Both the position numbers and the translations under genes were made by a program. The notes beneath the pieces are model-generated. The model ran no database searches. It was not told the origin of the DNA and was given only the letters and a program-made list of their open reading frames with translations. A stretch of DNA of 64,000 bases from Candidatus Omnitrophota bacterium. Lineage in GTDB: Bacteria; Omnitrophota; Gorgyraeia; 1-14-0-20-64-10. Shown here one piece after another: positions 1 to 64,000 of the stretch; within the stretch, counting starts at the first letter, position 1, and each line of letters begins with the position of its first letter. The stretch covers positions 314,603 through 378,602 of the forward strand of contig JAHFFE010000001.1 in NCBI GenBank assembly GCA_023248155.1, given 5' to 3'.

Positions 1-60
1 CCGCCCGCCGGACCTGACCAGCAGTTTGAGCGCAGTACGGTTGCCGCCGAATTAATACGG

Positions 61-3000
61 GTGTTGGGGCTTCCTAACGGAGAAGGGTATCCGCTGTTTA
101 TTGCCTTGATGCAGAAGATGGCGTTGCTTACTACGCCACAGTACGGGAACTTGACGCCGCTTTTGGGTACCCAAACGGAGTGGGGCAATGATATACCGCC
201 CAGCGTTGTCACGGCTGATCTTTCCCGCATCTTCAGCGATCTGGTCCGGTTTCGTTGGGATTTAAAACCTAAATTGTATGACTGGCTGGTCCGTCTCGCG
301 TTATCGAAAGAACTGGACTCGGCCGCCATTCAACTGGCCGTCGATATTTTGCGCAGTGCCGAAGTCGGTGAGATTGTTTTGGTCGGTTTGCAATCGGCCT
401 ATTCTTCCAATACCGGCGGCATGGGACCCTATACGCTGGAGTTAACCCGCGGCCTGGCGAAAATGGGCATTAATGTCACGGTGATCGTTCCGATGTTTCA
501 GGAAAATAAAACAAAAATTTTGGCCGGACGATATCCGCGAGATACGGGCCGGTCGGTGACGGTGCCGTTTGTGGGAGGCGAGCAGGCGGTACTGCGTCTT
601 TACGAAGCCCGCTCAGAAGAAGGCGTCCGCGTAATCTATTTCGAGAACGACCGCTACTTCCAGAAACTTGCCAAGCGGCCGAACGAACCGGAAGGCGCCG
701 GGGTGTATGGTTCATCGGGTCCGTTTCAATTGAGGGTGGCGCGCGTACTGTCGCTGGGCGCTTTGCTGGCCATCCGGGAACTGCGCATCCATCCGAGTGT
801 TATCCAAACGAACGACGATCACTCGGGTCTTTTGGCGATGTACCTGCGGCAGGGTGAACGGGATGATGCCCATCCCGATACGCGCGGTGACGATGTCGAT
901 ATCAATATCCGGTTTTCGAACGATCCGTCATTGAATCAGACCCGTGTTGTTCATGTGATTCACGCGCTGACTGATGGGTACAACCTCGAGGTGAATGTCC
1001 CCACAGCACAGTGGCAGGATATTGTTCTGCATGATTTGGGCCGCGACTGGCATTTGCGTGATCTCGACAGCTTGAACCATCCGGCCTGGTCCAGCGGAAC
1101 TGAAAAGACAATCAGCCCGCTGCACGCGGCTATTGTCCACGCCGACGAAGTCCTTACCGTCAGCGGCGGGTTTTATAAGGACAGTTTGACTCAGCCCGGC
1201 CGGTTCCATGGGTTTACCTCCGTGTTGCAGTGGAAAGCCGAGCAGGGCGCCTATCATTTTGTTCCGAACGGCTTTGACACGATCGGGCTGCAAAGGCATT
1301 ATTTCCCGGAATTGCCGCAAACATTTCTTGAAATGGGCGTTGAGGCCGGCCGGCGTTGGTGGGCATGGCACCGCCTTTTCTATAATTTTGACGGCCAGGG
1401 AATACCGGTGGTTAATCGAGGCCTCGGGCTTGTGTCTCTTCGAAAGCGAGCGTTGCAAGAAGCGTTTAATTTCCCGCAGGATGGTCCCGGTGTCGACGCG
1501 TTTCTTTATTCCACGCTGGCGCGCGTGGAAGAGGTGAAAGGTCACCATCTTTTGACGGCGCCAATCTGGTCTGTGAATCATCCTGAAGAGATCAGTTATT
1601 ATCAGGGCGATCATCACGGTTATAAAGAAAAACCGTTTATGTTTGAAGGCCATAAGAATGAGCCGGTCTCGGATGAAAATCAGAAAAAACTGACGGCCTA
1701 CGCTCGTCGCCGGGGACTGGAAAGCTTGAGCGCGCTGGAAGTGGCGTTGATTTTAATGCCGAATCTACAAGTGCTGATCGCCGGTCCGGCCGATCTTTCG
1801 GCGAACAATCTCAACGGAGAAATCGCGCGTGATCTGCAAGCGATTCAACAGCGGTTCGCCGCAGATGAGCCGAGCCGCAGGCATTTTGCTTTTTATCCGC
1901 GGGGCGTTTACAAGGGACGCGATGCCGCCTATAACCTGATCTATACCGGCTCCACTGTTTTTGGCATGCCGTCCAAATCAGAATCGTTCGGACTGGCGGC
2001 GCTCGAGGCGATGGCCGGCGGCGTGCCGACGCTGCAAAGCAATCGCGGCGGGCTTCGGGATATGGCGGTTCATTTGCAGAGGATACAATCCGATTTTGAG
2101 ACCTACCACCCCATCTCATGGCTGATGCATTTGAGCCATTATTACGATGCTTATTACGGTGACCGTGATTTGTGGGATGAGTTCCGCTATTGGTCGGTGG
2201 CCGAACGCGATTTTCGCGGCCAGCCGCGCGGGTACCGGAATGTTTACCGGACGATGTGGCAGAGAGTGCTTCATGGCGGAACGATTCCCGACGCGCATGG
2301 CGAGTGGGATGTGGAGCTTCCGGTTTTTGAAATGTCCGCGGCAATCAACCGCTCTATCTCTGCCAGAAAATCACACTCCGCGGATGAATTGAAAGCAGCC
2401 GGGTTTTCCGTTCAGGACGCGAATAACGCGTTGGTTGTGGCGATCCGTGATTCGGTCCGGCCGGATTTTCTACATACGGTGATTGATCGTTTCTTGCCGA
2501 CGCTGGCCCGTATTCCGGACCCGAAGCTTCAGAGCGATTTGCTGAATAGAATAAATACTGCGATTGACAGCGCGGATATCGCCGGAAATTCAGATGCTAA
2601 AGGAAGATTGATTTGGGCCAAAACCAACTATTGGAAAGCGGTTGGTCAAGCCGGTGCGGAAGAATCGATTGCCGAGGCGCCGAAACAGACGCGCGCGGTG
2701 CTGGCCGAGTTCTCACCCAGCGCTATCAGCCGCCGGCAGATCCACATTTTTGATCCGATCAATGCCGATCTGGGACTTTTGGTCAGCGCCATTCAGAAAG
2801 ATCCCGTCGTGATTATCGCCGAAAATGAAACCCAGGAGCGGGCGATTCATCAATCCGGCTTTTTGGGAATGACTGTCAACCAGGAGTTATATCCTGATTT
2901 GCCGGCGGCGCGGGAAGCAGCTCTTGTACTGGTCAGGGATAACCTGGAATTTTCCGGTTTCTCGCCGTTTTATTACACGGCCGAGCAGCGCGCTTCCTGG

Positions 3001-3105
3001 AAAATCTGGCTGGCCGGTATTTTGGAACATTACGAAATTACCGCGTTAAGCCTTGATCAAGCGGCCCAGATCGTCGAATCACTTGCCACTCTTCAGTCCG
3101 CCTAA
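61..3105 (+). CDS. Large glycosyltransferase. The N-terminal ~500 aa is glycogen/starch-synthase-like (GT-B, GT5/GT4). The C-terminal ~500 aa is of unknown function. The frame is open to nt 1, so the true start may lie upstream of the window.
   Basis: GGMGPY glycine loop near the N-terminus typical of GlgA-type synthases. SKSESFGLAALEAMAGGVP (E-x7-E) motif of retaining GT-B enzymes. No in-frame stop between nt 1 and the GTG at 61. Confidence 0.6.
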   Translation: MLGLPNGEGYPLFIALMQKMALLTTPQYGNLTPLLGTQTEWGNDIPPSVVTADLSRIFSDLVRFRWDLKPKLYDWLVRLALSKELDSAAIQLAVDILRSAEVGEIVLVGLQSAYSSNTGGMGPYTLELTRGLAKMGINVTVIVPMFQENKTKILAGRYPRDTGRSVTVPFVGGEQAVLRLYEARSEEGVRVIYFENDRYFQKLAKRPNEPEGAGVYGSSGPFQLRVARVLSLGALLAIRELRIHPSVIQTNDDHSGLLAMYLRQGERDDAHPDTRGDDVDINIRFSNDPSLNQTRVVHVIHALTDGYNLEVNVPTAQWQDIVLHDLGRDWHLRDLDSLNHPAWSSGTEKTISPLHAAIVHADEVLTVSGGFYKDSLTQPGRFHGFTSVLQWKAEQGAYHFVPNGFDTIGLQRHYFPELPQTFLEMGVEAGRRWWAWHRLFYNFDGQGIPVVNRGLGLVSLRKRALQEAFNFPQDGPGVDAFLYSTLARVEEVKGHHLLTAPIWSVNHPEEISYYQGDHHGYKEKPFMFEGHKNEPVSDENQKKLTAYARRRGLESLSALEVALILMPNLQVLIAGPADLSANNLNGEIARDLQAIQQRFAADEPSRRHFAFYPRGVYKGRDAAYNLIYTGSTVFGMPSKSESFGLAALEAMAGGVPTLQSNRGGLRDMAVHLQRIQSDFETYHPISWLMHLSHYYDAYYGDRDLWDEFRYWSVAERDFRGQPRGYRNVYRTMWQRVLHGGTIPDAHGEWDVELPVFEMSAAINRSISARKSHSADELKAAGFSVQDANNALVVAIRDSVRPDFLHTVIDRFLPTLARIPDPKLQSDLLNRINTAIDSADIAGNSDAKGRLIWAKTNYWKAVGQAGAEESIAEAPKQTRAVLAEFSPSAISRRQIHIFDPINADLGLLVSAIQKDPVVIIAENETQERAIHQSGFLGMTVNQELYPDLPAAREAALVLVRDNLEFSGFSPFYYTAEQRASWKIWLAGILEHYEITALSLDQAAQIVESLATLQSA

Positions 3106-3152
3106 TTGTTCGAGCGCCGCACAGGGGTGTTGCTCCCGCACCGTTCGTCTCA

Positions 3153-3312
3153 GGCGTCTTCGGGTCCTGCCGCTCGGGGACACTCTCCGCCGTCCGTGCT
3201 CGCTTCGCTGCGCGCGTGGCGGCGAAGGCCTCTCCCGCCCGCGTCACCCGAAGACGCCTTAGCTATCAGTCGGAAGAGGCAGTTCGGGATATGGGGCAAG
3301 TGGACCTTGGCG
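3153..3312 (+). repeat. Intergenic repeat copy A. A ~106-nt hairpin (3153-3258) is followed by a conserved 27-nt block GGGATATGGGGCAAGTGGACCTTGGCG (3286-3312). A second copy lies at 57649-57797.
   Basis: 82 nt are identical between copies (3166-3245 vs 57659-57738). The closing stem is GGCGTCTTCGGGT/ACCCGAAGACGCC here versus CGCTTCGGGT/ACCCGAAGCG in copy B; the flanking stem positions differ but stay complementary. ORF-track ORFs inside it on both strands give the same spurious peptide. Confidence 0.7.
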
Positions 3313-3348
3313 TAGACGGCAAACGCCCTCATTTGTTACAATAAAAGG

Positions 3349-4344
3349 ATGGATCGTTTGACGCGCCAACGGGTTAAGGAAATTTTACAGCGGATGAGCC
3401 GCGCCCGCCTGATGGTCATCGGAGATTTGATCCTCGACGAATTTATCTGGGGAAAAGTCGATCGGATCTCGCCCGAGGCGCCCGTTCCGGTGGTTCGCGT
3501 TGAGCGCGAATCGTTGATGCCCGGCGGCGCGGCCAATGTCGCCAGCAATGTGCAAACGCTCGGCGGCACCGCCTGCCTCATCGGCCTTGTCGGCCAGGAC
3601 GACGGCGGCCGGCGCTTGAAAACGGAACTGACCGCGCTGGGCATTCCCACCGATTCCATCGTCACCGATCCCGATCGTCCGACCATTTCCAAAACGCGCG
3701 TCGTGGCCCATCATCAGCAAGTAGTGCGCATTGACCGCGAACAAGATGAAAAAGTCTCCGGCGCTGCATTACAAGCCATCCTCGAACAGATCCGTGAGCG
3801 GATCATGCAGGTCGATGGAATCATTATTGAAGATTACGGCAAGGGACTCATTCATCCGCAGCTGCTCAAGCCGGTCGTCGCGTTGGCCAAAAAACACAAA
3901 AAAATCATCACCGTCGACCCGAAAGAAGAGCACATCGCCTATTACCGCGGCGTGACGGCGCTCACCCCGAACCGCAGCGAAGCGGCGGCGGCTTCCGGAT
4001 GTCCGATTACCGATGACGTCAGTTTGAATCGTGCGGCCGGCATTCTGCTGAAGAAACTCAAGCCGGAACTTTTATTGGTGACGCTCAGCGAAGACGGCAT
4101 GGCTCTCTTTTTTGGAAACGGCAAGAAACCGGTGAGAATCCCAACGGTGGCGCGCGAAGTATTTGATGTGTCGGGTGCCGGCGACACCGTGATTGCCGCG
4201 TTTACGCTGGCACGCGCGGCGGGCGCTTCATTTTTGGAAGCGGCGCAATTAGCCAACGCGGCGGCCGGCGTGGTGGTTGGAAAAGTGGGAACGGCGACCT
4301 GTTCGCCGAAAGAACTGGAAGCGCGGATTTTTGGGAAAAGATAG
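3349..4344 (+). CDS. hldA: D-glycero-beta-D-manno-heptose-7-phosphate kinase (PfkB-family kinase domain of HldE/RfaE; kinase only, 331 aa)
   Basis: N-terminus LMVIGDLILDEFIWGKV...PGGAANVA and C-terminal DVSGAGDTVIAAF are typical of RfaE domain I. No adenylyltransferase domain follows. Confidence 0.8.
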   Translation: MDRLTRQRVKEILQRMSRARLMVIGDLILDEFIWGKVDRISPEAPVPVVRVERESLMPGGAANVASNVQTLGGTACLIGLVGQDDGGRRLKTELTALGIPTDSIVTDPDRPTISKTRVVAHHQQVVRIDREQDEKVSGAALQAILEQIRERIMQVDGIIIEDYGKGLIHPQLLKPVVALAKKHKKIITVDPKEEHIAYYRGVTALTPNRSEAAAASGCPITDDVSLNRAAGILLKKLKPELLLVTLSEDGMALFFGNGKKPVRIPTVAREVFDVSGAGDTVIAAFTLARAAGASFLEAAQLANAAAGVVVGKVGTATCSPKELEARIFGKR

Positions 4345-4368
4345 AACCATCATTACAAAACTGAGTGG

Positions 4369-4430
4369 TCATCCTGAGAGGGTAGTTGCTCAGGATCCTG
4401 AAAGATTCCGAGCAGGTGCGATCTCGGAAT
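4369..4430 (+). repeat. Tandem double-hairpin element copy 1. Hairpin 1 is ATCCTGAG-N10-CTCAGGAT (4371-4396); hairpin 2 is ATTCCGAG-N10-CTCGGAAT (4405-4430).
   Basis: Both stems are perfect 8-bp inverted repeats. A 27/30 identical copy of hairpin 1 lies at 22663-22690, followed by a different 8-bp-stem hairpin at the same spacing. Confidence 0.55.
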
Positions 4431-4444
4431 GACAGTCGGAGCGT

Positions 4445-7646
<3,202 letters not shown>

Positions 7647-7730
7647 CCGAAGAACAGAAACTTGCTGTGATTACCCCAATCCGGATAGTGTGCTCGCTGA
7701 GGACAATCGCTGAAATGAAAGGACGAGATT

Positions 7731-7763
7731 TTGTTAGACATTATGTCTAACAAATGTTATACT
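7731..7763 (+). promoter_or_regulatory. Promoter with overlapping palindromic operator for the TA operon
   Basis: 23-nt perfect palindrome TTGTTAGACAT-T-ATGTCTAACAA (7731-7753). It overlaps a -35-like TTAGAC, an 18-nt spacer and a -10 TATACT (7758-7763). SD GGAGGTG lies 6 nt upstream of the ATG at 7782. Confidence 0.6.
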
Positions 7764-7781
7764 TCTTTCGGAGGTGATTAA

Positions 7782-8012
7782 ATGAAAGCCGTGAATATCC
7801 GAGAACTCACGCACCACTTTTCCAGCTATCTTAGGGTTGTAAAGCGGGGTGGACGGATCGTAGTGATGGATCGAAGTTCGCCGGTGGCGGATATCGTTCC
7901 GCATAATGAAAATGTCCAAAAACCGGCATGGAAACGGCCCATTCAGAAAATCCGCGTAAAAGGGGAAACGCTTTCTCAAACAACCGTGCGACTCAGGGCT
8001 GAAGAAAGGTGA
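7782..8012 (+). CDS. Type II antitoxin, Phd/YefM-like (76 aa)
   Basis: Small protein immediately upstream of, and overlapping by 4 nt, a PIN-domain gene. N-terminal KAVNIRELTHHFSSYLRVVKRGGRIVV resembles Phd/YefM. Confidence 0.65.
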   Translation: MKAVNIRELTHHFSSYLRVVKRGGRIVVMDRSSPVADIVPHNENVQKPAWKRPIQKIRVKGETLSQTTVRLRAEER

Positions 8013-8425
8013 GGGCGTTTATTGATACTTCATCGCTTTTCAAAAAATATGTAGAGGAAAGCGGATCGGAAGAGATGGATAAAATGCTGGATAAAATTTC
8101 CGAAATCACGGTTTCGCCGACTGCTTGGGTTGAATTTAATTCGGTGGCTTCCCGATCCCTGCGCGAAAAAAGAATGACATCGCAAAATTTTTCGCAGTTG
8201 TTATCAGAGGCGAAAAGGGATTTTCAATCTTATTCCAAGGTGATTTGGAGCGAGACGTTGGAAACCATCGCAGCCGAGTTGACTCATCGTTGTTCTCTTT
8301 CCACGCTGGATGCGATTCAACTTGCGTCAGGGCTTCTTTCGAAGTCGGATCTTTTTGTGACATCAGATCAAAGATTGTTTAGCGAGGCGCGAAAAACCAT
8401 TAAAGCAGTGCGTTTTATCGGATGA
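8009..8425 (+). CDS. vapC: PIN-domain ribonuclease toxin (VapC-like, 138 aa)
   Basis: FIDTSSL N-terminus, LDAIQLASGL and FVTSDQRL acidic-residue motifs of PIN domains. Confidence 0.75.
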   Translation: MRAFIDTSSLFKKYVEESGSEEMDKMLDKISEITVSPTAWVEFNSVASRSLREKRMTSQNFSQLLSEAKRDFQSYSKVIWSETLETIAAELTHRCSLSTLDAIQLASGLLSKSDLFVTSDQRLFSEARKTIKAVRFIG

Positions 8426-9396
8426 AAAAAACCGTCTCTGCGCTGAACGAAGGCAAGCGCGTTTTGCGCGTCGAAGAAAAAGCAGTCGGCCTGCTGGCCC
8501 GCCGGCTGGATCGTTCGTTCGAGAAAGCGGTCGATCTGATGAGCCGTTGTTCCGGCCGGATCGTGCTGACCGGCATGGGCAAGCCCGGCTTCATCGGCCA
8601 GAAAATCTCGGCCACATTGTCATCGCTTGGAATTCCGTCGATCTGGCTGCACCCGGCCGAGGCCGCGCACGGCGATCTGGGCCGTGTGACGCCGCAGGAT
8701 GCTGTGGTAGCACTCTCGCATTCCGGCGAGACCGCCGAAATCATTCATTTACTTCCGGTCATCAAGCGTCTGGGCGCCAAAATTATCGCGATCACGGCCA
8801 ACCCGCGCTCGAAAATGGCGCAGCAGTCGGATGTGGTGCTCAACACGCACGCTACGAAAGAAGCGGTGTCGTGGGGACTGGTGCCGACGGCTTCCACAAC
8901 GGCGATGCTGGCGCTCGGTGACGCGCTGGCCGTTGTGCTGGCCGGCAAGCGCGGGTTCACGCAAAAAGATTTCGCGGTGCTGCATCCGGGCGGATCGCTG
9001 GGCAGAAAATTGACGTTGCGCGTCGAGGATTTGATGCGGCAGGGCAATAATAATCCGGTGGTCAAATCATCGGACCCGGTCAAAAAAGTTTTGCTGCGGA
9101 TTACGCGCGCGCGGGCCGGGTCGGCCAGCGTGGTCGATGCGCGCGGCCGGCTGCTCGGCATTTTTACCGACGGCGATTTGCGGCGCCACCTGAAAAACGA
9201 TTCGCAGATTTTAAGCCGCCGGGTTGCATCGGTGATGACGCGTAATCCGAAGTCGCTGCCGGTGGGGCATATGGCGGCCGAGGCGCTTAAATTATTACAG
9301 CAGTATCATATCGACGAAATTCCAATCGTGGATAAGAAGAAAAAACCGGTCGGCCTGCTGGATATCCAGGATCTCCTGAAGGCCGGCCTTGTTTAG
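8422..9396 (+). CDS. kdsD: Arabinose-5-phosphate isomerase (SIS + tandem CBS domains)
   Basis: GRIVLTGMGKPGFIGQKISATLSSLGIP SIS motif. C-terminal CBS pair. Genomic context with kdsC/lpt genes. Confidence 0.9.
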   Translation: MKKTVSALNEGKRVLRVEEKAVGLLARRLDRSFEKAVDLMSRCSGRIVLTGMGKPGFIGQKISATLSSLGIPSIWLHPAEAAHGDLGRVTPQDAVVALSHSGETAEIIHLLPVIKRLGAKIIAITANPRSKMAQQSDVVLNTHATKEAVSWGLVPTASTTAMLALGDALAVVLAGKRGFTQKDFAVLHPGGSLGRKLTLRVEDLMRQGNNNPVVKSSDPVKKVLLRITRARAGSASVVDARGRLLGIFTDGDLRRHLKNDSQILSRRVASVMTRNPKSLPVGHMAAEALKLLQQYHIDEIPIVDKKKKPVGLLDIQDLLKAGLV

Positions 9397-9406
9397 GAGC
9401 GTGACG

Positions 9407-9583
9407 ATGATGGTGCGCAAGTTAAAACCAAAAACGAAAGTTGCCGAAAAATCTGTTCCGCATGAATTGATCGCGCAGCGTGCCTATGAAAAATTCGTTC
9501 GCCGCGGCGGGCAGCATGGCCGGCACGCGCAGGACTGGCTGGAGGCCGAACGCGAACTGAAGTCCGAATGGTCCGAAGAATAA
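9407..9583 (+). CDS. Small DUF2934-like protein
   Basis: HAQDWLEAERELK motif. AGGAG RBS upstream of the ATG at 9407. The ORF-track TTG at 9389 is a less likely start. Confidence 0.5.
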   Translation: MMVRKLKPKTKVAEKSVPHELIAQRAYEKFVRRGGQHGRHAQDWLEAERELKSEWSEE

Positions 9584-10122
9584 AAAAAGAAACCGCCTCC
9601 GGCATTACGCGCCGCGCGCGGCGGATCCGTCTGCTGATTGTAGACGTTGACGGCGTGATGACCGACGGCAGGATGATCGTCGATTCCAACGGCACCGAAA
9701 TCAAACTGTTTGATGTCAAAGACGGGCTGGGGCTGGTTTTTGCCCGTCAGGCCGGTTTGAAAACCGCGATTATTACGGCGGAACGGACGCCGGTGGTTTC
9801 GAATCGGGCGCGCCGCCTTAAAATCGGATGGGTGGCCCAGGGCGCCAAAGATAAATCGGAGGCGCTGGACCGCTGCCTGAAATTTTTCCGGATGACCGAA
9901 GCGGAGACCGCTTACATCGGAGACGATCTTCTCGACGGGCCGGTGCTGGTTCGCGTCGGGCTTTCGGCGGCCGTGGCCGATGCGCGGCCTGAAATCAAAA
10001 ACTGCGTTCATTGGGTCGCGCGCGCGCGCGGCGGCCGCGGGGCTGTGCGCGAATTTACGGAATTGATCCTGCGCGCGCAGGGGAAATGGACGCCGATCGT
10101 GAAAAGGTATCTGCGGTCCTGA
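9568..10122 (+). CDS. kdsC: 3-deoxy-D-manno-octulosonate-8-phosphate phosphatase (HAD family)
   Basis: IRLLIVDVDGVMTDGRMIVDSNGTEIKLFDVKDGLG...YIGDDLLDGPVL motifs. Confidence 0.85.
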   Translation: MVRRIKKETASGITRRARRIRLLIVDVDGVMTDGRMIVDSNGTEIKLFDVKDGLGLVFARQAGLKTAIITAERTPVVSNRARRLKIGWVAQGAKDKSEALDRCLKFFRMTEAETAYIGDDLLDGPVLVRVGLSAAVADARPEIKNCVHWVARARGGRGAVREFTELILRAQGKWTPIVKRYLRS

Positions 10123-10619
10123 TGAGCAACGGCATCGCCGGAAAACATCGCCGCAACGGCGGATGGCTGCTGGCCATTTTGCTGCTGGCCTATTTTTTGC
10201 TGAAACTTCAGGCGTGGAACTATTCGCGCGGCGCGCAAGAGCTGGAGCGGGAACTGAACAGTCTGCGTCCCGCGCTTTCTTCGGTCGCGTTGCAGGAACA
10301 TTTGCAGAGTGACAAGCAGGAATATCTGCGCCTGTTTGAGCAAGTCCGCCGCAAGCGGGTTCCCGCCGAATCGATGTTCCGGCATTTTTCGCATACGCTT
10401 CCTCCGTCGATCGCGCTGCGCCAGTGCGTGCTGTTTTCCCCGTCGGAATTTTCCATTTCCGGCGATTTTTATCCGGGCATTCGTGAACCGGAAGAAGCGC
10501 TGATCACCTGGCTTTCGCCGTTTCAATCCGATGACATGCAAATCCGGATCCGGTCAATCGGTCCGTTGGCGGATGGTTCCAGCCGGTGGCGTTTTGAGCT
10601 CGAGGTGAAAAATGCTTGA
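10122..10619 (+). CDS. Hypothetical membrane-anchored coiled-coil protein (PilN-like topology). The start is inferred at the ATG overlapping the kdsC stop.
   Basis: Short basic N-terminus, one TM helix (WLLAILLLAYFLL), then a coiled-coil. The ORF-track start at 10011 overlaps kdsC and is implausible. Confidence 0.4.
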   Translation: MSNGIAGKHRRNGGWLLAILLLAYFLLKLQAWNYSRGAQELERELNSLRPALSSVALQEHLQSDKQEYLRLFEQVRRKRVPAESMFRHFSHTLPPSIALRQCVLFSPSEFSISGDFYPGIREPEEALITWLSPFQSDDMQIRIRSIGPLADGSSRWRFELEVKNA

Positions 10620-11523
10620 GCTGGGCCATCGCGAAAAACATCTTTTGGGCGCGGTCTGGCTTCAGGTGGCGTTGATCGGATTGATTGTTTTTGCTTATAC
10701 GCAGGCGGTCCGCCAGCTCAATTACCAAAAAGAACGGCAAATCCGTTTGCAGGAACAGCTGGTGATGGCGCGCGAACAGGTTTCCAAGCAGGCTGCTGCG
10801 CCACAGAATCTGGAAGCGCTTCAGGATGAAGTTTCCGATTTGCGCAGCCAGATGAGTCTGCTCGAAGAATTGCCGGAGATTGGCCGGCGCGTGAAAGAGT
10901 TGGGTGAGAAAAAATACGGGCTTTCGATGTTGCGCATGAAAGAAGGCGACAGCCCCGTCGGGACGCTCGATTTTCCGCTGCAGGACCGGCAGAACCAGCG
11001 TATTGATCTCTATCTGCTTGATTGCTGGGGCAAGGGAAGCAGCCGGCAGATTGCCCGGTTCCTGGCGCATCTGAATCATGTGAAGTTCCGTCCGTTAATG
11101 GCGCTGGTTTCGTTGAATTGCAGCGGCTCCGAGGAGAAATCGGAACCGCTCGTCGAATTTACGGCGCAATGGGTCGTTCCGATCTCGTCCGATGCCTCTG
11201 AACGAAAACCACAAACCCCTTTTGAGGACGAAATTTCACTGGAATGGTTTGACCGGCTGGAACCGTTTCGTTCTCCTTTTCAGGATCCTTCGGCTTTTGC
11301 TCAGGATTTGGCCGGTTTTCCGCGCTGGACCGGTCTTCAGCTGCAGGGCGAAATTCCGCTGGCCGAATTGAACAGCCGCTGGGTCAAGCCGGGGGACCGG
11401 CTGGAGGACTGGCGTATCCTCTATATAGGGAAGGAAGGAATATTATTTCAAACTTCGGAAGGCAAAGAACGGTTTCTTCCGGCTTCTGCAATGGCTGTCC
11501 CCGCTTCATCTCAAATTAGTTAG
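10612..11523 (+). CDS. Hypothetical membrane-anchored coiled-coil protein (PilO/GspM-like topology)
   Basis: N-terminal TM (VWLQVALIGLIVFAY) followed by a long coiled-coil. 8-nt overlap with the upstream gene. Confidence 0.4.
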   Translation: MLELGHREKHLLGAVWLQVALIGLIVFAYTQAVRQLNYQKERQIRLQEQLVMAREQVSKQAAAPQNLEALQDEVSDLRSQMSLLEELPEIGRRVKELGEKKYGLSMLRMKEGDSPVGTLDFPLQDRQNQRIDLYLLDCWGKGSSRQIARFLAHLNHVKFRPLMALVSLNCSGSEEKSEPLVEFTAQWVVPISSDASERKPQTPFEDEISLEWFDRLEPFRSPFQDPSAFAQDLAGFPRWTGLQLQGEIPLAELNSRWVKPGDRLEDWRILYIGKEGILFQTSEGKERFLPASAMAVPASSQIS

Positions 11524-11593
11524 TCGAGACACAATCCTATAGTCCTCTTTTCGTTGACATTTAAGGCAGGTCTGTTAGAGTGAGCTTTCCCTT

Positions 11594-12451
11594 ATGAGCG
11601 TCCTTTCGGGTCAAAAAAAGATTTGGATCACCGGTACGGTGATCTTAATCGGAGCGGGGATCGGCTGGGGATGGAACCGGAAATCTTCGACGGAGAAACC
11701 GGTCATTTCGGCTCCTGATACCCAGGCACCCGGCGGCGATCAAGTTTCTATTTTTACGCTGGTCGGACATACCGAAACCGGACGCCGGAAATGGGAAGTG
11801 CAGGGCGAAACGGCCGATTTGGCGGGGCAGATGGTTCAGCTTTCCCCGGTCAAGGCGATCAGTTACGGCAAGGTTGATATTCAGATCACGGCCAACCGCG
11901 GCCGGTTCCACAAAAAAAGCAAAAATGTTCATTTGCGCGGGAACGTCGTGGCGGTTACTTCCGATGATTCCCGGCTCGAAACCGAAGTTCTCGACTGGAA
12001 CCAGCTCCGTGAATCGGCCACCACGAAGCGGCATGTCAAAGTGCTGCGCGTCGGCATGACGGCCAACGGCACCGGTGCCGTGGCGTACCCCAAACGCAAA
12101 TGGGTGAAGCTCTTTGAGAAGGTGACGGTGACGCTGCGTGATCCAAAAGGCAGCAACACAGTGGTCACCTGCGATGGGTCGATGGAAGTCGACTACGCGC
12201 GCAACAAAGCCCGTTTCTGGAAAAATGTCAAAGTGGCCGACGCTCGGGGAATAATCACTTCCGACCGGCTTGATTTGAATTTGAACCCGAAAACGCACCA
12301 GATGGACCGCGCGATTTTTTCCGGCCGCGTCCGGATTGATCACGGAAACGAAGTGGCGTACGCCAATCAGGTCAATTACTGGCAGCCGCAGGGATATGTT
12401 CGTCTGATCGGGCATCCAAAAATGGTGTTGACCCCGGAGCAGGAACCATGA
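11594..12451 (+). CDS. lptC: LPS transport periplasmic protein, LptC/LptA (OstA-like) family, membrane-anchored
   Basis: N-terminal TM, then OstA-like beta-jellyroll repeats (HLRGNVVAV...VTCDGSMEVDY...FSGRVRIDHGNEVAYANQVNY). Immediately upstream of lptB with a 4-nt overlap. Confidence 0.65.
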   Translation: MSVLSGQKKIWITGTVILIGAGIGWGWNRKSSTEKPVISAPDTQAPGGDQVSIFTLVGHTETGRRKWEVQGETADLAGQMVQLSPVKAISYGKVDIQITANRGRFHKKSKNVHLRGNVVAVTSDDSRLETEVLDWNQLRESATTKRHVKVLRVGMTANGTGAVAYPKRKWVKLFEKVTVTLRDPKGSNTVVTCDGSMEVDYARNKARFWKNVKVADARGIITSDRLDLNLNPKTHQMDRAIFSGRVRIDHGNEVAYANQVNYWQPQGYVRLIGHPKMVLTPEQEP

Positions 12452-13185
12452 GCGACGCTCAGTCCGCATTGCTGGAAGCGGCCGATTTACAGAAGAGTTA
12501 CGGCCCCCGGCGCGTGGTCGACGGCGTAACGCTGACCGTCGGGCGCGGCGAGATTGTAGGGCTGTTGGGCCCCAACGGCGCGGGGAAAACAACCACTTTT
12601 TACATGGTAGTAGGATTGATCGCCCCCGAGCGGGGCGTGATCCGGTTTGACGGCGGTGATATTACGCCGCTGCCGATGCATTTGCGCGCGCGTTCCGGCA
12701 TCGGGTATCTGGCGCAGGAGCCGTCGGTTTTCCGCCGGCTGACCGTGCGCGAGAATATTCTGGCGATTTTGGAAACGCTGCCGATCTCCGGCGCGGAGCG
12801 CAAGAAGCGGTTGGCCGAACTGCTGAACGAGCTGGGGCTGACGCAGTTGGCCGGCGCGCGGGCCGATACGCTTTCAGGCGGAGAACGGCGGCGATTGGAA
12901 ATTACGCGGGCGCTGGTGACGCGGCCCAAACTATTGTTGCTTGATGAGCCGTTCAGCGGCATCGATCCGATCGCGGTGGCGGAGTGTCAGGAAATTATCC
13001 GAACGCTGCGCGACCGCGGCATGGCGATTTTACTGACCGATCATAATGTGCGGGAAACGCTGGCCGTGACCGACCGCGCCTATTTGATGGCGGAAGGGCG
13101 CGTGCTGATTGCGGGCACCGCCCAGGATTTAATCAACGACCCGAAAGCGCGTGAGATTTATCTGGGCCCGCGCTTTTCAATGTAG
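12448..13185 (+). CDS. lptB: LPS export ABC transporter ATP-binding protein
   Basis: Walker A GPNGAGKTTTF, signature LSGGERRRLEI, Walker B LLLLDEPFSG. Confidence 0.9.
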   Translation: MSDAQSALLEAADLQKSYGPRRVVDGVTLTVGRGEIVGLLGPNGAGKTTTFYMVVGLIAPERGVIRFDGGDITPLPMHLRARSGIGYLAQEPSVFRRLTVRENILAILETLPISGAERKKRLAELLNELGLTQLAGARADTLSGGERRRLEITRALVTRPKLLLLDEPFSGIDPIAVAECQEIIRTLRDRGMAILLTDHNVRETLAVTDRAYLMAEGRVLIAGTAQDLINDPKAREIYLGPRFSM

Positions 13186-13200
13186 CCGAAGGAGTTTTCG

Positions 13201-13512
13201 ATGCGAATTGAAGTGACCGCCCGACATTTGGTGCTTCCGGAAACGGTGCAGGAGATGCTGCACGCCAAGCTTGAGAAATTGAGCCGGTTGGATGAAAAAA
13301 TTTTGTCGGTGCACGCGATTTTCGGAAAACAAAAATATCTGTTTACGGTGGAATTGACGCTGGCCGGACGAGGGCTTCGCCTGGTTGCCAAAGGCAGCCA
13401 TGCCAAGGATTTATTGACGGCGATGGAGCAGGCGCTCGCCAAAATTGAACGGCAACTGAAAAAAGAGGAAAAGAAGCGGACGGAGTCGCGCCGGCGCACG
13501 GCACACCGCTAA
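13201..13512 (+). CDS. hpf: Ribosome hibernation promoting factor / sigma-54 modulation protein (RaiA/HPF short form)
   Basis: MRIEVTARHLVLPETVQEMLHAKLEKLSRL N-terminus. 103 aa with a basic C-tail. Confidence 0.8.
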   Translation: MRIEVTARHLVLPETVQEMLHAKLEKLSRLDEKILSVHAIFGKQKYLFTVELTLAGRGLRLVAKGSHAKDLLTAMEQALAKIERQLKKEEKKRTESRRRTAHR

Positions 13513-13530
13513 ATCGAAAAGAAAGCAGAT

Positions 13531-14799
13531 ATGGAAACATCACTGGCATTAAAATCCACATTGAAAGAGATCGGCCCCTGCGAGAAAGAACTGCGCGTCG
13601 AGGTTCCGGCCGAAACGGTTTCGTCGGAGTTCGACGAAGTTTACCGCCAGTTCAAAAAATTCGCGGCGGTTCCGGGGTTCCGCGTCGGGTTCGCTCCGCG
13701 CGATCTGCTGGAGCGGTATCACGGCGTGAAGGTTCAGGAAGAAGTGGTCCGCCGGCTCGTCGGCCGTTCACTCGATGAGGCGCTGGAATCCCAGAAAAAT
13801 CTGGATGTCGTCGGTCGGCCGCATGTCTCCGATCTGACGATCGAAAATAACAAGCCGCTTTCGTATGTCGCGCACCTGGAGATTTCTCCCGAGGTGCCGG
13901 TCGGTCCCTATAAGAAATTGAAATTAACGCGCGCCAAGACCGACCTGTCGGACACAGCCATCAACGATGTGCTGACCCGCATTCAGGAACAGCAGGCGCA
14001 GCTGGTGCCGGTGACGGAAGATCGTGCCGCGCAAGAGGGCGATTTTTTGATGGTCGATCTGACCGAGAGCCAGCCAAAGAAATCGCCGCGCCAGCAAAAA
14101 GATCTGACGATTCAACTCAATACCGGGAAGGACCCCGAAGGCGTTCTCAAAGGGCTGCTCGGCATTCGTCCGTCGGAGACGCGCAGCTTTAAATTAAAAA
14201 ACGATGTTTCATTGACGGTCCAGCTGAAGGCAATTAAAACCAAACTGATGCCGGCAATCAACGATGATTTCGCCAAAACGGCCGGCGCCTATGAAAACCT
14301 GGATGCGCTGAAAGAGGCGATCCGAAAAAATATGCAGGTGGAGTCGGACGCCGCGCAGCGCCGCGGACTGGAAGACCAGATCGTGCGCCATTTGACCGAC
14401 GAGTGGAATTTTGAAGTGCCGCCCTCGCTGGTGGCGTCCCAGGCGCGGCGCAACCTGAAAGAGCGGGCCATGGAACTGCTGCAGCAGGGCGTGGTGCCCG
14501 ATCAGGTGCAGCAGCAGGCCGGCGCGCTGACCGACATGGCGAAGCTCGAGGCGCTCAAGCAGGTGAAGCTCTTCTTCTCGCTTCGCAAGATCGCGCTGGT
14601 CGAGAAGATGGAAGCGTCCGAAGCCGAAATTCAGGAAAAATTGCAGTCGCTGGCGGTCCGGTTTAACAGCACGCCGGAAGCGGTCCAGCAGGATCTGGAA
14701 CAGCGTGATCTGATGGAAGAATTAATCTGGAATATTCTGCGTGCCAAAGTGTTTGATCTGCTGGTCAAAGAAGCCGAGATTACGGAGGAAAAGAAATGA
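13531..14799 (+). CDS. tig: Trigger factor
   Basis: N-terminal ribosome-binding region ([34 protein letters not shown]...). Followed by clpP. Confidence 0.9.
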
Positions 14800-15395
14800 A
14801 CGAGCGCGGACAATTAATCCCATTCGTTATCGAGCAGACCGGCCGCGGTGAGCGGTCGTACGACATCTATTCGCGGCTTCTCAAGGACAGGATCATTTTC
14901 ATTGGCTCGCCGATCGATGACATTGTCGCCAATGTGGTGATCGCCCAGCTGCTCTTTTTGCAGATGGAAGACGCGAAAAAAGACATCAACATCTACATCC
15001 ATTCGCCGGGCGGATCGGTCACGGCCGGTCTGGCGATCTACGATACGATGCAGTTCGTAAAGCCCGACGTCGCCACCTTCTGCCTGGGTCAGGCCGCGTC
15101 GATGGGCGCCGTGTTATTGGCCGGCGGCACCGAGGGCAAGCGCTACAGCCTGCCCGAAGCGCGCATCATGATTCATCAGCCCTGGGGCGGCGCGCAGGGA
15201 ACGGCCTCGGACATTTCAATTCAGGCCAAGGAAATTTTGCGGCTTAAAGAACGGTTGAATCAAATATTGGCGTTGCATACCAAGCAGCCGCTGGACAGAA
15301 TTCACAAGGATACGGACCGCGACTTTTTCATGTCCGCCGACGAAGCGAAAGCCTACGGGCTGGTGGACGAGGTAATCAAAGGAAAACAGAAATGA
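14796..15395 (+). CDS. clpP: ATP-dependent Clp protease proteolytic subunit
   Basis: [17 protein letters not shown]...[19 protein letters not shown]...[14 protein letters not shown] catalytic Ser motif. Confidence 0.95.
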
Positions 15396-16504
15396 GCCAA
15401 GAACCGATTTTGCTGACACCGGGCCCCAGCATTGTTCCATTGCCCGTTCGCGAAGCGTTGGGCCGCCCGATCATTCACCACCGCACCAAAGAGTTTCAGG
15501 CGATCCTGAAAGAAGCCGAAGCCGGTCTGCGCGTTTTATTCGGCACCTCCCAGGAGGTATTGATTCTCACTTCGTCCGGAACCGGCGCGATGGAAGCGTC
15601 TGTAATCAATTTGCTTTCAGCCGGTGATGAGGCGATCGTAATTCGCGGTGGAAAGTTCGGCGAGCGGTGGGGCGAAATCTGCGAAGCGTTCGGAATTAAA
15701 GTGATCAATGTCGATCCGGTCTGGGGCAAGCCGCTCGACCTGGCCAAATTTCAGCAGACGCTCCAGCAAAATCCGAATGTGAAGGCTGTTTTTTCGACGC
15801 TGTGCGAAACCTCGACCGGTGTCCGGTTCGATATCGCCGGCATCAAGAAGGCGATCACGCAGGCCGGTTCCAAGGCGCTGCTGGCCGTCGACGCGATCAG
15901 CGGTCTCGGGTCCGATCCGTTCTCGATGGATGCGTTCGGCGTCGATGCGGCCGTCTCCGGTTCGCAGAAAGGGTTGATGCTTCCGCCCGGCTTGGCGTTT
16001 ATTGCGTTGAGCGCGCGTGCCTGGGAAGCCGTGAAAGCATCGAAGACCCCCAAATATTATTACGATCTGAATTTGGCCAAAAAAGCGTGGGAAAGCACCG
16101 ACACGCCGTTTACACCGGCCGTCGGCCTCGTGATCGGCCTGGTTGAAAGTTTGCGGATTATTTTGAAAGACAGCGCCGAGAAATTCGCGGCCCATCATGG
16201 CGCTAACGCGCAGTATGTGCGTGACGCCGTCAAGGCGATGGGGCTGGAACTCTACGCCGATCCTTCCTGCGCCAGCAACGCCGTTACGATGATCAATGTG
16301 CCGGCCGGCGTGGATGGAAAAGAATTAATCAAACAGATTCAGTCCAAGCACGGCGTGATTGTGGCCGGCGGACAGGGTAAAGAACTGGTGGGCAAGGTAA
16401 TTCGGATCGCCACGATGGGAGCCGTCGGGCGGACCGAGTTGGACGCAGGACTTAAAGCGCTTGAAAGCGTATTGAAGGAGATGGGTGCAGCAGCCCAGAA
16501 ATAA
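15392..16504 (+). CDS. Class V PLP aminotransferase (serine-pyruvate / phosphoserine aminotransferase family)
   Basis: [17 protein letters not shown]...[12 protein letters not shown] pyridoxal-lysine region. Adjacent to serA, which suggests a phosphoserine aminotransferase role. Confidence 0.7.
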
Positions 16505-16505
16505 G

Positions 16506-18101
16506 ATGGCCAATCCAGTTAAAATATTAGTTTCCGACCCGTTGTCCGAAGAAGGCATTGAAATGCTCAAGTCGATCGACGGGGTCCAGGTCGACACGAA
16601 ATCCAAATTAAAACCGGAAGAACTTCTGGCCATCATCGGCGAGTACGAAGGTCTGGTGATCCGCTCCGGCACGCAGGTAACCAAAGAGGTTCTCGCGAAA
16701 GCCAAGAAACTCAAGGTGATCGGCCGCGCCGGCGCGGGCCTCGACAATGTGGATGTGGAGACCGCGTCCAAGATGGGCGTTGTCGTGATGAACGCTGCCG
16801 GCGGCAACACCGTTTCCACGGCCGAGCATACGATGTCGATGCTGCTGAGCATGACGCGTAAAATTCCGCAGGCCTGCGCGTCGCTGAAAGCCGGCAAGTG
16901 GGAGCGGACCTCATTCATGGGCGGCGAGCTGTACGGAAAATATCTTGGCATCGTCGGCATGGGCAAGGTCGGCACCGAAGTGGCCCGCCGCGCGCATGCA
17001 TTCGGCATGCGGCTCGTGGTGTTTGATCCGTACCTGTCGCTCGAGCGCGTGCAGGAACTGGAAGCCGAGCCGGTCAAGGAATTGAACGAACTATTCAAGA
17101 AATCCGATTACATCACCATTCATACGCCGCTCAACACCGAGACCAAAGCGTTGATCGGCGCTGAAGAACTGGCGATGATGAAAAAGGGCGTGCGCATCGT
17201 CAACTGCGCGCGCGGCGGAATCATCGACGAGAAAGCGTTAACGGCCGCGATCCAGTCCGGGCATGTGGCCGGCGCCGCGATCGATGTGTTCGAGCAGGAG
17301 CCGCCCGTTTATACCGATATTATCCAGCTGCCGCAGGTGGTGGTTACGCCGCATCTGGCCGCTTCCACCGAAGAAGCGCAGAAAAATGTGGCGCGCGAAA
17401 TCGCGCTGAGCGTGCGTGATTTCCTGCAGGGCAAAGGAATCCGCAACGCGGTGAATGTTCCGTCGGTCGACGCTGAAACGCTGAAACTGATTGATCCGTA
17501 CCTCAAACTAATCGAGCGGCTCGGCATGATGCAGGGCCAGTTGATCGACGGCGCGATTAAAGAAGTTCACCTGAAATTCGTCGGTGAACTGACGCGCTGG
17601 AGTTTGGCGCCGCTGACGGTCGCGTTCATGAAGGGATTGCTCTCGTCCGTCATGTCGGAATCGGTCAACTATGTCAACGCGTCCATGATCGCCAAAGACC
17701 GCGGCATCAAAGTGATCGAGACCAAGGCGACCGACGGTGAAGATTTTGCCAACTTAATCGCCACGACCGTGATTACCGACAAGAAAACTTCGCAGATTGA
17801 CGGCACGCTGTTTACCCGTTCCGATCCGCGCATCGTGCGCGTCGACGAATTTTATGTCGATGCGGTTCCGGCGGGCGCCATGTTGATCGTGCGCAATCAG
17901 GACAAGCCGGGCATGGTCGGCCGCGTCGGTACCATTCTGGGATCGCACAACATCAACATCGGCTGGATGTCTCTGGGACGGCGCACGCAGGGCGGCGACG
18001 CGTTGATCGTCTTGAACCTCGATCAGCCGTTGTCCGATGAACTGTTCGCCGAGATCAAAAAAGAACCGCTCGTCATCGATGTAAAGCGGGTTCAGCTGTA
18101 A
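16506..18101 (+). CDS. serA: D-3-phosphoglycerate dehydrogenase with C-terminal ACT domain
   Basis: KILVSDPLSEEG, NAD-binding GIVGMGKVG, catalytic RGGIIDE...H. The start is taken at MANPVKIL just after the upstream stop. Confidence 0.9.
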   Translation: MANPVKILVSDPLSEEGIEMLKSIDGVQVDTKSKLKPEELLAIIGEYEGLVIRSGTQVTKEVLAKAKKLKVIGRAGAGLDNVDVETASKMGVVVMNAAGGNTVSTAEHTMSMLLSMTRKIPQACASLKAGKWERTSFMGGELYGKYLGIVGMGKVGTEVARRAHAFGMRLVVFDPYLSLERVQELEAEPVKELNELFKKSDYITIHTPLNTETKALIGAEELAMMKKGVRIVNCARGGIIDEKALTAAIQSGHVAGAAIDVFEQEPPVYTDIIQLPQVVVTPHLAASTEEAQKNVAREIALSVRDFLQGKGIRNAVNVPSVDAETLKLIDPYLKLIERLGMMQGQLIDGAIKEVHLKFVGELTRWSLAPLTVAFMKGLLSSVMSESVNYVNASMIAKDRGIKVIETKATDGEDFANLIATTVITDKKTSQIDGTLFTRSDPRIVRVDEFYVDAVPAGAMLIVRNQDKPGMVGRVGTILGSHNINIGWMSLGRRTQGGDALIVLNLDQPLSDELFAEIKKEPLVIDVKRVQL

Positions 18102-21615
<3,514 letters not shown>

Positions 21616-21895
21616 AAAAACGTTTTATCTGAGCGTTTTCTTTTGCGTTCTGGCGCTGGCTTCAACGGCCGGCGCTGAACAGGCGAGTTCTTCGAAGAGT
21701 AATTTTTCATTCGGAAAGAAAAAACCAGCGGTTGAGCAGTCGACTTCTGCCGCAAAGCCGCTTAAGCCAAAAGCAGTCTCCGAAACGATCACGCATACCC
21801 CAACGGAAGAAACAAATAACGAAACAGTCATTCCACCCGTTGCCACCCAGCCGCTTCAACCCAGGGCTGTTTCAGAGACCATCACCCATACTCCG

Positions 21896-22459
21896 ATGGA
21901 AGAAACCGCCCCCGCTCCAGACGAAGCAATCTTGCTGCCCTCGTATTGGCTTGATGGCGCGCTGCCGTCTGAAGACGATATTGAGGATGGAACCTGGATC
22001 TGGGAACCGGACTATTTTCCGGAAGGAATTATACGCGTTCACTCGCACCCGTCCGGCAAAGGCGTTCACTTTCACGGCTTCCGCAACAGCCCGATCCATA
22101 TGGTGGGGCATCCGATGATTACGCAGGAGGTCTGGCTCGATCCGGCTGATCCGCCGCGCGGCATCATGGTGAAATTTGTCTTAACTTCGGGTGATGAGAT
22201 TGGCGTTTATTGGGAAGGGGAAGAAGAGGTTTTCTTTCCGCTGATCGAAAAAGAAGGCCCGATGGAAATCTGGTATTACGGAATGCTGCCGGAGCTGGGC
22301 AAATGGACGCCGCTGACGATTCTGGCCGAAGACCTGGCGTTGGAAGACCAGGATGTTGTCGGCTTGAAATTCGTCACCTATGACGGCCGCGCATTGTGGG
22401 GCCGCACCAGTGTTTCCGAAGCGCCCGCCCCAGAAGAAAACAATACACCTGTCTCGTAA
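21896..22459 (+). CDS. Hypothetical protein, probably secreted. The frame is open upstream to 21578 and encodes a signal-peptide-like segment but has no ATG/GTG/TTG there.
   Basis: Upstream in-frame translation KTFYLSVFFCVLALASTAGAEQ resembles a Sec signal peptide. It is followed by a diverged tandem repeat AVSETITHTP(T/M)EET x2 and a Trp/Tyr-rich C-terminal domain. Confidence 0.5.
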   Translation: MEETAPAPDEAILLPSYWLDGALPSEDDIEDGTWIWEPDYFPEGIIRVHSHPSGKGVHFHGFRNSPIHMVGHPMITQEVWLDPADPPRGIMVKFVLTSGDEIGVYWEGEEEVFFPLIEKEGPMEIWYYGMLPELGKWTPLTILAEDLALEDQDVVGLKFVTYDGRALWGRTSVSEAPAPEENNTPVS

Positions 22460-22496
22460 AGAGCAACAAGTCTCAGAAAAAAATAATTTTTATCTA

Positions 22497-22525
22497 TTGA
22501 CAAAAAGACGATTATCAGCGATAGT
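22497..22525 (+). promoter_or_regulatory. Candidate sigma-70 promoter upstream of giant gene 1
   Basis: TTGACA-17 nt-GATAGT within a local AT-rich tract. Confidence 0.4.
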
Positions 22526-22637
22526 TCATTTCAAGAGGACTACAACTAGAAAACCAAATCCCTTTCAGGGATTTTATTTTCCAGCGATTCTTTAGCGTTC
22601 AATAAAAGATAAACATATGTCATTGCGAAAGCAGGCT

Positions 22638-22721
22638 GTCATCCTGAGATAACAACGGCATGTCATCCTGAGAGTGTACTTGCTCAGGATCTAAAGATGC
22701 TGAACAGAAAATTTTCAGCAT
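22638..22721 (+). repeat. Double-hairpin element copy 2. A half-site GTCATCCTGAGAT (22638-22650) precedes hairpin 1 ATCCTGAG-N10-CTCAGGAT (22665-22690) and hairpin 2 ATGCTGAA-N9-TTCAGCAT (22697-22721).
   Basis: Hairpin 1 is 27/30 identical to 4367-4396. The 3' arm of hairpin 2 contains the ATG (22720) of giant gene 1. Confidence 0.55.
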
Positions 22722-25700
22722 GACAAAAAATAAATCTATGAGAATAAAAAAATACAATCAAGTTTCCATCGCAACCTTTCTGCTAATCAGCCTGGTCGGG
22801 ACATCCTCCGTTCCGGCCGTCTCTCTTCCTATATATACGTTGCGCCCGCTTGCTTCCGCGCAAAATAAATCCGGTGCCGAAGAACTAACCAATGCCCTTA
22901 AGCGTCAAAATGATTCTAATGCCAATCAACCGCTTACCAACCAGGCCGTTTTAGACAAAGCGCAAGCTGGCCCATTGCTCAGCGAAACCAAAGAGTTGGC
23001 TGACGCCGCTGCGCGTGCCGCACTTGGCATTACTGCTGGCCAGGAGGAGAAGATTGAGCAATTTACTCGCGACAGAATTTTGTTGCGCTTGAACACCGGA
23101 AGGGAAATACCAACAGTTCCATACAAAACCGGGTTTTTGGCCGGTTTAGCCCAGGCCATTGCCGACCCAGGGCTTTCCGGTACCGCTGAGAGTTATTTAG
23201 TTCAGGAACTTCCACCAGGCCTTCGCGATGTGGTTCAGACAACGGCTGATCTAATTGGCAGAAATCGATTTACAAAGATGGACATGAAAGTGGCTCAAAC
23301 CGACACAGGGTCTCCGTTGACTGGTATTGCCGGCGAGACGATCATGGAAATTCTTTACAATGCGTTTTCACGGGGTTTTGGGGTAGGCCTCCCTCTGAGT
23401 GATAAAGGATATACGGCAATAGTCGTCAGCGGTACTCCCGGTTCTGATCTTTCGGTAGTATCCATTCCTGAGATTGGTCCCGATTTTCAAGACAGCCAGT
23501 TTGCCCGTTCATTAGCCAATCATGTTGTTGATCAACAGCCTACCGTTTTGGGAGTTGACCGGAGAGCAAAATACACTCTTTATGAAATAGGAACCGGCAA
23601 CACGGACTATGCGCTTCCAAAATATCTAGCGGGTGAGCAAGGTAGGAGAGGCTCATACCTTTTGCTTCAAATCGATCTGCCCATAAGTTTCGCCGGCGCG
23701 GAAGAGCGTGGGTGGTTTTCTCGCAATAAAGGTTTTTTTGGCATGGTTGCTTTGTCAGTGGCAGTCCTTGGATTTGCTGCTTACCAAATTGCCGGAGACC
23801 AGATTGCGGAACAATATTATCTTTATCGCCATCCTCCTACAGTAAAACAAGCGGCTGTTATGCCGTCCGGGTTGCATGTTCAGCTGCCTCCTGAAATGGC
23901 GGGTAAATATGCGGTGGCTTATCTGGAAACCGACCGTTTTTATCCGCAGGTCATAACACAGGTATCTGCTGACGGGACCGCTGCGTTTCATGTGGAAGTC
24001 CGGCCCCCTAACCGGCCCGGATGGATTGCCGCTCGCGGACGAGTGGTTGCGGTGGTTAATTCCAAGCAAGCGGCGAATGTAGCTTTCAGGGAAATAAAAG
24101 ACCCGTCTGCTTTGAATCGATTAAATCCGGCCGCTGTTTTAACAATTGATTCCGACGGGAAGGTGACTTCTGATAAGGATCCGTTGGGTAATCAAAACGC
24201 CGGGCAGGAAGAATCTGTTGCAACGGCCATTGATCAGCTTGTTTCGAACAGTTTTGGAGCAACCAATGTAATAACTACAGAAATGCTTTTCAATAATTCA
24301 AACGGAATGGTGACTTTCCAGAATTCAAGTTATTACGGGGATCAGACCTATGAATTAACGCTCCGTCCGTGGGTGAGTCTTTTAAGTGATCATCCAGAAG
24401 AGAACGTTGATTTCAGAGTTCGTGTCAGTCTGCAGAGAAAAGATTTCGCAGTTTTATCAGCTGCGGAACGAAAAGCCATGGCCAGCTACGAATTCAGAGT
24501 CAAAGGGTTTCCTTCTGCGGAGTTTCAATCCGGGTGGACAGCGCTTTCGCCTAATCCGCAACCCAAGAACTACTATGATCCTGGCGCGGGTCCTAACACC
24601 CCTCCAGGGTTTGTCATTCCTGCGGGTGCTGATATGGAAACGTGGATACCCATTCCGATAGTCTCGGACGCTTTCAGAGGAGAAAAGCTTGCCGAGTTGC
24701 AGCGACGCGACCCGGCTCAGAGAAGCATAACCATCCAGGTTAGGAAAGCCGGACAGGAAGAGACGGTTGTCGTTGGGCGGATACTTACTTTGCAGGCCGC
24801 GATGGAAAAACTGCGTACATTGTTAGCCGGTTCCAACCATAAACAAATCGTTTTTAATCCAGAGCAAAACGAAAGCTTAATAGAACGTACTGAAACCGCA
24901 TCAGTAAAAGATGTTTCGGATTTAACCGGGCCTGTTCGCCTCATTGGTCAATACTCGCCCAACTTTGATAATGGTCAGGGGGAAGGGCTGGTCGATATCC
25001 GTACCCGAAACGGCATCATTTATGTGAATCCTTTTCCATACAAAGCGGAAGAACTTTCTCTGAAAGTTACGCAGCTGTTTCGAAGAGGCGATATTTTGGT
25101 GGACCAAACTACGGGTGTCCGTCATTTTGAAGTTGCTGACAATCAAGGAAACGCTGTTGATGCTGTTCCTCTGGTTTCAATTATCAACGGATACACAGCT
25201 GATTCTAAGGTGACGCGTGTTCCTGCCGCGGATCTTCGGCTTCGCTACCGCGTGATTCGTGCCGTTGCCGCCGGGGCGGAAGAAAATGTTGAGGAATTGG
25301 CCGCTCGGTTAGGGGATGAGCCAATTAAGGTCGTGGAAACACTTCCTTCCTCTGCTCTTTTGACTGCCGATGCGAAAGCAGATGTGGTCCGTTACTTGCG
25401 GGGAGAGATTGAAGAGGCTGAGCTTCTTGGCATCTTGGACCGCTTAGGAATAGTGGAGATTCAGTCAGGCGGCAATTTCATGAACCAGGCGGAGCTCATT
25501 CGCGCCGCGGCGAAAGAGCGGGCCTTGGTGGAGAGAGCGATTGCGGAAGACCGTTTGGGAGAGTTTATTCCTATTGCCGATGGGAAATCCGCGGCTGTGG
25601 TGGAAGTGGATGTCGTCTCGAGTCTGCCAAAGGTTTATCTGCAGAATGGTTTGTCTTCGCCGGTTGCCGCGCCCGATGACATAGCGATCATTCCTTTAAG

Positions 25701-26025
25701 CGGCGATATTGCGGAAGTTTCTGATCAGTGGTTGAATGGGGCAGGTTCTGAGTCCGATCTGGTTATTTTGAATAACCAGCTGGATGGCGTGGCCGCTATG
25801 CCAGGTTCCTGGCTTCCGGCGGTAGCTCCAAGGCCAGCCGCGGTCCGCATGAGCCCGGTAACCTCGACGGAGCTTTTTTCAGGCGACGCCATTCAGGTGG
25901 GCCGCAACTTGCGCGCTATGGCGGCGCTCTCTCTGGCAGTGCACGGAGTACCGGATATGGATATAAACGGAATTACCTTTGTTGATCTGGCCGGAAAAAC
26001 CTATGCGGTTATTACCTCTGCCTAA
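22720..26025 (+). CDS. Giant secreted protein, AG-x-EE motif family member 1 (1101 aa)
   Basis: Signal peptide. Six AG(A/Q)EE-type motifs. A GDILVD...ADLRLR module shared with member 2. A conserved C-terminal module ending DLAGKTYAVITSA. Confidence 0.8.
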   Translation: MTKNKSMRIKKYNQVSIATFLLISLVGTSSVPAVSLPIYTLRPLASAQNKSGAEELTNALKRQNDSNANQPLTNQAVLDKAQAGPLLSETKELADAAARAALGITAGQEEKIEQFTRDRILLRLNTGREIPTVPYKTGFLAGLAQAIADPGLSGTAESYLVQELPPGLRDVVQTTADLIGRNRFTKMDMKVAQTDTGSPLTGIAGETIMEILYNAFSRGFGVGLPLSDKGYTAIVVSGTPGSDLSVVSIPEIGPDFQDSQFARSLANHVVDQQPTVLGVDRRAKYTLYEIGTGNTDYALPKYLAGEQGRRGSYLLLQIDLPISFAGAEERGWFSRNKGFFGMVALSVAVLGFAAYQIAGDQIAEQYYLYRHPPTVKQAAVMPSGLHVQLPPEMAGKYAVAYLETDRFYPQVITQVSADGTAAFHVEVRPPNRPGWIAARGRVVAVVNSKQAANVAFREIKDPSALNRLNPAAVLTIDSDGKVTSDKDPLGNQNAGQEESVATAIDQLVSNSFGATNVITTEMLFNNSNGMVTFQNSSYYGDQTYELTLRPWVSLLSDHPEENVDFRVRVSLQRKDFAVLSAAERKAMASYEFRVKGFPSAEFQSGWTALSPNPQPKNYYDPGAGPNTPPGFVIPAGADMETWIPIPIVSDAFRGEKLAELQRRDPAQRSITIQVRKAGQEETVVVGRILTLQAAMEKLRTLLAGSNHKQIVFNPEQNESLIERTETASVKDVSDLTGPVRLIGQYSPNFDNGQGEGLVDIRTRNGIIYVNPFPYKAEELSLKVTQLFRRGDILVDQTTGVRHFEVADNQGNAVDAVPLVSIINGYTADSKVTRVPAADLRLRYRVIRAVAAGAEENVEELAARLGDEPIKVVETLPSSALLTADAKADVVRYLRGEIEEAELLGILDRLGIVEIQSGGNFMNQAELIRAAAKERALVERAIAEDRLGEFIPIADGKSAAVVEVDVVSSLPKVYLQNGLSSPVAAPDDIAIIPLSGDIAEVSDQWLNGAGSESDLVILNNQLDGVAAMPGSWLPAVAPRPAAVRMSPVTSTELFSGDAIQVGRNLRAMAALSLAVHGVPDMDINGITFVDLAGKTYAVITSA

Positions 26026-26065
26026 AATCAATCGTTAGTAGTAGAAAACTTCGCCGTTATTTTTA

Positions 26066-26096
26066 TTGACAAAAATAACAACCCCAGCGCTATAAT
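26066..26096 (+). promoter_or_regulatory. Sigma-70 promoter for giant gene 2
   Basis: TTGACA-19 nt-TATAAT. Followed about 25 nt later by CAGCGGTCTTTTTTT, which resembles a block downstream of the member 3 promoter. Confidence 0.55.
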
Positions 26097-26215
26097 GGCA
26101 AATAACCTTGAATTTCGCAGCGGTCTTTTTTTGTCCGTCATTTTTTACAGATTTAGATAAGATCTGAGACAGCTTTTATGAACCCATATAAAAACTCGGC
26201 CAGATAAAGGAAAAA

Positions 26216-29200
26216 GTGATGCGGACAAATTTAAACCAGTTCCTGGCCGCCCTGCTTCTCGTTGGTCTCTCTTTCGCGAATATTTCTCCCGTCCCTCAGC
26301 TGTTCATGGTGAGTTTATCGAACCATACTCTGCGTGCCGTTGGTTTAGAGGAAGGCACCCAAAAGAATTCTTTATCTGACGCTTTAAAAAATAATGCCTC
26401 CGGATTAGAGGAAGCGGTTGTTTTGGACGCGTCGGTTCCTTATCAATATCCCTGGCGGACTGCCGAATTCGACGAGCTTTGGCCAAATGCCGATGATCGT
26501 GATCCCAAGCTGGAACGCTTTCAAAGATTGTTCAACCAGGATTTGGACGGCCATCCGGAAGGGGAGATTCAGCTCACATCGCCCAACGGAAACCCCGATG
26601 AGTTGGCCCGCTGGATTGCTGAAAACAATATGACTCCGCAGCGGGTTGCCGAAAGCATTGAATGGATCCATAAGATGCACCCCTACGATAAGGAACGGTT
26701 TATCTCTCTTCAGCAGTTGCCCAGCATTCAGGCGTTTCTTGCCGCTCATCCGGAAGCCCGTTTCAATTTAATCGGCGTCCGCGAAGATGAGAGCAAGGTC
26801 GGTTCCTTCAAAATCGGCCAGTATATGGATGAATATCTGCAGAAGATCCTCAAAGCCGGCCATCGAGGAGATGTAAATTTCCCGGGCGCCGTGATGTACT
26901 CCTCGGGAAACGCCATTCAGGGAGATGTCGAGACATTGGCCTGGCTCAAAGAGCAGGGGTTGGTTCCGCAAGATTTCAAGATCACAATGGTGGCAATGGC
27001 TTACCTGAAACCCAAAAAGCGGAAAATGATCGAGGATTTTAAAAAGCGGGGATTGGTTGACCGAATTGTTACCCCCGAAGAAATTGCCGCCGAGTATCTT
27101 GCCGATTCAGAGGGGGGCAGCGTACCGGTTCAGCATCAGGACTTGGCGGTTGATCCCGTGGCGTTGGATGACATCAATCAGGTTTTGAAACTTTTGGATT
27201 GGTGGTCGGAGAAACAGGGCCGGGCCCATATTTACGCTTCCAACAGCTTAAGCGCCGTCGTGGGCGGGGCCAGAATCTACTACGATATTAATCGGGCATT
27301 TACGCAGGATCGTGAATACCTGCAAGCGTTGTTGGGGGATGCCGCCGAAACTTTGCCGGCTCAGCCCGATGGTATTGTCATGCCTGCCGCGGGCGGCGGA
27401 CCGTTCGGGGGAATACCGTTTTGGGCGCGCCAGCTTGGGCATGCCACCAAAACCATCGGACCGATCCCCACCATCCGGACCGGCAGCATCGCGGAAGGTC
27501 TGGGCATTCAGATGATTCAGGAACTCGCGCGCAATCTGGCCCGTTTATTGGGAGTAAATCAGATGCAGCTTACCGAGGTATCTGAGCGGGCTATTCTAAA
27601 AGCGTTTGTGGAACTGCATGACGCCGGAATTGAAGTGGAGCCCAGCTCTGCCATCGCCTACGCGCAGGTGCTGTACCTGATGGAAAACAAACCTGAATTT
27701 TTCTCTCAATTTTTGGCTGAGAACGGCCGGCCGATGACGCTGGTGGCCATATTAACCGGGCGCAATTTTGAACCATCGGATGCCGCCTGGGCTTGGGCGA
27801 AGGTTCAAGAGCTTCGCCTGAAGGAGCCCCATGCCCTCAGAGCCGATCCAACCCAAAGGCAGGCGGCCGTTCCTCCGGCGAATGGGCTGCAGCAGGTTGT
27901 CGTTTTGAGTTCAGGCACCGAGCAGGCAATGGGCAGAGCGCTGCGCCAGGCGGTAATCGATTGGCGCGCGTCCCAGCCGGCAAATCTGAAACCAACCGTA
28001 ACGGCTGTCTACAATCCTCCCAAAGATCTGGATTGGCTTAAAAAGATAAAACCGGATGTCATTCTTGTGGCGGCTACTGCCGAAGAAGCCCAGCAGGATG
28101 GTTTACTAAGGAATGCCATCACAGTTCTTGGCGATGCCGGCGTTCTCATTCGTTATGTTCCTTTCCCCAGCAAGGTAGCAAGATCTTTGAATCCGCTGGC
28201 AAAATCTCTGCCAGGGAAGCTTCTAAAAATCGGCGAGCTGTTTCAGGGAGGGGATATTTTGGTGGATTCGACAACCTCCAAGCCCCGTTTTCGGGTAGTT
28301 GCCGACCAAGCAAACACCATCAGCGCTGTTTCTCTCCAACCAATTGATGAGCAGGGCAATTCCGCGGGGCCGGAAACCGCTGTCCCCGTCGCGGATCTAC
28401 GCCTGCGTTTTCAAGTGGTTCGCGCCGGCTTAGAGGAGCAATTGCTCACCGTTACGGTTCCTCCAAGCCAGCCGGTTTGGCTCACGGCGGCAGATGGAAT
28501 CCAATTGCTGGAACGGTTGCTGCAAGAAGGGGAGTCCCGCTCGATTTACTCTGTTAAGCACGGGGCTGATTTTCTTGTGCCTCGTTACAGAGCGGTAGTT
28601 TCAAAAGAGGGAGGTGTCATTAAAGTCCGAACAGTCGGTAAATTTTCGATGTCACTTGAGTTCGTCATGACGCGCGTCGAGGGTTATTTTATCGTGAAGC
28701 CGGATGGAAACATCTTCGTTATTGATGCCGAAGATGGAAACCAGAGAGCGAATATTTATTTGCGCAAGAATTTTTCGACTATTTCCGTTGATTCTCTCGC
28801 GCCTGCCGCTGTCGAGGGCTGGGTTCAGCGACCTTCCGCGGAAGAAGCGGCGGCCTATATCCGGGAGCTTGTTCCACAAGGCGTTTCTGCTGTTCAAATG
28901 GGAGACGCTGAACATTCTCCGGAATCTGACCGTTTGGTTGATGATCTCACTCAGTTTCAGGGGGGAGCTGGCAGCGGCCGGATTTTCTATTTGAGAAGGT
29001 CCAACCAAAATGTAGAGGTGTTGGCGATCACTGCGATGGATTTTGACGCCAGATCCATTGGGGAGTTCCATCAATTGCCGATGGGTGAGTTGTTGAAGAA
29101 GATCGCTCAGCTGGGAGCGAACTGGTTCGTCCAGGTCGGTTTTTCGAATTCGGCAGCGCGGGTATATGCGACAGACACCTCTGGTTTGCAGAGACTTTTG

Positions 29201-31267
29201 CGTGGATATCCCAATACGACGGGTTTCTACGCCCTGTCCCTTCGCGCAAATCAGACTGCTTTCGTGAGCAACAGCTCGAATCCCAATTCTTCCGGATTGG
29301 AGGAAGATTTTCGAGATGCTTTCTCGGATGGGATGGCCGCTCAGCATTATTTGGACCAATTGGCGGGTTTTGCCGATATTGTTTTATTGAATCAAACCCA
29401 AGAGGCTTTGGGTAGAGTCGACGCCCATTCAAGGGATTATCTGGATCCGAAGGGAATTTATCCTTCCACCAGAGAAATTATTCCCAAGTACGCTCAAGCC
29501 AATCCTGTCGAATTAGACAGTGCTCATCGCGAACGGTTGAAAGAATTTCTTTTTTCGGTTTGGGAGAACGAGCGCCGTATGCGGAACGAACCGCAAGGTT
29601 CTGCTCGAACAGGCAGGCCAGTGGTTGATGTGGAGTCAGCCATGCTTCCTGAACTCATAGAGCAGGGACGTGCTGCTCAGCGGCTGGCGTTGTCTGGCGG
29701 GCTGGAAGAGCGGGTGAATCTTTTGGTTATTCGGGATTCTAATGACGCGGCAACCAAACAAGCGCTGCTAGGTATCGTTCCTGGCTGGGCTAAAACAAAA
29801 GCTTCGCAGGAAATCGATGTGGTTTCTTACGGCACCCTGGATAAGGGGCTTGCCGCCTCGCCTAAGAAAGGCCGATGGAGCGGGATCCTGATGTTGCGGC
29901 ATGTTGCGACTGAAGCCGATGTCGATGAGATTGAGCGCCAGATTACCGGCCTTAAGCCCGTTTCGGATTCTGCGGCGATACCGGTTGCGCTGATCGTCTA
30001 CGCGTCGGACCAAAAAGTATACGAAAAACGGTTGCTGGGTTCGCTGCAACTCCTCAAAGGAAGCCAGGGTATCGTCACATTTTTTGTTCATCGTTTATGG
30101 CAAGACAAACCTGCTTCTCAGCCCGCCGTCGCGGATTCACCGGAACCCACAGCGAAACCGGCAGTGCCGCCGGCAGGAGTCTTCACGGGAGTTCTGGATC
30201 AATTGCTGGACTCCGCGGCTAAGTACGCTGTGGCTGTCGGTCTGGAAGAGCGGGGAGCGCTGCTTCCCGATGTTTTCTTTCGGCGTCCAGGGTTCCAGTT
30301 CCTTATGGAAATGGGAAGAGCAAAAATCCTGCCGGCGGATTTCGATGTCCGGGATAAATCTCTTCAGGTTCGAATCGGCCGGATCGTAGGCCGCTGGGGG
30401 TTCAGCCGTTGGCTGGAAGAACTCCCGCTGGCAAAGGTTCTTGAGAATAGCCCCAATGGGCACAATGACCTGGCCGCGGTGGAAGCGTTTATTGCAAGGG
30501 CACAAAATATTCCGCCGGATTATTTTGGGATAGCGGCAGGAACCACCCAGTGGTCGCCCAAGAAGACGCCTTCTTGGCCGGCGGTTCAGCCATTAGTGAT
30601 CGAGGCGGTAGCGGGTGCTCGTCAAAATAAAAATTTCGAATTACAGTACACCCCTGCTGCGGTAAGCGAATCGGATGTGACTGATCAAAGCGACGGTAAA
30701 ACCTACCATCATGTTGAAATAGTTTCGCCTCCGAAAATTCAGCTTCTTCCTGCCGCCGGGCTGGAGGAATGGACCGTTTCCGATCTGTTCTTGCGCGAAG
30801 TGGTTACCACGCACAATTTTTACACGCGATTTGCGCAAGAAGACGGTTCCCAGCTGATTGTGGTGCCGATGGGACAGAATAAAGTTAAGCCGGCGAATCT
30901 TTATTTGCAGGAGGGGCTTGAGAATCCCATTTCGCGCCTGGTTCCAAACCCTGTTCGTCTGGGAAGAGAAAAGGAGGACGTTCGGGGGCTCTTCCGCCAA
31001 AACCCCGCGGGTCCCAACGATGTCATTGTTCTCAACTCCGATATAGTGAGGGGTGATCCGTTGTCCTGGTTTTCAGCGGGCGGCGCGAATACTCAATATA
31101 AGGTGCGTATTTCACCGGCGTTAGCCATGAAATTCAACAATGATCTGGATACCCGATTCATGGAAGTGGTCGCGTTGGCCGCGCGGGTGGGTAATGGAAT
31201 GTTATTGCTGGACTACACGTATCAGGCGGTGGATGACCAGGTGTACTTGATCCTGCGCTCCGCGTAA
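26216..31267 (+). CDS. Giant secreted protein, AG-x-EE motif family member 2 (1683 aa). The N-terminal domain resembles a fold-type-II PLP enzyme.
   Basis: Seven GLEE motifs. A GSFKIG lysine motif, an AAGGGPFGG glycine loop and GIEVEPSSAIAYA recall threonine synthase/TrpB-family enzymes. The C-terminus ends YLILRSA. Confidence 0.8.
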   Translation: MMRTNLNQFLAALLLVGLSFANISPVPQLFMVSLSNHTLRAVGLEEGTQKNSLSDALKNNASGLEEAVVLDASVPYQYPWRTAEFDELWPNADDRDPKLERFQRLFNQDLDGHPEGEIQLTSPNGNPDELARWIAENNMTPQRVAESIEWIHKMHPYDKERFISLQQLPSIQAFLAAHPEARFNLIGVREDESKVGSFKIGQYMDEYLQKILKAGHRGDVNFPGAVMYSSGNAIQGDVETLAWLKEQGLVPQDFKITMVAMAYLKPKKRKMIEDFKKRGLVDRIVTPEEIAAEYLADSEGGSVPVQHQDLAVDPVALDDINQVLKLLDWWSEKQGRAHIYASNSLSAVVGGARIYYDINRAFTQDREYLQALLGDAAETLPAQPDGIVMPAAGGGPFGGIPFWARQLGHATKTIGPIPTIRTGSIAEGLGIQMIQELARNLARLLGVNQMQLTEVSERAILKAFVELHDAGIEVEPSSAIAYAQVLYLMENKPEFFSQFLAENGRPMTLVAILTGRNFEPSDAAWAWAKVQELRLKEPHALRADPTQRQAAVPPANGLQQVVVLSSGTEQAMGRALRQAVIDWRASQPANLKPTVTAVYNPPKDLDWLKKIKPDVILVAATAEEAQQDGLLRNAITVLGDAGVLIRYVPFPSKVARSLNPLAKSLPGKLLKIGELFQGGDILVDSTTSKPRFRVVADQANTISAVSLQPIDEQGNSAGPETAVPVADLRLRFQVVRAGLEEQLLTVTVPPSQPVWLTAADGIQLLERLLQEGESRSIYSVKHGADFLVPRYRAVVSKEGGVIKVRTVGKFSMSLEFVMTRVEGYFIVKPDGNIFVIDAEDGNQRANIYLRKNFSTISVDSLAPAAVEGWVQRPSAEEAAAYIRELVPQGVSAVQMGDAEHSPESDRLVDDLTQFQGGAGSGRIFYLRRSNQNVEVLAITAMDFDARSIGEFHQLPMGELLKKIAQLGANWFVQVGFSNSAARVYATDTSGLQRLLRGYPNTTGFYALSLRANQTAFVSNSSNPNSSGLEEDFRDAFSDGMAAQHYLDQLAGFADIVLLNQTQEALGRVDAHSRDYLDPKGIYPSTREIIPKYAQANPVELDSAHRERLKEFLFSVWENERRMRNEPQGSARTGRPVVDVESAMLPELIEQGRAAQRLALSGGLEERVNLLVIRDSNDAATKQALLGIVPGWAKTKASQEIDVVSYGTLDKGLAASPKKGRWSGILMLRHVATEADVDEIERQITGLKPVSDSAAIPVALIVYASDQKVYEKRLLGSLQLLKGSQGIVTFFVHRLWQDKPASQPAVADSPEPTAKPAVPPAGVFTGVLDQLLDSAAKYAVAVGLEERGALLPDVFFRRPGFQFLMEMGRAKILPADFDVRDKSLQVRIGRIVGRWGFSRWLEELPLAKVLENSPNGHNDLAAVEAFIARAQNIPPDYFGIAAGTTQWSPKKTPSWPAVQPLVIEAVAGARQNKNFELQYTPAAVSESDVTDQSDGKTYHHVEIVSPPKIQLLPAAGLEEWTVSDLFLREVVTTHNFYTRFAQEDGSQLIVVPMGQNKVKPANLYLQEGLENPISRLVPNPVRLGREKEDVRGLFRQNPAGPNDVIVLNSDIVRGDPLSWFSAGGANTQYKVRISPALAMKFNNDLDTRFMEVVALAARVGNGMLLLDYTYQAVDDQVYLILRSA

Positions 31268-31313
31268 AGGCCCATTGAAAATGTTAGTCGTAGAAAGTTT
31301 CATGATTTAAATG

Positions 31314-31343
31314 TTGACATTTTTGCACTTTCTCAGGTATAAT
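31314..31343 (+). promoter_or_regulatory. Sigma-70 promoter for giant genes 3-5
   Basis: TTGACA-18 nt-TATAAT. A weak hairpin plus GGCTCTTTTTT lies about 35 nt downstream. Confidence 0.6.
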
Positions 31344-31453
31344 TTTCACAATACGCTGGTTTTGTCTTCCAAGCCAGCGGCTCTTTTTTACCCTGCATTT
31401 TTACTTATTTTGGATAACTTAAACAAAGCAAACATTCGGGAGGAATACAAGTA

Positions 31454-34400
31454 ATGCGATTTGATTTCCTGCGCTCAATCTCGGTGGTAGTCCTGTCTGT
31501 TTTTTCTCTGTCGTCTGTTTCTCCTGCATTTGCTCTGCGTGCCGCCGGCTTAGAGGAAAACGCGGAAAAGGGTACGGTCACCAGGAGGCTTCTTGAGGGC
31601 AACCGCGGAAATTTTTCGGGCGGTCTGCAGAAAAACTCCACCTCCGGTCTGGAAGAGATCCGGATCCTGCTGGTGGCGGTTTCTGACGAAGCTCTCGCTA
31701 AAAAAATGGGAGAGATGGCACAGGCCTGGCGTTCGGAGTTGGACGTAAGAATTGTTCACACTGCAGACGAGGCTCAGGTTTATCTGAAAGCGCAGCAAAA
31801 TCCAAGGCCGGATGCGGTCATCTGGGAATTATCCACAATGGGAACCGAGACGCTCATAGATCCAAGCCAGCTTTCTTTCAATGTACCCGTGGCTCTGGTA
31901 GGCGAGGGGGCGATGGGCGTGGTTGGAGAATGGATCGCATTGTTCAACAACCGTCCCGTTCCTGCCCCTTTTCAGGAGACTCTTCAACAAAAAGCCAAGA
32001 AGGATGGGTTTTCGAGAACTGCTCGCTTGTTATTTGGTGATGATCTAGTAAACAGGCGGCCCCTGCGGCTCCTGAGGGGAACTGAAAATTATGAGTTATC
32101 TGCTTTCACGCATAATCTGGACATACTGAATAGGGATTTCAGGAGCCGTTCCGCTGGGCTGGAGGAGGCGTGGGATCGCGACACCGCGGACAGTTGGACG
32201 ATTTTAAGTGGTACAGTTTCCACCCAACTTATCCAGCAGTTGCTTCAACAAACTCCCGCGCCGGCAATCACCGATCTGGGCAATTTTTACTGGACCAAGG
32301 GAACGCTTTCACAATTGACTCCCGGCATGGTGAATAACATTTTGAATGTTGCACCGTCGCGTCACCTATTGGCAATCTCGAATGGACAGGTTGCCTTGAT
32401 TCGTCAGGGAGAATTGGAATCGGCCGACCAGGACGGTGCGAAAGATGCAACCAATTGGTATGGGAAATTGGCGACACGCGCCGAGACAGTGCTGACTCCT
32501 CAGCATTTACAATCCGCCGGCTTGGAGGAAACGCCCGCGCAAGTCATCGCCAAGCAAAAAGCGATGGCAGTCATTGCAGTTCCCAGTGTTCAAGTTGCTG
32601 CCGGTATCGGTGCAGTGGTTGCGTACAAGGGAATAATTCCCGAAATTACATTTCGGGGGAATGAAGCCGATGTTTTGCAGGCGATCAATGCACTTTTCGG
32701 TCTGTCGTCGAGCAAGCGAATGCCGGTAGCGGCCGGATCTGTATTGACGGCCGATCAGGTGGAGAAAGCTGTACGGGCGGGTGCTAAGATTATCGTCAGC
32801 CCCGGCTTGATTGATGAAGTTATTCTCAAGGCCCAGGAATTGGGAGTTTTGGTAATCCCAGGCGTGGCATCGATGTCTGAGGCAAAAACAGCGGTCGAGG
32901 TTTACGGCCTTTCACTGTTGAAATTTTTCCCATTCTCTTTTGTCGATCAGGCTGATTTTATCAAATCAATCAAAGCGCCATTGCCGCCAAATCTTCAGGC
33001 CGTGGTGGACGCTAAGGTAACATGGGGAGATTCCGGAGAAGTCGCCACATTTACAAAAATTCTTGAATTTGTCCTGAGTAATCCGACAGCATCAAAGCAA
33101 TTCCAGCTTCCCAAGAAAAAAGGATTGGAAGCGCTTCATCAATTGGGCGTGAATCCGGCAGTTGCCAATGCGCAGTTTATTCCAACCGGTGGTATTACGC
33201 CGGAGATGATCCCGCAGTTGATAGGGAAGGAAAAGATCGTCGCGGTAGGTTTATCCATCGGCGGAGATAATCCGGCGGTTCTTGCGAAAGCCGATGCTAT
33301 TGCGAAAGCGGTTGCGCAGATTGCTGGTGCCGAGGAGGGAGTGGTTGCCGTTGTTGCATCGGAAGATAATTTTCAGGCAGTCGCTGGTTATGTGCGTAAG
33401 TATGCGATTGGGCAGGGCAGAAAAGCCCCTCAAATGGTTCACCAGCATTTTGATGATGCTCGGCAGAATGCCAGTCGCGGTTTTGTGACTGCCATCGTGG
33501 CGATTTTTCCAAGCGCGGATGCTGATCAAATTGCGTGGATCGAAAGAACCAAAGAACTTGCTCCTAACGTTCCAATCGCCGTGATTTATTCCGGCAATGG
33601 AAACGAGGTTCGCCGCGTCTCAACTAAAGCACTGAGCAGTAGAGAGTTGAGCCAAGATGCGGTTGGTGAAATGGTTTTCTCCCTGCTTCCCACCGCTGGT
33701 GCGGAAGAATCAACCGTGCTTCTTCCAACCCCGCAAAACTCGTTTCCTGCAAGTCGAGGAGCTGTCTCTCCGGACGGGGATTCACTATTAGCGTTGAAAG
33801 AGACACCGGAGGTTCGCTGGGCAACGATGGTGGGCCGTACGGAAGGGTTTTCTTCGGGGCGATCTTCCGACGGTTTGGTTCACGCGCAGGGATTGGTGGA
33901 TCGTCTGGAGATCAAAGCCGGATTTACAACTGGCATTGAAAATGAACTGAATATTGTCGAATCGTATCGAGCTGGGCAATATACGCTGGCGATTCTCGGA
34001 GCACCCGTTGCTACAAGCGCTAGGCCGATTATCCAAGGTTTTAAGTATGAGGTTACAGGTGCTCCTGGGGTTAATCGCGTACTGACACTTTCCGTTGATC
34101 AAAACGCTGTTTCCCCTAAGGTAATAAATAATCTTGTCGCTCAAAATTTACCATCAGGCAGCCCAAAACCGTTGACGGTTGTTATCGAAGCCGCCGCTGG
34201 TCTCGAAGAGACGGTTTACACGGGCATTGACCAGGTTGTAGCGGCGATTACTCAACCTGAAGGCGAAGACAGCATCCGGGCTCTTGTCTACTCTCTTCCG
34301 GATGGAACAGAACAACGCGCGGTTCTTGCCCCAGGTGAATGGACTCCTGCGCAGGCGGTTCCCGGTGCTTTTCAAGCAATGGAACTCCGTCCTGTTTCCG

Positions 34401-37225
34401 GCAGGGTAACAATTACTATTAGTGGAAGCGATGTTGTTCTCCGCAAAGCGCCTGAGGAGCCAGTAATTGTTGCTCCGGTTAAGACTGCTGTGAAACTTCC
34501 GTTGACGGCGCGGCTGGCCAATATGTTTGGCGTATTCCGTTTCTCGGTGGACGCCACGGACAACATCAGCAATGAATTTGTTGATTATGTCGGTTCTGTG
34601 GGTGGTGATAAAGGGACGCTGAACCCATCCTCTGTCGGGAAATCCGCGGAGACCGGGCAGATGAATTCGTTGGTTCGTGAATTTGTTTCTTCTACGGTAA
34701 GAGGCGCGAATCTGCTCTGGCAATTGGTCAAGCGGCATGTCAGCGCGGTTTTCCTTCCCCGCGTGGAGACCAGTGTTGAATTGGATCCAACCGTTCCCTC
34801 GGTTTACGCGTTGACATTGGATGGTAAAAATCCTGTGGTTGTCAAAAAGAGCGAGGAAATCGTTGTTGACGAGATCGCTGTTGTTGTTGACAAGATCGTT
34901 GTTAAGGAAGAGTTCCAGGCCATTGTCGGCAAGAAGACCTTGAAGCCGGGCGAAAAACTGACGCCCGCGCAGGCGCGTCAGGTCCATAGCTTAATGGTTC
35001 GGCAATGGGTGGCGCAGGCGCTCGAAATCCATCGGCTGGGTGACAAAGCGACGGTAAAAATCGGCCACACGAAGTCGTTGACGCCCATCATGGGCGATTG
35101 GGGCGTGCGCGTTGGGCTGGATGTGCTGCATATTTTGTCGGTGCTGGGCATTCACCGCAACTTCACGCTGGGTTTTACCGAAGAAGATGCCAATCTGGCA
35201 TTGCAGGCCGACCGCGTCGTGCAGGCGGAGCTGGACGCGGTGAAAACATTGGATCTTCAGACAGTTTCTGCGGACCAGGTCATTTCCGCGCTGGACGCGC
35301 TCTATACGCCGGAGATTCGAGGGGATTTCAAGAATGACCCTTTGCCGCTGGGTCTCTTAGACAAAACTTCTCCGGTCATTCTTCCGGGCCAGCGCGCGGC
35401 CAAGGGCTACCGTCCGGCCGGGCGTTCTTATTTCAGTTTGTTCGCAAGCCGGGTCGATGCCAAGGTGAACAGCGCTGAATGGAAGGGAGAGTTTACCGAC
35501 GATCAGCAGAAATATTTTGGCATCGTGAACTTGCTGTATGTCATGGTGACGCATTACAACGATCAGGTTCCCTGGAATAAAGCCCATGGTCAGGTCGTGA
35601 TTCCGGCCAGTTTGGAGCCGAAAGTGGCCGGTCAGCCGGGTGATTTCTACTTTACTCCGCTGGTGGGTTGGGGGTATCAGGTTGTGCCGACCGCCTCTAA
35701 AAAAGTGATCGACGCGTTTAATGCTCGGACAGTGACCGATGAAATTACCGGTCAAGAGCGAGAGCTCAGTGAGGCGGAGCTATATGAAATCGCAATGCGG
35801 ACCCAGAGAATGAAGCAGGACTACGCGGATAAATTGGCCGCGCAAGGGCCGTTGTCTCCGGTCATTGATCAGGCCGCGGCGATCGATGTAATTGCCAAGC
35901 GTTTCGTGCAGGAAGGGTTTTACGCTGATTTTGACACGGCCCGCGCTGTGGTTGAGAGCATCGTTACGTACAGGCAGAATAATCCGCAGGGCTACGACAA
36001 AATGATGAACCAGTTGTATCCCGAGGGGGATGATAAATTTACCGGCCCGCATCTGCTCGGTGTTCAGAGCGTGAACCAGAAAATTGAGGTGGTGGCTGCC
36101 AACCGGCAGAGCGCGCAATTGGTTGGTACGCTTCGGGAAATCAACTATGTTCCCACGAGAATCCTCAATGAAACAGGCAGCCAAACGGTGCTTGATAACT
36201 TAACGGATGTCGCTAATTTGTTGGAAAGCGACGATTCCGCTGTTGTAGCGTTGAGTCTGGCTGAAAATTTGTTGATTGTTCGTACCGGCAAAGTGGAAAG
36301 CATCGCTCTTGCGCAGGCCGATCTGTCGGCTTTGTTGTCTCTTGCGGGACCATTGGCTCCGCTGAAAGTTGCTGCACAACAAAGAGCGGAAGCAGAAGCC
36401 AAAACCGCTCTGCAGAACGCGTTTGGAACTTTACCGTTGGATACCGCCGGCACGCGTGTTTATTCCGGCCCGGCCGCTCTGCGCCAGTTGTCGGAACTGT
36501 TTTCCGGAGATGTGGCGGTGATTGGGGCCAGATACGAAGAAGGGAACCCGGCGTCGGTTATTACTACCCCGCGGAACACGGCCCGTCTTTCTGTGAGCGC
36601 TAATCCGAACAACTATCTGGTGATTCAAGCTCCTTCCGGCCAGTTAGCGCTTGTGCGCAAAGAGGAATTGGAATCCAAGGATAGGAGAGCTACAGCTGAG
36701 GCGGCTGCTAGAGCTAAAACCGCTGTTCCGGGTACCGGTGGCGAGGTTATCGCCCCGGTTGCGCCGACATTGCTGGAGCGGATCGTTGCCAAAGTGGGTG
36801 TTCCGATCACTGCAACGGTTGTCAAACTCGATGAAAAGCAACTGGATCTTCCGTCCAGGCTATGGCTGCACAATGGTTTGTTGCAGCCGAGCTTCATTGC
36901 TAGGGAACAGATTACCGATCTCCCGGCTGACAAAGCGGGTGTTGTGGCTGTCTGGTCTGGCAAGCAGGCCCAGATTCAATCCACCGACCTGGTTCTACTC
37001 AACGCCAACACGGTTCCTTCGGCGGAAGTAGATCAGTGGCTGGTAGGATTGCCCGCGGATCGCAAACCGGTTGTTTTACGGCTTTCAAACAATGACATTA
37101 ATATCGCCAGGAATCAGAATATTTTGGCTGCGTTAATCGAGATTGCCCGGCAACAGGGCGGGTATCTGGATGTCATCGGTATGACCTACGATCCGGCTAC
37201 GCAGGTGTTGTCGGTCCAGGCTTAA
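31454..37225 (+). CDS. Giant secreted protein, AG-x-EE motif family member 3 (1923 aa). It has receiver-like, KDPG-aldolase-like and transaldolase-like domains.
   Basis: Signal peptide plus an ALRAAGLEE box. Seven motifs, all in the N-terminal ~900 aa. Eda-like motifs (PVAAGSVLTADQVEKAVRAGAKIIVSPG...IPGVASMSEAK...LLKFFPFS...FIPTGGITPEM) and transaldolase-like motifs (VKIGHTKSL...GIHRNFTLGFT...SYFSLFASRVD). Confidence 0.8.
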   Translation: MRFDFLRSISVVVLSVFSLSSVSPAFALRAAGLEENAEKGTVTRRLLEGNRGNFSGGLQKNSTSGLEEIRILLVAVSDEALAKKMGEMAQAWRSELDVRIVHTADEAQVYLKAQQNPRPDAVIWELSTMGTETLIDPSQLSFNVPVALVGEGAMGVVGEWIALFNNRPVPAPFQETLQQKAKKDGFSRTARLLFGDDLVNRRPLRLLRGTENYELSAFTHNLDILNRDFRSRSAGLEEAWDRDTADSWTILSGTVSTQLIQQLLQQTPAPAITDLGNFYWTKGTLSQLTPGMVNNILNVAPSRHLLAISNGQVALIRQGELESADQDGAKDATNWYGKLATRAETVLTPQHLQSAGLEETPAQVIAKQKAMAVIAVPSVQVAAGIGAVVAYKGIIPEITFRGNEADVLQAINALFGLSSSKRMPVAAGSVLTADQVEKAVRAGAKIIVSPGLIDEVILKAQELGVLVIPGVASMSEAKTAVEVYGLSLLKFFPFSFVDQADFIKSIKAPLPPNLQAVVDAKVTWGDSGEVATFTKILEFVLSNPTASKQFQLPKKKGLEALHQLGVNPAVANAQFIPTGGITPEMIPQLIGKEKIVAVGLSIGGDNPAVLAKADAIAKAVAQIAGAEEGVVAVVASEDNFQAVAGYVRKYAIGQGRKAPQMVHQHFDDARQNASRGFVTAIVAIFPSADADQIAWIERTKELAPNVPIAVIYSGNGNEVRRVSTKALSSRELSQDAVGEMVFSLLPTAGAEESTVLLPTPQNSFPASRGAVSPDGDSLLALKETPEVRWATMVGRTEGFSSGRSSDGLVHAQGLVDRLEIKAGFTTGIENELNIVESYRAGQYTLAILGAPVATSARPIIQGFKYEVTGAPGVNRVLTLSVDQNAVSPKVINNLVAQNLPSGSPKPLTVVIEAAAGLEETVYTGIDQVVAAITQPEGEDSIRALVYSLPDGTEQRAVLAPGEWTPAQAVPGAFQAMELRPVSGRVTITISGSDVVLRKAPEEPVIVAPVKTAVKLPLTARLANMFGVFRFSVDATDNISNEFVDYVGSVGGDKGTLNPSSVGKSAETGQMNSLVREFVSSTVRGANLLWQLVKRHVSAVFLPRVETSVELDPTVPSVYALTLDGKNPVVVKKSEEIVVDEIAVVVDKIVVKEEFQAIVGKKTLKPGEKLTPAQARQVHSLMVRQWVAQALEIHRLGDKATVKIGHTKSLTPIMGDWGVRVGLDVLHILSVLGIHRNFTLGFTEEDANLALQADRVVQAELDAVKTLDLQTVSADQVISALDALYTPEIRGDFKNDPLPLGLLDKTSPVILPGQRAAKGYRPAGRSYFSLFASRVDAKVNSAEWKGEFTDDQQKYFGIVNLLYVMVTHYNDQVPWNKAHGQVVIPASLEPKVAGQPGDFYFTPLVGWGYQVVPTASKKVIDAFNARTVTDEITGQERELSEAELYEIAMRTQRMKQDYADKLAAQGPLSPVIDQAAAIDVIAKRFVQEGFYADFDTARAVVESIVTYRQNNPQGYDKMMNQLYPEGDDKFTGPHLLGVQSVNQKIEVVAANRQSAQLVGTLREINYVPTRILNETGSQTVLDNLTDVANLLESDDSAVVALSLAENLLIVRTGKVESIALAQADLSALLSLAGPLAPLKVAAQQRAEAEAKTALQNAFGTLPLDTAGTRVYSGPAALRQLSELFSGDVAVIGARYEEGNPASVITTPRNTARLSVSANPNNYLVIQAPSGQLALVRKEELESKDRRATAEAAARAKTAVPGTGGEVIAPVAPTLLERIVAKVGVPITATVVKLDEKQLDLPSRLWLHNGLLQPSFIAREQITDLPADKAGVVAVWSGKQAQIQSTDLVLLNANTVPSAEVDQWLVGLPADRKPVVLRLSNNDINIARNQNILAALIEIARQQGGYLDVIGMTYDPATQVLSVQA

Positions 37226-37241
37226 CAGAACGGAGAGAAAA

Positions 37242-40200
37242 ATGCGGTTTAATTATCTGCGAACAATTTCGGCAATCGTTCTGACTGCTTTTTCTCTGTC
37301 AGCGGCTACGCCTATGCCTGCGTGGGCTTTGCGCGCCACTGGCGCCGAGGAAAGCGCCACCCAGCCTATTTTGGCTCGCGCGCTTCAATCCGGCAATAAA
37401 GGTAATTTTGTCCGCGGAGTTGATTCCCGCTTAGTTGCCGCTGGTCAGGAAGAGAATGTTCATGTGCTGGGTATTGAGGGCAAGCCGACCAATTCCCGCG
37501 AGGGTCTGACCGCTTATGACAACCAGCCCGATTTGCAAACGGCGGTCCGTGCTTACGTGCAGGCCTCGTCCGTTCTGGTGACGATTACGTCCATTCAGCA
37601 GAGAGATGGAACAACGGATGAGTTTCTTGGAAAACCGTTTGTTTTTGAAACCTATCGTTTTGCGCCAGGAAAAGATCCTCTCGACCCTAAAGATGGCAAT
37701 TGGGGCGGCATGACCTGGCAACTGCGCCGTTTTTCTATTCGATTAAACGGACTTAGTCGGGTGGGCAGCCCTCTTCCGAATATGTCACACACGCTGAATC
37801 GGTTTCGCTTAATTGAAACATCGCCGGGACAACTTGTCATCGAACCAGTTTTTGACGCGGCGCTTGCGCCGCGATTGAAGACCCTTTTGCCCGATGTGGC
37901 TTTAGAGACGATTCAGGGTTGGTTATCAAAGGGCCAATACGCGCAGATCCTTTCTTTAGCTGAGAGTGGTGCTAACGAGAGAACAGATACTCGGAATCTG
38001 ACGCAAATCCGGAATATGCTCAATGCCATGCTGGATGTTTCTTCCGCCGCTGGGGCCGAAGAGAGATTTGAGGTTTCTGTCCGCAGTACGAGTGATGGCA
38101 CTGAAAACTTCGATCGAATCGAGCTTATGTCCAGGAGCGAAGAAACAGATCGGTTAGCGAATGCACTGGGCTTGATTAAAGGGCGTTCCTTGCTTTTGAT
38201 ACGCCAAAAGGCGCCGACTACCGCCACGGAGGCATTTCCCTTTTTTGCCGTGTCCGATGGGGCAAAGGTGATTCTTTTGTCCGGGGCTGGATCCGATGGC
38301 GCGCAGCTTTGGCGTTCCTATGCGGAAGAAAAAATAAAACGAAGCATAGTTTTTTCATCTATGCGGTCATTTCGTACTTTAGAAAGCCCCGTTAATGTTC
38401 AAATTAGTTCTCCCCTGAGTATTCCTCAATATGATCTATTGCAGGTAACGATCTCTGCTGGGCAGGAAGAAAAGTGGTCGAATCCGTTTATGGGTCCAAA
38501 CCGCGTCAATTTAATGTCTGGCGATTACGCGGCAAAATGGATTTCGCAAGGCGTCTTGGCTGCGAAAATTGCTTCTGTCGCGGTTCATCCGAAAGAGGGT
38601 TCTCCCGTTACGCTTTCGCTGAATCAAGTCAACACAGCTCGAAAATTGCTTCGCCAATTTAAACGCGACGATTGGGTTAATGTGTCCTGGGCAGAAAACG
38701 GTTCCGCTCGGGGAGAAATTCGTGTTGATGTCCGGCCCGTTGATGTTTTGTCCGATGGGATGCCTGTTCCGCCCGTTGGCGAATTTACCAGCGTAATCGG
38801 TTATCTGACCATTACGACGACCCCTTACACCGCGGCCAGGGCCATAGCAGCATCCGCGGCAGAGATTGCTTCCGTTGAAACTCTAATTTCTTTTACGAGT
38901 GACCCCGGCTATTGGAGCGGTTATGGCCACGCAAGCACCGATTGGAACGCCGTGGCTGAACAGCATGCCAAGGTCTATGTGGCTGCCGGCCTGGCTTCAA
39001 TAAATCCGGCTATTTTATCGGCCAAAGTTCAGTTTCTGGCGAATCTCGAACCGCTATTTCTCGCTGGGCAGGAGGAAACTTATTTCTATTCTCCTGCTGG
39101 GGCTACGCTCAAGTCCAACGATCAGACGCAGCCCGATCTTCCTATCGCTGTTGGGGATGTCTTCCGAATTTATCTGGCTCAGAAGCGAGTCAAACCCGAT
39201 GATCGCAGCGACGAGACTTATCTGCTTCGGCTCATGGAGAACGGGCAGCTTGCTCTAATGGAACGGCCGCCAGCCGGCAGAACATTCAGTGAAATGACCG
39301 AAAACGAAGACCAATTTGTTCAGTTGGCCATCGGCTGGGATCAGGCACATCAGCGGGGTGAGCGGGTGACCATAAATACCCTGTATGGACCCGTGAGCAT
39401 TTCACTGAACGCGGGAAAAACCCAACTTGCCTTCGAGCATGCTTTCCGAGAGGAAAATATAGAGGAACGCATTGGCTCTAAAGTAAATATTTATCCTAGC
39501 TCTCTCTACGACCTCGGCTTCAATCGCCTTATTCCAGCTGTTGGGTTGCCCGCCGTCAGGGATTTTAAAGCCGCTTATCGCCGTTTCTATAAGAATCAGC
39601 AAAACGGAGACGCCGCCGCGCGGTTAGAAGCGGCCCGCGTAGCTTTAGTGGTGCTGGCCAATACGGAAGATCAGACACGGTTTCGTGCGGCCTATGCCTC
39701 TTTTGAAAAGGCTCTTTTGAATGAGCTGCAAACGGCTCCTTACACTCTTGTCAAGGGCGTTCCGGGTTTCGATAAACCGATTTTTGCAATAGATTATGTG
39801 AGTCACACCCAGCGTCAGCTCGTCGATGAACTCACCGCGATTCGATCCCTTTCAAATGCCGCCGGGGCGGAGGAAACTTACCGCAACTACGATTCCAGCG
39901 GTTGGCATGTCACATTACCCGCAGGGCAAGCCGTCGCGCAGCCGGTTACGGTGGCTACTAATCCGGGAGATATTCTGCTTCTGCAGTGGGCGCCCCAAAT
40001 TCCGAATCAGGAAAATAGGCTGTTCGCGCTGGTTCGGGTTTCTGATGATGGAAAAGAAATTTCCGTCTTGGATCAGCTCGATTCGCAATTCAGATTGAGT
40101 AGTTTTTATCGGGCGGGTGTTCAGGGTATGACTGGAGCAGAAGTGCCTGGCGATGTTATCCGGAGCGTGGAGTGGGGACCGGCCGCTTCGGAGGCGAGAA

Positions 40201-42056
40201 TTTCTGAGGCTGGAATTTCTTTTCAGAGCAATCCCAATAATTCGTTGAGTGTTACCCTGTCGTCGAATAATTATTTAGTTGTTTCCCGTCTCCAGCCGGC
40301 CGCCGGCGCTGAGGAGAAACTGATACTTTCCCGTTCCGAACTGCTGGATCGTGTGGAGGCTTTAGCTCAGATACAACATACGGGAGGCGGGTATGCCATC
40401 GGCCGGGTGGGGTATCTTCGTGCTGGAGAGGTAGTGCCGATCGAGGTATCCCGGGCAGGCATAGACCAAGGGGAAATTCCGGGAATTATTCCTGCAATGA
40501 CGAATCGATTAATTGCTCGGATCGAATCGCTGCGAGATGGCCGACACGCTTTGCAAATTCAGAGTTCATCAAATGGCGGCCAATTTGCAGTAACTCCGCA
40601 CGGGCTTCAGGTTCAGAAATTTTGGGAGTTACAGCAGATTCACGCCGGATACCCGTTGGAATATTTATCAGATCCTTCCATATTACAGGGTAACAACAAG
40701 GTTGCCGTCACGCGCAATGGCCGCCCGGTTAATTTTGCCGATTATGAGCGGCTTCAGGATCAATTGGTGGGGGCGCCGGGACAAGCATTGCCAATGACCC
40801 TGCTGATCACCGCCCAAGGGGTTGAATTGGTTCCCGCTTATCTTGTTTCGAGTGGCCAGCCGGCAAAGGTTCAAGGTCTTTTTGAACTTGAGGTGGCCCC
40901 GGAATTTACAGCGCCTCCTTCAGGACAATTTCCCCTTATTAATGAAACCGTTTTTGTAGAGCGTTTAGCAGAGGTTCCGAATAATCCTTTTGATTTGGCG
41001 CTTGGGTTCGCTCCGGAAGCCCCCGTTCGTTTATTCCGCCTGCTGGATTCGCCGTTCTCTGTGGCAACGGATGGCAATCGTGTTGTTTATTTCTCCCCGG
41101 ATGCCGAGCCATTGGCGAGGGCCGTGGCGAAGGCGGGAAATATCTCGACAGTTCTCTCCGCGTCGAAAGATCTTAAATTGCGAATCAGAATTGAAACGCC
41201 TGATCAAACCCAATCGGGTGATAAGTTACTGGTATCGGTTCAAGAAGCTCGTGCCGGTGCGGAGGAAAACTGGAATAATCTGGCGCCGAATGAAAAACAT
41301 CCGGTTTTTGTCGGCCAGGCCGTGCAATGGATTTCCGCGGCGGGTGAGTCAGGGAAAGTGGCCGGCATCCGCGTGGGCAATGACCCAAGCCAGGAAGCCG
41401 TTCTGTTGGCGAATCAATTTTCTAACCCGATTGCGCTGGAGCGTCAGTTTAATTCGGTCGCGATGCAGGGGAGCGTTGGCTTGTTGTGGCGCCCTGCGGC
41501 GGGAACCGCTGTCGGCTCTGGAATGATCGCGCTGGAAATTTCTTCTCCGGAAGCCGGCGCCGAGGAAGGCGTCACGCGCCTTTCTGCGGAGGAATTGGTT
41601 GGCCGGGCAATGCTTTCGGATGAAGAGGGTGTCGTCCAGTTCTCTTCCGGAGACTTGGTTATTCCGATCAGCACTAATTTGCCGACTACCGGAACGCTGT
41701 ATCATCAGCCGGGGCTGGCACTGCCGAATATCGACGGATTGAATCAGGTTGTTATTGCCGGCAGCGCGGTCGATGTTCAGAAAATCTGGGATCAAACGCC
41801 TCCGATACCGGGTGATTTGGTCATGCTCAACAACGATACCGTTGGCGACGGGTACAAAGACTTTCTGCCGACTGTGTTGGTAGAGGGCGCTCTCTTTTTG
41901 CGTGTTAGTGCCGCAGCGTCGGCCAAGCTGACACCGGAACTGCTGGCCGGTATCCTTGCGGTTTCTCAGCAGCTAGTAGGGCAGGTACTGTTGATTAATG
42001 ATCTGGAATATGTCACCGTAGAAAATCAGACCTACGCGGTTCTGCGCTCGGCCTAA
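37242..42056 (+). CDS. Giant secreted protein, AG-x-EE motif family member 4 (1604 aa)
   Basis: The N-terminus is paralogous to member 3 (MRF..LR.IS..VL..FSLS...ALRA.G.EE...GN.GNF). Nine AG(A/Q)EE motifs. The C-terminus ends QTYAVLRSA. Confidence 0.8.
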   Translation: MRFNYLRTISAIVLTAFSLSAATPMPAWALRATGAEESATQPILARALQSGNKGNFVRGVDSRLVAAGQEENVHVLGIEGKPTNSREGLTAYDNQPDLQTAVRAYVQASSVLVTITSIQQRDGTTDEFLGKPFVFETYRFAPGKDPLDPKDGNWGGMTWQLRRFSIRLNGLSRVGSPLPNMSHTLNRFRLIETSPGQLVIEPVFDAALAPRLKTLLPDVALETIQGWLSKGQYAQILSLAESGANERTDTRNLTQIRNMLNAMLDVSSAAGAEERFEVSVRSTSDGTENFDRIELMSRSEETDRLANALGLIKGRSLLLIRQKAPTTATEAFPFFAVSDGAKVILLSGAGSDGAQLWRSYAEEKIKRSIVFSSMRSFRTLESPVNVQISSPLSIPQYDLLQVTISAGQEEKWSNPFMGPNRVNLMSGDYAAKWISQGVLAAKIASVAVHPKEGSPVTLSLNQVNTARKLLRQFKRDDWVNVSWAENGSARGEIRVDVRPVDVLSDGMPVPPVGEFTSVIGYLTITTTPYTAARAIAASAAEIASVETLISFTSDPGYWSGYGHASTDWNAVAEQHAKVYVAAGLASINPAILSAKVQFLANLEPLFLAGQEETYFYSPAGATLKSNDQTQPDLPIAVGDVFRIYLAQKRVKPDDRSDETYLLRLMENGQLALMERPPAGRTFSEMTENEDQFVQLAIGWDQAHQRGERVTINTLYGPVSISLNAGKTQLAFEHAFREENIEERIGSKVNIYPSSLYDLGFNRLIPAVGLPAVRDFKAAYRRFYKNQQNGDAAARLEAARVALVVLANTEDQTRFRAAYASFEKALLNELQTAPYTLVKGVPGFDKPIFAIDYVSHTQRQLVDELTAIRSLSNAAGAEETYRNYDSSGWHVTLPAGQAVAQPVTVATNPGDILLLQWAPQIPNQENRLFALVRVSDDGKEISVLDQLDSQFRLSSFYRAGVQGMTGAEVPGDVIRSVEWGPAASEARISEAGISFQSNPNNSLSVTLSSNNYLVVSRLQPAAGAEEKLILSRSELLDRVEALAQIQHTGGGYAIGRVGYLRAGEVVPIEVSRAGIDQGEIPGIIPAMTNRLIARIESLRDGRHALQIQSSSNGGQFAVTPHGLQVQKFWELQQIHAGYPLEYLSDPSILQGNNKVAVTRNGRPVNFADYERLQDQLVGAPGQALPMTLLITAQGVELVPAYLVSSGQPAKVQGLFELEVAPEFTAPPSGQFPLINETVFVERLAEVPNNPFDLALGFAPEAPVRLFRLLDSPFSVATDGNRVVYFSPDAEPLARAVAKAGNISTVLSASKDLKLRIRIETPDQTQSGDKLLVSVQEARAGAEENWNNLAPNEKHPVFVGQAVQWISAAGESGKVAGIRVGNDPSQEAVLLANQFSNPIALERQFNSVAMQGSVGLLWRPAAGTAVGSGMIALEISSPEAGAEEGVTRLSAEELVGRAMLSDEEGVVQFSSGDLVIPISTNLPTTGTLYHQPGLALPNIDGLNQVVIAGSAVDVQKIWDQTPPIPGDLVMLNNDTVGDGYKDFLPTVLVEGALFLRVSAAASAKLTPELLAGILAVSQQLVGQVLLINDLEYVTVENQTYAVLRSA

Positions 42057-42060
42057 AACT

Positions 42061-45000
42061 ATGAAAAAAACAGACTGGTTTAAAATAAGCGGTTTTCTGG
42101 GGCTGGCGCTGCTGCTGGCTGTTCCCGCGCCCGTATACGCTCTGCGCGGGGCGGGTGCCGAAGAAAGCTTGGAAAAAACGGATTTAACGCGGGCACTCTC
42201 CCGAGCGGGCAACCGCGGTTACTTGAAGCGTGCCGCCGGATTGGAGGAAACACCCTGGACAATCATCGGCCGGGGAGAGGGCACGCCGGTGGCGATGGCG
42301 CTGGATGATTCCGGTGACGCGCTGGTTCTGTCCCGGATCGCGGCCGGCGAACTGCGGCTTCAAAGAATAAGCCCGGCTGGAAAAGCAGAACCCATAACGC
42401 CGGTTCCGTCTTTGGCGGTTCCAATGCCGCCGGGTTCCGGCGGAGATCCGGCCAATCCGTCCGCTGCTTCTGTTTTCGCCATTCTTCCGTTCCGCGATCA
42501 GGTTCTTGTTACCGATGGCGGCCAGCAATTTTATCCGATAGAGATTTCATCCTTAGGGCAAACGGTTCCCGACCTCCAATCGGCGGCTAAGCCGGTTCCG
42601 CTGGCTAACGTAAGCCGGATCGATCAAATGATTGTCCGGCCTTCCGACGGAATGCTGATTATCGTGGATAAGCAGGGAGACGATGCCGCTTCAAAATCCA
42701 ATTCCATTGTTCGGTTATTTGATGTAAAGCAAATGCCGCCTGTTGTTAGAGAAGCCGTTGGGGTGGGAGAACCCGTCGTGACTGCACCGGCAGTAGCCAG
42801 AAACCGTCTTTACCTGGCCCAATCATTCCCGTTGAGCCCCGCTGCGGCAGTGCCGGCGGGTACCGGGACGCAGACTCAGCGAGAAATTCGCATCCGCGGG
42901 TTTAACATCTCTAACGGCGGGGATGGGAGCGTCGAAACGCTGAGAATTCAGGGACCCAAAACCTTCGTTCGGTCGGATGTGGCCGGTTTGGCGGCTGGCT
43001 TAGTGGATGGAAAACCATTTTTGTTTTCGCTGGAGAGCCGCCAACGCAAGGGTCCAGGAGTTGAAGCCGCCCAGCCGCTTCGTCTGGCGGTTTATTCTCT
43101 CGAGAATCAGGCGCAGGTTGGTTTCTTTGATCTGCCGGCCAATGTTCGGCAGATTACTTACGATTCAAAGAACAGCCAGGTACTGTTGGCCGCGGGCGGC
43201 GCGCCCGAATCCAATTCTTATCAAATCACCGCGGCGCCCGTCGCACAACTCATCCCGGCCGTTCAGCAACGGCCTGTTTCTGGATCTGGTTTAGAGGAAG
43301 CCCCTCAGCCTCCACCCGCCCAGCGCACGCAAGGGATTCATTCTCGGCTTGCCCGGATCTTCATCGAAGGAGTGCTTGCCCGTTATACGCCTTCAGGCAA
43401 TGAGAATTCTGATTTCACCGTCAAATATTTCGGAGAAACAGAAGATGAATCCTTGCTGTTTAATCCGGAGCTTTTCCTTGGGGTTGTAAGAAAATCCCAG
43501 GTTTCGCACCATGTTTGGGTCAATGTAAATCCAGCCACAAAAATCATCGAGGTTCATCCCGTTCAAATCCGCGAAGAATTGAAAAAACCGGTGATTCTTC
43601 TGGATTCTCAAAATACAGTGAACTTTATTCTCAACGCGGCTCTTCCAGAGCCGGTTCTTGGGGTCGCCTATCGGGAAGCAGGGCATCTTCAGGTTTTATC
43701 GGGGGCCTTGTTGGGCAACGCGAGTTTGCTCCCCCGGATTCTTCAGATGGTTAACATCAGTCAAACTATTCTCTTTTTGAAGGAACCCTTTGAAATTCCT
43801 GCGAATTCAGACGCAGAACAGTCTGCCCAAAAAGGATTCTTGCTGCGGCTGGCTTATGTGCCATCTCAAAGGTCTTTGCGTGCGGTCGCGTGGAGAACCA
43901 TTGATCAGTTTGTGCAGGAGTTTTCCGGTTTTGCAAAGGCAGGCCAGGCATCGGTTCTTTATTATCATACGCCTGCCGGGGTTTATCTTCTGGAAGGACC
44001 GGAGAATCTGCAGAATGCCGACTTTCTTCGTGCCGCGGCCGAACAGGTGGCCAGCGGTTCCTACGTGCTTGCCTCAAAGGAGGGCGCTGACGGAAAAGAA
44101 TTTCATTTGTACGCGCCTGAGTTTGCAGGTTTGGAGGAAACGGCCGTAGCAGAAAACGCATTGCCCTCAATATCCAGCCGTCCGGTTATTTCCTCGCCAT
44201 CCGGATTCTCGACGACAGTAGCTGGGCCTGTTTTTCCCGCTTATTCGGCGGTGATCTCCGCGGCAGGCAATGGTCCTTCCGCGTCAGCGAATTCCGTTTC
44301 TTCTTTGGCGGTTTCCGTGAGCAGTCCTCTGAATGCTCCGGCGGTTATTGAGCCGGTTACCGGCGAGCGGGCACCGGAACCGGTGGTTTTCTCGACGGTG
44401 GAAGAGGTGATTGCTTATTTGAACGCTTTGCCGGATGATCAGCCGGTTATTGTGGGCGGTGTCGAGATTCCTTCGCTAAGAGACACTCTTTTTCCGGTGA
44501 AATTAGACGAACTGGCCCGCAACAATCCGGGCCAGAATTTCTTAATCCGGCCCGCCGGCCCCGGCGCCGTTTTGCGCGTTGACCTGCAGGCGCCGGTCCG
44601 CACGCTCAGCGCGACGGAATTGTTTGGTGATACTACCGCAGTTTCGGTCCGATTTGACCTGGCCGAAGCTTCCGATGCCATGATTGCCGCGCAAATCGCC
44701 CAGGCCAATAAGCTGGGCCAGCCGGTACAGATTTCCCGTTCCGGCGAGTTTGCGGCTGTCTTTGAAAAAACTCCAACACTTTCGCCATCGGTCCTTTACA
44801 TACAAGATGATTTGGATCTGCCGCAAGATATGTCGGAATCCGATGGAACGGTTGATGTTCGCCGGATTCCGGCCGATCCCGAGCTGGCCCAGGAATTCTG
44901 GGAGCTGCAGCAGACCCTCTTACCCGGCTCCGTCGTGATTTTAAACAGCAACCTGCTGGCCAATCAGCGGCTCGATCCGCGCCAGTGGCTGCCCGCGAAT

Positions 45001-45177
45001 CTCGATCCGCAGATTCCGGTTTTAATCATGGGAGAAATGGCCGCGCAAAACTGGAATAAAGATTCGCTCGCTTACCTGGTGACGCTGGCTGCTCATTCCC
45101 GCGGAATTTTGTTTATCCGCCAGATTACTTATCCGACGGTAAACGAACGGGAGTTTGTCGCTATCCGGTTCGTCTAA
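42061..45177 (+). CDS. Giant secreted protein, AG-x-EE motif family member 5 (1038 aa)
   Basis: Signal peptide plus an ALRGAGAEE box. Four motifs. A FWELQQ module shared with member 4. The conserved C-terminal module begins VVILNSNLL. Confidence 0.8.
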   Translation: MKKTDWFKISGFLGLALLLAVPAPVYALRGAGAEESLEKTDLTRALSRAGNRGYLKRAAGLEETPWTIIGRGEGTPVAMALDDSGDALVLSRIAAGELRLQRISPAGKAEPITPVPSLAVPMPPGSGGDPANPSAASVFAILPFRDQVLVTDGGQQFYPIEISSLGQTVPDLQSAAKPVPLANVSRIDQMIVRPSDGMLIIVDKQGDDAASKSNSIVRLFDVKQMPPVVREAVGVGEPVVTAPAVARNRLYLAQSFPLSPAAAVPAGTGTQTQREIRIRGFNISNGGDGSVETLRIQGPKTFVRSDVAGLAAGLVDGKPFLFSLESRQRKGPGVEAAQPLRLAVYSLENQAQVGFFDLPANVRQITYDSKNSQVLLAAGGAPESNSYQITAAPVAQLIPAVQQRPVSGSGLEEAPQPPPAQRTQGIHSRLARIFIEGVLARYTPSGNENSDFTVKYFGETEDESLLFNPELFLGVVRKSQVSHHVWVNVNPATKIIEVHPVQIREELKKPVILLDSQNTVNFILNAALPEPVLGVAYREAGHLQVLSGALLGNASLLPRILQMVNISQTILFLKEPFEIPANSDAEQSAQKGFLLRLAYVPSQRSLRAVAWRTIDQFVQEFSGFAKAGQASVLYYHTPAGVYLLEGPENLQNADFLRAAAEQVASGSYVLASKEGADGKEFHLYAPEFAGLEETAVAENALPSISSRPVISSPSGFSTTVAGPVFPAYSAVISAAGNGPSASANSVSSLAVSVSSPLNAPAVIEPVTGERAPEPVVFSTVEEVIAYLNALPDDQPVIVGGVEIPSLRDTLFPVKLDELARNNPGQNFLIRPAGPGAVLRVDLQAPVRTLSATELFGDTTAVSVRFDLAEASDAMIAAQIAQANKLGQPVQISRSGEFAAVFEKTPTLSPSVLYIQDDLDLPQDMSESDGTVDVRRIPADPELAQEFWELQQTLLPGSVVILNSNLLANQRLDPRQWLPANLDPQIPVLIMGEMAAQNWNKDSLAYLVTLAAHSRGILFIRQITYPTVNEREFVAIRFV

Positions 45178-45274
45178 TCATCCTCGCAGTGGTTAATCAA
45201 AATATAGTCTTTGATATTCTGTATTGATTTTTAATAAGCTCATTGGGTATAGTTCGTATATAGACACAAAAACA

Positions 45275-47677
45275 ATGAAAATCCAGGTTCGTAAGATAAT
45301 TCTTTCAGTGATGGCGATGGCGCTTTTAGTCTCTCAGGCGTCACCGGCCATGGCGTTGCGTGCCGCGCAGCCTGCCAATGCAAATGAGAAAGCCGCGCTG
45401 GGTACTGCGTTAACCGAAGGGGCCGGCGCCGAAGAAAAAATGAACGCTGTGGTTTGGATCGGCCCGGACGGTATTAGCACCGGTTTGTTCAGCCGTAGAG
45501 ACGGCATTTTTGGCGATGATAGAAATCAGCCGGCATCGATGGGTTTGGAAGAGATCCCGGTACTGATTCCGGGGGTCGGTTTAACCCCCGCACAGCGGTT
45601 TTGGCAGGCCGCTCGGTCGCAGGTGATAAACGCGGTTGATTATTTTGGGTTGAGACCAAGTCAGGTCGATCGGGTGATTATCGCGCGGCCCGAAGCGCTG
45701 CCCGCCGGGTTTGAGGAAATGGGAGATCTGCAGTTGGGAATGGAGTTGGAATTGAGATTTTATTTCGGACGCCCGATTTCGGTTCAGATTATGGGCCAGC
45801 CGCCCACAGTTTCAGCGTCGGCCCCTGTCATACAGCGGTTCGCCGCGGTTGTGGCGTTGGCCGGCCAGGAAGAAAAACCCGCCTACCGGATTCCAAAAGA
45901 CAGACAGGGCAGCGGCCCGGTGGCCATTGTGGCGAAAGTGGGCGGCACAAAATTTCATGCGACGTTGGCCGATGCCAAAGGGTTATGGGAAGAAACCGAT
46001 GTTGTTGCCGCGGCTGTTCCTTTTGACGGAGCTAATCAAGACCAGATTTTTAATCATTGGGCAGACCAAATTGTTCAGACAGCCCGCCGCGCGAATGTTT
46101 CTGCAGACCGAGTTATTCAAATCCATATATCGTGGCCCGGTTATTTTGATGAAGAAGGAAATTTGACCCAGCCTCAGGAAAATATTCGCGGTATTCCGGC
46201 CGGTGTAAATATGGCGAAGCAACTTCAGGCACGCGTCAACCAACTTTTGTCGAGGCATCCCAGTCTCGGTGAAATTCAGGTGATCGGCGTGCACGACGGC
46301 ACCGGCCATGCCCTGGGTGAGCTCAGTCCGTTCGGGGCTTTCCCCGGTGAGAAATCATTGCATTTGGTTGGTCCGGGCACCGGTATTGCCAATCGCACTA
46401 TGGTTCGCAGGAACCCGTTCTTGGGTGGTCCTGAAGTTGATCTTGTAGCGAATGAAGCTCCGAATATGTTGGCCTGGGATATTGACAGGAAAGATTATCA
46501 ATTGGTGATTTTTGATACACGCGGGTATCCTCTGTCGCGGGCAACTTTAGCAAATGGCGATCCGAATCCCTATTATGGGCGGCAGAGTATGGAAGACCGG
46601 ACGGCCGGTCCCGGCATCGCTCGATATGTGGTGGAGTTGTTGCGCGCCAATTTGACTGCGCCTGCCGCAATCGATTTTTTGGATGCTCTGTCAATTGAAT
46701 TGGCGGATAAAATTCGAACGAATACGGAATTAAAGAGAAACGATCTCGATCAGGTCATGCACACTACTGGAATTTTAGCGACAAGAGTGAACCCGAATCT
46801 CATAGCACTGACGGCTGTGGCCGAGCGAGCCTATGAGCTGGGTGTTGGAACGGCGGTAACGATCGTGGAATATCATCGCCACTATGGAGAAGATCAGTAC
46901 CCTTATCCGAAGCATATTGTGCTTGCCGGCGGCGTCAGTACAATTGGTGAATTGTACGCGACCAATTTTAAGGCCGGTTTGCGGGCAAGAATTGAGCGGT
47001 ACCGGACGGAAGCGAATGCTCCTGCTGATATGCCGGATCCGCAAGAATTTGTTAACCGTGTTGGAACCTCCACGATTCTGGATGGCGACCGGGAACTGCT
47101 GGCCGGGTTGCTGACGGCAGACCAGATTGCCGCACATCAGAAGTTGCTGGAGAGCGTTACTCCTGTTGCTTCCTTAAATTGGTTGAGTCAGTTGACCGAG
47201 CACTGGAATGCCGGCACTCCGTCCCAGGCACAGTCCGATCGGCGCGGATTGATTTTGGATGCTTCAAAAAATCCGAAGGTGGCGCGCATTGCGCAAGCGA
47301 TGGCAATTTTAATGCGGCAGGAAAACAATCCATTTGGAGTGGAATTTCGATTAGTGATTTTCGAGGATCAGCGTCAGCCTCTGTTGGATGAGTTGCGACA
47401 GATTAATTCCGAAGCCGCGTCCATTTTGGAAAGCCGGATTATTTCTTATGCCGAAACCAATGATTATGATGAAGCTCGTCTTTTGGCACGGCAGCAATTA
47501 GCCACCCTTTTTGGGTACTCTAATCCCGACGAGATGCCGAATACTGTTTATGGTGTCATCACCGATGTAACGCCACGGATGGCGCAGGAATTAAACGCTT
47601 TCTTCGTGGCCGGCGGTTTGCAATTCCTCACTTCCGACGCAATCACTCGCCTCGAAGCTCTCTTCACCTCCGCATAA
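45275..47677 (+). CDS. Secreted protein, AG-x-EE motif family member 6 (about 800 aa) with a ROK/ASKHA sugar-kinase-like central domain
   Basis: The start is inferred at MKIQVRKIILSVMAMALLVSQASPAMALRAA; the ORF-track start at 45224 adds 17 non-signal residues. Four motifs. IVAKVGGTKFHATLADAKG and VIGVHDGTGHALGE resemble ROK phosphate/adenosine motifs. Confidence 0.7.
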   Translation: MKIQVRKIILSVMAMALLVSQASPAMALRAAQPANANEKAALGTALTEGAGAEEKMNAVVWIGPDGISTGLFSRRDGIFGDDRNQPASMGLEEIPVLIPGVGLTPAQRFWQAARSQVINAVDYFGLRPSQVDRVIIARPEALPAGFEEMGDLQLGMELELRFYFGRPISVQIMGQPPTVSASAPVIQRFAAVVALAGQEEKPAYRIPKDRQGSGPVAIVAKVGGTKFHATLADAKGLWEETDVVAAAVPFDGANQDQIFNHWADQIVQTARRANVSADRVIQIHISWPGYFDEEGNLTQPQENIRGIPAGVNMAKQLQARVNQLLSRHPSLGEIQVIGVHDGTGHALGELSPFGAFPGEKSLHLVGPGTGIANRTMVRRNPFLGGPEVDLVANEAPNMLAWDIDRKDYQLVIFDTRGYPLSRATLANGDPNPYYGRQSMEDRTAGPGIARYVVELLRANLTAPAAIDFLDALSIELADKIRTNTELKRNDLDQVMHTTGILATRVNPNLIALTAVAERAYELGVGTAVTIVEYHRHYGEDQYPYPKHIVLAGGVSTIGELYATNFKAGLRARIERYRTEANAPADMPDPQEFVNRVGTSTILDGDRELLAGLLTADQIAAHQKLLESVTPVASLNWLSQLTEHWNAGTPSQAQSDRRGLILDASKNPKVARIAQAMAILMRQENNPFGVEFRLVIFEDQRQPLLDELRQINSEAASILESRIISYAETNDYDEARLLARQQLATLFGYSNPDEMPNTVYGVITDVTPRMAQELNAFFVAGGLQFLTSDAITRLEALFTSA

Positions 47678-47686
47678 TTTTTTAAA

Positions 47687-48090
47687 GAGCCGGCCCGGGC
47701 ATTCAACTTGGTTCGAGAGCCGCAACCTCTGCGTTCCCGCTTCCGTCAGGCAAGGCGTTCGCAGGCCGTTTGTCAGCCCCTGCGAGTCTGACTGCACTAC
47801 GGTCAACCCTTCGCTCTCTCCGCCATTGGCGGAGAACCATGCCCGCTCAGGGTTTCCAGTGCCTGCTCAGCCTTATCCTGCACGGAATCGCTCACGCAAG
47901 CATTGGTAAGAGGCGGTTCGGGAGATGGGTCAAGTGAACCCTGTTGAGGCCGTTTCAGCAGGGTTTTAGGTAAGGCCGAAACCGGAGCGAGAAATCGGTA
48001 GTCGATTTCGAGCGCGTTCACGGACCCGCTCCCGGACTGACTCGAAAATAATGTCTTGCTTGGTTGAGTGCCCGGGCCGGCTCTTCCATG
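47687..48090. repeat. ~400-bp GC-rich non-coding element bounded by 23-bp terminal inverted repeats (MITE-like or a large structured RNA)
   Basis: AAGAGCCGGCCCGGGCA(T)TCAAC at 47687-47709 is the reverse complement of 48068-48090 with one mismatch. No convincing ORF inside; only antisense low-complexity ORFs. Confidence 0.5.
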
Positions 48091-48106
48091 ATAAACTAGG
48101 GGAACG

Positions 48107-49273
48107 ATGAGTGAGAAAATCAATATTGGTCTAAGTATCGGCGGAACAAAAATCGCCGCCGGCGTTTTAAATGCGTCCGGTTTGGTCGGGACGCCCGACG
48201 ATCAGCCGGAACCGGTGACCTGGCAGCAGCTCGAACAAGCGCACCCGAACCTTCCTCCGTTTGACCGCGCGTTAACCGGCATCGTCGAGGAAATCGACAC
48301 GGCGCTGAAAAAATTCAAAATTAAATCCGATGCGTTATCCGGCGTTGGGATCTCCTGGGCCGGGCCGGGTGATTACGCGGCCGGCAAAATCAAGAACGAT
48401 AAAATTCCCGGGTTCCAGACGATGGTTGATTTAAAAACGCCGCTGCAAAATCTAATTTCCAAAAAATTTGGCAGAGCAGTTCCCATCGAGATTATGCATG
48501 ACGGGGCGGCCGGCGCCGTCGGAGAACACCGTTTGCCCAACGGCGCTTTGCACGGCCAGCCGCACGGAATCGCCGTGATTGTCGGCACTGGTGTCGGCGC
48601 CGGATTTATCGAGAATGGGCACCCCGTCTATGGCGTATGCGGCAAAGCCGAGGCATTCATCGGCGAGATCGGGTTCCATCTGATTCGTTCGTCCGACGGC
48701 AGTTATCGTTATCGCGGCAACGGCGCCAATTGGGATCATCCGGTTCCGTATGATCCGGACCCGGCCAAAGGCGAGGTCCGCCTTGAACAGCGCGTGGCCG
48801 GTCCCTGGGTGGCGGCACGGTTCGTTGAGTTTTTGCGGGCCGCGGGGGAACCGGACCAAAAACGTTTCGGCGTAGAAATTCCATTGGGACCCGATGCGCT
48901 GCCCTCGGTACAGCGGCCGATTGTGACCGATGCCGCGTTGCAGGCGGAACTGCTGGCCTCGATCACGCAGTGGGCGATCGATATGAAACATGCCGGGCAT
49001 GTCGCCGCGCGCACATTTATTCAAGAAGTCGGGCTGGAGCTGGGCCGTGCTCTGGCGGTATTCCGGGCCGAGTATGCCGACCGTCCGTTTGTTAAGGAAG
49101 GGCGGATTGTTTTAATCAGCACGATGGGCGAAAAATTCGGGGAAGGGGTTTTGGATTCGCATGGCCAGGACCTTTTTCTGAAGGCGGTTCGCCGCGGGGC
49201 GGGGTTTGAAAATATCGTCCGTTCCCGGATCGGCGTTGAGCGCGAATTCGCGTTCGCAATGCCTCCCGTTTGA
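48107..49273 (+). CDS. ROK-family sugar kinase (glucokinase/N-acetylglucosamine-kinase-like) with a C-terminal extension
   Basis: IGLSIGGTKIAAGV phosphate-1 motif and MHDGAAGAVGE ROK signature. Confidence 0.75.
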   Translation: MSEKINIGLSIGGTKIAAGVLNASGLVGTPDDQPEPVTWQQLEQAHPNLPPFDRALTGIVEEIDTALKKFKIKSDALSGVGISWAGPGDYAAGKIKNDKIPGFQTMVDLKTPLQNLISKKFGRAVPIEIMHDGAAGAVGEHRLPNGALHGQPHGIAVIVGTGVGAGFIENGHPVYGVCGKAEAFIGEIGFHLIRSSDGSYRYRGNGANWDHPVPYDPDPAKGEVRLEQRVAGPWVAARFVEFLRAAGEPDQKRFGVEIPLGPDALPSVQRPIVTDAALQAELLASITQWAIDMKHAGHVAARTFIQEVGLELGRALAVFRAEYADRPFVKEGRIVLISTMGEKFGEGVLDSHGQDLFLKAVRRGAGFENIVRSRIGVEREFAFAMPPV

Positions 49274-49286
49274 CTTCCGGTTCCGG

Positions 49287-49316
49287 TTGACACCTCTTTT
49301 TTTGCGGTGCTACAAT
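49287..49316 (+). promoter_or_regulatory. Sigma-70 promoter upstream of the peptidoglycan-binding protein gene
   Basis: TTGACA-18 nt-TACAAT. Confidence 0.5.
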
Positions 49317-49385
49317 AAAAGGATAATCCCTCTAGCAGGGCAACTCAATCACTCAAACTCAAACTTTTTTTAGGAGAATACGTTC

Positions 49386-49904
49386 ATGGCGCAAGGAAAA
49401 GCAGGCTGGTTGATCGCGGGGCTGTGCGCGGCGATTGTTTTCACATCGGTCGGGTACGGCATGGGCCGCAAGGCGGCTTTGAAATCGATTCAGGATTCTG
49501 TCGGGCCGACACCGGCCGGTTCTCCGCTGCCGACGATTCAAATTGAACCGGTCCAGCCGCAGGAAGAGCTGGCCGCTATTTCGTCGCCGTCTTCTTCGGT
49601 GCCTGTTTCCACCACGGCGCAAACGTTTTCCGCCGCGATTACCCCGGCAGGACAAGAACCAGCCGCGGCTGCCGGAGCCGGTTCCTCCAAAGATGTTCAG
49701 CTGGCGTTGAAGGCGGCCGGATTTGATCCGGGTTCCACGGACGGGAAAATGGGGCCGCGCACCAAGGCGGCCATTCGTGATTTTCAATTGGCCAACGGCC
49801 TGCAGGCCGACGGCAAGGTAGGTCCGCGGACATGGGCGAAACTGCAAACCTATTTGAAGAGCGGGACCGTTGCATCGGCCCCCGCGCAAAAACTAGGCGA
49901 CTAA
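49386..49904 (+). CDS. Membrane-anchored peptidoglycan-binding-domain protein
   Basis: N-terminal TM. Pro/Ser-rich linker. C-terminal PG_binding_1-like repeat (DGKMGPRTKAAIRDFQLANGLQADGKVGPRTWAKL). Confidence 0.7.
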   Translation: MAQGKAGWLIAGLCAAIVFTSVGYGMGRKAALKSIQDSVGPTPAGSPLPTIQIEPVQPQEELAAISSPSSSVPVSTTAQTFSAAITPAGQEPAAAAGAGSSKDVQLALKAAGFDPGSTDGKMGPRTKAAIRDFQLANGLQADGKVGPRTWAKLQTYLKSGTVASAPAQKLGD

Positions 49905-49935
49905 TTCTACTTATTGTTTGAGAGAGGAGATATTC

Positions 49936-50646
49936 ATGATGCGTGGGATGAAGAGTTTGGTGGTGGCGGTCGCGGCAGCGCTGGCGTTGACCGGCTGCGG
50001 ATTGAATTTTTATGCGGGGCGTCCGACGGATGTTCGCCGGATTCACGAATTGTCCGAGGAGCTCGAACGGCTGCGCCGCCAGAAACAGCAGGAATCCGAC
50101 CAGTTGTCGCAGGCCAAGTCGATGCTGGAACGGCAGCTGCAGGATGAAATCGCCGATAAGCAGGTCAAGCTGGATATGGCTGACCGCGGGTTGGTGATCA
50201 CGTTTGTCGCTGAAGTGCTGTTTGATTCCGGAAAGGCCGAATTGAAATCGACGGCTATTGAAGCGTTGGATAAGGTAGGCTCGGTCATTAAGCAGAAGGT
50301 CGCCGATCGCGACATCGGCATCGAGGGGCATACCGACAACCAGCCGATCCGCGTATCGGGATGGAAGTCCAACTGGGAACTTTCCACGGCGCGCGCGATC
50401 AGCGTGCTGCATTCGCTGGAAAATGCCGGCGTTAAGCCCAACCGGATGGTGGCTTCCGGCTATGGCGAATACCGTCCCGTGGTTTCCAATGATGATGCGT
50501 CCGGCCGTTCGAAGAACCGGCGCGTGGAAATCGTGATTCTGCCCAAGAAGCTGACCAAGCGCCAGCAGGAAATCGTGCGCGAGGCCGCTGCTTCCGGCGA
50601 ACCGGACATGGTTGCGCAGGCAAAGGAATTCGAGTCGTACAAGTAA
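49936..50646 (+). CDS. OmpA/MotB-family lipoprotein (Pal-like) with an N-terminal coiled-coil
   Basis: Lipobox LALTGC. OmpA_C motifs GHTDNQPI...NWELSTARA...NRRVEI. GAGGAG RBS 6 nt upstream of the ATG at 49936. Confidence 0.8.
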   Translation: MMRGMKSLVVAVAAALALTGCGLNFYAGRPTDVRRIHELSEELERLRRQKQQESDQLSQAKSMLERQLQDEIADKQVKLDMADRGLVITFVAEVLFDSGKAELKSTAIEALDKVGSVIKQKVADRDIGIEGHTDNQPIRVSGWKSNWELSTARAISVLHSLENAGVKPNRMVASGYGEYRPVVSNDDASGRSKNRRVEIVILPKKLTKRQQEIVREAAASGEPDMVAQAKEFESYK

Positions 50647-50688
50647 TTATTTCGGTGCCAGGTTTAAACCCGGCACCCTTCCTTAGCG

Positions 50689-50730
50689 GGGTCAGACCTC
50701 TTGAATGAGCGGGGTCTGACCCTTGCTCTT
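50689..50730 (+). terminator. Candidate intrinsic terminator after the OmpA-like gene
   Basis: 10-bp GC-rich stem GGGTCAGACC / GGTCTGACCC with a 13-nt loop, followed by TTGCTCTTTAT. It is preceded by a second hairpin GGTGCCAGG...CCCGGCACC. Confidence 0.45.
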
Positions 50731-50750
50731 TATGGGGAAATCTAAAGAGA

Positions 50751-51476
50751 ATGAGCGCGCCGGCCATTGATCTTGCACGGATTCCTCGGCATGTCGCCGT
50801 TATCATGGACGGCAATGGCCGCTGGGCGAAAGCGCGCGGTCTGCCCCGGATTTTAGGGCACCAGGCCGGCGTCAAAACTGTTAGGACCGTCTGCGAGACG
50901 GCGCGTGAGCTGGGCGTCGGCGTACTGACGCTGTACGCGTTCTCCGTTGAGAACTGGAAACGCCCCGAAGAAGAAACCTCGGCGCTGATGGGGCTGCTGA
51001 ATGAATATTTGCGCCGCGAATTATTAACGATGATGAAGAATGAAATTCGTCTTGGCGTGGTGGGGGATCTGGCCGGTCTCCCGGAAGATGTCCAGAAACA
51101 GTTGAACTCGGTTATTGAAGAAACCCGCGGCAACAATAAAATGCTGCTGAACCTGGCGCTCAACTACGGCGGCCGCGCCGAGATCGTGCAGGCGGTACAG
51201 AAAATCGCGCGCGAGGTCAAAGCCGGCCGGCTGAACCCGGAGCAGATCGATGAAGAGACGATCAACCATTCGTTGTATACCGCCGGCCAGCCCGATCCGG
51301 ATTTATTGATCCGTACCAGCGGCGAGATGCGCGTTTCCAATTTTTTACTGTGGCAGATTTCGTACGCGGAAATTTATATCACCCAAAAACTGTGGCCGGA
51401 TTTTACGCGGGATGACCTTATCAAGGCGATCGCCGAATATCAAAAGCGCGACCGCCGGTTTGGAGCCTCGGAATGA
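50751..51476 (+). CDS. uppS: Undecaprenyl-diphosphate synthase
   Basis: HVAVIMDGNGRWA and LTLYAFSVENWKRP motifs. Confidence 0.95.
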   Translation: MSAPAIDLARIPRHVAVIMDGNGRWAKARGLPRILGHQAGVKTVRTVCETARELGVGVLTLYAFSVENWKRPEEETSALMGLLNEYLRRELLTMMKNEIRLGVVGDLAGLPEDVQKQLNSVIEETRGNNKMLLNLALNYGGRAEIVQAVQKIAREVKAGRLNPEQIDEETINHSLYTAGQPDPDLLIRTSGEMRVSNFLLWQISYAEIYITQKLWPDFTRDDLIKAIAEYQKRDRRFGASE

Positions 51477-52312
51477 AAAACGGATCGCAATTAACCAAGC
51501 GGCTGTTGACCGGAACGGCGCTGATTTTGTTTATCGCGTTGGTGCTGTTTCGCGCACCGCTGTGGGTGTTCGTGCTGGTGCCGACGTTATTGATCGGGCT
51601 TGGGTTAAACGAATTTTTTACGCTGGTCGATCGAAAAGGGATCCACATCGAGCGCTGGATCGGTCTGGGCGTTGGATTAATGATCCCGCTTTCCATTTAT
51701 AACGGTTTCGAGCCCACGAAAGGGTGGGACCTCTTTTTTATGGTAATGGCGCTGTTGACGCTGTTTATTATCCAGCTGCGCCGCAGGGACAGTTCACACG
51801 CGATTATCGGTATTTCCACGGCGTTCTTCGGCATCTTTTACATTTCCTGGTGTTTTAGTTATTTGATCAAGCTCCGTTTTCTGGAAGGGGGTCCGATTCC
51901 CGACGGACGCTGGCTGATTGTTCTGCTGCTGGTGGTGACCAAGGGCGGTGATATCGGCGCTTATTTTGTCGGGTCGTGGATCGGGAAACACCCATTGATC
52001 CAGCGCGTCAGTCCGGCCAAAACATGGGAAGGTTTCTTTGGCGGTCTGTTGTTTAGCGTTGCGGCCGCGCTGGCGCTCCACCCGGTTTTTCCGCAGGTTG
52101 CCTGGATCCATTTCTGGGTGCTGGGCTTAATGTTGGGCGTTCTGGGCCAGCTGGGTGATTTGTCGGAATCAATGATCAAGCGCGACTGCCATGTGAAAGA
52201 TTCCGGCGATTTGCTGCCGGGCATGGGCGGCGTTCTTGATGTGATCGACAGCCTTTTGTTTACCGCGCCCATCTGTTATTTTTATGTGCGCAAGTTTCTG
52301 ATCGGAGTGTAA
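51473..52312 (+). CDS. cdsA: Phosphatidate cytidylyltransferase
   Basis: Multi-TM protein with the C-terminal CTP-transferase signature SMIKRDCHVKDSGDLLPGMGGVLDVIDS. Confidence 0.85.
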   Translation: MKNGSQLTKRLLTGTALILFIALVLFRAPLWVFVLVPTLLIGLGLNEFFTLVDRKGIHIERWIGLGVGLMIPLSIYNGFEPTKGWDLFFMVMALLTLFIIQLRRRDSSHAIIGISTAFFGIFYISWCFSYLIKLRFLEGGPIPDGRWLIVLLLVVTKGGDIGAYFVGSWIGKHPLIQRVSPAKTWEGFFGGLLFSVAAALALHPVFPQVAWIHFWVLGLMLGVLGQLGDLSESMIKRDCHVKDSGDLLPGMGGVLDVIDSLLFTAPICYFYVRKFLIGV

Positions 52313-52320
52313 GAATCGCA

Positions 52321-53484
52321 ATGAAGAAAGTCGTGGTGCTGGGATCAACCGGTTCGATCGGCGTGAACACGCTGAATGTCGTGCGTGAGCATCCGTCGGA
52401 ATTTGAGGTCGTCGGGTTGGCGGCCGGCCGCCAGATTGAACCGTTTGCCGCGCAGATCCGCGAGTTCAAACCAAAGCTCGTCGCGATCCAAGATGCTTCG
52501 CTTACCGATGCGCTTCGAAAATTAATCGGTCCTTCCTGCCCGGAAATTTTAACCGGTGAAGAGGGCGTTTCAAAACTGGCTGCCATGGATGGCGCTGATA
52601 TGGTGGTGGTGGCGATTACCGGCGCTGCGGCGCTCAAGCCGACGCTGGCCGCGATCGCGAAAAAACGGATGATCGGTTTGGCCAACAAAGAAAATCTCGT
52701 GATGGCCGGAGAACTGGTAATGAGCTCCGCGAAAGCCAACGGCGTCGAGGTATTGCCGATCGACAGCGAACATTCGGCGATTTTTCAATGCATGAAAGGC
52801 CAGAAGCGTTCCGAAGTCCGCAAATTGCTGCTGACTACGTCGGGCGGTCCGCTGCGCATAATCCCTTTGGAGAAATTCGGACAGCTGACAAAAGCTGAAA
52901 TCATGAATCATCCGCGCTGGAAAATGGGCCCAAAAATTACCGTCGATTCGGCCACCATGATGAATAAGGCGCTGGAAGTGATTGAGGCGCGCTGGCTGTT
53001 TGACCTGCCGGCCGACCAGGTTGAGGTGATTGTTCATCCGGAAGCGATTGTCCATTCGATGGTCGATTTTATCGACGGATCGGTGCTGGCCCAGCTGGGC
53101 ATTACTGATATGCGTTTGCCGATCCAGTACGCGATGACTTATCCGGACCGGCTGGGCTGTTCGCTGCCGCCGCTTGATCTGGTGGCGCTGAAGCAGTTGA
53201 ATTTCGAAGCGCCCCAGCGTGAAAAATTTCCGTGCCTCGGATTTGGCTACGAAGCGGCCCGTGTCGGCGGAACACTGCCCGCTGTTTTGAATGCCGCCAA
53301 TGAAACCTGCGTCGAAAACTTTCTGGCCGACCGCCTGCCGTTTACGCAAATCGCGCCGACAATCCGCCGCGTGATGGACGCGCATGCCTGCGTTGAACAT
53401 CCCGGGTTGGATCAGATTTTGCGGGCCGATGCCTGGGCGCGCGAACAGGTTCGGCAGCAAATGCTTTTGGGTGTCAGCAAATGA
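52321..53484 (+). CDS. dxr: 1-deoxy-D-xylulose-5-phosphate reductoisomerase
   Basis: VVLGSTGSIGVNTL NADPH motif and LANKE...DSEHSA active-site motifs. Confidence 0.95.
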   Translation: MKKVVVLGSTGSIGVNTLNVVREHPSEFEVVGLAAGRQIEPFAAQIREFKPKLVAIQDASLTDALRKLIGPSCPEILTGEEGVSKLAAMDGADMVVVAITGAAALKPTLAAIAKKRMIGLANKENLVMAGELVMSSAKANGVEVLPIDSEHSAIFQCMKGQKRSEVRKLLLTTSGGPLRIIPLEKFGQLTKAEIMNHPRWKMGPKITVDSATMMNKALEVIEARWLFDLPADQVEVIVHPEAIVHSMVDFIDGSVLAQLGITDMRLPIQYAMTYPDRLGCSLPPLDLVALKQLNFEAPQREKFPCLGFGYEAARVGGTLPAVLNAANETCVENFLADRLPFTQIAPTIRRVMDAHACVEHPGLDQILRADAWAREQVRQQMLLGVSK

Positions 53485-54569
53485 TTTCCTGGCTTGCGTT
53501 TATTTTCACGCTCGGAGCGATTGTGATGATCCACGAATGGGGGCATTTTATTGTGGCCCGTTTCGTCGGCGTGAAAGTAGAACGGTTCTCATTTGGATTT
53601 GGCCCCGTGCTTTGGAAAAAACAGGGAGCCCAGACGGAGTATGTGCTGAGCCTTTTGCCGCTGGGCGGCTATGTGAAGCTGGCCGGCGAAACCGATAATG
53701 AAAAACGGGGACCCGCCAAGCCGTGGGAGTACCGCGGCCGGCCGATCGGCGACAAGGCCGCCATTATCCTGGCCGGACCGCTGATTAATTACCTGCTTGG
53801 GTTTACGCTCTTTTTCACCGTTTTTGTTCTGGGCACCGGCACGCTGACGCCGCGCGTCGGCCGGCTGATGAAAGACTATCCGGCGGCGGCCGCCGGTTTG
53901 CGGGTGGGCGATCTGATTACGGCGGTTAACGGCCGGCCGGTCCAGACATGGGAAGAGATGACGCATGCTGTTCAGAATTCTCCCGACGGGGTTACGCTGG
54001 CCGTCGACCGTGACGGCACTCATTTTGACAAAATAATTCAGCCGAAAATTTCGGAACAGCCGCCGTTGTTCGGAAAAGCAAAACGGATTGGGATGATCGG
54101 CGTGGCTCCGTCGGGTGAAGTGGTCGTTCGCCGCTATTCAGTTCCGCGTGCTTTTGTCAAAGCGGGCCAGCAGGTCTGGCTGCTGACGACTTCCACGATT
54201 TTTGCACTCTGGAGTATGGCAACCGGCGCGATGCCGCTGAAGGAATCGTTCACAGGCCCGATCGGTATTTTTCAGATTACCGCGTCGGTGGCGCAGAAGG
54301 GGATTATTCCGCTGCTGCAGCTGATCGCTATTTTAAGCACCAGTATCGGATTTTTTAACCTGCTGCCGGTGCCGGTACTCGACGGCGGGCACCTGCTTTT
54401 TCTGGTTCTTGAAAAATGGCGCGGCAAACCGGTCAGCGAGCGGGCGCAGGAAAACTGCGTAAAAGTGGGTATGGGTCTTTTGCTGGCGCTGCTGGCGGTG
54501 GTGACCTACAACGATCTGGTCCGCATGGGCGTTTTTGCGCGTCTCACCCAGTGGTTCAGCCGCGGTTAG
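53481..54569 (+). CDS. rseP: Site-2 protease family zinc metalloprotease (RseP-like) with a PDZ domain
   Basis: HEWGHF zinc motif, a PDZ segment, and C-terminal LDGGH. Confidence 0.9.
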   Translation: MISWLAFIFTLGAIVMIHEWGHFIVARFVGVKVERFSFGFGPVLWKKQGAQTEYVLSLLPLGGYVKLAGETDNEKRGPAKPWEYRGRPIGDKAAIILAGPLINYLLGFTLFFTVFVLGTGTLTPRVGRLMKDYPAAAAGLRVGDLITAVNGRPVQTWEEMTHAVQNSPDGVTLAVDRDGTHFDKIIQPKISEQPPLFGKAKRIGMIGVAPSGEVVVRRYSVPRAFVKAGQQVWLLTTSTIFALWSMATGAMPLKESFTGPIGIFQITASVAQKGIIPLLQLIAILSTSIGFFNLLPVPVLDGGHLLFLVLEKWRGKPVSERAQENCVKVGMGLLLALLAVVTYNDLVRMGVFARLTQWFSRG

Positions 54570-54602
54570 TACCCCGAGAGTGACAGGATCCGAAGTGATA
54601 TA

Positions 54603-56306
54603 ATGGAAAAAATGAAAACCCAAGAACACGAAAATAAAACCGCTGCAATTCGGCGGAAAAGCTGGCCGGTTCAAGTCGGCTCCGTTCAGATCGGCGGCGA
54701 TGCCCCTCTGCGCGTGCAGTCGATGACGACCACCACGACGCAGGATATCGATGCCACCGTTGATCAGACGGCCGCGCTGGTGAAAGCCGGCTGCGACCTG
54801 GTCCGCATTACGGCGCAGACTTCCGTCGAGGCCAAGGCGTTGGCTCAAATCAAGCAAAAACTGGCGCAGCGCGGCATCACCACGCCGCTGGTGGCCGACA
54901 TCCATTTCAATCCGAAATCAGCGCTCGATTCAGCCGACCATGTTGAAAAAATCCGGATTAATCCCGGCAACTTTGCCGATTCCAAACAGTTTGCGCAGCG
55001 CGAGTATACGCAGGACCAGTACAAGGATGAGCTGTCGCGCATTTCCGAAAAATTCAGTCCGCTCGTCGAGAAATGCAAGCAGCTCAAGCGCGCGATGCGC
55101 ATCGGCACGAATCACGGTTCGCTCTCCGACCGGATCATGAACCAGTTTGGCGATACGCCGGCCGGCATGGTTGAGTCGGCGCTGGAATATTTGCGCGTGG
55201 CTGAATCACTTGGTTTTGGGGACATTGTTTTTTCGATGAAGGCGTCGAACCCCGTTGTGATGGCGCATGCCAACCGATTGTTGGTCGACGCGCTGGAAAA
55301 GCACGGCACCCGCCGCTATCCGTTGCATTTGGGCGTGACCGAGGCCGGTGAAGGGGAAGACGCGCGAATTAAATCAGCGTTGGGCATCGGCGTTCTATTG
55401 GCTGAAGGGATCGGCGACACGATCCGTGTTTCGCTGACGGAAGATCCGGTGGAGGAAGTTCCGGTTGCCGCGGCGATGGCGCGTTGGGCCGAGGCGCGTT
55501 GGGCCGCCGGCAAGCAGGTGGCTCCTCCGATCCGTCCGTTTGAATGGTCCCGCCATCCGACGAATGCCGCGCTCCATGAAACCATTGTTATCGGCGGTGA
55601 AGATCTGGTGAAGGTCGGTTTGTTCCAGGGTGATTATCCCCATCCGCGGCAGGCCGGCACTAAAGATACGCCGTGCGAATTTTTAATCGGTGATGATGCG
55701 GCGCTGCTCGGGAAGTTCCACATCGTGCAGGCCGAGGAACTGCTTAATGAAGGCCGTTTGCTGGCGCGCAAACTGGAAGCGGCCGGCGACAAACGTCCGA
55801 TCATTCTGGTTTGGGACGCGCGCCGTTTTGAAAAAGACAATCTTGAATTTTTGATTGAAGCGGGCGTGCAGGTCGGCGGGTTGCTGATGGACGGCATCGG
55901 CGATGCCGTCGTGATCCGCTCGAAACTGCCGGCGTCCCGCATACTCACATTAACTTACAATATTTTGCAGGCGGCGCGGGTCCGGTCGGTCAAGACAGAA
56001 TACATCGCTTGTCCCGGCTGCGGCCGCACATTGTTCGACCTGCAGTCGACCACGCAGCTGATCAAATCGCGCACCGGGCATCTCAAAGGCGTCAAGATCG
56101 CCGTGATGGGCTGTGTTGTGAACGGTCCCGGCGAAATGGCCGACGCTGATTTCGGTTATGTCGGCGGATCTCCGGGCACCGTCAATCTGTATGTCGGCAA
56201 AGAAGTGGTTCAGCGCGCCGTTCCGACGGCGCAGGCCTGCGACAAGCTGGTTGAATTGATCAAACAGCACGGCAAGTGGGTCGATCCTGTCGAAGAATCG
56301 GTCTAA
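54603..56306 (+). CDS. ispG: 4-hydroxy-3-methylbut-2-enyl diphosphate synthase, long form with an inserted domain
   Basis: PLRVQSMT N-terminal TIM-barrel motif and the C-terminal Fe-S cysteines CPGCGRT...GCVVNGPGE. 567 aa. Confidence 0.9.
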   Translation: MEKMKTQEHENKTAAIRRKSWPVQVGSVQIGGDAPLRVQSMTTTTTQDIDATVDQTAALVKAGCDLVRITAQTSVEAKALAQIKQKLAQRGITTPLVADIHFNPKSALDSADHVEKIRINPGNFADSKQFAQREYTQDQYKDELSRISEKFSPLVEKCKQLKRAMRIGTNHGSLSDRIMNQFGDTPAGMVESALEYLRVAESLGFGDIVFSMKASNPVVMAHANRLLVDALEKHGTRRYPLHLGVTEAGEGEDARIKSALGIGVLLAEGIGDTIRVSLTEDPVEEVPVAAAMARWAEARWAAGKQVAPPIRPFEWSRHPTNAALHETIVIGGEDLVKVGLFQGDYPHPRQAGTKDTPCEFLIGDDAALLGKFHIVQAEELLNEGRLLARKLEAAGDKRPIILVWDARRFEKDNLEFLIEAGVQVGGLLMDGIGDAVVIRSKLPASRILTLTYNILQAARVRSVKTEYIACPGCGRTLFDLQSTTQLIKSRTGHLKGVKIAVMGCVVNGPGEMADADFGYVGGSPGTVNLYVGKEVVQRAVPTAQACDKLVELIKQHGKWVDPVEESV

Positions 56307-57598
56307 TGCGCGCGACCGAGTCGTATTTTCCCACCTTAAGAGAAGTTCCCGCGGAAGCGGAAGTCATCAGCCACCGGCTGATGCTGCGCGCCGGGCTGGT
56401 GCGCAAATTGTCGGCAGGAACTTACTCGTATCTTCCGATGGGTATGCGTGTGCTGCTGAAAGTCACGCAAATTATTCGCGAAGAAATGGCCAACGCCGGC
56501 GCGTTGGAAGTTTTAATGCCGGCGCTTCAGCCGGCCGATGTCTGGAAAAAATCGGGCCGCTACGACAAGATGGGCCCGGAGATGATCCGGTTCCGCGACC
56601 GGCACGGCAAGGAAACAGTGTTGGGCCCCACACACGAAGAAATTATTACCACGCTGATTTCCGGCGAGCTGCGTTCCTACCGTGATCTGCCCAAAACCTT
56701 TTTCCAGATTCAGACCAAATTCCGTGATGAAGCGCGGCCGCGGTTCGGTGTGATCCGTTCCAGCGAATTCATCATGAAAGACGCCTACAGTTTTCACCGC
56801 GACGAGAAAAGCCTCGATGAAATGTACAAAAAAATGTACGCGGCTTATACGCGCATCTTTCAGCGCTGCGGCATGAACGCGATTCCCGTCGAGGCCGATA
56901 CCGGCGTCATGGGCGGCGACAATTCGCACGAGTTCATGATTCCGGCTTCCTGCGGCGAAGATTTCGTGGTTCGCTGCAAGGCCTGTTCATACGCCGCTTC
57001 CATGGATAAAGCTGCCAAGAAAATGACACCGGCCGGAGCCGCTGAGCCGGTTGTTCCGAAGAATGGCGACGCCTGTCCGCAATGCGCGCAGCCGCTTGAA
57101 ATCCTGCCGGGCATCGAGGTGGGCCATATTTTCAAGCTGGGCACCAAATATTCCACATCGCTCGAAGCGATGTACCTCAACGAGGACGGCAAACAAAAAG
57201 TCTTTATCATGGGCTGCTACGGCATTGGCGTCACGCGGATTATTCCGTCGATCATCGAGGCCAATAACGATGAGGCCGGCATCCGCTGGCCGGTTTCGGT
57301 GGCTCCGTATACCGTGGTGGTGATCCCGGTCAATCCGGATGACGCTGTCAAACAGGCGGCCGAGTCGTTGTATCACGATTTGCAAAAAGCTGGCATTGAA
57401 GTGCTGCTGGATGACCGAGACCTGTCGGGCGGCGTCAAAATGAAAGATGCCGATTTGATCGGGTTCCCGCTGCGCGTGGTGGTCAGCAATAAAACACTGC
57501 AACAGTCGGCCGTTGAGCTGAAAGTCCGCACCGAACCGCAGTTCTCTCTGGTCCCGCTTTCCGAAATCGTTTCCCGCCTCAAATCCATCCAAAACTAA
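56306..57598 (+). CDS. proS: Prolyl-tRNA synthetase, short form lacking the bacterial INS editing domain, with a Cys4 insertion
   Basis: Class II motifs FRDE...RPRFG. CKAC...CPQC zinc-ribbon-like insert. The start is the ATG overlapping the ispG TAA. 431 aa. Confidence 0.85.
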   Translation: MRATESYFPTLREVPAEAEVISHRLMLRAGLVRKLSAGTYSYLPMGMRVLLKVTQIIREEMANAGALEVLMPALQPADVWKKSGRYDKMGPEMIRFRDRHGKETVLGPTHEEIITTLISGELRSYRDLPKTFFQIQTKFRDEARPRFGVIRSSEFIMKDAYSFHRDEKSLDEMYKKMYAAYTRIFQRCGMNAIPVEADTGVMGGDNSHEFMIPASCGEDFVVRCKACSYAASMDKAAKKMTPAGAAEPVVPKNGDACPQCAQPLEILPGIEVGHIFKLGTKYSTSLEAMYLNEDGKQKVFIMGCYGIGVTRIIPSIIEANNDEAGIRWPVSVAPYTVVVIPVNPDDAVKQAAESLYHDLQKAGIEVLLDDRDLSGGVKMKDADLIGFPLRVVVSNKTLQQSAVELKVRTEPQFSLVPLSEIVSRLKSIQN

Positions 57599-57648
57599 AT
57601 CAGCCCTAGGAGTTTTTCGAGTCAGCCCGGGATACCCTAAATCGTCTT

Positions 57649-57797
57649 CGCTTCGGGTCCTGCCGCTCGGGGACACTCTCCGCCGTCCGTGCTCGCTTCG
57701 CTGCGCGCGTGGCGGCGAAGGCCTCTCCCGCCCGCGTCACCCGAAGCGCCTGCGTGGGTAGAGGCGGAACGGGATATGGGGCAAGTGGACCTTGGCG
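57649..57797 (+). repeat. Intergenic repeat copy B (hairpin 57649-57748 plus the conserved 27-nt block 57771-57797)
   Basis: See copy A at 3153-3312. Confidence 0.7.
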
Positions 57798-57813
57798 GAG
57801 GCCGACGCGCCGC

Positions 57814-57843
57814 TTGACAGCGGCAGTCGCTCCGACGGATAAT
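57814..57843 (+). promoter_or_regulatory. Candidate sigma-70 promoter of the rimP-nusA-infB operon
   Basis: TTGACA-18 nt-GATAAT immediately downstream of repeat copy B. Confidence 0.5.
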
Positions 57844-57893
57844 AATAGGGTAATGCCGTAATAGGTTCTTCCCCGGAGTCCTCAGGGGATGCG

Positions 57894-57926
57894 AGTGGGA
57901 TACCAACGATTGGTCCCACTTTTTTG
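57894..57926 (+). terminator. Terminator-like hairpin plus T-tract in the rimP leader (candidate attenuator)
   Basis: Stem AGTGGG...CCCACT enclosing CCAA-CGA-TTGG, followed by TTTTTTGTT. It lies between the candidate promoter and the rimP start. Confidence 0.45.
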
Positions 57927-57958
57927 TTCTCTAAAAGCTGAAAAAAGGGATTTTTTCG

Positions 57959-58435
57959 ATGGCGTCGATGCACCAGGAGCAGTTGCTGCAGAAGATCCGG
58001 GAATTGATTGAACCGGTCCTGCGCGCCCGACAAATAGATTTGGTCGATATTGCCTGCCATTTTGGCAGTGGGCGCACGATTATCCGCTGTTTGGTCGATA
58101 CGGCGCGCGGAATCAAGCTGGATGAACTCAGTTCGGCCAACCGCGTGATCGGCGTTTTGCTCGACGAGCATGACCTGATTCCGGAGCGGTATTTGCTGGA
58201 AGTCAGTTCGCCGGGCCTGGACCGTCCGCTGAAAAAGACCGCCGATTTTGAGCGCGTCATCGGCCGCCGGATTCGCGTCGTGACATCGGTTCCGATCGAT
58301 GGCCGGCAGGAACATGTGGGTGAATTGCTGGGCGCCAATGAGGAGGCAATCGTCCTGAAACTCGATTCGGGCGATAAACTGCAGATTTTGCTTCCACAGA
58401 TTGCGCATGCGGTACAGGAGATTGAATTAAAATGA
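57959..58435 (+). CDS. rimP: Ribosome maturation factor RimP
   Basis: LEVSSPGLDRPL motif. Position upstream of nusA. Confidence 0.9.
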   Translation: MASMHQEQLLQKIRELIEPVLRARQIDLVDIACHFGSGRTIIRCLVDTARGIKLDELSSANRVIGVLLDEHDLIPERYLLEVSSPGLDRPLKKTADFERVIGRRIRVVTSVPIDGRQEHVGELLGANEEAIVLKLDSGDKLQILLPQIAHAVQEIELK

Positions 58436-58520
58436 CCCCACCACCTTTTGGAATGAAACAGATGTTTCATGAATTTGCTTCAGCAAATTCAAAACCGTTG
58501 GTTTTACAAGAGGTGGTGGG

Positions 58521-59756
58521 GTGAACAGCGAACTGTTGTCGGTACTCGATAATTTAAGCCGCGAAAAAGGGATCGACCGCGAGGTCATCCTCGAGGCGAT
58601 CGAGTCCGCTTTGGTCAGCGCCGCGCGCAAGTCGCTGGGATCATTGACGGCCGATGTGACCGCGACGATTGACCGTGCGACCGGCACGATCCTCGTGATC
58701 GCCGAGGGGAAAGAACTGGCCAACGCCGAATTTGGCCGCATCGCCGCGCAAACGGCCAAGCAGGTTATTTTCCACAAAATTCGCGAAGCGGAACGCAGTG
58801 TGATTTTTACTGAATTTTCGCCGCGCGCCGGCACCATGCTGACCGGCACCATGCAGCGGTTTGACCGCGGCGCGATCGTGGTCGATATCGGGAAAACCGA
58901 AGCGGTTCTGCCGAAGCGCGAACAGTCGCCCAAGGAAACTTTTCGTCCCGGCGATCGTGTCAGCGCCTATTGCATCGAAGTGAACAAGACGGCCAAGGGT
59001 CCGCAGATTATTCTGTCTCGGTCGCACCCGAGTTTTGTTTTGGAACTGTTCAAGATGGAAGTTCCAGAGATCGGGCAGGGCATCGTCGAGATCAAATCGG
59101 TTTCGCGCGAGGCCGGCGACCGCGCGAAGGTGGCCGTCTACACCAAGGACGAAAAGATCGACTGCGTCGGCGCTTGCGTCGGAATGCGCGGCACGCGCGT
59201 CAAGGATATCGTGCGCGAACTGCACGGAGAAAAAATCGACATCATCCGCTGGAGCCCGAAGCTGGAAGAATATGTGGCCGCGGCGCTTTCTCCGGCGAAG
59301 GTCGTTGAAATCCAAATGTCACCCGATCGCCGGCAGGTGCAGGTCATTGTGGATGAAGATCAATTGTCGCTGGCCATCGGCAAGCGCGGCCAGAATGTGC
59401 GCCTGGCGGCGAAGCTCGTCGGCGTTGATATTGATGTCCGGACCCGCGTGCAGCTCGAGAAATTGGCGCAGTGGTCCGTCGGGGAGGTGGCTGGTATCGG
59501 GCCGAAGATGCGCGAAGCGCTGGAAGAAGCCGGGTTCAATAAAGTGGACCGGCTTGCGCGCTCATCGGTGGAAGATCTCACCCGGGTAAAGGGAATTGGA
59601 GAGAAAATCGCGGAGCGGTTGATTGAAGAAGCTAAAAAATTTATGACGCAGCTGGAGGCGGAAGTTCCGCCGCCGGCCGAAGAAATTGCACCGGCCGCTC
59701 CAGCGTCGCCATCGGAGGATTCGAATGCCAACCCCGCGCAAGAGCAGCAGCCCTAA
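58521..59756 (+). CDS. nusA: Transcription termination/antitermination factor NusA
   Basis: S1 and KH domains (VKSVSREAGDRAKVAV...GACVGMRGTRV) and a C-terminal acidic tail. GTG start. Confidence 0.9.
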   Translation: MNSELLSVLDNLSREKGIDREVILEAIESALVSAARKSLGSLTADVTATIDRATGTILVIAEGKELANAEFGRIAAQTAKQVIFHKIREAERSVIFTEFSPRAGTMLTGTMQRFDRGAIVVDIGKTEAVLPKREQSPKETFRPGDRVSAYCIEVNKTAKGPQIILSRSHPSFVLELFKMEVPEIGQGIVEIKSVSREAGDRAKVAVYTKDEKIDCVGACVGMRGTRVKDIVRELHGEKIDIIRWSPKLEEYVAAALSPAKVVEIQMSPDRRQVQVIVDEDQLSLAIGKRGQNVRLAAKLVGVDIDVRTRVQLEKLAQWSVGEVAGIGPKMREALEEAGFNKVDRLARSSVEDLTRVKGIGEKIAERLIEEAKKFMTQLEAEVPPPAEEIAPAAPASPSEDSNANPAQEQQP

Positions 59757-61968
59757 GTCAAAAACCGTAAAAACGGTGAAGCCGAAAGCCGCCGTCAAAG
59801 CGGCCAAGCCGGTGAAGGCCGTTAAGCCGCCGGCCAAGCCCGTCAAGCCGGCAAAACCGGTTGTTTCGGTTGCCAAGAAAAGAAAAGTTGCGCCCGTTAC
59901 CATCAAGCCGATTCCCGGCATGGAGCGGACCGTTGCTCCGGAGATCAAGAAACCGGCGGCAGTCGTTCCTCCACCGGTTTCAGTTGCGCCTGTCGCAGCG
60001 CCGCGCGTAGTGGCGCCGCCCCCTCCGGTTTCCAAACCGGCCCCGGTACGACCGTCCGTCGTTGTTGCGCCTCCGCCTCCATTTTCCCCGCCGCCGGCCG
60101 CTCCCGTGGCTGCCACGCCGGTGATTCCGAGCGTGCCTGCGCCTGTGGTACGGCCGCCCGCGCCGCCGCCTGTTCCGGTCGCGGCCAAGCCGGAAGTTCC
60201 TGCGGCCCCGAAGAAAATTCTGAAATTAACGATCCCTTTGACAGTCAAAGAACTGGCCGACAAATTATCGATTTCACCGGGAGAATTAATCAAGCATTTG
60301 ATCGGAATGAAGGTCATGGCGACGATCAACCAAATGCTGACCGAAGAACCGGTTGAGAAATTAGTGACGCTCTACGGGTACCAGTACGAACGGCTTCCGA
60401 CGCTGGAAGAAAAAATGGAAGCGGTTCACGAACAAAAAGATGATCCGCTCAAGCGAATGTCTCGGCCTCCGGTCGTGACGTTCATGGGCCATGTCGACCA
60501 CGGTAAAACATCTTTGCTCGACGCGATCCGCGAATCACGCGTCGTTGAAGGCGAAGCCGGCGGCATCACGCAGCATATCGGCGCCTACCGCGTCACGATG
60601 GCGCGCGGCACGATTACCTTTTTGGATACGCCCGGCCATGAAGCGTTTACGGCCATGCGCGCGCGCGGCGCGAATGTGACCGACATCGTGGTTCTGGTCG
60701 TCGCTGCCGATGACGGCATCATGCCGCAAACAAAAGAAGCGGCCGATCACGCGCATGCGGCCGGCGCGACGATCGTCGTGGCGATGAACAAAATCGACAA
60801 GCCGACCGCCAACGCCGAGCGCGTCAAAAAACAGTTGTCCGAAATCAATCTGCTGCCCGAAGACTGGGGCGGCAAAACAATTGTGGTGCCGGTTTCCGCG
60901 AAAACCGGAGAGGGCATTGATCAATTGCTCGAAGCGATTTTGCTGGAAGCCGAAGTGCTGGAATTGAAAGCCGATCCGACCCGTTCGGCGCGCGGCGCGG
61001 TTCTCGAAGGCAAGCTGACCAAGGGCGGCGGTCCCGTCGGTCATTTGCTGGTGCAGAACGGAACGCTGCGCGTGGGCGATGTGCTGGTGAGCGGAACGAT
61101 CGTCGGCAAGGTTCGCGCGCTGATGGACGTGCGCGGCCACCGGCTCGTGGAGGTGGGACCGTCTTCTCCGGTTGAAGTGCTCGGCTTAAGCGGCGTGCCG
61201 CGGGCCGGCGATGTGTTCATGGTGGTTCCCGATGAGAAACAGGCGCGCGAAATTGTTTCCAAGCGCGTGGAAGAGCAAAGAATGGCAGCGGCCGCTCCGA
61301 TCCGCCGCGCGGTTTCGCTTGAGGAGTTCCATCTTCAGCTGACGGCCGGAAAAATAAAGGGATTGAACCTCATCCTGAAATCCGATGTGCAGGGTTCTCT
61401 CGAGGCGATTCAGGACGCGATTTCAAAACTGTCGACCGAGCAGACCAATCTGAAATTTTTGCATATCGGCGTGGGTGATATTACCGAGCCGGATATTTTG
61501 CTGGCCGAGGCGTCGAACGCCGTGGTGATCGGGTTCAATGTAAAGACCACGCCGGAAGCCGAAGTGCTGGCCAAGGAAGAGCAGGTCGATGTCCGCGTTT
61601 ATAAGATCATCTACGAGGCCGTCGCCGATGTGAAAGCCGCGCTGGAAGGCCTCCTCGAGCCGAAGCTGGTCGAACAGTTTGTCGGCCGCGTTAAAGTGCT
61701 GCAGGCGTTCAAGGTTTCCAAGGTCGGCACCATCGCCGGTTCCCAGGTCATCAAGGGCAAGGCACAGCGCGGCGTCATGGGCCGGGTTATGCGCGGCAAA
61801 GAAAAAATATTCGAAGGCAAAGTCGATTCGCTCAAGCGCTTCAAAGAAGATGTGAAAGAAGTGGCTGAGGGCGTGCAGTGCGGAATCGGGCTGGCCGGGT
61901 TCGGCGGTTATGAGCCGGAAGATCTGATCGAACTGTTCACTGTTGAAAAGGTGGCGCAGCGGTTATGA
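59725..61968 (+). CDS. infB: Translation initiation factor IF-2 with a Pro/Ala/Lys-rich N-terminal region
   Basis: [12 protein letters not shown] and DTPGHEAF G-domain motifs. The start is taken at the ATG at 59725, which is preceded by GGAGGA; the ORF-track start at 59686 lies further inside nusA. Confidence 0.9.
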
Positions 61969-62951
61969 CGACCCCGCGTCCGCGGATCTTAAGCGGTATG
62001 CGGCCGACCGGCCCTCTGCATTTGGGGCATCTGGTGGGCGCTCTGAGCAACTGGGTTGAGCTTCAACAGCAGTACGACTGTTTCTTTATGGTCGCCGACT
62101 GGCACGCGCTGATGAGCGAGTACGAACGCCCCGGTGAAATGGCGCAGCGCGTCGAGCAGATGGTCAGCGACTGGATTGCCGGCGGTGTCGATCCTAAACG
62201 TTCGGTAATTTTCCGGCAGTCGGATGTTCCGGAACATCTGGAATTATACATGGTGCTCTCGATCCTGACGCCGTTGGGTTGGGTGGAGCGCGTTCCAACC
62301 TACAAAGAACAGCTGCGCGAAGTGACCGGGCGCGATCTGGCGACCTACGGATTTTTGGGATACCCGGTTCTGCAGGCGGCCGATATTCTGCTCTATAAAG
62401 CCAATGCGGTTCCGGTCGGCGAAGACCAGATTCCGCACCTGGAATTGACGCGCGAGATTGTGCGCCGGTTCAAATTTTTGTACAACACCGATATTTTTCC
62501 GGAACCCAAACCGCTGTTAACCGAAGAGGCGCGTCTGCTGGGTCTGGATGGGCGCAAGATGTCGAAGTCGTACGACAATTACATCGGCCTATCCGAAGAT
62601 CCGGAATCACTTCGCAAGAAGGCGCAGAAAATGTTCACCGATCCCAAGCGGATCAAGATGACCGATGCGGGCCATCCGGAAGAATGCAATGTCTGCCATT
62701 ACTGGCAGGTGTTCGCGCCGAACGAGGCGCCCGCTGTCTGGGAAGAGTGCCGCACCTCGAAGCGCGGATGCACGAAGAACAAACAGGAATTGGCCGAGCG
62801 GCTGGTGACGCTGACCGAACCGTTCCGCAAGAACCGCAGCCAGATTCAGTCGGGCGCTGTGCGAAAAATTTTGGATGAAGGCGCCGAGCGCGCCCGCGCG
62901 ATTGCGCGCGAGACGATCCGTGAAGTCCGTCAGGCCGTGGGGATGTCGTGA
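61965..62951 (+). CDS. trpS: Tryptophanyl-tRNA synthetase
   Basis: HLGHLVG (HIGH-class motif) and KMSKS motifs. Confidence 0.95.
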   Translation: MTTPRPRILSGMRPTGPLHLGHLVGALSNWVELQQQYDCFFMVADWHALMSEYERPGEMAQRVEQMVSDWIAGGVDPKRSVIFRQSDVPEHLELYMVLSILTPLGWVERVPTYKEQLREVTGRDLATYGFLGYPVLQAADILLYKANAVPVGEDQIPHLELTREIVRRFKFLYNTDIFPEPKPLLTEEARLLGLDGRKMSKSYDNYIGLSEDPESLRKKAQKMFTDPKRIKMTDAGHPEECNVCHYWQVFAPNEAPAVWEECRTSKRGCTKNKQELAERLVTLTEPFRKNRSQIQSGAVRKILDEGAERARAIARETIREVRQAVGMS

Positions 62952-63664
62952 GCTATAAAATCTCGCTCGAAATTTTTGAAGGACCGCTCGACCTGCTGTT
63001 GCACCTGGTCAAGCAGAACCATTTGGAAATCGAGACGATTCCGATCGCCAGCATCACCGACCAGTACCTGCGCTATCTGGAAATGATGGAAGCGCTTGAT
63101 CTGGAAGTGGCCGGCGAATTTCTGGTGGTGGCTGCAACGCTGATGCAGATTAAATCGCGCGCGCTGCTTCCGCCCGAGACGCTGCCTCCGGCCGATGCCG
63201 AAGAGCCGGACCCGGCACAGGAACTGATCGCGCGGCTGAAAGAATATCAGAAATTTAAGCAGGCGGCCGAACAGCTGGCCGGCAGGGAGAAGGAACGGAT
63301 GGTTCAATATGTCCGTCCGGTCGCCCGCGAGGATGTTCCGTCGGAGACGGAAGAGTTTATTGATGCCAGTTTGTTTGATCTGCTGACGGCATTCTCGCAG
63401 TTCATGTCCGCGGATATGGCGAAGGCCGCGCATGAAGTTTTGCAGGAACAGTTTACTGTAGAAGATAAAGTCGCGTATCTGCGGCAGATTGTGTCTGAAA
63501 AGAAGCGTTTGAGTTTTACGGATTTGTTCCGCCGCTCGCGCAGTAAACCGGAAGCGATTGCGACCTTTTTGGCATTGTTGGAGTTGATCCGCATGAAAGA
63601 GTTCGGCATCGTGCAAAGCCAATTATTCGGCGACATTGAAATTGTTTTACGGGAGGCGGCATGA
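62948..63664 (+). CDS. scpA: Segregation and condensation protein A
   Basis: FEGPLDLLLHLV N-terminal motif. Confidence 0.85.
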   Translation: MSYKISLEIFEGPLDLLLHLVKQNHLEIETIPIASITDQYLRYLEMMEALDLEVAGEFLVVAATLMQIKSRALLPPETLPPADAEEPDPAQELIARLKEYQKFKQAAEQLAGREKERMVQYVRPVAREDVPSETEEFIDASLFDLLTAFSQFMSADMAKAAHEVLQEQFTVEDKVAYLRQIVSEKKRLSFTDLFRRSRSKPEAIATFLALLELIRMKEFGIVQSQLFGDIEIVLREAA

Positions 63665-64000
63665 TCGATAGCGAAATCAAAAAAATTCTGGAAGCGCTGC
63701 TATTCGTTTCCGATAAACCGTTGATGGTGGCGCAGGTGCGCGAGGTGTTCGGGCCCGAAATTTCTTCGGCCGACCTGGAACGGCTTTTCGCGGAACTGCG
63801 CGCCGATTATGAACAGAACGACCGCGCGCTGCGCATTGTCGAAGTGGCCGACGGATTCCAGATGGTGACGAATCCGGCGCTGGTTGACTATGTTGCCAAA
63901 TTAAACCGCAAAGTGCGCCGGATCCGTCTGACGAAACCGTCATTGGAAACATTGGCGATCATCGCGTACCGCCAGCCGCTCACGAAAGTGGAGATGGAAC
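63661..64000 (+). CDS. scpB: Segregation and condensation protein B (3' end truncated by the window edge)
   Basis: The window-end translation MIDSEIKKILEALLFVSDKPL...TKPSLETLAIIAYRQPLTK matches the ScpB winged-helix N-terminus. It is not in the ORF track because it runs off the end. Confidence 0.8.
   Translation, partial: MIDSEIKKILEALLFVSDKPLMVAQVREVFGPEISSADLERLFAELRADYEQNDRALRIVEVADGFQMVTNPALVDYVAKLNRKVRRIRLTKPSLETLAIIAYRQPLTKVEME

Follow-up and report, generated by a model that had tools for sequence, protein, structure and literature searches.

Positions 3153-3312 of a 64,000-nt stretch of DNA from a Candidatus Omnitrophota bacterium (hereafter the window; G+C content 54.8%) hold an intergenic hairpin that recurs almost unchanged more than 54 kb away, which raises the question of what kind of genetic element it is. 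An earlier note on this DNA had taken it for a duplicated two-copy element with compensatory base changes in its closing stem and had proposed three identities: a small RNA gene, a REP-like repeat, or a transcriptional terminator or insulator.

The repetition itself is secure. A repeat search of the 64-kb window finds 96 nt that are 100% identical at 3158-3253 (copy A) and 57651-57746 (copy B), a length of exact match within 64 kb that excludes chance, and the identity of 3166-3245 with 57659-57738 from which the question arose is confirmed as the inner 80-nt part of this repeat. Overall, A and B are 91% identical over 158 nt (BLAST). The identical stretch is part of a hairpin of ~100 nt, whose closing stems read exactly as first quoted (GGCGTCTTCGGGT / ACCCGAAGACGCC in copy A, CGCTTCGGGT / ACCCGAAGCG in copy B). 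The second conserved block, GGGATATGGGGCAAGTGGACCTTGGCG, is also present in both copies (3286-3312 and 57771-57797), beginning 32 nt (A) or 24 nt (B) past the identical core. The gene context described in the earlier note, after one gene and before the next operon, is likewise correct. Copy A lies between the gene of a 1014-aa glycosyltransferase (stop codon at 3103-3105) and a PfkB-family kinase gene (3349); its first base directly follows the glycosyltransferase TAA, and its right end coincides with the predicted promoter of the kinase gene. Copy B lies between proS (stop at 57598) and rimP (57959), the latter in rimP-nusA-infB, and is located between the proS stop codon and the conserved rimP promoter. 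The features of all copies are collected in Table 1.

Table 1. Features of the repeat copies in the window and of the neighboring rimP promoter
Feature	Position	Strand	Basis or remark
Copy A, short form	3106..3322	+	left module L1, core hairpin and M block
Left module L1 of copy A (TTGTTCGAGCGCCGCA...)	3106..3152	+	aligns with the left ends of C (z = 4.8) and of the L014 copy
Core hairpin, copy A	3153..3258	+	closing stem GGCGTCTTCGGGT/ACCCGAAGACGCC; 3158-3253 identical to B; model R1, 112.9 bits
M block, copy A (the second conserved block of the earlier note)	3269..3315	+	copy of the family terminal-repeat motif
Copy C, long form	47685..48085	+	repeat search; without A/B-type core
Outer terminal inverted repeat of C, left arm (AAGAGCCGGCCCGGGCATTCAAC)	47685..47707	+	23 nt, 96% complementary to 48063-48085; family motif inside
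M block, copy C	47903..47949	+	predicted pairing with 48015-48050
M' of copy C (GTTCACGGACCCGCTCCCGGACTGACTCG)	48015..48050	-	inverted copy of the M/terminal motif; 30 nt 100% identical to the L014 and L016 ends
Outer terminal inverted repeat of C, right arm	48063..48085	-	inverted-repeat search and family motif
Copy B, short form	57612..57806	+	terminal motif, core hairpin and M block
Terminal-repeat motif, left end of B (TTTTCGAGTCAGCCCGGGA...)	57614..57640	+	motif match at 57619-57633
Core hairpin, copy B	57649..57748	+	57651-57746 identical to A; model R1, 109.7 bits
M block, copy B	57754..57800	+	87% identical to the M block of A
rimP promoter (TTGACA-18-GATAAT) and leader, not element	57814..57925	+	promoter with 11/12 matches

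The two-copy view does not stand, because the window holds a third, longer copy (C) and the element is a mosaic repeat family. The second block recurs in diverged form at 47903-47949, and the pattern CGGGAKATGGGKCAAGTGRACC has three matches in the window against none expected. Copy C sits in the 429-nt gap (47678-48106) between the gene of an 817-aa protein and a ROK-family gene; all three window copies are intergenic. Within its outer inverted repeats, C is ordered as an L1 module, a diverged middle hairpin domain, an M block, and a right domain with an inverted M', and it folds at -205.7 kcal/mol (z = -7.48). Pairwise alignments relate the left ends of A and C, identify the second block of C as an inverted repeat of its own right end, and match the left end of B to the reverse complement of the right end of C at 18/19 nt (z = 7.5). 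What joins these parts is a 15-nt motif, GAGKCRGYYCGGGMR, which occurs six times in the window (0.56 expected) and only within the three copies: on the plus strand at 3276, 47687, 47910, and 57619, which are left or middle positions, and on the minus strand at 48029 and 48069, which are right ends. As the match at 3276-3290 lies in the M block of copy A, this common motif makes the second block an internal copy of the terminal repeat.

The copies, 195-401 nt long, are assembled from few parts, and L1, core, M block, and right domain are combined differently in A, B, C, and two copies in related genomes (L014 and L017). The sequence of M' in C is the element terminus in L014. Terminal inverted repeats are found in C (23 nt, 96%) and in L014 (~17 nt by eye, ACGAGTCAATCAGGG versus ACGAGTCAGTCCGGG). 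In A and B the two motif copies are direct, so that terminal inverted repeats are absent; having no inverted right terminus, A and B are not intact mobile units.

Window and relatives together yield six copies and fragments. Neither nhmmer nor a covariance model finds further copies in ~167 kb (the window and related loci); a 21-bit match in L006 was rejected as false, as it lies inside a coding gene. In public genome contigs, the second block (CGGGANATGGGNCAAGTGNACC) has one chance match, beside a start codon in a Phycisphaeraceae MAG, and in metagenome contigs it matches the same Phycisphaeraceae-type sequence and one coding region. Three patterns have no match in viral contigs, and the terminal motif has four matches of 17 nt there, presumed chance. 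A BLAST search of plasmid and phage collections with the full-length element returns only G+C-rich chance matches of 33-38 nt.

Relatives were found via the proteins that flank the element. The closest named relatives of the prolyl-tRNA synthetase (ProRS) are Candidatus Omnitrophica MAGs at ~65-67% identity, and a query of concatenated ends of flanking genes reaches a 94%-identical protein on a 381-kb contig of a relative. Four independent relatives (L006-8, L009, L017, and L018; ~68-70% ProRS identity) keep the order ispG-proS-rimP-nusA-infB. Their proS-rimP gaps measure 68-97 nt in L006, L009, L017, and L018 against 360 nt in the window, and contain no element; the TTGACA...GATAAT promoter and the leader hairpin are retained. 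Given these short, element-free gaps, copy B represents ~200 nt inserted between the stop codon of proS and the rimP promoter.

Three closer relatives (L005, L014, and L015; ~88-90% nucleotide identity in proS) each carry a family member directly after proS. In L014 (~90% nucleotide identity in proS and ispG), this is a full-length copy of 302 nt in the orientation opposite to the window, made up of the left module, a 106-nt core, the M block, and the right domain, and followed by a convergent gcvT-like gene instead of rimP. Copy A is 87% identical to positions 1-200 of this copy over 206 aligned positions (nhmmer E = 2.4e-60). The junction between proS and the element is the same in L005 as in L014, and the B-type left terminal motif adjoins the proS stop codon in both; L015 has a C-type fragment at the same position. 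At the locus of copy C, L016 has the right end of the element in reverse orientation (30/30 nt). Contigs L005, L015, and L016 end 19-49 nt into the element, the usual assembly signature of a multi-copy repeat.

Gene order around proS is unstable among the relatives at ~90% identity (L015 914-2170; L014 2933-3673), and in L015 ispG and proS are separated by a gene for an Rce1-like CAAX protease, which the window lacks. The last codons of proS differ as well, encoding ...RLKSIQN* in the window (57560-57598), ...RLITASS* in L014 (2585-2608), and ...HLKKLLDSR* in L006 (11270-11302), with a third, different tail in L015 (3455-3483). Relatives without the element have the rimP -35 box within the end of proS. 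From these differing tails and the position of the -35 box, the C-terminus of ProRS has apparently been rewritten by each insertion.

The hairpin is also found without its carrier. L017 has a diverged core only, of ~118 nt (model R1, 57.8 bits, E ~ 3e-11), reversed in orientation and situated between pheA and an aminotransferase gene. In L006 and L018, pheA and the aminotransferase gene share an ATGA overlap; the ~118 nt are extra in L017, where they are flanked by GAG/GAG, the sole candidate for a target-site duplication, and provide both a TGA stop codon for pheA and an AGGAG Shine-Dalgarno sequence for the next gene. L017 against L006 and L018 is a filled/empty-site pair for the hairpin unit itself.

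Identity is distributed unevenly along the element. A comparison of the window with L014 gives 73-79% identity at the four-fold degenerate sites of proS and ispG and ~75-78% for the left module and M block (by eye, from the nhmmer alignment); the cores of copy A and L014, which occupy non-orthologous loci, agree at 102/106 positions (~96%), and C 47905-48044 is 95.7% identical to the L014 right domain. Within the window, A and B share a core at 100%, an adjoining block at 87%, and left ends that are unrelated. Such a mosaic of identities is indicative of module exchange or gene conversion, combined with constraint on, or recent spread of, the two hairpin domains, although purifying selection for a host function would also give ~96% identity in the core and right domain.

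The element is probably one module of a composite, non-coding, non-autonomous repeat family, mobile or formerly mobile, in a narrow uncultured lineage that is itself probably Omnitrophota. Such a family would have two layers: an imperfect palindrome of ~100-118 nt, the core hairpin, able to exist and insert alone, and a carrier of ~300-400 nt bounded and studded by a motif of ~15-25 nt (GAGKCRGYYCGGGMR...), direct at the left and in the middle and inverted at the right end. A and B would be short forms (left end, core, and M block), and C a long form with a different middle. The copies are located in gaps just after stop codons, in either orientation, coincide with breaks of synteny and assembly, and differ at the same locus between closely related genomes. 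They would be mobilized in trans by an enzyme encoded elsewhere, for which a DDE transposase reading the terminal motif or a HUH/RAYT-like enzyme reading a DNA hairpin is a candidate. Modules may be swapped between copies by recombination or gene conversion, and such exchange would explain the 96-nt identical tract beside 87%-identical and unrelated sequence. Complementarity could be kept by a cis need for folded DNA in mobility or by hairpin-templated repair. With a same-strand gene upstream and no terminator between, the window copies are probably co-transcribed as 3'-UTR hairpins; any effect on the host, such as protection of mRNA 3' ends or the hybrid promoter at 3313-3342, would be a secondary by-product. 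The window proteins scanned against Pfam include no RAYT, transposase, recombinase, or invertase, the data examined contain no identified parent (autonomous) element, and no target-site duplication is visible at A, B, C, or L014.

Whether the fold is maintained bears on this reading and on its rivals. Copy A folds at -64.9 kcal/mol on the plus strand (z = -4.35) and at -74.7 kcal/mol on the minus strand (z = -5.87). The earlier note had argued from the compensatory closing stem that a folded nucleic acid is under selection. That stem offers little: the change comprises only two base pairs beside indels, and A and L014 both have GGCGT/ACGCC. Relative to A, the 5' arm in B is 4 nt shorter or re-duplicated, the 3' arm has a 1-nt deletion, and two pairs are extra (CG/CG); indels cut the closing stem of B to 10 bp. 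In A, B, and L014 alone, 39 of 44 pairs are invariant, one pair has changed on both sides (G-C to C-G in L014), and covariation is no different from shuffles (166/500). With L017 added, RNAalifold keeps 35 pairs across the four copies, four of which have changed on both sides and are still paired; 95.7% of the cells of this alignment are paired, values as high as those observed arise in 6/500 shuffles, and all slid controls yield 0. Maintenance of the fold thus survives in a form independent of the cited stem, with modest but real support from four sequences for conserved complementarity of the hairpin. The two-sided changes, taken with 96% identity of the hairpin against 73-79% at four-fold sites, suggest constraint on fold or mobility, on either strand.

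Which strand would be the functional one is answered inconsistently. The core folds better on the minus strand, the right domain on the plus strand, and the L017 hairpin equally on both, while the ratio of G.U to A.C mismatches is 3:2 in the core and 3:0 in the right-domain stem of C (plus strand), a mixed and non-significant outcome. Strand symmetry and variable orientation fit a palindrome acting at the DNA level at least as well as RNA; the compensatory changes fit a functional RNA equally well.

The last point is shared by an explanation in which the host keeps the element as a cis-acting RNA. Co-transcribed with the upstream gene, at its 3' end, the hairpin would block 3'-5' exonucleases or act as an insulator or terminator before the next promoter. 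The strong folds of the window copies, the compensatory pairs over four copies, and a core conserved at 96% against 73-79% at four-fold sites are all in keeping with it, as is the right-domain stem of C, with three G.U and no A.C on the plus strand. Placement agrees too: each of the three window copies directly follows a gene on its own strand and shortly precedes a promoter-like site or the start of an operon. Beyond the window this regularity fails: the hairpins of L014 and L017 are opposite in orientation to the upstream gene, and four relatives do without any element between proS and rimP. The core lacks a strand bias (three G.U versus two A.C) and folds better on the minus strand, the long hairpin is absent from copy C, and no U-tract follows the hairpin, although the genome has canonical terminators such as that of the rimP leader. 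A host-kept cis-acting RNA is an unlikely explanation of the family, if one with several observations on its side.

Much less probable is an inverton or another substrate of site-specific recombination, in which a segment bounded by inverted repeats would flip and alter expression of the downstream operon. Copy C, situated just before a gene start and bounded by inverted repeats of 23 nt that are separated by 355 nt, has the required architecture, and close relatives carry the element in opposite orientation at both the proS and copy-C loci; between B and L014, the proS-proximal terminal motif even keeps its orientation and the interior is reversed. A and B, however, lack an inverted partner at the distal end, the L016 junction lacks the outer repeat of C, and the gene past the element differs too in L014, which indicates more than a local flip. 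In addition, no promoter is found inside the elements and no invertase gene in the window.

A stand-alone small RNA gene present as two paralogues has still less in its favor. An identical core of 96 nt with diverged flanks resembles paralogous small RNAs, and the fold is stable. Against this, Rfam 15 at the gathering score gives no match in the whole window, and at E <= 10 the three copy loci return only noise of 14-16 bits. A scan of the copy loci finds no sigma-70-like promoter in or upstream of the element; promoter-like sites occur only outside the elements, at 3313-3342, adjoining the end of A, and at the rimP promoter (57814-57843). A terminator scan finds no U-tract after the hairpin, where copy A has CCTTAGCTATCAG and copy B CCTGCGTGGG. 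The element begins with the base next to the upstream stop codon, and the fixed orientation and locus expected of a small RNA gene are not seen among the relatives, where orientation, locus, and module content all vary. Among the three identities first proposed, the REP-like repeat is thus favored, by further copies in both orientations and at other loci and by insertions, over the small RNA and the terminator or insulator.

Both promoter-like sites deserve description in their own right. The rimP promoter is near-consensus, and the leader of ~70-90 nt behind it ends in a conserved hairpin, GTGGGA...TCCCACTTTTTT, followed by TTTTTT just before the rimP start; corresponding promoter and leader sequences lie at 11289-11365 in L006, ~11290-11385 in L009, and 11252-11345 in L017 and L018. 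This hairpin before rimP-nusA-infB looks like a leader terminator or attenuator, possibly involved in NusA autoregulation, and has no Rfam match. The kinase gene is preceded by one promoter-like site only (3313-3349), TAGACG-18-TACAAT with a TG extension, whose -35 hexamer belongs to sequence that A has in common with B (the element end). Its -10 ends 6 nt before the annotated ATG, which implies a leaderless kinase mRNA or a later start codon.

A coding role of the element was considered and rejected. The ORFs that run through it share no conserved frame, and an indel of 8 nt puts the M blocks of A and B in different frames. A short MGQV... peptide is not conserved past five residues, and six-frame translations of A and C used as protein queries have no match at E <= 10.

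Least probable is a role of the 15-25-nt motif (M block) as an operator bound by a nucleoid protein or transcription factor of the host, with the hairpin incidental. The over-representation of the motif and its nearness to promoters in A and B speak for such a role, but the motif adjoins the promoter in A, lies ~17 nt off in B and >100 nt from the next gene start in C, builds the element termini in inverted orientation, and is missing from the orthologous rimP promoter regions of relatives.

The reading as a mobile or formerly mobile repeat family finds parallels in several known systems. REPINs are reportedly inverted REP doublets that form hairpins of ~70-110 nt and are mobilized by a RAYT tyrosine transposase. 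The core described here is likewise an imperfect palindrome of ~100 nt over its whole length, situated between genes; compensatory changes keep it complementary, both orientations occur, and insertions are polymorphic, so that a long two-unit inverted hairpin with maintained complementarity is present. The differences are that no RAYT gene is seen in the 64-kb window and no GTAG-type tetranucleotide in the element, that the arms are not obviously two short REP palindromes, and that a larger element, which has terminal repeats of its own, often surrounds the hairpin.

ERIC/IRU sequences of Enterobacteriaceae are imperfect palindromes of 127 bp in transcribed intergenic regions. The present family shares their size class, hairpin potential, position after genes, and short and long variants arising via internal deletions and insertions; both are conserved well above the neutral level, yet differ in chromosomal location between related genomes. 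There is no sequence relationship, the phylum is another, and the carrier with its terminal motif is an addition of this family.

Correia elements of Neisseria are MITEs of 100-155 bp with 26-bp terminal inverted repeats. The copies described here are similarly short (below ~500 bp, as is typical of MITEs), non-coding, intergenic, and likely co-transcribed. Terminal inverted repeats occur in C and L014, the element end may give a -35-like hexamer (TAGACG at 3313), and presence/absence polymorphism is found for B (against four relatives) and for L017 (against L006 and L018). They differ in that no TA-type target-site duplication is seen, the terminal motif is repeated internally, and there is no known parent insertion sequence.

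Modular construction has its own precedents. BIMEs and pneumococcal BOX elements are mosaic repeats of a few modules, and varied combinations of modules are likewise seen across the five copies A, B, C, L014, and L017; these modules have no sequence relationship to those of BIMEs or BOX, and the copies are too few for a module grammar. Mycobacterial MIRUs are units of 40-100 bp within operons that overlap stop and start signals. The L017 copy resembles them, being placed between formerly overlapping genes to which it gives a TGA stop codon and AGGAG. The copies here are palindromic and not tandem, however, and those of the window lie between transcription units.

Integron attC sites are imperfect palindromes of 57-141 nt that follow the ORF of a cassette and are bounded by RYYYAAC ... 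GTTRRRY. An attC assignment was rejected: the core ends in GGCGTCTTCGGG ... CCCGAAGACGCC without R''/R' boxes, and the window contains no integrase gene. The attC-like sequences ATTCAAC/GTTGAGT are found only at the inner ends of the outer repeats of C and are not conserved in L014.

Membership in a named family cannot be claimed, because the sequences are unrelated, neither a RAYT nor a parent insertion sequence was found, and no target-site duplication is clear; a literature search found no description of such repeats in Omnitrophota. In its behavior, the family resembles REPINs, ERIC/IRU, Correia-type MITEs, BIME/BOX, and, in L017, MIRUs, and is best read as a genomic parasite of an ordinary type and not as a new RNA gene.

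The window contains other features of interest. A second, unrelated intergenic repeat is present in two copies (4350-4436 and 22620-22725), just upstream of the starts of a CMP-KDO synthetase-like gene and of the first giant-protein gene, respectively. Its unit reads GTCATCCTGAGAG(G/T)GTA(G/C)TTGCTCAGGATC, followed by a small second hairpin and ATGACA, and a part of it, GTCATCCTGAGA, is duplicated at 22640-22672. The giant-protein genes are six consecutive plus-strand genes at 22720-47677 (1101, 1683, 1923, 1604, 1038, and 817 aa). Short DNA motifs (GCCGGnnTGGAGGAAA and related) recur in them, the 5' ends of two of the genes resemble each other (31453-31525 versus 37241-37313, 73% identical), and L016 has homologues at 80-83% nucleotide identity; the 817-aa protein, the only one of the six scanned, has no Pfam match. 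At 8009-8425, the gene of a PIN-domain protein (138 aa) lies directly upstream of, and overlaps, a gene for a SIS- and CBS-domain (KpsF/GutQ-like) protein, and may be a remnant of a toxin-antitoxin system in a neighborhood of LPS-sugar genes.

For annotation, the result removes a false lead, since the element is neither a new sRNA nor a riboswitch. It also accounts for the assembly breaks that this lineage shows after proS and after the gene of the 817-aa protein. For a phylum that is known from metagenomes alone, it puts on record a modular palindromic repeat specific to one lineage. For the genes next to it, the element has consequences of its own, as it reshapes their ends (ProRS has three C-terminal tails among three close relatives) and parts genes that formerly overlapped (pheA and the aminotransferase gene in L017). 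That two hairpin domains are conserved well above the neutral level is a small puzzle. One tentative answer, which we hold to be improbable, is that the hairpins of ~100 nt and, in the right domain, ~150 nt are themselves selected, as folded DNA or RNA substrates of an undescribed hairpin-recognizing mobilization or recombination system in Omnitrophota (for instance RAYT-like or guide-RNA-bearing) or else as an invertible switch in front of operons. If so, identities of ~96% against 73-79%, compensatory pairing, and opposite orientations in sister genomes would all be explained.

Follow-up and report, generated by a model that had tools for sequence, protein, structure and literature searches.

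The gingipains and HagA of Porphyromonas, which are T9SS cargo, combine a Sec signal and a pro-region with modules split by short protease sites and a conserved C-terminal domain for handling, and the paralogs share modules with one another. Their sites are Arg or Lys, cleaved by a protease domain that belongs to the cargo itself, and the C-terminal domain of T9SS cargo folds as a beta-sandwich for which Pfam and TIGR models exist. MARTX proteins are large secreted chains of effector or enzyme modules that are freed at short linker sites and shuffled between strains; they carry RTX repeats, are exported by T1SS without a Sec signal and are cut after Leu by an internal C80 protease. At the level of the cleavage site, the vaccinia I7L protease cuts A-G↓X, double-glycine (C39) leaders, which lack Sec signals, are cut after GG, GA or AG, and the S41 protease CtpA/Prc, which docks on a small residue at the C-terminus, cuts pre-D1 at LDLA↓(A/S)xE, a site with Glu two residues past the cut.

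Two preprints deal with proteins of this kind in the Omnitrophota: one describes long proteins of the multi-enzyme metabolic type (bioRxiv 10.64898/2026.06.07.730766), the other giant genes (West-Roberts et al., 2023; bioRxiv 10.1101/2023.11.21.568195). Post-translational cleavage has been proposed for these giants, and one of the two papers calls the cleavage points unknown. Term searches of both preprints turned up neither a junction motif nor a leader nor a C-terminal domain that is conserved.

Here we analyse an array of six genes (G1 to G6) in a 64,000-nucleotide stretch of DNA, referred to as the window, whose products are punctuated by the pentapeptide A-G-x-E-E. The Omnitrophota long proteins are polypeptides tiled with enzyme domains of sugar and central metabolism (ROK kinase, receiver, aldolases, isomerases), an arrangement that the array may share in part. 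They come from the same phylum, commonly carry N-terminal signal peptides and are poorly conserved in sequence, as here; unlike those proteins, the array proteins measure 0.8-1.9 kaa (817-1923 aa) rather than 10-147 kaa, below the catalogue threshold of at least 10,000 aa. In contrast to the Archaeovorin and Dockerin giants of West-Roberts et al. (2023), the array gives no dockerin/TSP3, C39/S8 peptidase or SecA-like Pfam matches (E <= 0.01), and has no C-terminal TM or multi-TM segment. A first-pass annotation, made from the sequence without database searches, had regarded the architecture as undescribed; this stands for the leader and the C-terminal domain, which match no model in Pfam, NCBIfam, PADLOC or PHROGs, but not for long multi-enzyme proteins of Omnitrophota as such. 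The general class is thus already known, whereas we found no description of the motif, the leader or the C-terminal domain, and literature searches on AGLEE and on Omnitrophota polyproteins, cleavage and linkers turned up no account of the motif.

With gingipains and HagA, the array proteins share a Sec-type signal, a pro-region, modules separated at a short motif, a conserved C-terminal domain and module sharing, but they have no protease module and their C-terminal domain is alpha/beta. Unlike T9SS cargo, they give no Por_Secre_tail or TIGR04183 match (Pfam, NCBIfam), and the AF2 model has a flavodoxin-like core; as large, probably secreted chains of shuffled modules they recall MARTX, but they show neither a C80 cysteine protease nor RTX repeats in Pfam searches. 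The small Ala-Gly at the putative scissile position of A-G-x-E-E resembles the I7L, C39 and CtpA sites, which is a lead only, no matching protease having been seen. Double-glycine/C39 substrates differ in that the array proteins carry Sec-type signals, and neither a C39 peptidase nor an ABC exporter was found in the window or the arrays. Autotransporters (T5SS) are also set apart, since the C-terminal model is not a barrel and gives no Pfam match, as are sortase, exosortase and rhombosortase substrates, since the C-termini are folded soluble domains, many ending in -SA, with no terminal hydrophobic helix.

Results

The six genes span approximately 25 kb (22720-47677), all on the + strand and at the coordinates originally annotated, and are inserted between hppA, which lies 1.1 kb upstream, and PG-binding/OmpA/uppS genes. 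This hppA is 83-87% identical to those of Omnitrophota MAGs, and the approximately 60 closest loci all belong to Omnitrophota or to mislabelled PVC MAGs; the host of the array is an Omnitrophota bacterium. The same slot is filled in the related loci L004-L010, L084 and L086 and is empty in more distant Omnitrophota with the same backbone. GC content is 0.49-0.53 within the island versus 0.55-0.58 in the flanks, and the array proteins of relatives are unalignable in spite of the similarity of hppA. The array is a clade-specific, hypervariable and fast-evolving island in the Omnitrophota chromosome.

By consensus match only, a promoter-like site lies upstream of G1 (22497-22525, + strand, TTGACA-17-GATAGT) and a perfect sigma-70 consensus in the G2-G3 spacer (31314-31343, + strand, TTGACA-18-TATAAT), and the genes from G3 to G6 are tightly packed, with gaps of 4-46 bp. 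A conserved small exported protein is encoded between hppA and the array (21608-22459); we dropped it as a partner or protease because it occupies the same place in array-less Omnitrophota and has no family or PDB match. A defence-system or phage origin of the array was likewise discarded, as there were no PADLOC or PHROGs matches. Scanning the window for Rfam families and tRNAs gave no matches.

The approximately 37 pentapeptides first reported proved to be exactly 37 copies of G-x-E-E in 8,166 aa, distributed from G1 to G6 as 6+7+7+9+4+4. This is far above what composition predicts, with 2.3 ± 1.5 copies expected and a maximum of 10 in 1,000 composition-preserving shuffles. The residue at position -1 is Ala in 27 and Ser in 5 of the 37 copies, and x is Leu (16), Ala (13), Gln (7) or Phe (1). 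Outside the six genes, the + strand of the window holds only one further in-frame copy (nt 2650); it belongs to a seventh member of the family, which the first-pass annotation had overlooked. Family-wide there are 188 G.EE in 56,162 aa (37 proteins), and neither the remaining ORFs of the window nor those of 80 related loci are enriched. The Gly, Leu and Glu codons differ freely and synonymously between copies, and selection therefore acts at the protein level. The same variation rules out a DNA-level repeat: about 10 of the 15 nucleotides are fixed, exactly those that the amino acids require, while third positions and the Leu/Ala/Gln codons vary.

The refuting tests that the first-pass annotation had set came out in favour of the motif. 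Motif positions are conserved between orthologs, being kept in 4/4 cases in G5 and P0010 and in 5/5 in G2 and P0012 while the flanks have diverged; at two orthologous positions the motif is gone and the domains are still there. The first-pass annotation had named homologs that retain the domains without the motif as a point against it, and the C-terminal domain homologs found in databases keep the motif, sometimes as the lineage variants GLES, GVEE, GAEE or G[TMV]EQ. These variants are specific to lineage and protein (permutation p ~1e-4), and their coherence within lineages suggests co-evolution with a reader.

G1 (22720-26025, + strand, 1101 aa) comprises a signal peptide, six A/S-G-[A/Q]-E-E junctions starting at nt 22870, 23035, 23692, 24199, 24748 and 25270, and a type 1 C-terminal domain (aa 934-1101, HMM E = 1e-49) ending in ITSA. 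It has no match in Pfam or NCBIfam and a possible TM helix at aa 339-357, directly after junction 3. G2 (26216-31267, + strand, 1683 aa) has a signal peptide, seven G-L-E-E junctions in which x is Leu throughout (nt 26339, 26399, 28424, 29291, 29696, 30236 and 30755) and a type 1 domain (aa 1524-1683) ending in LRSA. Its aa 377-485 are PLP-enzyme-like (PALP E = 3.5e-8, slightly below the Pfam cutoff), and aa 658-743 form the GDILVD...ADLRLR module that had been noted as common to G1 and G2 and which aligns at 42% identity over 89 aa.

G3 (31454-37225, + strand, 1923 aa) carries a signal peptide and leader, seven junctions (nt 31544, 31643, 32153, 32516, 33323, 33695 and 34196) and a type 1 domain (aa 1786-1923) ending in VQA. 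It contains a complete KDPG/KHG aldolase module (aa 360-623), a receiver-like module (aa 629-747) and a transaldolase-like region (aa 1182-1457). The aldolase (32531-33322, + strand) is flanked by AGLEE (nt 32516-32530) and AGAEE (nt 33323-33337), and its assignment to PF01081 rests on the profile together with the Schiff-base Lys and the catalytic Glu, both of which are present. It scores 1.5e-21 in Pfam (77 bits, cutoff 27.8), 1.8e-26 for TIGR01182 and 7.9e-15 against PDB, and is unchanged at each of the 10 columns that are invariant among 27 stand-alone aldolases, the Schiff-base Lys being one of them; it falls below the NCBIfam equivalog cutoffs and is therefore a divergent family member.

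G4 (37242-42056, + strand, 1604 aa) has a signal peptide, a leader homologous to that of G3, nine G-[A/Q]-E-E junctions without Leu (nt 37338, 37440, 38049, 38457, 39063, 39861, 40302, 41253 and 41553) and a type 1 domain (aa 1450-1604) ending in LRSA; no domains are recognisable in its body, and a word-index search of 5.8 billion proteins returned the self-match only. G5 (42061-45177, + strand, 1038 aa) has a signal peptide and leader, four junctions (nt 42151, 42235, 43285 and 44125) and a type 1 domain (aa 884-1038) ending in IRFV, and its ortholog P0010 is ~78-81% identical (BLAST / pairwise alignment) with all four motifs unchanged. G6 (45224-47677, + strand, 817 aa), the true start of which is likely Met18, has a signal peptide, four junctions (nt 45422, 45539, 45704 and 45860), a ROK/ASKHA kinase-like module (aa 233-579) that matches the neighbouring ROK gene at E = 1e-10, and a type 2 C-terminal domain (aa 666-817) that ends in FTSA and is common to L084_12405 and L086_13905. 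The seventh member (1-3105, + strand) is cut by the window edge; according to Pfam it has a glycogen-synthase-like GT5/GT4 body, followed by a single AGAEE junction (nt 2650-2664) and a type 4 C-terminal domain of ~145 aa ending in LQSA, and its C-terminus is 45% identical to that of the syntenic giant protein L004_13003. In all, G3 has two Pfam matches, G2 one weak match and G6 the ROK-like module, and G1, G4 and G5 have none.

The six genes had been called clearly paralogous. A signal-peptide leader and the motif are indeed present in all of them, but the bodies are unrelated, and pairwise BLAST finds no similarity beyond the terminal and internal modules already named; the genes are mosaics of shuffled modules rather than simple paralogs. 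The proposed N-terminal block is detected by BLAST in G3, G4 and G5, and the others conform only to a loose pattern, SP-A-L-R...G-x-E-E, that is found in 6/6. Signals of Sec type are predicted, with a basic n-region, an h-region of Kyte-Doolittle 1.8-2.3 and an A-x-A site; the signal peptide ends P-x-[F/Y/W]-A, with L-[R/K] after the predicted cut, and a leader of ~30 aa then lies between two A-G-x-E-E copies, with a conserved amphipathic L-x-x-A-L segment after the first. The claim that the motif is the first element after the signal peptide holds for 5/6 genes, the first copy lying 3-6 residues past the predicted signal-peptidase site; it needs qualification for G1 and G6, where the motif lies 10-25 residues further in. 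From these features we infer that the six proteins are exported. In relatives, P0026, P0021 and P0029 contain an internal Tat-type signal directly after a motif, and at least that module would therefore be natively extracytoplasmic.

The placement of the motif at module junctions, as originally proposed, is borne out by several lines of evidence. Aligned to stand-alone enzymes, the G3 aldolase begins ~4 residues past AGLEE and stops at AGAEE, and in P0020 a complete FTHFS (profile positions 11-542 of 556) falls between motifs at G862 and G1406; HAD, DHDPS, receiver and ROK modules begin directly after motifs. The AF2 model of G3 places motifs in coil between secondary-structure elements (residues 355, 624 and 748), including both ends of the aldolase. 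Relatives, whose proteins reach 3.9 kaa, carry other enzyme modules (TAL+TK, FTHFS, FBPases, malate synthase, DHDPS+receiver+mannitol dehydrogenase) and rearranged versions of those seen here: in P0012, a homolog of G2, the modules are those of G2 but their order is permuted, the breakpoints falling at motifs, P0019 joins the G4 module aa 271-407 to G3-type modules (G3 tail), and P0021 carries the G3 module 235-356. Homology endpoints lie at most 8 residues from a motif in 15/19 cases (binomial p ~1e-12). Whole modules are exchanged at the motif within a hypervariable chromosomal slot, and A-G-x-E-E is very probably a selected module-junction motif.

The C-terminal module that had been ascribed to all six proteins is present in G1-G5 by HMM (type 1, ~155 aa, E = 1e-8 to 1e-78), while G6 does not match this HMM and shares the terminal -TSA only. 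Across 1.84 billion representative proteins, an exhaustive HMMER search recovered the type 1 domain in only ~32, each of which also has the leader and the motif; a word-index search with the C-terminal domain profile gave almost nothing, and of the metagenome scans with C-terminal domain alignments one was empty and one added a single locus, L090. L088 and L090 are single-gene members in unrelated genomic contexts that retain the motif. The AF2 model, built on the G4 copy (41589-42053, + strand, pLDDT 89.6), is alpha/beta with five helices and a mixed sheet, and the residues before the domain, including the motif, have low pLDDT or are disordered. Structure comparison of the model indicates a weak flavodoxin/CheY-like resemblance. 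No Cys, His or Ser position is conserved in the domain, and a role as an autoprotease was rejected for want of a conserved nucleophile and because the fold is only a generic CheY-like one. Type 1 is a new domain. The -SA C-terminus occurs in 16/32 complete family proteins across three C-terminal domain types without detectable homology to one another, and a common origin of the three is unsupported (hhalign probability 0.2%).

Discussion

We tentatively favour the reading that A-G-x-E-E is a proteolytic processing site, a candidate to which we give slightly less than an even chance. Each chain consists of a Sec-type signal peptide and a leader between two motif copies, followed by a string of self-contained modules, among them whole enzymes (KDPG aldolase, transaldolase, PLP enzyme, ROK-like kinase) and receiver-like or unassigned folds, with one pentapeptide copy between successive modules and a terminal domain that in 5/6 genes is the new ~155-aa alpha/beta domain, the chain ending in -[R/T]-S-A. 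The pentapeptide is a junction signal that acts in the protein, and a dedicated endopeptidase would recognise and cut it, splitting the chain into modules, while the C-terminal domain would then have its part in secretion, handling or assembly and not in catalysis. If cut at the pentapeptide, these proteins would be polyproteins of bacteria in the manner of the gingipain/HagA or MARTX precursors, and the order independence of the modules fits independently acting units.

Several observations count against this reading. Enzymes that depend on ATP, CoA or TPP are difficult to account for outside the cytoplasm. Linkers are very short, often with 1-2 residues from E-E to the next beta-strand; transaldolase and transketolase are contiguous in P0026, and some domain boundaries lack a motif; some lineages have a copy within the folded C-terminal domain (GAGLEEVLQVW); and a cut at the first motif would free only a pentapeptide, given its distance from the signal-peptidase site. 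No peptidase domain was found in the six proteins or the related arrays, and elsewhere in the window only a housekeeping ClpP and an RseP-like gene turned up; nor did the window and five related loci yield a peptidase, ligase or transpeptidase as a candidate partner of the motif.

The same junctions could instead represent an uncleaved universal adapter, in which the Gly would end the helix before it and the Glu-Glu pair would cap the element after it, such that folds are insulated, modules are swappable and the proteins persist as intact beads-on-a-string surface scaffolds. The position of the motif in coil exactly between secondary-structure elements, the minimal linker length, the shuffling of modules at the motif, the failure to find a protease and the tolerance of a copy inside the C-terminal domain in one lineage all agree with such an adapter, yet we consider it rather unlikely, since a passive linker needs no invariant G, E and E across proteins with unalignable bodies, and since it leaves unexplained the copy that directly follows the signal peptide with no domain before it, the leader between two copies and the lineage- and protein-specific variants. 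Somewhat less likely still is a docking or sorting determinant, whereby a chaperone, secretion component, envelope anchor or transpeptidase binds the pentapeptide without cutting it and keeps the chain export-competent or attaches or cross-links the modules, with -SA and the C-terminal domain in the same recognition system. That the first copy adjoins the signal-peptidase site and is followed by the amphipathic L-x-x-A-L, that -SA is common to three C-terminal domain types without detectable mutual homology, and that the pairing of a signal peptide with a conserved C-terminal domain has a parallel in cargo secreted in two steps, for example T9SS substrates, would be in keeping with docking; on the other hand, no partner was found, the fold of the C-terminal domain differs from known secretion C-terminal domains, and strict placement at the junctions, with a single copy at each, suits a separator better than a binding site that is repeated.

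A functionless recombination scar, left by DNA microhomology (GCC GGN YTN GAR GAR) during cassette shuffling, would account for module breakpoints at the motif in a locus where hppA is 83-87% identical between relatives and the array proteins are unalignable. We regard it as very improbable: the fixed nucleotides are just those the amino acids demand, with third positions and Leu/Ala/Gln codons varying, and the motif is retained in the single-gene members in unrelated contexts (L088 and L090). An artefact of Ala/Glu-rich composition has nothing in its favour but moderate Ala (11%) and Glu (6%) content, and is refuted by the shuffles, none of which exceeded 10 copies, and by the lack of enrichment in other ORFs of the window and of the 80 related loci.

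If the processing reading is extended, ultra-small, probably host-dependent Omnitrophota would export strings of binding modules and entire metabolic enzymes that a protease cuts at A-G-x-E-E, possibly guided by the -SA C-terminus and the C-terminal domain, and the freed modules would do their work extracellularly or inside a host. Such a new bacterial polyprotein system is possible but doubtful. Module exchange in a hypervariable slot is a pattern typical of host-interaction loci.

The motif delimits a family that is very rare and whose C-terminal domain is new. As a mark of module boundaries it provides a concrete, testable rule, which can be applied in searches for termini in proteomes and for cutting sequences prior to structure prediction, and phyletic profiling can start from it to track down the reader enzyme. 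For the puzzling giant and long proteins of Omnitrophota, with their enzyme domains behind export signals and their suspected cleavage, the motif may give the missing cut-site rule if the cleavage reading is true.

Similarity among the six gene products

The six consecutive plus-strand open reading frames, G1 (22720-26025, 1101 aa), G2 (26216-31267, 1683 aa), G3 (31454-37225, 1923 aa), G4 (37242-42056, 1604 aa), G5 (42061-45177, 1038 aa) and G6 (45224-47677, 817 aa), lie exactly where the first-pass annotation had placed them. Its description of them as paralogs holds for the terminal blocks and for an internal module of G1 and G2, but not for the remainder: BLAST among the products found an N-terminal block of about 88 aa common to G3, G4 and G5, a C-terminal block common to G1, G2 and G4, the expected internal module of G1 and G2 (89 aa), and no further similarity. 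Searching with a profile of this last block added G3 and G5 but not G6, so that the C-terminal module proposed for all six is shared by G1-G5.

The N-terminal architecture is common to all six, as proposed: the n-region is basic, the core behind it is hydrophobic (Kyte-Doolittle 1.8-2.3 over 15 aa), and a site of the form P-x-[F/Y/W]-A-L-R or similar leads to the first copy of the junction motif, which a short L-x-x-A-L stretch separates from the next one. From these features we infer that the proteins are exported.

Enrichment and placement of the junction motif

The pentapeptide A-G-x-E-E, counted as G-x-E-E, occurs 37 times in G1-G6 (6+7+7+9+4+4), in line with the first count of about 37 and above the expectation from composition (2.3 +/- 1.5, maximum 10, in 1,000 shuffles of the pooled sequence); the remainder of the window holds one more in-frame copy, at nt 2650. 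Gly is preceded by Ala in 27 of the 37 copies and by Ser in 5, the position before that is mostly a small residue, and x is Leu, Ala or Gln in 36/37. The identity of x is protein-specific within the window, being Leu in 7/7 copies of G2 and in none of G1 and G4 (permutation p about 1e-4). Since the Gly, Leu and Glu codons vary freely among copies, it is the peptide that is conserved and not a DNA repeat.

The proposal that the motif sits at junctions between modules is well supported by domain boundaries, a structural model and homology endpoints. In G3, a KDPG/KHG aldolase match (Pfam, TIGR01182, PDB chains) starts 4-8 residues past AGLEE(355-359), and the last aldolase helix runs into AGAEE(624-628). 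Compared with 27 stand-alone aldolases of 200-220 aa, this module keeps 10/10 invariant columns, among them those of the Schiff-base Lys and the catalytic Glu; it is whole and probably competent as an enzyme. An AlphaFold model of G3 340-760 places all three motifs in coil: one separates a short helix from the first helix of the aldolase, one follows directly on the last aldolase helix (pLDDT about 50), and one comes past a low-confidence alpha/beta module. Among related database proteins, the motifs at G862 and G1406 of P0020 enclose an entire formate-tetrahydrofolate ligase (profile positions 11-542 of 556), and HAD, DHDPS, receiver and ROK modules start directly after motifs; the transaldolase and transketolase of P0026 are contiguous, with no motif at their boundary.

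Targeting signals also occur internally, directly after a junction motif: Tat-type signals (RRxFL, hydrophobic stretch, AxA) at aa ~58-90 of P0026 and P0021 and aa ~345-375 of P0029, and a TM-like helix at aa 339-357 of G1 (23734-23790). It looks as if whole genes had been captured as modules, their own signals included.

Modules are reshuffled among relatives. The last modules of G2 run [1027-1162][1162-1515][C-terminal domain] and are permuted in P0012 to [1162-1515][1027-1162][C-terminal domain]; P0019 fuses G4 module 271-407 to G3-type tail modules, G3 module 235-356 is present in P0021, and G6 222-817 matches the related-locus protein L084_12405 from just past a motif of the latter. Internal homology endpoints on G1-G6, collected post hoc, number 19, and 15 of them lie no more than 8 residues from a motif, where ~10% would be expected (binomial p about 1e-12). 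Motif positions are conserved between orthologs, being retained 4/4 in G5 and P0010 (81% overall identity) and 5/5 in G2 and P0012, and are lost at two places, G3 916 versus P0013 and G3 356 versus P0021.

A family with several C-terminal domains

An exhaustive search of 1.84 billion representative proteins with the C-terminal domain profile gave 34 matches, of which 2 were spurious and 32, the window's own G2-G4 included, lay at the extreme C-terminus. Each full-length member has a signal peptide, an A-L-R/K site and multiple motifs. The homologs keep the motif, some lineages as coherent variants: GLES in P0032, GAEE/GVEE in P0027 and P0029, GLEG/GLEQ in P0017 and AAG[T/M/V]E[Q/E] in locus L005. 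In 37 family proteins we counted 188 G-x-E-E in 56,162 aa, with the consensus A-A-G-L-E-E.

The domain is modelled with confidence as alpha/beta (pLDDT 89.6, pTM 0.82), has no Pfam or NCBIfam match, and shows no conserved Cys, His or Ser in its alignment. G6 and two syntenic proteins have a different C-terminal domain in common. A third type (~145 aa), which shares 45% identity with the C-terminus of L004's syntenic giant protein, ends the plus-strand ORF at 1-3105, a seventh family member truncated by the window edge. The body of this member is glycogen-synthase-like (GT5/GT4), its only AGAEE lies at 2650-2664, and its last residues are LQSA. Profile comparison detected no relationship among the three types. 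Of the 32 complete family proteins, 16 end in -SA, 4 in -A-A and 3 in -Q-A, and -SA ends occur across all three types (in the window G1, G2, G4, G6 and ORF 1-3105); -SA may serve as a C-terminal signal recognised by, for instance, a PDZ-type protease. Every C-terminal domain has a motif-like Y-L-Q-x-G-L-x-x-P segment, and one sub-lineage (P0023, P0024, P0030, P0031, P0037, L090) carries a motif copy, GAGLEEVLQVW, within the folded domain.

The chromosomal slot

The array is flanked by housekeeping genes, tig, clpP, serA, purA and hppA upstream and ROK, PG-binding, OmpA, uppS, dxr, ispG and infB downstream, and hppA, 83-87% identical to those of loci L004-L010, identifies the host as Candidatus Omnitrophota. 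The order is hppA, small exported protein, array, PG-binding, OmpA, uppS. In the closest relatives (L004-L010), L084 and L086/87, the slot holds large, motif-rich signal-peptide proteins (among them L004 9+4 copies, L010 11, L008 7, L009 6) that do not align with G1-G6, except for the C-terminal domain of one; more distant Omnitrophota keep the backbone and have no array. Shared position, unalignable contents, absence farther out and lower GC (0.49-0.53 versus 0.55-0.58 in the flanks) mark the array as a clade-specific, hypervariable insertion.

Directly after hppA, the plus-strand frame 21608-22459 encodes a conserved exported protein of ~280 aa with 'GVYWEGEEEVF' and an H-x-H motif, which has no Pfam or PDB match and which Omnitrophota lacking the array have in this position too; its signal-peptide-like start is followed by STAGAEQ, and no ATG/GTG/TTG precedes nt 21896. 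Upstream of G1, two copies of a 13-nt direct repeat, TGTCATCCTGAGA, are spaced 24 nt apart (22637-22673), adjoining an 18-nt inverted repeat (22546-22584); GTCATCCTGAG has a third copy at 4368-4378 in a different intergenic region. The G2-G3 spacer contains a perfect sequence match to the TTGACA-18-TATAAT promoter consensus (31314-31343) and, past it, a hairpin with a T-run (31354-31389); G3-G6 are packed with gaps of 4-46 bp. A stand-alone ROK gene without signal peptide (48107-49273) adjoins G6 and aligns along its full length, at 38% identity, with the ROK module of the signal-peptide polyprotein at L084 12405-17438; the slot of that sister genome has no stand-alone copy, which points to a gene fusion or fission at the array edge. 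All credible genes of the 64-kb window are on the plus strand, along the whole of which GC skew stays positive.

Discussion

The motif is established as a junction signal under selection at the protein level, in a family of modular proteins that bear signal peptides. We favour, by reasoned inference, the reading that it is a proteolytic processing site and that the proteins would be polyproteins, because each boundary has a single copy, the modules are autonomous units, in some cases complete enzymes, and can stand in any order, a copy flanks the leader peptide on either side, variants specific to lineages suggest a reader that co-evolves with the motif, and a natively Tat-exported module keeps its RR signal directly after the motif (P0026, P0021, P0029).

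The alternatives are that the motif serves as an uncleaved adapter, that it is a docking or sorting motif, or that it is a recombination scar. Against cleavage counts that no protease for the motif was found in G1-G6, the window (bar housekeeping ClpP and an RseP-like gene) or related arrays; moreover, the linkers are very short, cleavage at the first copy would free five residues only, one lineage holds a copy within its C-terminal domain, and cofactor-dependent enzymes outside the cytoplasm are hard to account for.

The architecture resembles, in function, the gingipain/HagA T9SS polyproteins and MARTX toxins, the defining domains of which are absent from G1-G6 (Pfam, NCBIfam, C-terminal domain model). 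The closest described objects are the 'multi-enzyme metabolic' long proteins of Omnitrophota (10.64898/2026.06.07.730766) and the giant genes of West-Roberts et al. (bioRxiv 10.1101/2023.11.21.568195), who independently proposed cleavage of Omnitrophota giant proteins. G1-G6 belong to the same phylum as these, draw on the same domain repertoire (ROK, receiver, sugar-metabolism enzymes), and resemble them in their signal peptides and poor conservation; they differ in size and in lacking dockerin, C39, SecA and multi-TM features. G1-G6 also have the leader, the motif and the C-terminal domain, and term searches of both papers returned none of the three. Omnitrophota long multi-enzyme proteins are, as a general class, already known; the motif finding is real and strongly non-random, and it reaches past the window to a rare family.

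Follow-up and report, generated by a model that had tools for sequence, protein, structure and literature searches.

Long, leader-bearing multi-enzyme proteins of Omnitrophota pose a current puzzle: do they function intact, or are they cleaved? The window, i.e. the whole stretch of 64,000 nucleotides analysed here, holds a small and tractable version of this puzzle: six proteins of 0.8–1.9 kaa, with module boundaries marked by a five-residue motif. The first-pass annotation had pointed to a module shared by the first two proteins and ending at this motif in each, and took the pair as direct evidence that motif-bounded modules are the evolutionary unit of the family. Is the shared module such a unit, and what does the motif that delimits it do?

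A tandem array of leader-bearing proteins

The cluster consists of six tandem genes (M1–M6, encoding 817–1923 aa) with intergenic gaps of 4–190 nt, preceded by a small open reading frame:

21896..22459, + strand: orf187, unannotated gene (187 aa) immediately preceding the cluster
22720..26025, + strand: M1, 1101 aa; hydrophobic leader, six motifs and the common C-terminal domain ending ...TSA
26216..31267, + strand: M2, 1683 aa; leader, PALP-like enzyme module, mobile module, further modules and C-terminal domain ending ...RSA
31454..47677, + strand: M3 (31454–37225), M4 (37242–42056), M5 (42061–45177) and M6 (45224–47677), all without the shared module

An N-terminal hydrophobic leader was detected by hydropathy scan in M1, M2, M3, M5 and M6; the M4 leader falls under the cut-off, yet aligns with the others. 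Pfam-type domains comprise PALP in M2, KDPG aldolase and transaldolase in M3 and a weak ROK match in M6. Malate-synthase and TAL domains are found in the L002 relative, and a starch-synthase GT5 protein is encoded near the cluster. The upstream orf187 is kept in position, as tblastn places it immediately before the first gene of the family in L002 (93% identity) and L010 (49%); it has no Pfam or PDB match and no recognisable fold family. Among labelled relatives, the nearest are a Candidatus Omnitrophota MAG, with 73% identity over the PALP-like module, and, at 45%, a MAG labelled 'uncultured Planctomycetia'. Going by the labels of these two relatives, the family is likely to be lineage-restricted, made up of leader-bearing 'beads-on-a-string' proteins of bacteria related to Omnitrophota and Planctomycetia.

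M1 and M2 share a module of ~70 residues

Residues 779–850 of M1 are homologous to residues 669–736 of M2, with 42–46% identity across methods. BLASTP aligns M1 769–857 with M2 658–743 (41.6% identity over 89 aa, E 1.7e-12), and MAFFT places the copies at 46% identity over 80 columns. The ~50% first estimated is thus slightly generous, although fair for the core. Both peptides first noticed are indeed present and in frame (M1 aa 786–856, ~nt 25075–25287; M2 aa 675–742, ~nt 28238–28441). They do sit at different relative positions, at 71–78% of M1 and 40–44% of M2. The M2 copy is preceded by a VVVLSSG module and the PALP-like enzyme, the M1 copy by an uncharacterised module unrelated to these. 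The features at and around the two copies are as follows:

25042..25053, + strand: K-A-E-E (YKA-EE), a decayed junction motif N-terminal to the M1 copy, aligning with SGLEE/AGLEE of P0012–P0014
25054..25269, + strand: module copy in M1, aa 779–850, LSLKVTQLFRRGDILVD...ADLRLRYRVIRAVA; BLASTP to M2, HMM match E 5e-39
25270..25284, + strand: AGAEE junction motif, C side of the M1 copy, from the motif scan
27881..27895, + strand: NGLQQ, motif-like, end of the M2 PALP-like module; probable decayed junction
28220..28423, + strand: module copy in M2, aa 669–736, LLKIGELFQGGDILVD...ADLRLRFQVVR; BLASTP to M1, HMM match E 7e-37
28424..28438, + strand: AGLEE junction motif, C side of the M2 copy, where homology with P0008 restarts exactly

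A five-sequence HMM finds exactly one module copy in M1 and one in M2, and none in M3–M6 or in other loci. The nucleotide sequences of the two copies are 54% identical, falling to 41% at third codon positions, and the same codon is used for 17 of 35 identical residues, indicating that the duplication is old. M1 was assembled independently in NCBI, ENA and Logan records, which excludes an assembly artefact.

Both copies end at the motif as had been proposed, with AGAEE (M1) and AGLEE (M2) following directly. Coincidence of module boundary and motif therefore holds on the C side, where the motif is intact, and fails on the N side. There, M1 has YKA-EE at the position of VGLEE in its orthologue P0002 (sequences read by eye), and M2 has SLPGK, with nothing resembling the motif. 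Since the N-side junction motif is decayed in both proteins, the module is probably a fused appendage, putatively an accessory or binding one, of the modules upstream of it.

The module is predicted to form a small, mostly beta domain

A two-sequence profile was searched against 1.84e9 representative proteins. Aside from the window's own proteins, it retrieved three other full-length carriers (P0012, P0013 and P0014; E 4e-15 to 4.5e-9), making the module rare. An AF2 model of M1 aa 770–860 (pLDDT 78.7, pTM 0.70) displays six strands and one short helix, with pLDDT <50 over most of residues 82–91, the stretch containing the motif. Foldseek returned no significant PDB match for this fold (best E 0.035, TM ~0.5). 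The closest known folds are SH3/Tudor-like small beta-barrels and the beta part of CHAP domains, the best matches having TM 0.35–0.51 and 7–23% sequence identity, none with E < 0.03.

A short region (~70 aa) that has no Pfam match and no significant fold match might owe its likeness in M1 and M2 to chance or composition and be no real domain at all. This explanation was rejected, and its probability is negligible: it is refuted by the pairwise E value of the M1 and M2 copies, by profile matches that fall solely in the motif-bearing family, by 13 columns invariant across the five copies of the module alignment, and by the compactness of the AF2 model. The shared region is likely an autonomous, mostly beta domain of ~70 residues, one of the modules on which the family draws. 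That it binds something instead of catalysing is a guess.

The junction motif is conserved as a peptide

The pattern [AS]G[LAQVF]EE occurs 32 times in the six window proteins against 0.16 expected by shuffling. A six-frame scan of the whole window places 32 of 35 matches in frame within the six reading frames. All four glycine codons are used (10/9/10/4), GAA and GAG are about equally frequent at both glutamate positions, and the x position is encoded by unrelated codons. The excess over expectation, together with this free variation in codons, indicates selection on the peptide. There are 3–9 junctions per protein, and the median motif spacing of ~170 aa corresponds to domain-sized modules. 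Motif sites lie in low-confidence linker (pLDDT <50) in both AF2 models, i.e. at the two sites modelled, the second being the motif with which the C-terminal domain model begins.

Alternatively, the motif could be the footprint of a DNA-level element, such as a repeat, a recombination site or an internal ribosome-binding site, with peptide conservation a by-product. The motif-coding stretches do form short direct DNA repeats (20–36 nt, 62–95% identity), and GAGGAG/GAGGAA is like a Shine-Dalgarno core. However, each motif position is encoded by varying synonymous codons, inspection of the listed flanks reveals no consistent start codon after the motif, and neither tandem nor long repeats are involved. 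The in-frame placement of the motif and the divergence of the module copies, in particular at third codon positions, also count against such an element, which we regard as very improbable.

AGVEE is a lineage variant in P0009, and the junction after the PALP-like module reads AAGQEE in P0010, KGLQQ in P0008, VGLIR in P0009 and NGLQQ in M2. As YKA-EE, GLQQ and GLIR have decayed and the proteins are kept, some junctions can do without the motif.

Related loci reveal gain, loss and reordering of modules

Within the window, all significant similarity between the six proteins is collinear, involving the leader, one internal module and the C-terminal domain. The dot-plot comparison of the six proteins proposed in the first-pass annotation hence yields collinear similarity only, and by the refuting condition given there the window taken alone would not reveal shuffling. 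M1 and M2 might then be ordinary paralogues, inherited vertically with a fixed module order and flanks made unequal by insertion or loss, to which both the collinearity and the age of the two copies would correspond. The related loci contradict this. Orthologues P0002 (of M1) and P0008 (of M2) are without the module, and homology breaks at motifs. P0008 has two other motif-bounded modules in place of the mobile module, and its residues 1007–1158 match M2 737–894, i.e. from AGLEE onward. The same module occurs in P0013 and P0014 of other lineages, which have an M6-type C-terminal domain and are last in their clusters, making them positional counterparts of M6.

Module order is inverted in three independent comparisons. 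L2c 253–621 corresponds to M2 1159–1518, yet L2c 618–756 corresponds to M2 1027–1165; P0013 321–561 corresponds to P0014 1974–2213, yet P0013 528–987 corresponds to P0014 234–697; and P0009 1018–1141 corresponds to P0012 439–567, yet P0009 1130–1320 corresponds to P0012 33–222. These inversions contradict fixed order and vertical inheritance alone, and we consider an origin without shuffling improbable.

The P0012 copy of the module, 72 aa long, is a complete segment with SGLEE on one side and AGEQEE on the other; in P0013 and P0014 no motif closes the C side, where the module is fused to its neighbour. Across its five copies, the module follows five different modules and precedes three, and a different module follows the PALP-like junction in each lineage (M2, P0008, P0009 and P0010). 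Segments may match end to end, as with M2:1027-1161 and L2c:618-752 (135/135 residues). Of 148 internal HSP ends, 69 fall no more than 5 aa from a motif against 7.4 ± 2.6 expected (~9-fold), and 91 no more than 10 aa against 14 expected, the clustering being inflated by a few residues as BLAST extends alignments through the conserved pentapeptide.

We therefore judge it probable that orthologous and paralogous genes have gained, lost and reordered modules, and that the breakpoints fell in the motif linkers. The P0012 segment, the module-less orthologues, the inverted orders and the ends at motifs support the motif-delimited module as the unit of evolution in the family. This part of the earlier claim stands by virtue of the related loci; the M1/M2 pair does not itself provide the direct evidence.

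Is the motif a cleavage site?

A mechanism can be proposed in which domain-sized modules, some of them complete metabolic-enzyme domains, would be strung on disordered linkers carrying [AS]-G-[LQAV]-E-E, selected as protein. An endopeptidase would cut the precursor at the motif into separate modules, probably near A|G, and productive rearrangements would be kept by in-frame motif-coding DNA or by selection for linker breakpoints. Cleavage is favoured by variation of the motif between lineages, by the segments that follow it and by the C-termini. Two giant ORFs (>4600 aa and >5700 aa), in each of which a distant copy of the M2 PALP-like module is found, have a recurrent alternative motif, [AG]QSLG, with 8 and 9 occurrences. 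TM-like or Tat-like segments start 14–16 aa past some motifs, including an internal TM-like segment 14 aa past a motif in M1. Alanine is the C-terminal residue of 13 of 17 complete family proteins and precedes the motif glycine in 84 of 128 cases. A putative polyprotein processing site is thus the candidate function that we tentatively favour for the motif.

The motif could instead be left uncut, serving as a flexible acidic linker or as a docking peptide for a partner or scaffold, with the proteins working as intact chains. Module shuffling would remain real, with breakpoints tolerated solely in linkers. The low model confidence at the motif and the tolerance of decayed motifs agree with this, and the literature describes long Omnitrophota multi-enzyme proteins as single polypeptides, with cleavage a matter of speculation. 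Furthermore, Pfam reveals no peptidase domain in M1–M6 and no protease gene lies in or beside the cluster; elsewhere in the window there are only a housekeeping ClpP and an M50 RseP-like protein. A plain linker, however, needs no near-invariant G-x-E-E after a small residue at the observed excess over expectation, and the lineage-specific [AG]QSLG and alanine C-termini are more readily explained by a recognition site than by a spacer. An uncut motif is therefore possible, though we hold it with reservation.

With processing retained as the working proposal, a broader and still tentative one is that [AS]-G-x-E-E and [AG]-Q-S-L-G are putative lineage-specific maturation sites of Omnitrophota/PVC multi-enzyme precursors that double as in-frame recombination joints. 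The latter role would follow from the sites all being in the same reading phase.

Comparison with known systems

Proteolytically matured polyproteins include those of viruses, with lineage-specific 3C or NS3 cleavage sites, and the RgpA/Kgp gingipains of Porphyromonas gingivalis. M1–M6 resemble these in having a short conserved site that recurs at domain junctions in exposed linkers and a consensus varying by lineage; domain-sized products would follow. For M1–M6, by contrast, cleavage is a proposal, and no cognate protease was found in the locus. Their modules are metabolic-enzyme-like or of unknown type, as opposed to replication, capsid or adhesin domains.

Junction motifs also occur in polymorphic toxins, namely VENN in CdiA and PxxxxDPxGL in Rhs/YD proteins, the Rhs motif being a self-cleavage site as well. 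As in M1–M6, a short peptide marks the boundary of module exchange between homologues. Toxins, however, have one junction, before a C-terminal toxin and its immunity gene, and a variable C-terminal part, whereas M1–M6 have several junctions, a conserved C-terminal domain and modules swapped anywhere along the chain. No toxin/immunity signature was found, and no small immunity-like ORF lies between the cluster genes.

A further likeness is to the giant proteins of Omnitrophota, described as 'Archaeovorins' (West-Roberts et al. 2023, bioRxiv 10.1101/2023.11.21.568195), and to the 'multi-enzyme metabolic cluster' class (class 1) of Omnitrophota long proteins (bioRxiv 10.64898/2026.06.07.730766). 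M1–M6 probably belong to the same or a neighbouring lineage (the best-labelled relative being the Candidatus Omnitrophota MAG) and share with them an N-terminal signal-like leader and a mostly unannotated chain with divergent sugar/central-metabolism enzyme domains. They are shorter, however, and miss the size criterion (≥10,000 aa in the 2026 catalogue, 10.64898/2026.06.07.730766; gene >90 kb in the 2023 study, 10.1101/2023.11.21.568195), being encoded instead by six genes in tandem, with a leader and a C-terminal domain in every protein. Pfam (E ≤ 0.1) detected neither C39 or S8 peptidase domains nor SecA-DEAD in M1–M6. Term searches of both preprints turned up neither a pentapeptide recurring at junctions nor any permuting of modules at set boundaries.

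Implications

The shared module indicates that in evolution, too, these proteins are broken and rejoined at the motif boundaries. This is evidence that families of bacterial proteins can evolve as modules are exchanged combinatorially at a conserved joint that keeps the frame. For annotation and structure prediction, the motif gives a rule for where to divide such proteins, and it is a concrete candidate peptide for a protease or docking site. If [AS]-G-x-E-E and [AG]-Q-S-L-G are indeed maturation sites and recombination joints, the family would represent a bacterial, intron-free analogue of exon shuffling, with modules moving between genes. Maturation at these sites would supply the cleavage-point information stated as lacking for giant Omnitrophota proteins (10.1101/2023.11.21.568195), and would define how multi-enzyme precursors are built and evolve.

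A module common to M1 and M2

The first-pass annotation had described a module common to M1 and M2, two of the six tandem family proteins (M1–M6), and both peptides it quoted are present in them exactly as written. By BLASTP, M1 769–857 matches M2 658–743 (41.6% identity, E 1.7e-12). MAFFT alignment of the two module copies gives 46% identity over 80 columns, in which GDILVD, ADLRLR and the [AS]-G-x-E-E junction motif do not vary.

Genes and module copies (window nt, strand)
61–3105, +: glycogen/starch-synthase-like protein, 1014 aa, GT5 and GT1 domains
21896–22459, +: orf187, 187 aa, unannotated, directly upstream of M1
22720–26025, +: M1, 1101 aa
25054–25269, +: module, M1 copy (aa 779–850), AGAEE directly after (25270–25284)
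26216–31267, +: M2, 1683 aa, partial PALP domain
28220–28423, +: module, M2 copy (aa 669–736), AGLEE directly after (28424–28438)
31454–37225, +: M3, 1923 aa, KDPG aldolase and transaldolase
37242–42056, +: M4, 1604 aa
42061–45177, +: M5, 1038 aa
45224–47677, +: M6, 817 aa, ROK (weak match)

The module is the sole internal region common to any two of M1–M6 at E < 1e-3; all other significant BLASTP matches among the six pair leader with leader or C-terminal domain with C-terminal domain. An HMM of five copies detects one module each in M1 and M2 and none in M3–M6. The duplication is ancient: the M1 and M2 module DNA is 54% identical (41% at third positions), and differing codons encode half of the residues that are identical.

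Only three further full-length carriers were found by profile search among 1.84 billion representative proteins: P0012 (module at 214–285, E 4e-15), P0013 (327–399, E 8e-10) and P0014 (1982–2051, E 4.5e-9). All three are motif-bearing and belong to the same family as M1–M6, while the remaining matches were multi-stretch, to unrelated repeat proteins. A metagenome scan with the module (A1) gave no confirmed locus. The AF2 model of the module, built from five sequences (pLDDT 78.7, pTM 0.70), has six strands and one short helix. Foldseek of this model against the PDB gave no match below E 0.03; it superposes best, in part only, on the beta part of CHAP and on Tudor/SH3-like barrels (TM 0.35–0.51); the isolated module has no Pfam/NCBIfam family. 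The module is a real, rare and lineage-restricted small domain, for which we infer a putative binding or accessory role as most plausible.

Gene cluster and conserved protein ends

M1–M6 are encoded head to tail on the + strand among housekeeping chromosomal genes, with tig, clpP, a serC-like gene, serA, purA and an H+-PPase gene upstream, and ROK, OmpA, uppS, cdsA and dxr downstream. The G+C content of the cluster (~0.49–0.55) is slightly lower than that of the flanks (0.55–0.59), and independent assemblies from NCBI, ENA and Logan all contain M1. Scanning the window for Rfam families and tRNAs gave no match. Pfam/NCBIfam searches of all six proteins recognised enzyme domains in M2, M3 and M6, set in otherwise unannotated sequence. 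The KDPG-aldolase domain of M3 (aa 356–624, window 32516–33322) fills one motif-to-motif segment almost exactly. The last M3 segment is 1008 aa long (aa 916–1923, window 34196–37222) and contains a weak Secretin_N match as well as the transaldolase domain, with no internal motif; it may contain decayed junctions.

The product of orf187 is His-rich within the stretch 'HSHPSGKGVHFHGF', and has no Pfam/NCBIfam family and no meaningful PDB sequence match. The position of this ORF is conserved in two loci of relatives, L002 (93% identity) and L010 (49%), and a functional link with the cluster is possible.

A hydrophobic leader opens all six proteins, and [AT]LR and the first motif come after it. 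The stereotyped N-terminus (leader, [AT]LR, motif 1, a ~30-aa peptide with L..AL, motif 2) is kept across members and relatives (window 31454–31660, 37242–37460 and 42061–42250). The M3 and M4 leaders are also alike in DNA (73% identity over 73 nt). A leader profile retrieved one short fragment only from a 5.8e9-protein database. M1–M5 have in common a C-terminal domain of ~170 aa with no Pfam/NCBIfam family, and profile search of PDB sequences gave no meaningful match to it. The C-terminal residue is Ala in 13 of 17 complete family proteins (typically ...SA, ...AA or ...GA), and these represent no fewer than three C-terminal domain types that are not homologous to one another; in M1, M2, M3, M4 and M6 it is encoded at 26020–26022, 31262–31264, 37220–37222, 42051–42053 and 47672–47674, respectively. 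The residue before the motif Gly is likewise Ala in 84 of 128 motifs. The glycogen/starch-synthase-like protein contains one AGAEE, at aa 864; the 150 aa that extend beyond it end in ...LQSA and show no detectable homology to the family C-terminal domains.

The junction motif is selected as a peptide

The pattern [AS]G[LAQVF]EE occurs 32 times in M1–M6, compared to 0.16 expected from shuffled sequences, at a median spacing of 170 aa, approximately the size of a domain. Six-frame translation of the 64 kb places 32 of 35 matches in the M1–M6 reading frames. All four Gly and both Glu codons are in free use, hence it is the motif peptide, and no DNA element, that is under selection; the short DNA repeats of the window are simply motif-coding stretches. 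A Shine-Dalgarno/internal-start reading of GAGGAG-like motif codons was rejected, as the codons are variable and are not followed by a start codon. Model confidence is low at the motif: pLDDT falls below 50 across most of residues 82–91 of the AF2 module model, motif included, and at residues 1–6 of the AF2 C-terminal domain model. The consensus differs by lineage, with for example AGVEE in the related protein P0009.

Relatives reveal exchange of modules

The M1/M2 pair had been put forward as direct evidence that motif-bounded modules are the evolutionary unit of the family. A dot-plot of the six window proteins displays collinear similarity only, with no rearranged modules, and neither M1 nor M2 has an intact motif on the N side of the module. 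The conclusion holds on evidence from outside the window; the pair itself is not direct proof.

In P0012 the module forms a whole segment of 72 aa, with SGLEE before and AGEQEE after. In P0013 and P0014 it starts right after AGLEE or SGLEE and is fused to the module that comes next, with no motif between them. The M1 orthologue P0002, 47–84% identical to M1 elsewhere, is without the module, and a motif directly follows the common upstream module. The M2 orthologue P0008 (65–84% identical to M2) also lacks the module; two different modules, both motif-bounded, stand there instead, and homology picks up again exactly at the M2 AGLEE. In the L002 Logan contig the M2 orthologue is present as two overlapping ORFs in different frames (P0008 and L2c, nt 7981–8050), which may reflect a real split, a frameshift or faulty assembly.

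The modules that flank the five copies differ, with five kinds upstream and three downstream. The downstream partner in P0012 is 63% identical to M4 875–1021; in M4 the module before that segment is unrelated, and the shared module has left no trace, no remnant of it being found upstream of the M4 'TYRNYD' module. P0013 and P0014 have a C-terminal domain of the M6 type and are last in their own clusters, in surroundings that are similar in part, with serA and OmpA genes nearby. We take them to be the counterparts of M6 by position, and the module therefore occurs in different cluster members in different lineages. Furthermore, module order is inverted in three comparisons of proteins.

Inverted module order (aa)
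M2 vs L2c: M2 1027–1165 = L2c 618–756; M2 1159–1518 = L2c 253–621
P0013 vs P0014: 321–561 = 1974–2213; 528–987 = 234–697
P0009 vs P0012: 1018–1141 = 439–567; 1130–1320 = 33–222

When the proteins are split at motifs, homologous segments align end to end. Internal HSP ends fall within 5 aa of a motif in 69 of 148 cases (7.4 ± 2.6 expected) and within 10 aa in 91 of 148 (14 expected), a clustering that is sharpened by a few residues because BLAST extends through the conserved pentapeptide. 'Motif-bounded' is a strong tendency, no rule. The first-pass claim is partly supported: the observation is confirmed and its interpretation right in substance, with the evidence incomplete.

The N-side junctions of M1 and M2 illustrate decay. 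The M1 sequence YKA-EE aligns with the N-side motifs of the P0012–P0014 module copies and, on reading of the sequences, stands where P0002 has VGLEE, so that YKA-EE is a decayed junction; in M2 the N-side motif is wholly lost. What follows the end of the PALP-like module (...HALRADP) differs among four relatives, with a 'VVVLSSG' module in M2 and P0008 and another in each of P0009 and P0010. This junction reads AAGQEE in P0010, NGLQQ or KGLQQ in M2/P0008 and VGLIR in P0009. Junction motifs can evidently be lost and the modules then fused, which is the state of the module in M1 and M2.

Cleavage site or linker

A copy of the M2 PALP-like module (28% identical) is also found in two giant ORFs, both extending beyond their loci.

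L012 (ORMF010384133.1), nt 3–13859: giant ORF of >4619 aa
L013 (Ga0209515_10000997), nt 3–17294: giant ORF of >5764 aa

These ORFs are without AGxEE and contain [AG]QS[LM]G 8 and 9 times (rough chance estimate < 0.1), with polar low-complexity sequence on its flanks. This suggests that punctuation motifs in giant proteins are lineage-specific.

The comparisons show that the M1–M6 family consists of exchangeable modules on low-confidence linkers with a peptide-level-selected motif, which we infer to be a recognition site. We tentatively favour putative endoproteolytic maturation at the motif, since a near-invariant small-G-x-E-E is more than a plain spacer would require. Cleavage would also account for the shift of consensus by lineage and for the presence of [AG]QS[LM]G in place of AGxEE in the two giant ORFs, a pattern typical of sites co-evolving with a protease. 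The prevalence of Ala both at C-termini and before the motif Gly points the same way, as do TM-like or Tat-like segments that start 14–16 aa past some motifs. A TM-like helix or twin-arginine-like signal (AGLEENSSRISRRRFIWTAAGALAGAPLGAVG) opens such modules at M1 aa 325–357 (window 23692–23790), P0002 aa 710–745 and P0005 (a further related protein) aa 218–250. These segments are odd at an internal position unless a new N-terminus arises there. Against cleavage, no protease was found in the locus, and the proteins tolerate decay of the motif. The main rival, that the motif is an uncleaved linker or docking peptide, is in our judgement only slightly less probable.

As to how modules are exchanged, motif-coding DNA contains 20-nt stretches of up to 80–95% identity, and microhomology at such in-phase DNA would keep rearrangements productive. 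Simple selection for breakpoints in linkers would equally do.

Comparison with known systems

The nearest described objects to M1–M6 are long, multi-enzyme, leader-bearing proteins of Omnitrophota. In West-Roberts et al. 2023, giant proteins are reported to contain glycolytic-enzyme-like domains, with cleavage speculated and cleavage points given as unknown (bioRxiv 10.1101/2023.11.21.568195). A 2026 preprint groups proteins that have starch synthase, GT1, PGM and ROK domains in a class termed 'multi-enzyme metabolic cluster' (bioRxiv 10.64898/2026.06.07.730766). In term searches neither text was found to mention a junction motif or the permutation of modules at defined boundaries: the 2023 text has the word 'motif' a single time, within the title of a reference, and the 2026 text never; both are without 'linker' and 'polyprotein', and 'shuffl', searched in the 2026 text only, is absent from it. 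A literature search on AGLEE, AQSLG or polyproteins in Omnitrophota/Omnitrophica found nothing relevant. The window proteins fall below the size criterion of the Omnitrophota giant-protein group and have no C39, S8 or SecA domains; they are therefore not filed as members, and are described as a small-format relative with at least one module in common.

For function, the closest analogies are with polyproteins that undergo processing and with the junction motifs known from polymorphic toxins (VENN, Rhs DPxGL). A processed polyprotein would be expected to have a cognate protease encoded within it or in its locus, and none was found in the locus of the window family. Polymorphic toxins have a single junction before the toxin and an immunity gene, in contrast to the 3–9 junctions in each window protein. 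Modular or polyprotein-like architecture with domain shuffling is known; this junction motif and module family are previously undescribed. Modest in itself, the module shows most clearly that units of evolution, and possibly of maturation, are delimited by the motif in a class of bacterial proteins that is poorly understood.

Follow-up and report, generated by a model that had tools for sequence, protein, structure and literature searches.

The DNA analysed here (the window, 64 kb in full) comes from an uncultured Candidatus Omnitrophota bacterium. Omnitrophota are abundant, uncultured and very small, and are presumed to be predators of other cells or dependent on them. The window carries six tandem genes (m1–m6), and the first five, which are adjacent, encode giant secreted proteins that share one C-terminal domain (type 1). 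The genes are listed below together with the motifs quoted in the first-pass annotation, all of which are found in the translations of the six plus-strand ORFs.

21896..22459, + strand: small conserved ORF of 187 aa, directly upstream of the giants in every locus examined; candidate partner
22720..47677, + strand: giant gene cluster m1–m6, six genes in tandem, each encoding a cassette protein with a signal peptide
22720-26025, + strand: m1 ORF; contains DLVILNNQLDG and TYAVITSA
26216-31267, + strand: m2 ORF; contains DVIVLNSDIV and VYLILRSA
31454-37225, + strand: m3 ORF; contains DLVLLNANTV
37242-42056, + strand: m4 ORF; contains DLVMLNNDTV and TYAVLRSA
42061-45177, + strand: m5 ORF; contains VVILNSNLL
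45224-47677, + strand: m6 ORF; contains FTSA
49386-49904, + strand: PG_binding_1 protein (Pfam E 2e-18), bounding the cluster downstream
49918-50646, + strand: OmpA-family protein (Pfam E 7e-21), bounding the cluster downstream

The G+C content of the giant cluster is 0.49-0.55, against 0.55-0.59 in the flanks. The window and the related loci L081, L083, and L087, the four in which the downstream side could be read, share one gene order: H+-PPase, small ORF, giants, PG-binding protein, OmpA. Elsewhere the contig breaks off before that side. The 187-aa ORF has similarly placed homologues in L081, L083, and L087 (E 1e-45 to 1e-48) and also in L089–L092. This ORF has no Pfam or PDB match, and its family comprises 56 clusters, all the named ones being from Omnitrophica/Omnitrophota. 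The PG_binding_1 and OmpA-family proteins are possible envelope anchors. The locus is lineage-specific and sits at a fixed chromosomal position, combining enzyme chains, a junction peptide and dedicated tail domains.

Inspection of the sequences reveals Sec-type N-terminal signals in all six proteins (6/6). In every member of the family, the N-terminus runs from positive charge through a hydrophobic stretch to small residues, followed by LR..G(L/A)EE. A related motif, (A/S)-G-(L/A/Q)-E-E, recurs between the cassettes, which are folded proteins of 100-1300 aa and often whole, apparently intact enzymes of central metabolism. The six window proteins contain 36 G(L/A/Q)EE motifs, or 31 if the preceding A/S is required, compared to about 0.02 per protein expected by shuffling. 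Of 148 junctions, 60% have A and 24% have S directly ahead of the Gly, and 59% have A, S or T one position further back. The synonymous codons of the motif vary, which shows selection at the peptide level. The chains therefore possess the polyprotein trait of a recurrent junction motif delimiting independent units. Some cassettes open with Tat-like or transmembrane segments of their own, which makes the chain topology uncertain.

The junctions are also the places at which the chains have been rearranged. The KDPG aldolase, ROK, and FTHFS cassettes begin a few residues past a motif, and the ends of the HSPs between orthologues coincide with motifs. In the pairs m3/P0009 and P0019/P0022, leader and tail are kept (64-86% identity) while hundreds of residues between them are unrelated or reordered, and the HSP map of m2/P0010 likewise shows the two ends kept and the internal cassettes replaced or reordered. 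Cassettes other than the type-1 tail change position and protein freely, being shuffled between lineages at the junctions. Judged from their sequences, these proteins are Omnitrophota-specific cassette chains with Sec-type signal peptides.

A common terminal domain in m1–m5

The last ~140 residues of m1–m5 are one genuine, previously undescribed globular α/β domain, for which searches of Pfam, NCBIfam, PDB sequences and Foldseek gave no significant match. E-values in the list below refer to a profile built from 19 sequences outside the window, 18 of which share no more than 34% identity with any copy in the window. The exception is P0032, an m1-type fragment, and the m1 score is for this reason not fully independent.

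25576..26022, + strand: m1 type-1 domain, aa 953-1101 of ORF 22720-26025; ends TYAVITSA; E 2e-29
30755..31264, + strand: m2 terminal cassette, from junction AAGLEE (Gly aa 1515) to the stop; ends VYLILRSA
30833-31264, + strand: m2 domain proper, aa 1540-1683; E 3e-19
36812..37222, + strand: m3 type-1 domain, aa 1787-1923 of ORF 31454-37225; variant end VLSVQA; E 2e-17
41553..42053, + strand: m4 terminal cassette, from junction EAGAEE (Gly aa 1439) to the stop; ends TYAVLRSA
41655-42053, + strand: m4 domain proper, aa 1472-1604; E 2e-20
44740..45174, + strand: m5 type-1 domain, aa 894-1038 of ORF 42061-45177; variant end FVAIRFV; E 1e-14 with filters off
47165..47674, + strand: m6 type-2 C-terminal module, aa 648-817 of ORF 45224-47677; ends RLEALFTSA

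The matches in m1–m5 each span the last ~135-150 residues. Further support comes from m2 versus m4 (BLASTP E 1e-9 over 178 aa) and from the m5 type against the external alignment (hhalign, 98% probability). Window copies also have relatives elsewhere: the m1 tail is nearest to the tails of P0011, P0012, and P0017 (53-60% identity), the m3 sub-type recurs in P0009, P0013, and P0024, the m2 HSP to P0010 begins at aa 1519, immediately past the junction, and m5 is 89% identical to its orthologue P0007 in the tail domain and 79% over the remaining protein. Chance or compositional similarity, to which the 20-30% pairwise identity of the five copies and some weak pairwise searches might point, is refuted by the external-profile E-values (1e-14 to 2e-29) and by 31 collinear terminal relatives, in addition to a confident and reproducible structure prediction.

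These 31 relatives were retrieved from 1.84 billion representative proteins of a search database, and in 31/31 the domain is C-terminal, ending at most 2 residues from the end of the protein, with no internal copy. Their length ranges from 95 to 3907 aa and their cargo is very different. The domain is the obligatory last cassette in a subset of Omnitrophota-specific proteins. It measures ~140 aa, or ~165 aa from the last AGxEE junction, and its start, marked by a conserved (L)YLQxGLxxP block, lies ~50 aa ahead of DLVxLN. The homology of the m1–m5 C-termini proposed in the first-pass annotation is hence confirmed, as is its description of a conserved C-terminal element, lacking a known counterpart, on signal-peptide-bearing multi-domain proteins; the proposed module length of ~90 aa was too short.

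The protein m6, whose FTSA end had also been noted, is not a member: its tail scores E 0.35 against the external type-1 profile, and hhalign of type 2 against type 1 yields 0.2% probability. The m6 tail does match that of the L081 ORF 12285-17435 (phmmer E 2e-13), and L083, L087, and L093 carry the type-2 module, the last 170 aa of m6, in their final giant gene. By these comparisons, it is a second conserved tail unrelated to type 1.

The consensus end of the type-1 family is TYA(I/V)(I/V)RSA-COOH. All 29 non-redundant members end at one alignment column, with an extension beyond it in 0/29. The last residue is A in 26/29 and V in 3/29, the penultimate S in 20/29 and A in 5/29, and the third-last R in 20/29 and T in 4/29. 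The final 8 columns (TYAIIRSA) form the best-conserved 8-column block, with 2.80 bits compared to a mean of 1.80, and SA ends none (0/30) of the window genes unrelated to the family. The terminal tripeptide that had been noticed earlier is therefore a real signature, while its restriction to three members was wrong, as an RSA-type end characterizes the whole family.

Two AlphaFold2 runs on the m4 domain agree with each other (pLDDT 85.4 and 86.9, pTM 0.81), though the alignments behind them were shallow (5 and 26 sequences). The predicted order is β-β-β-α-β-α-β-α-α followed by a terminal β-hairpin, i.e., an α/β fold with four helices. A hydropathy scan finds no transmembrane segment in the type-1 tail; the sole segment flagged in a tail (m4 aa 1567-1585) corresponds to helix 4 and strand 6 of the model. 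The final strand belongs to the predicted fold, and the conservation of the end could thus be purely structural.

Possible roles of the tail

Since leader and tail persist while the cargo changes, we favor, tentatively and at somewhat less than even chances, a role of the type-1 domain as the constant end piece of an export chassis, serving to localise or retain the chain. The Sec-type leaders and the conserved envelope context of the locus also speak for this role. The chain would be exported by Sec, leader and tail being the fixed parts of the export and retention chassis, and the folded tail would dock the string of cassettes onto an envelope component or onto other chains. The invariant free -(R)-(S/A)-A-COOH end would be part of the recognised feature. 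This end resembles the residues before the junctions (..S/A-A|G-L-E-E), so that junction cutting, if any, would give each cassette a similar C-terminus. The earlier suggestion of a sorting, anchoring or secretion signal stands in so far as the domain is always terminal (31/31), is found with varied cargo, is kept together with the leader and has a locked end. It is weakened by the fact that the tail is a folded domain without a transmembrane segment rather than a short signal, that it matches no known sorting signal and that related loci have one each: in L081, L082, L083, and L087, where four to seven family proteins in total (one to three each) are readable to the stop codon, there is only one type-1 tail per locus, none being detected at E<=1e-3 in the other family proteins. 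The type-1 domain can, for this reason, not be a universal cargo tag. No dedicated sorting enzyme, receptor or partner was identified, nor does a sorting enzyme adjoin the type-1 genes. It is odd that cofactor-dependent enzymes of a cytoplasmic type should leave via Sec, and this counts against the tail-piece role.

The same occurrence of one copy per related locus would suit a single-copy function, and the tail could accordingly be one more cargo cassette, enzymatic or ligand-binding, placed last by history or by the need for a free C-terminus and without a sorting role. The junction delimits it as it does any cassette, many of its conserved residues are polar (Y, Q, D, the invariant N, W, R, T, Y, R, S), a pattern expected where the strands of an α/β fold end in a binding or catalytic site, and there is a weak likeness to flavodoxin-like enzyme domains (asparaginase, dehydroquinase; Foldseek TM 0.4-0.47, not significant). 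However, the other cassettes are mobile and type 1 is never internal (31/31), it is retained with the leader through cargo swaps, and the window genome holds five copies that diverged long ago and sit on separate chains, an unusual situation for an ordinary enzyme. We consider such a function rather unlikely.

Alternatively, the tail could be a maturation protease that cuts the AGxEE junctions in cis or in trans, its own -SA-COOH mimicking the product in the active site. A precedent is the alphavirus capsid protease, whose C-terminus occupies its own active site like a cleavage product. The C-terminal dipeptide does match the residues preceding the junction Gly, a single copy per related cluster would suffice for a trans-acting enzyme, and procaspase-7 is among the weak Foldseek matches (probability 0.18, not significant). 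Yet the alignment has no conserved Ser/His/Asp, Cys/His or Ser/Lys set and no conserved Cys, His or Lys column. Its only invariant residue is one Asn, and the penultimate Ser is replaced in 9/29. Pfam and NCBIfam searches at E up to 10 gave no peptidase, and Foldseek found no fold of significant similarity in the PDB, proteases included. Junction cleavage itself is, moreover, putative. In the 64-kb window, no locus-specific protease gene was found, ClpP and RseP belonging to ordinary flanking housekeeping blocks, and no S8 or S24/S26 peptidase is present at the locus. Such a protease function is improbable.

A bolder proposal, which we regard as a long shot, is that each AGxEE junction is cleaved at its Ala-Gly bond, so that every released enzyme would carry the -(S/A)-A-COOH end of the natural tails, and that this end, together with the type-1 domain, constitutes a targeting code exporting sugar-phosphate and C1 enzymes (KDPG aldolase, transaldolase, transketolase, FBPase, GPI, malate synthase, FTHFS) to a specialised envelope compartment or an attached host cell. 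If true, host-dependent nanobacteria would possess a bacterial analogue of glycosome-type targeting or of multi-effector delivery of the MARTX type.

That the tail diverged from one of the known C-terminal signals for sorting or secretion is effectively refuted by the missing HMM matches, the fold and the type of terminus, although it is C-terminal on signal-peptide-bearing multi-domain proteins with several paralogues. For the T9SS CTD, no TIGR04183, TIGR04131 or Por_Secre_tail match was found with the Pfam and NCBIfam profiles, whether the queries were the six complete proteins (E<=0.1), their tails alone (E<=10) or the tails of 26 family proteins (E<=1). The 64-kb window contains no T9SS gene, and the lineage is Omnitrophota. 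PEP-CTERM, LPXTG, and GlyGly-CTERM are rejected because there is neither a terminal transmembrane helix nor a basic tail, the end being ...RSA. An OMP β-signal or autotransporter ends in an aromatic residue, usually Phe, and has a β-barrel of at least 250 aa at its C-terminus, whereas the present domain is a 140-aa α/β fold that ends in A or V, never in an aromatic residue, and has no autotransporter Pfam match. Finally, the giants do not qualify as T1SS/RTX substrates, having Sec-type signals in six of six and no RTX or HemolysinCabind match.

Should the tail domain with its invariant -RSA end turn out to serve localisation, the two would represent a new protein-targeting system, the cassette polyproteins would be a new mode of enzyme packaging, and the junction-plus-tail combination would be a portable toolkit that might interest biotechnology. 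Read most conservatively, the result is still a new domain family, clearly defined by its HMM and with partners that can be tested.

Comparison with known systems

We know of no bacterial precedent for signal-peptide-bearing, junction-punctuated enzyme chains with tail domains, and the searchable literature yielded none for such cassette chains. Partial likenesses can nevertheless be drawn. Like the type-1 tail, the T9SS CTD is a folded domain (~70-140 aa for the two) at the extreme C-terminus of Sec-signal proteins, with diverse passengers and several paralogues per genome. The type-1 tail differs from it in sequence, in being α/β rather than Ig-like, in occurring in Omnitrophota rather than Bacteroidota, in being absent from some family proteins and in that no PorU/PorV-type partner is seen. 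Cellulosomal dockerins are similarly a common C-terminal module on many enzymes that could attach to a shared scaffold; they consist of ~70-aa duplicated Ca-binding segments, whereas type 1 has another fold, no Pfam dockerin match and no identified cohesin-like partner.

The MARTX toxins of Vibrio and relatives are also giant chains with conserved ends, exchanged or reordered internal modules and defined inter-module sites. They are exported by T1SS without a Sec signal and carry RtxA repeats, a C80 cysteine protease domain and toxin effectors. The window chains, in contrast, have a Sec-type leader, no repeats and central-metabolism cassettes, their processing is putative, and Peptidase_C80 and RtxA repeats have no Pfam match in any of m1–m6.

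The junction peptide recalls the GLEAS protease site of cyanobactin PatE and the Ala|Gly self-cleavage bond of LexA/UmuD, in that a short peptide with an Ala-Gly bond and a G-L-E core stands at each cassette boundary; the units of PatE-type precursors are short peptides, unlike the whole folded proteins of 100-1300 aa in the giants. As for the terminus, PTS1 (SKL-COOH) is eukaryotic and acts post-translationally from the cytosol to an organelle (peroxisome or glycosome), and the RSA end differs in sequence and in being set in a folded domain, itself conserved. The resemblance is an analogy only, in which both are strictly terminal tripeptides linked with sugar-phosphate enzymes.

The giant cluster and its shared C-terminal domain

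The six tandem genes m1-m6 encode giant secreted-type proteins, the N-termini of which pass from basic through hydrophobic to small residues, resembling a Sec signal peptide, and then run into the sequence L-R-x-x-G-(L/A)-E-E. The G+C content of the cluster (0.49-0.55 over 22000-47700) is lower than that of both flanks (0.55-0.59), which consist of housekeeping genes, namely kdsA, kdsD, lptC/A/B, tig, clpP, serA, purA, and an H+-pyrophosphatase gene upstream, and genes for a ROK kinase, a PG-binding protein, and an OmpA-family protein followed by uppS, cdsA, dxr, rseP, ispG, and infB downstream. The closest CTP synthases belong to Candidatus Omnitrophota MAGs (64-69% identity).

Table. Genes of the giant cluster.
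22720-26025, +, m1, 1101 aa
26216-31267, +, m2, 1683 aa
31454-37225, +, m3, 1923 aa
37242-42056, +, m4, 1604 aa
42061-45177, +, m5, 1038 aa
45224-47677, +, m6, 817 aa

The C-terminal strings quoted in the first-pass annotation were all found in the six translations, and the related module that it read from them is a genuine homologous domain in m1-m5, here called the type-1 tail. By BLASTP, m2 and m4 match with E 1e-9 over 178 aa, the remaining pairs being weak though collinear. A profile of the five tails returned 32 matches from 1.84 billion representative proteins, 31 of which are real; P0034, an FG-GAP repeat protein, was rejected as a relative. All 31 end within two residues of the end of their protein, in hosts of 95 to 3907 aa. 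In order to avoid circularity, an independent profile was restricted to 19 external sequences, which, with one exception, are at most 34% identical to any window copy. It recovers m4 (E 2e-20), m2 (3e-19), m3 (2e-17), m5 (1e-14), and m1 (2e-29), the last score being not fully independent because P0032, an m1-type fragment, is among the 19. With hhalign, the m5 type matches the external alignment with 98% probability. The relationship does not extend to m6 (ending FTSA), which is not homologous and gives E 0.35 with the external profile. The observation is thus confirmed for five members and extended.

Within the 64-kb window the domain occurs in m1-m5 only, and internal copies were rejected, as the secondary HMM alignments are non-significant only. 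The five copies are 20-30% identical to each other, and several are closer to counterparts from other lineages than to one another, which indicates that they are old paralogues. No relatives were found by searching GTDB representative genomes with m3 or JGI metagenome contigs with the m1-type and P0019-type alignments, and a search with the whole of m4 returned the self-match only.

The conserved unit comprises about 140 aa, instead of the approximately 90 aa first proposed, and contains seven conserved blocks. In m2 and m4, it is preceded, about 165 aa from the end, by a copy of the junction motif (A/S)-G-(L/A/Q)-E-E that separates the cassettes of these proteins, and in most relatives the order is junction, a short conserved helix (xxLVERAIAxDQLG), and the type-1 domain.

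Table. Conserved blocks of the type-1 tail.
Block 1, beta-strand and (L)YLQxGLxxP
Block 2, helix with a conserved Trp
Block 3, D(L/V)(I/V)x(L/F/W)N, its Asn being the sole invariant residue
Block 4, W(L/I)P
Block 5, (L/V)R(M/I)(S/T)P
Block 6, Ala-rich helix
Block 7, terminal beta-hairpin ending TYA(I/V)(I/V)RSA

AlphaFold2 was run twice, on alignments of 5 and of 26 sequences, and gave a concordant alpha/beta fold, b-b-b-a-b-a-b-a-a followed by a b-hairpin (pLDDT 85.4 and 86.9, pTM 0.81, from shallow alignments). The hydropathy and the model led us to reject a transmembrane anchor. When the PDB and BFVD were searched with Foldseek, no match had an E-value below 0.1; the closest resemblance was to flavodoxin-like enzyme domains (TM 0.4-0.47). 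The tails have no consistent match in Pfam and NCBIfam at permissive thresholds, and a sequence-profile search of the PDB yielded no match.

No other 8-column block of the domain is conserved as strongly as its last eight columns (2.80 bits compared to a mean of 1.80). Among 29 non-redundant members, the final residue is A in 26 and V in 3, the penultimate one S in 20 and A in 5, and the antepenultimate one R in 20 and T in 4, while no member (0/29) has residues past the final alignment column. This per-position conservation, together with the absence of any extension, makes the tripeptide a position-locked, family-level feature; the shared ending that had been noticed in three members is therefore real, but its scope is the whole type-1 family. 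Taken as a whole, the analysis shows that the type-1 tail is folded and lineage-specific, that it occupies the terminal position without exception, and that its -RSA end is locked.

Other tails ending in -SA

The last 170 aa of m6 (47165-47674) constitute a second conserved tail, type 2. Its relatives are found in the last giant gene of related Omnitrophota loci, always on the downstream side of the type-1 gene(s), such that the type-2 gene closes each cluster.

Table. Type-2 hosts, each the last giant gene of its locus.
L081 12285-17435, ends QSA
L083 19348-27099, ends KSA
L087 13812-23450, ends EAA
L093 19799-23050, ends TSA

Another such ending lies near the start of the window. The ORF at 61-3105, with a reading frame open to the window start, encodes a glycogen-synthase-like GT5/GT1 protein. 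Its only junction is QAGAEES at aa 865, after which comes a tail of about 145 aa (2653-3102) that ends LQSA. Among the 31 non-giant genes of the window, it is alone in having the SA ending (0/30 for the others), and this gene, 20 kb away from the cluster, could represent a seventh member of the family. Homology among the type-1, type-2, and ORF 61-3105 tails was rejected (hhalign probability at most 0.2%). That three unrelated tails end in -SA, as against none of the 30 other genes, suggests that the terminus is significant in itself.

Junctions, cassettes and the locus across Omnitrophota

The type-1 tail cannot be understood without the junction-cassette organization of its hosts. The sequence G(L/A/Q)EE occurs 36 times in m1-m6, and 31 times when a preceding A or S is required (e.g., Gly codons at 31547, 32519, 37341, and 41556, + strand), while shuffling predicts about 0.02 motifs per protein and the other window genes contain one in 10,373 aa. 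Junctions are located directly after the signal peptide, again about 30 aa further on, and then between units of 100-1000 aa. Their synonymous codons vary freely, so the motif is selected as a peptide; a DNA-level signal, Shine-Dalgarno read-through, and a recoding artefact were rejected on the same ground and because no start codons follow. In 148 junctions, the residue before the Gly is A in 60% and S in 24%, and the one preceding it is A, S, or T in 59%, and hence the residues ahead of the Gly resemble the natural protein ends (-SA, -AA).

Some of the inter-junction units are, by sequence, complete enzymes. In m3, the cassette that follows the aa 356 junction (aa 356-629, 32519-33340) is a KDPG/KHG aldolase with intact signatures (EITFR, GAGxxL, LKFFP with the Schiff-base Lys, and PTGG). 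The same protein further contains a transaldolase-like region, and a PLP-enzyme-like region is found in m2. Residues 214-579 of m6 (45863-46960) make up a complete ROK-type kinase cassette, a paralogue of the separate ROK gene that lies immediately downstream (48107-49273; 24% identity, E 1e-10). The relatives carry cassettes for transketolase, transaldolase, FTHFS, GlpX and class V FBPases, GPI, malate synthase, and PfkB, as well as 2-hydroxyacid dehydrogenase, HAD, receiver, and WD40 units. Export of central-metabolism enzymes, as predicted from the signal peptides, would be unexpected. In other lineages, cassettes resemble neighboring housekeeping genes (2-hydroxyacid dehydrogenase, aminotransferase, and PfkB), which, along with the ROK paralogy in m6, hints at recruitment by local duplication.

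Some cassettes open right after a junction with a transmembrane-like or twin-arginine (RRxFLK) segment of their own, suggesting that they were apparently once separate genes, spliced in whole.

Table. Signal-like segments after junctions.
m1, aa 326-357 (window 23695-23790), with the flagged segment at aa 339-357
P0019, aa ~55-90
P0024, aa ~350-385
P0027, aa ~695-720

Comparisons of orthologues point to the junctions as sites of exchange: BLAST HSP boundaries coincide with them, and the cassette order changes there. The pair P0019 and P0022 shows a swap of two cassettes, and the pair m2 and P0010 a transposition of one. In the sister locus L093 (3307-9827), the 1683-aa m2 has two separate genes as its counterparts, one of 1222 aa that contains PALP and lacks the type-1 tail, and the 942-aa P0010, which has the tail; we read this as a fusion or fission at a junction. 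Between m3 and P0009, the tail is 86% identical, compared to approximately 20% for residues 300-900, and between P0019 and P0022 a 64% identical tail follows some 900 unrelated residues. Leader and tail are thus kept while the intervening cargo is exchanged.

The gene order tig, clpP, serA, purA, H+-PPase, small ORF, giants, PG_binding_1, OmpA, uppS, and cdsA is shared by the window, L081, L083/84, and L087/88, and its upstream half is also kept in L089-L092. The cassette content, on the other hand, is completely different between these otherwise syntenic loci, and the cluster is thus a hypervariable island whose place on the chromosome is fixed. There are five type-1 genes in the window and three in L093; in the other lineages a single family protein per locus has the type-1 tail, and the type-2 gene comes after it. 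Type-1 tails are also found beyond the syntenic locus, in P0011 between lysA and dapF and in P0023 beside a GGDEF gene.

The small ORF (21896-22459, 187 aa) is always located between the H+-pyrophosphatase gene and the giants (8 loci examined). Its core reads ...VYWEGEEEVF...WYYGMLPELGKW..., it has no Pfam or PDB match, and its homologues form 56 clusters, every source-named one being Omnitrophica or Omnitrophota. We consider it a candidate partner of the giants.

Proposed role and relation to known systems

Our leading, though tentative, proposal is that the type-1 tail serves as the constant terminal piece of a chassis for export and retention. The tail would dock the chain, once exported, either to a component of the envelope or to further chains, its free C-terminus being part of the recognized surface. 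Cleavage of the junctions at Ala|Gly, if it occurs, would give every product an -SA/-AA-like end. The sorting or anchoring role suggested in the first-pass annotation is in line with a domain that is always terminal and with the retention of leader and tail; it is plausible but unproven. Export, cleavage, and localization are all predictions from the sequence.

A less likely possibility is that the tail is an ordinary cargo cassette merely needing a free end, as could be argued from the single copy per locus elsewhere and the many conserved polar residues; the strictly terminal position and the five old paralogues in the window fit poorly with this. A role as the junction-processing enzyme has some appeal, as the C-terminal end of the tail itself mimics a product, but it is rather improbable, considering that a catalytic residue set is not conserved and that there is no peptidase similarity. 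A known sorting signal is excluded by the family membership tests and is very hard to defend, and chance similarity, excluded by the tests as well, can be dismissed even more firmly.

In the searchable literature, neither the tail nor the junction motif nor the giant family was found described, and nothing relevant emerged on Omnitrophota polyproteins or secreted transketolase/transaldolase; a 2026 preprint on Omnitrophota giant proteins concerns unrelated proteins of at least 80,000 aa. The type-1 tail represents a new domain family, and the bacterial proteins that carry it are of a kind without precedent. Its nearest functional analogues are T9SS CTDs, MARTX toxins, and dockerins, and it lies outside all three: there is no match to the T9SS CTD profiles and the predicted fold is not an Ig-like beta-sandwich, the six proteins have no Peptidase_C80 domain or RtxA repeats, and Pfam gives no dockerin match. 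T9SS CTDs are folded terminal domains on diverse Sec substrates, and in MARTX toxins swappable modules, with defined sites between them, are enclosed by conserved ends.
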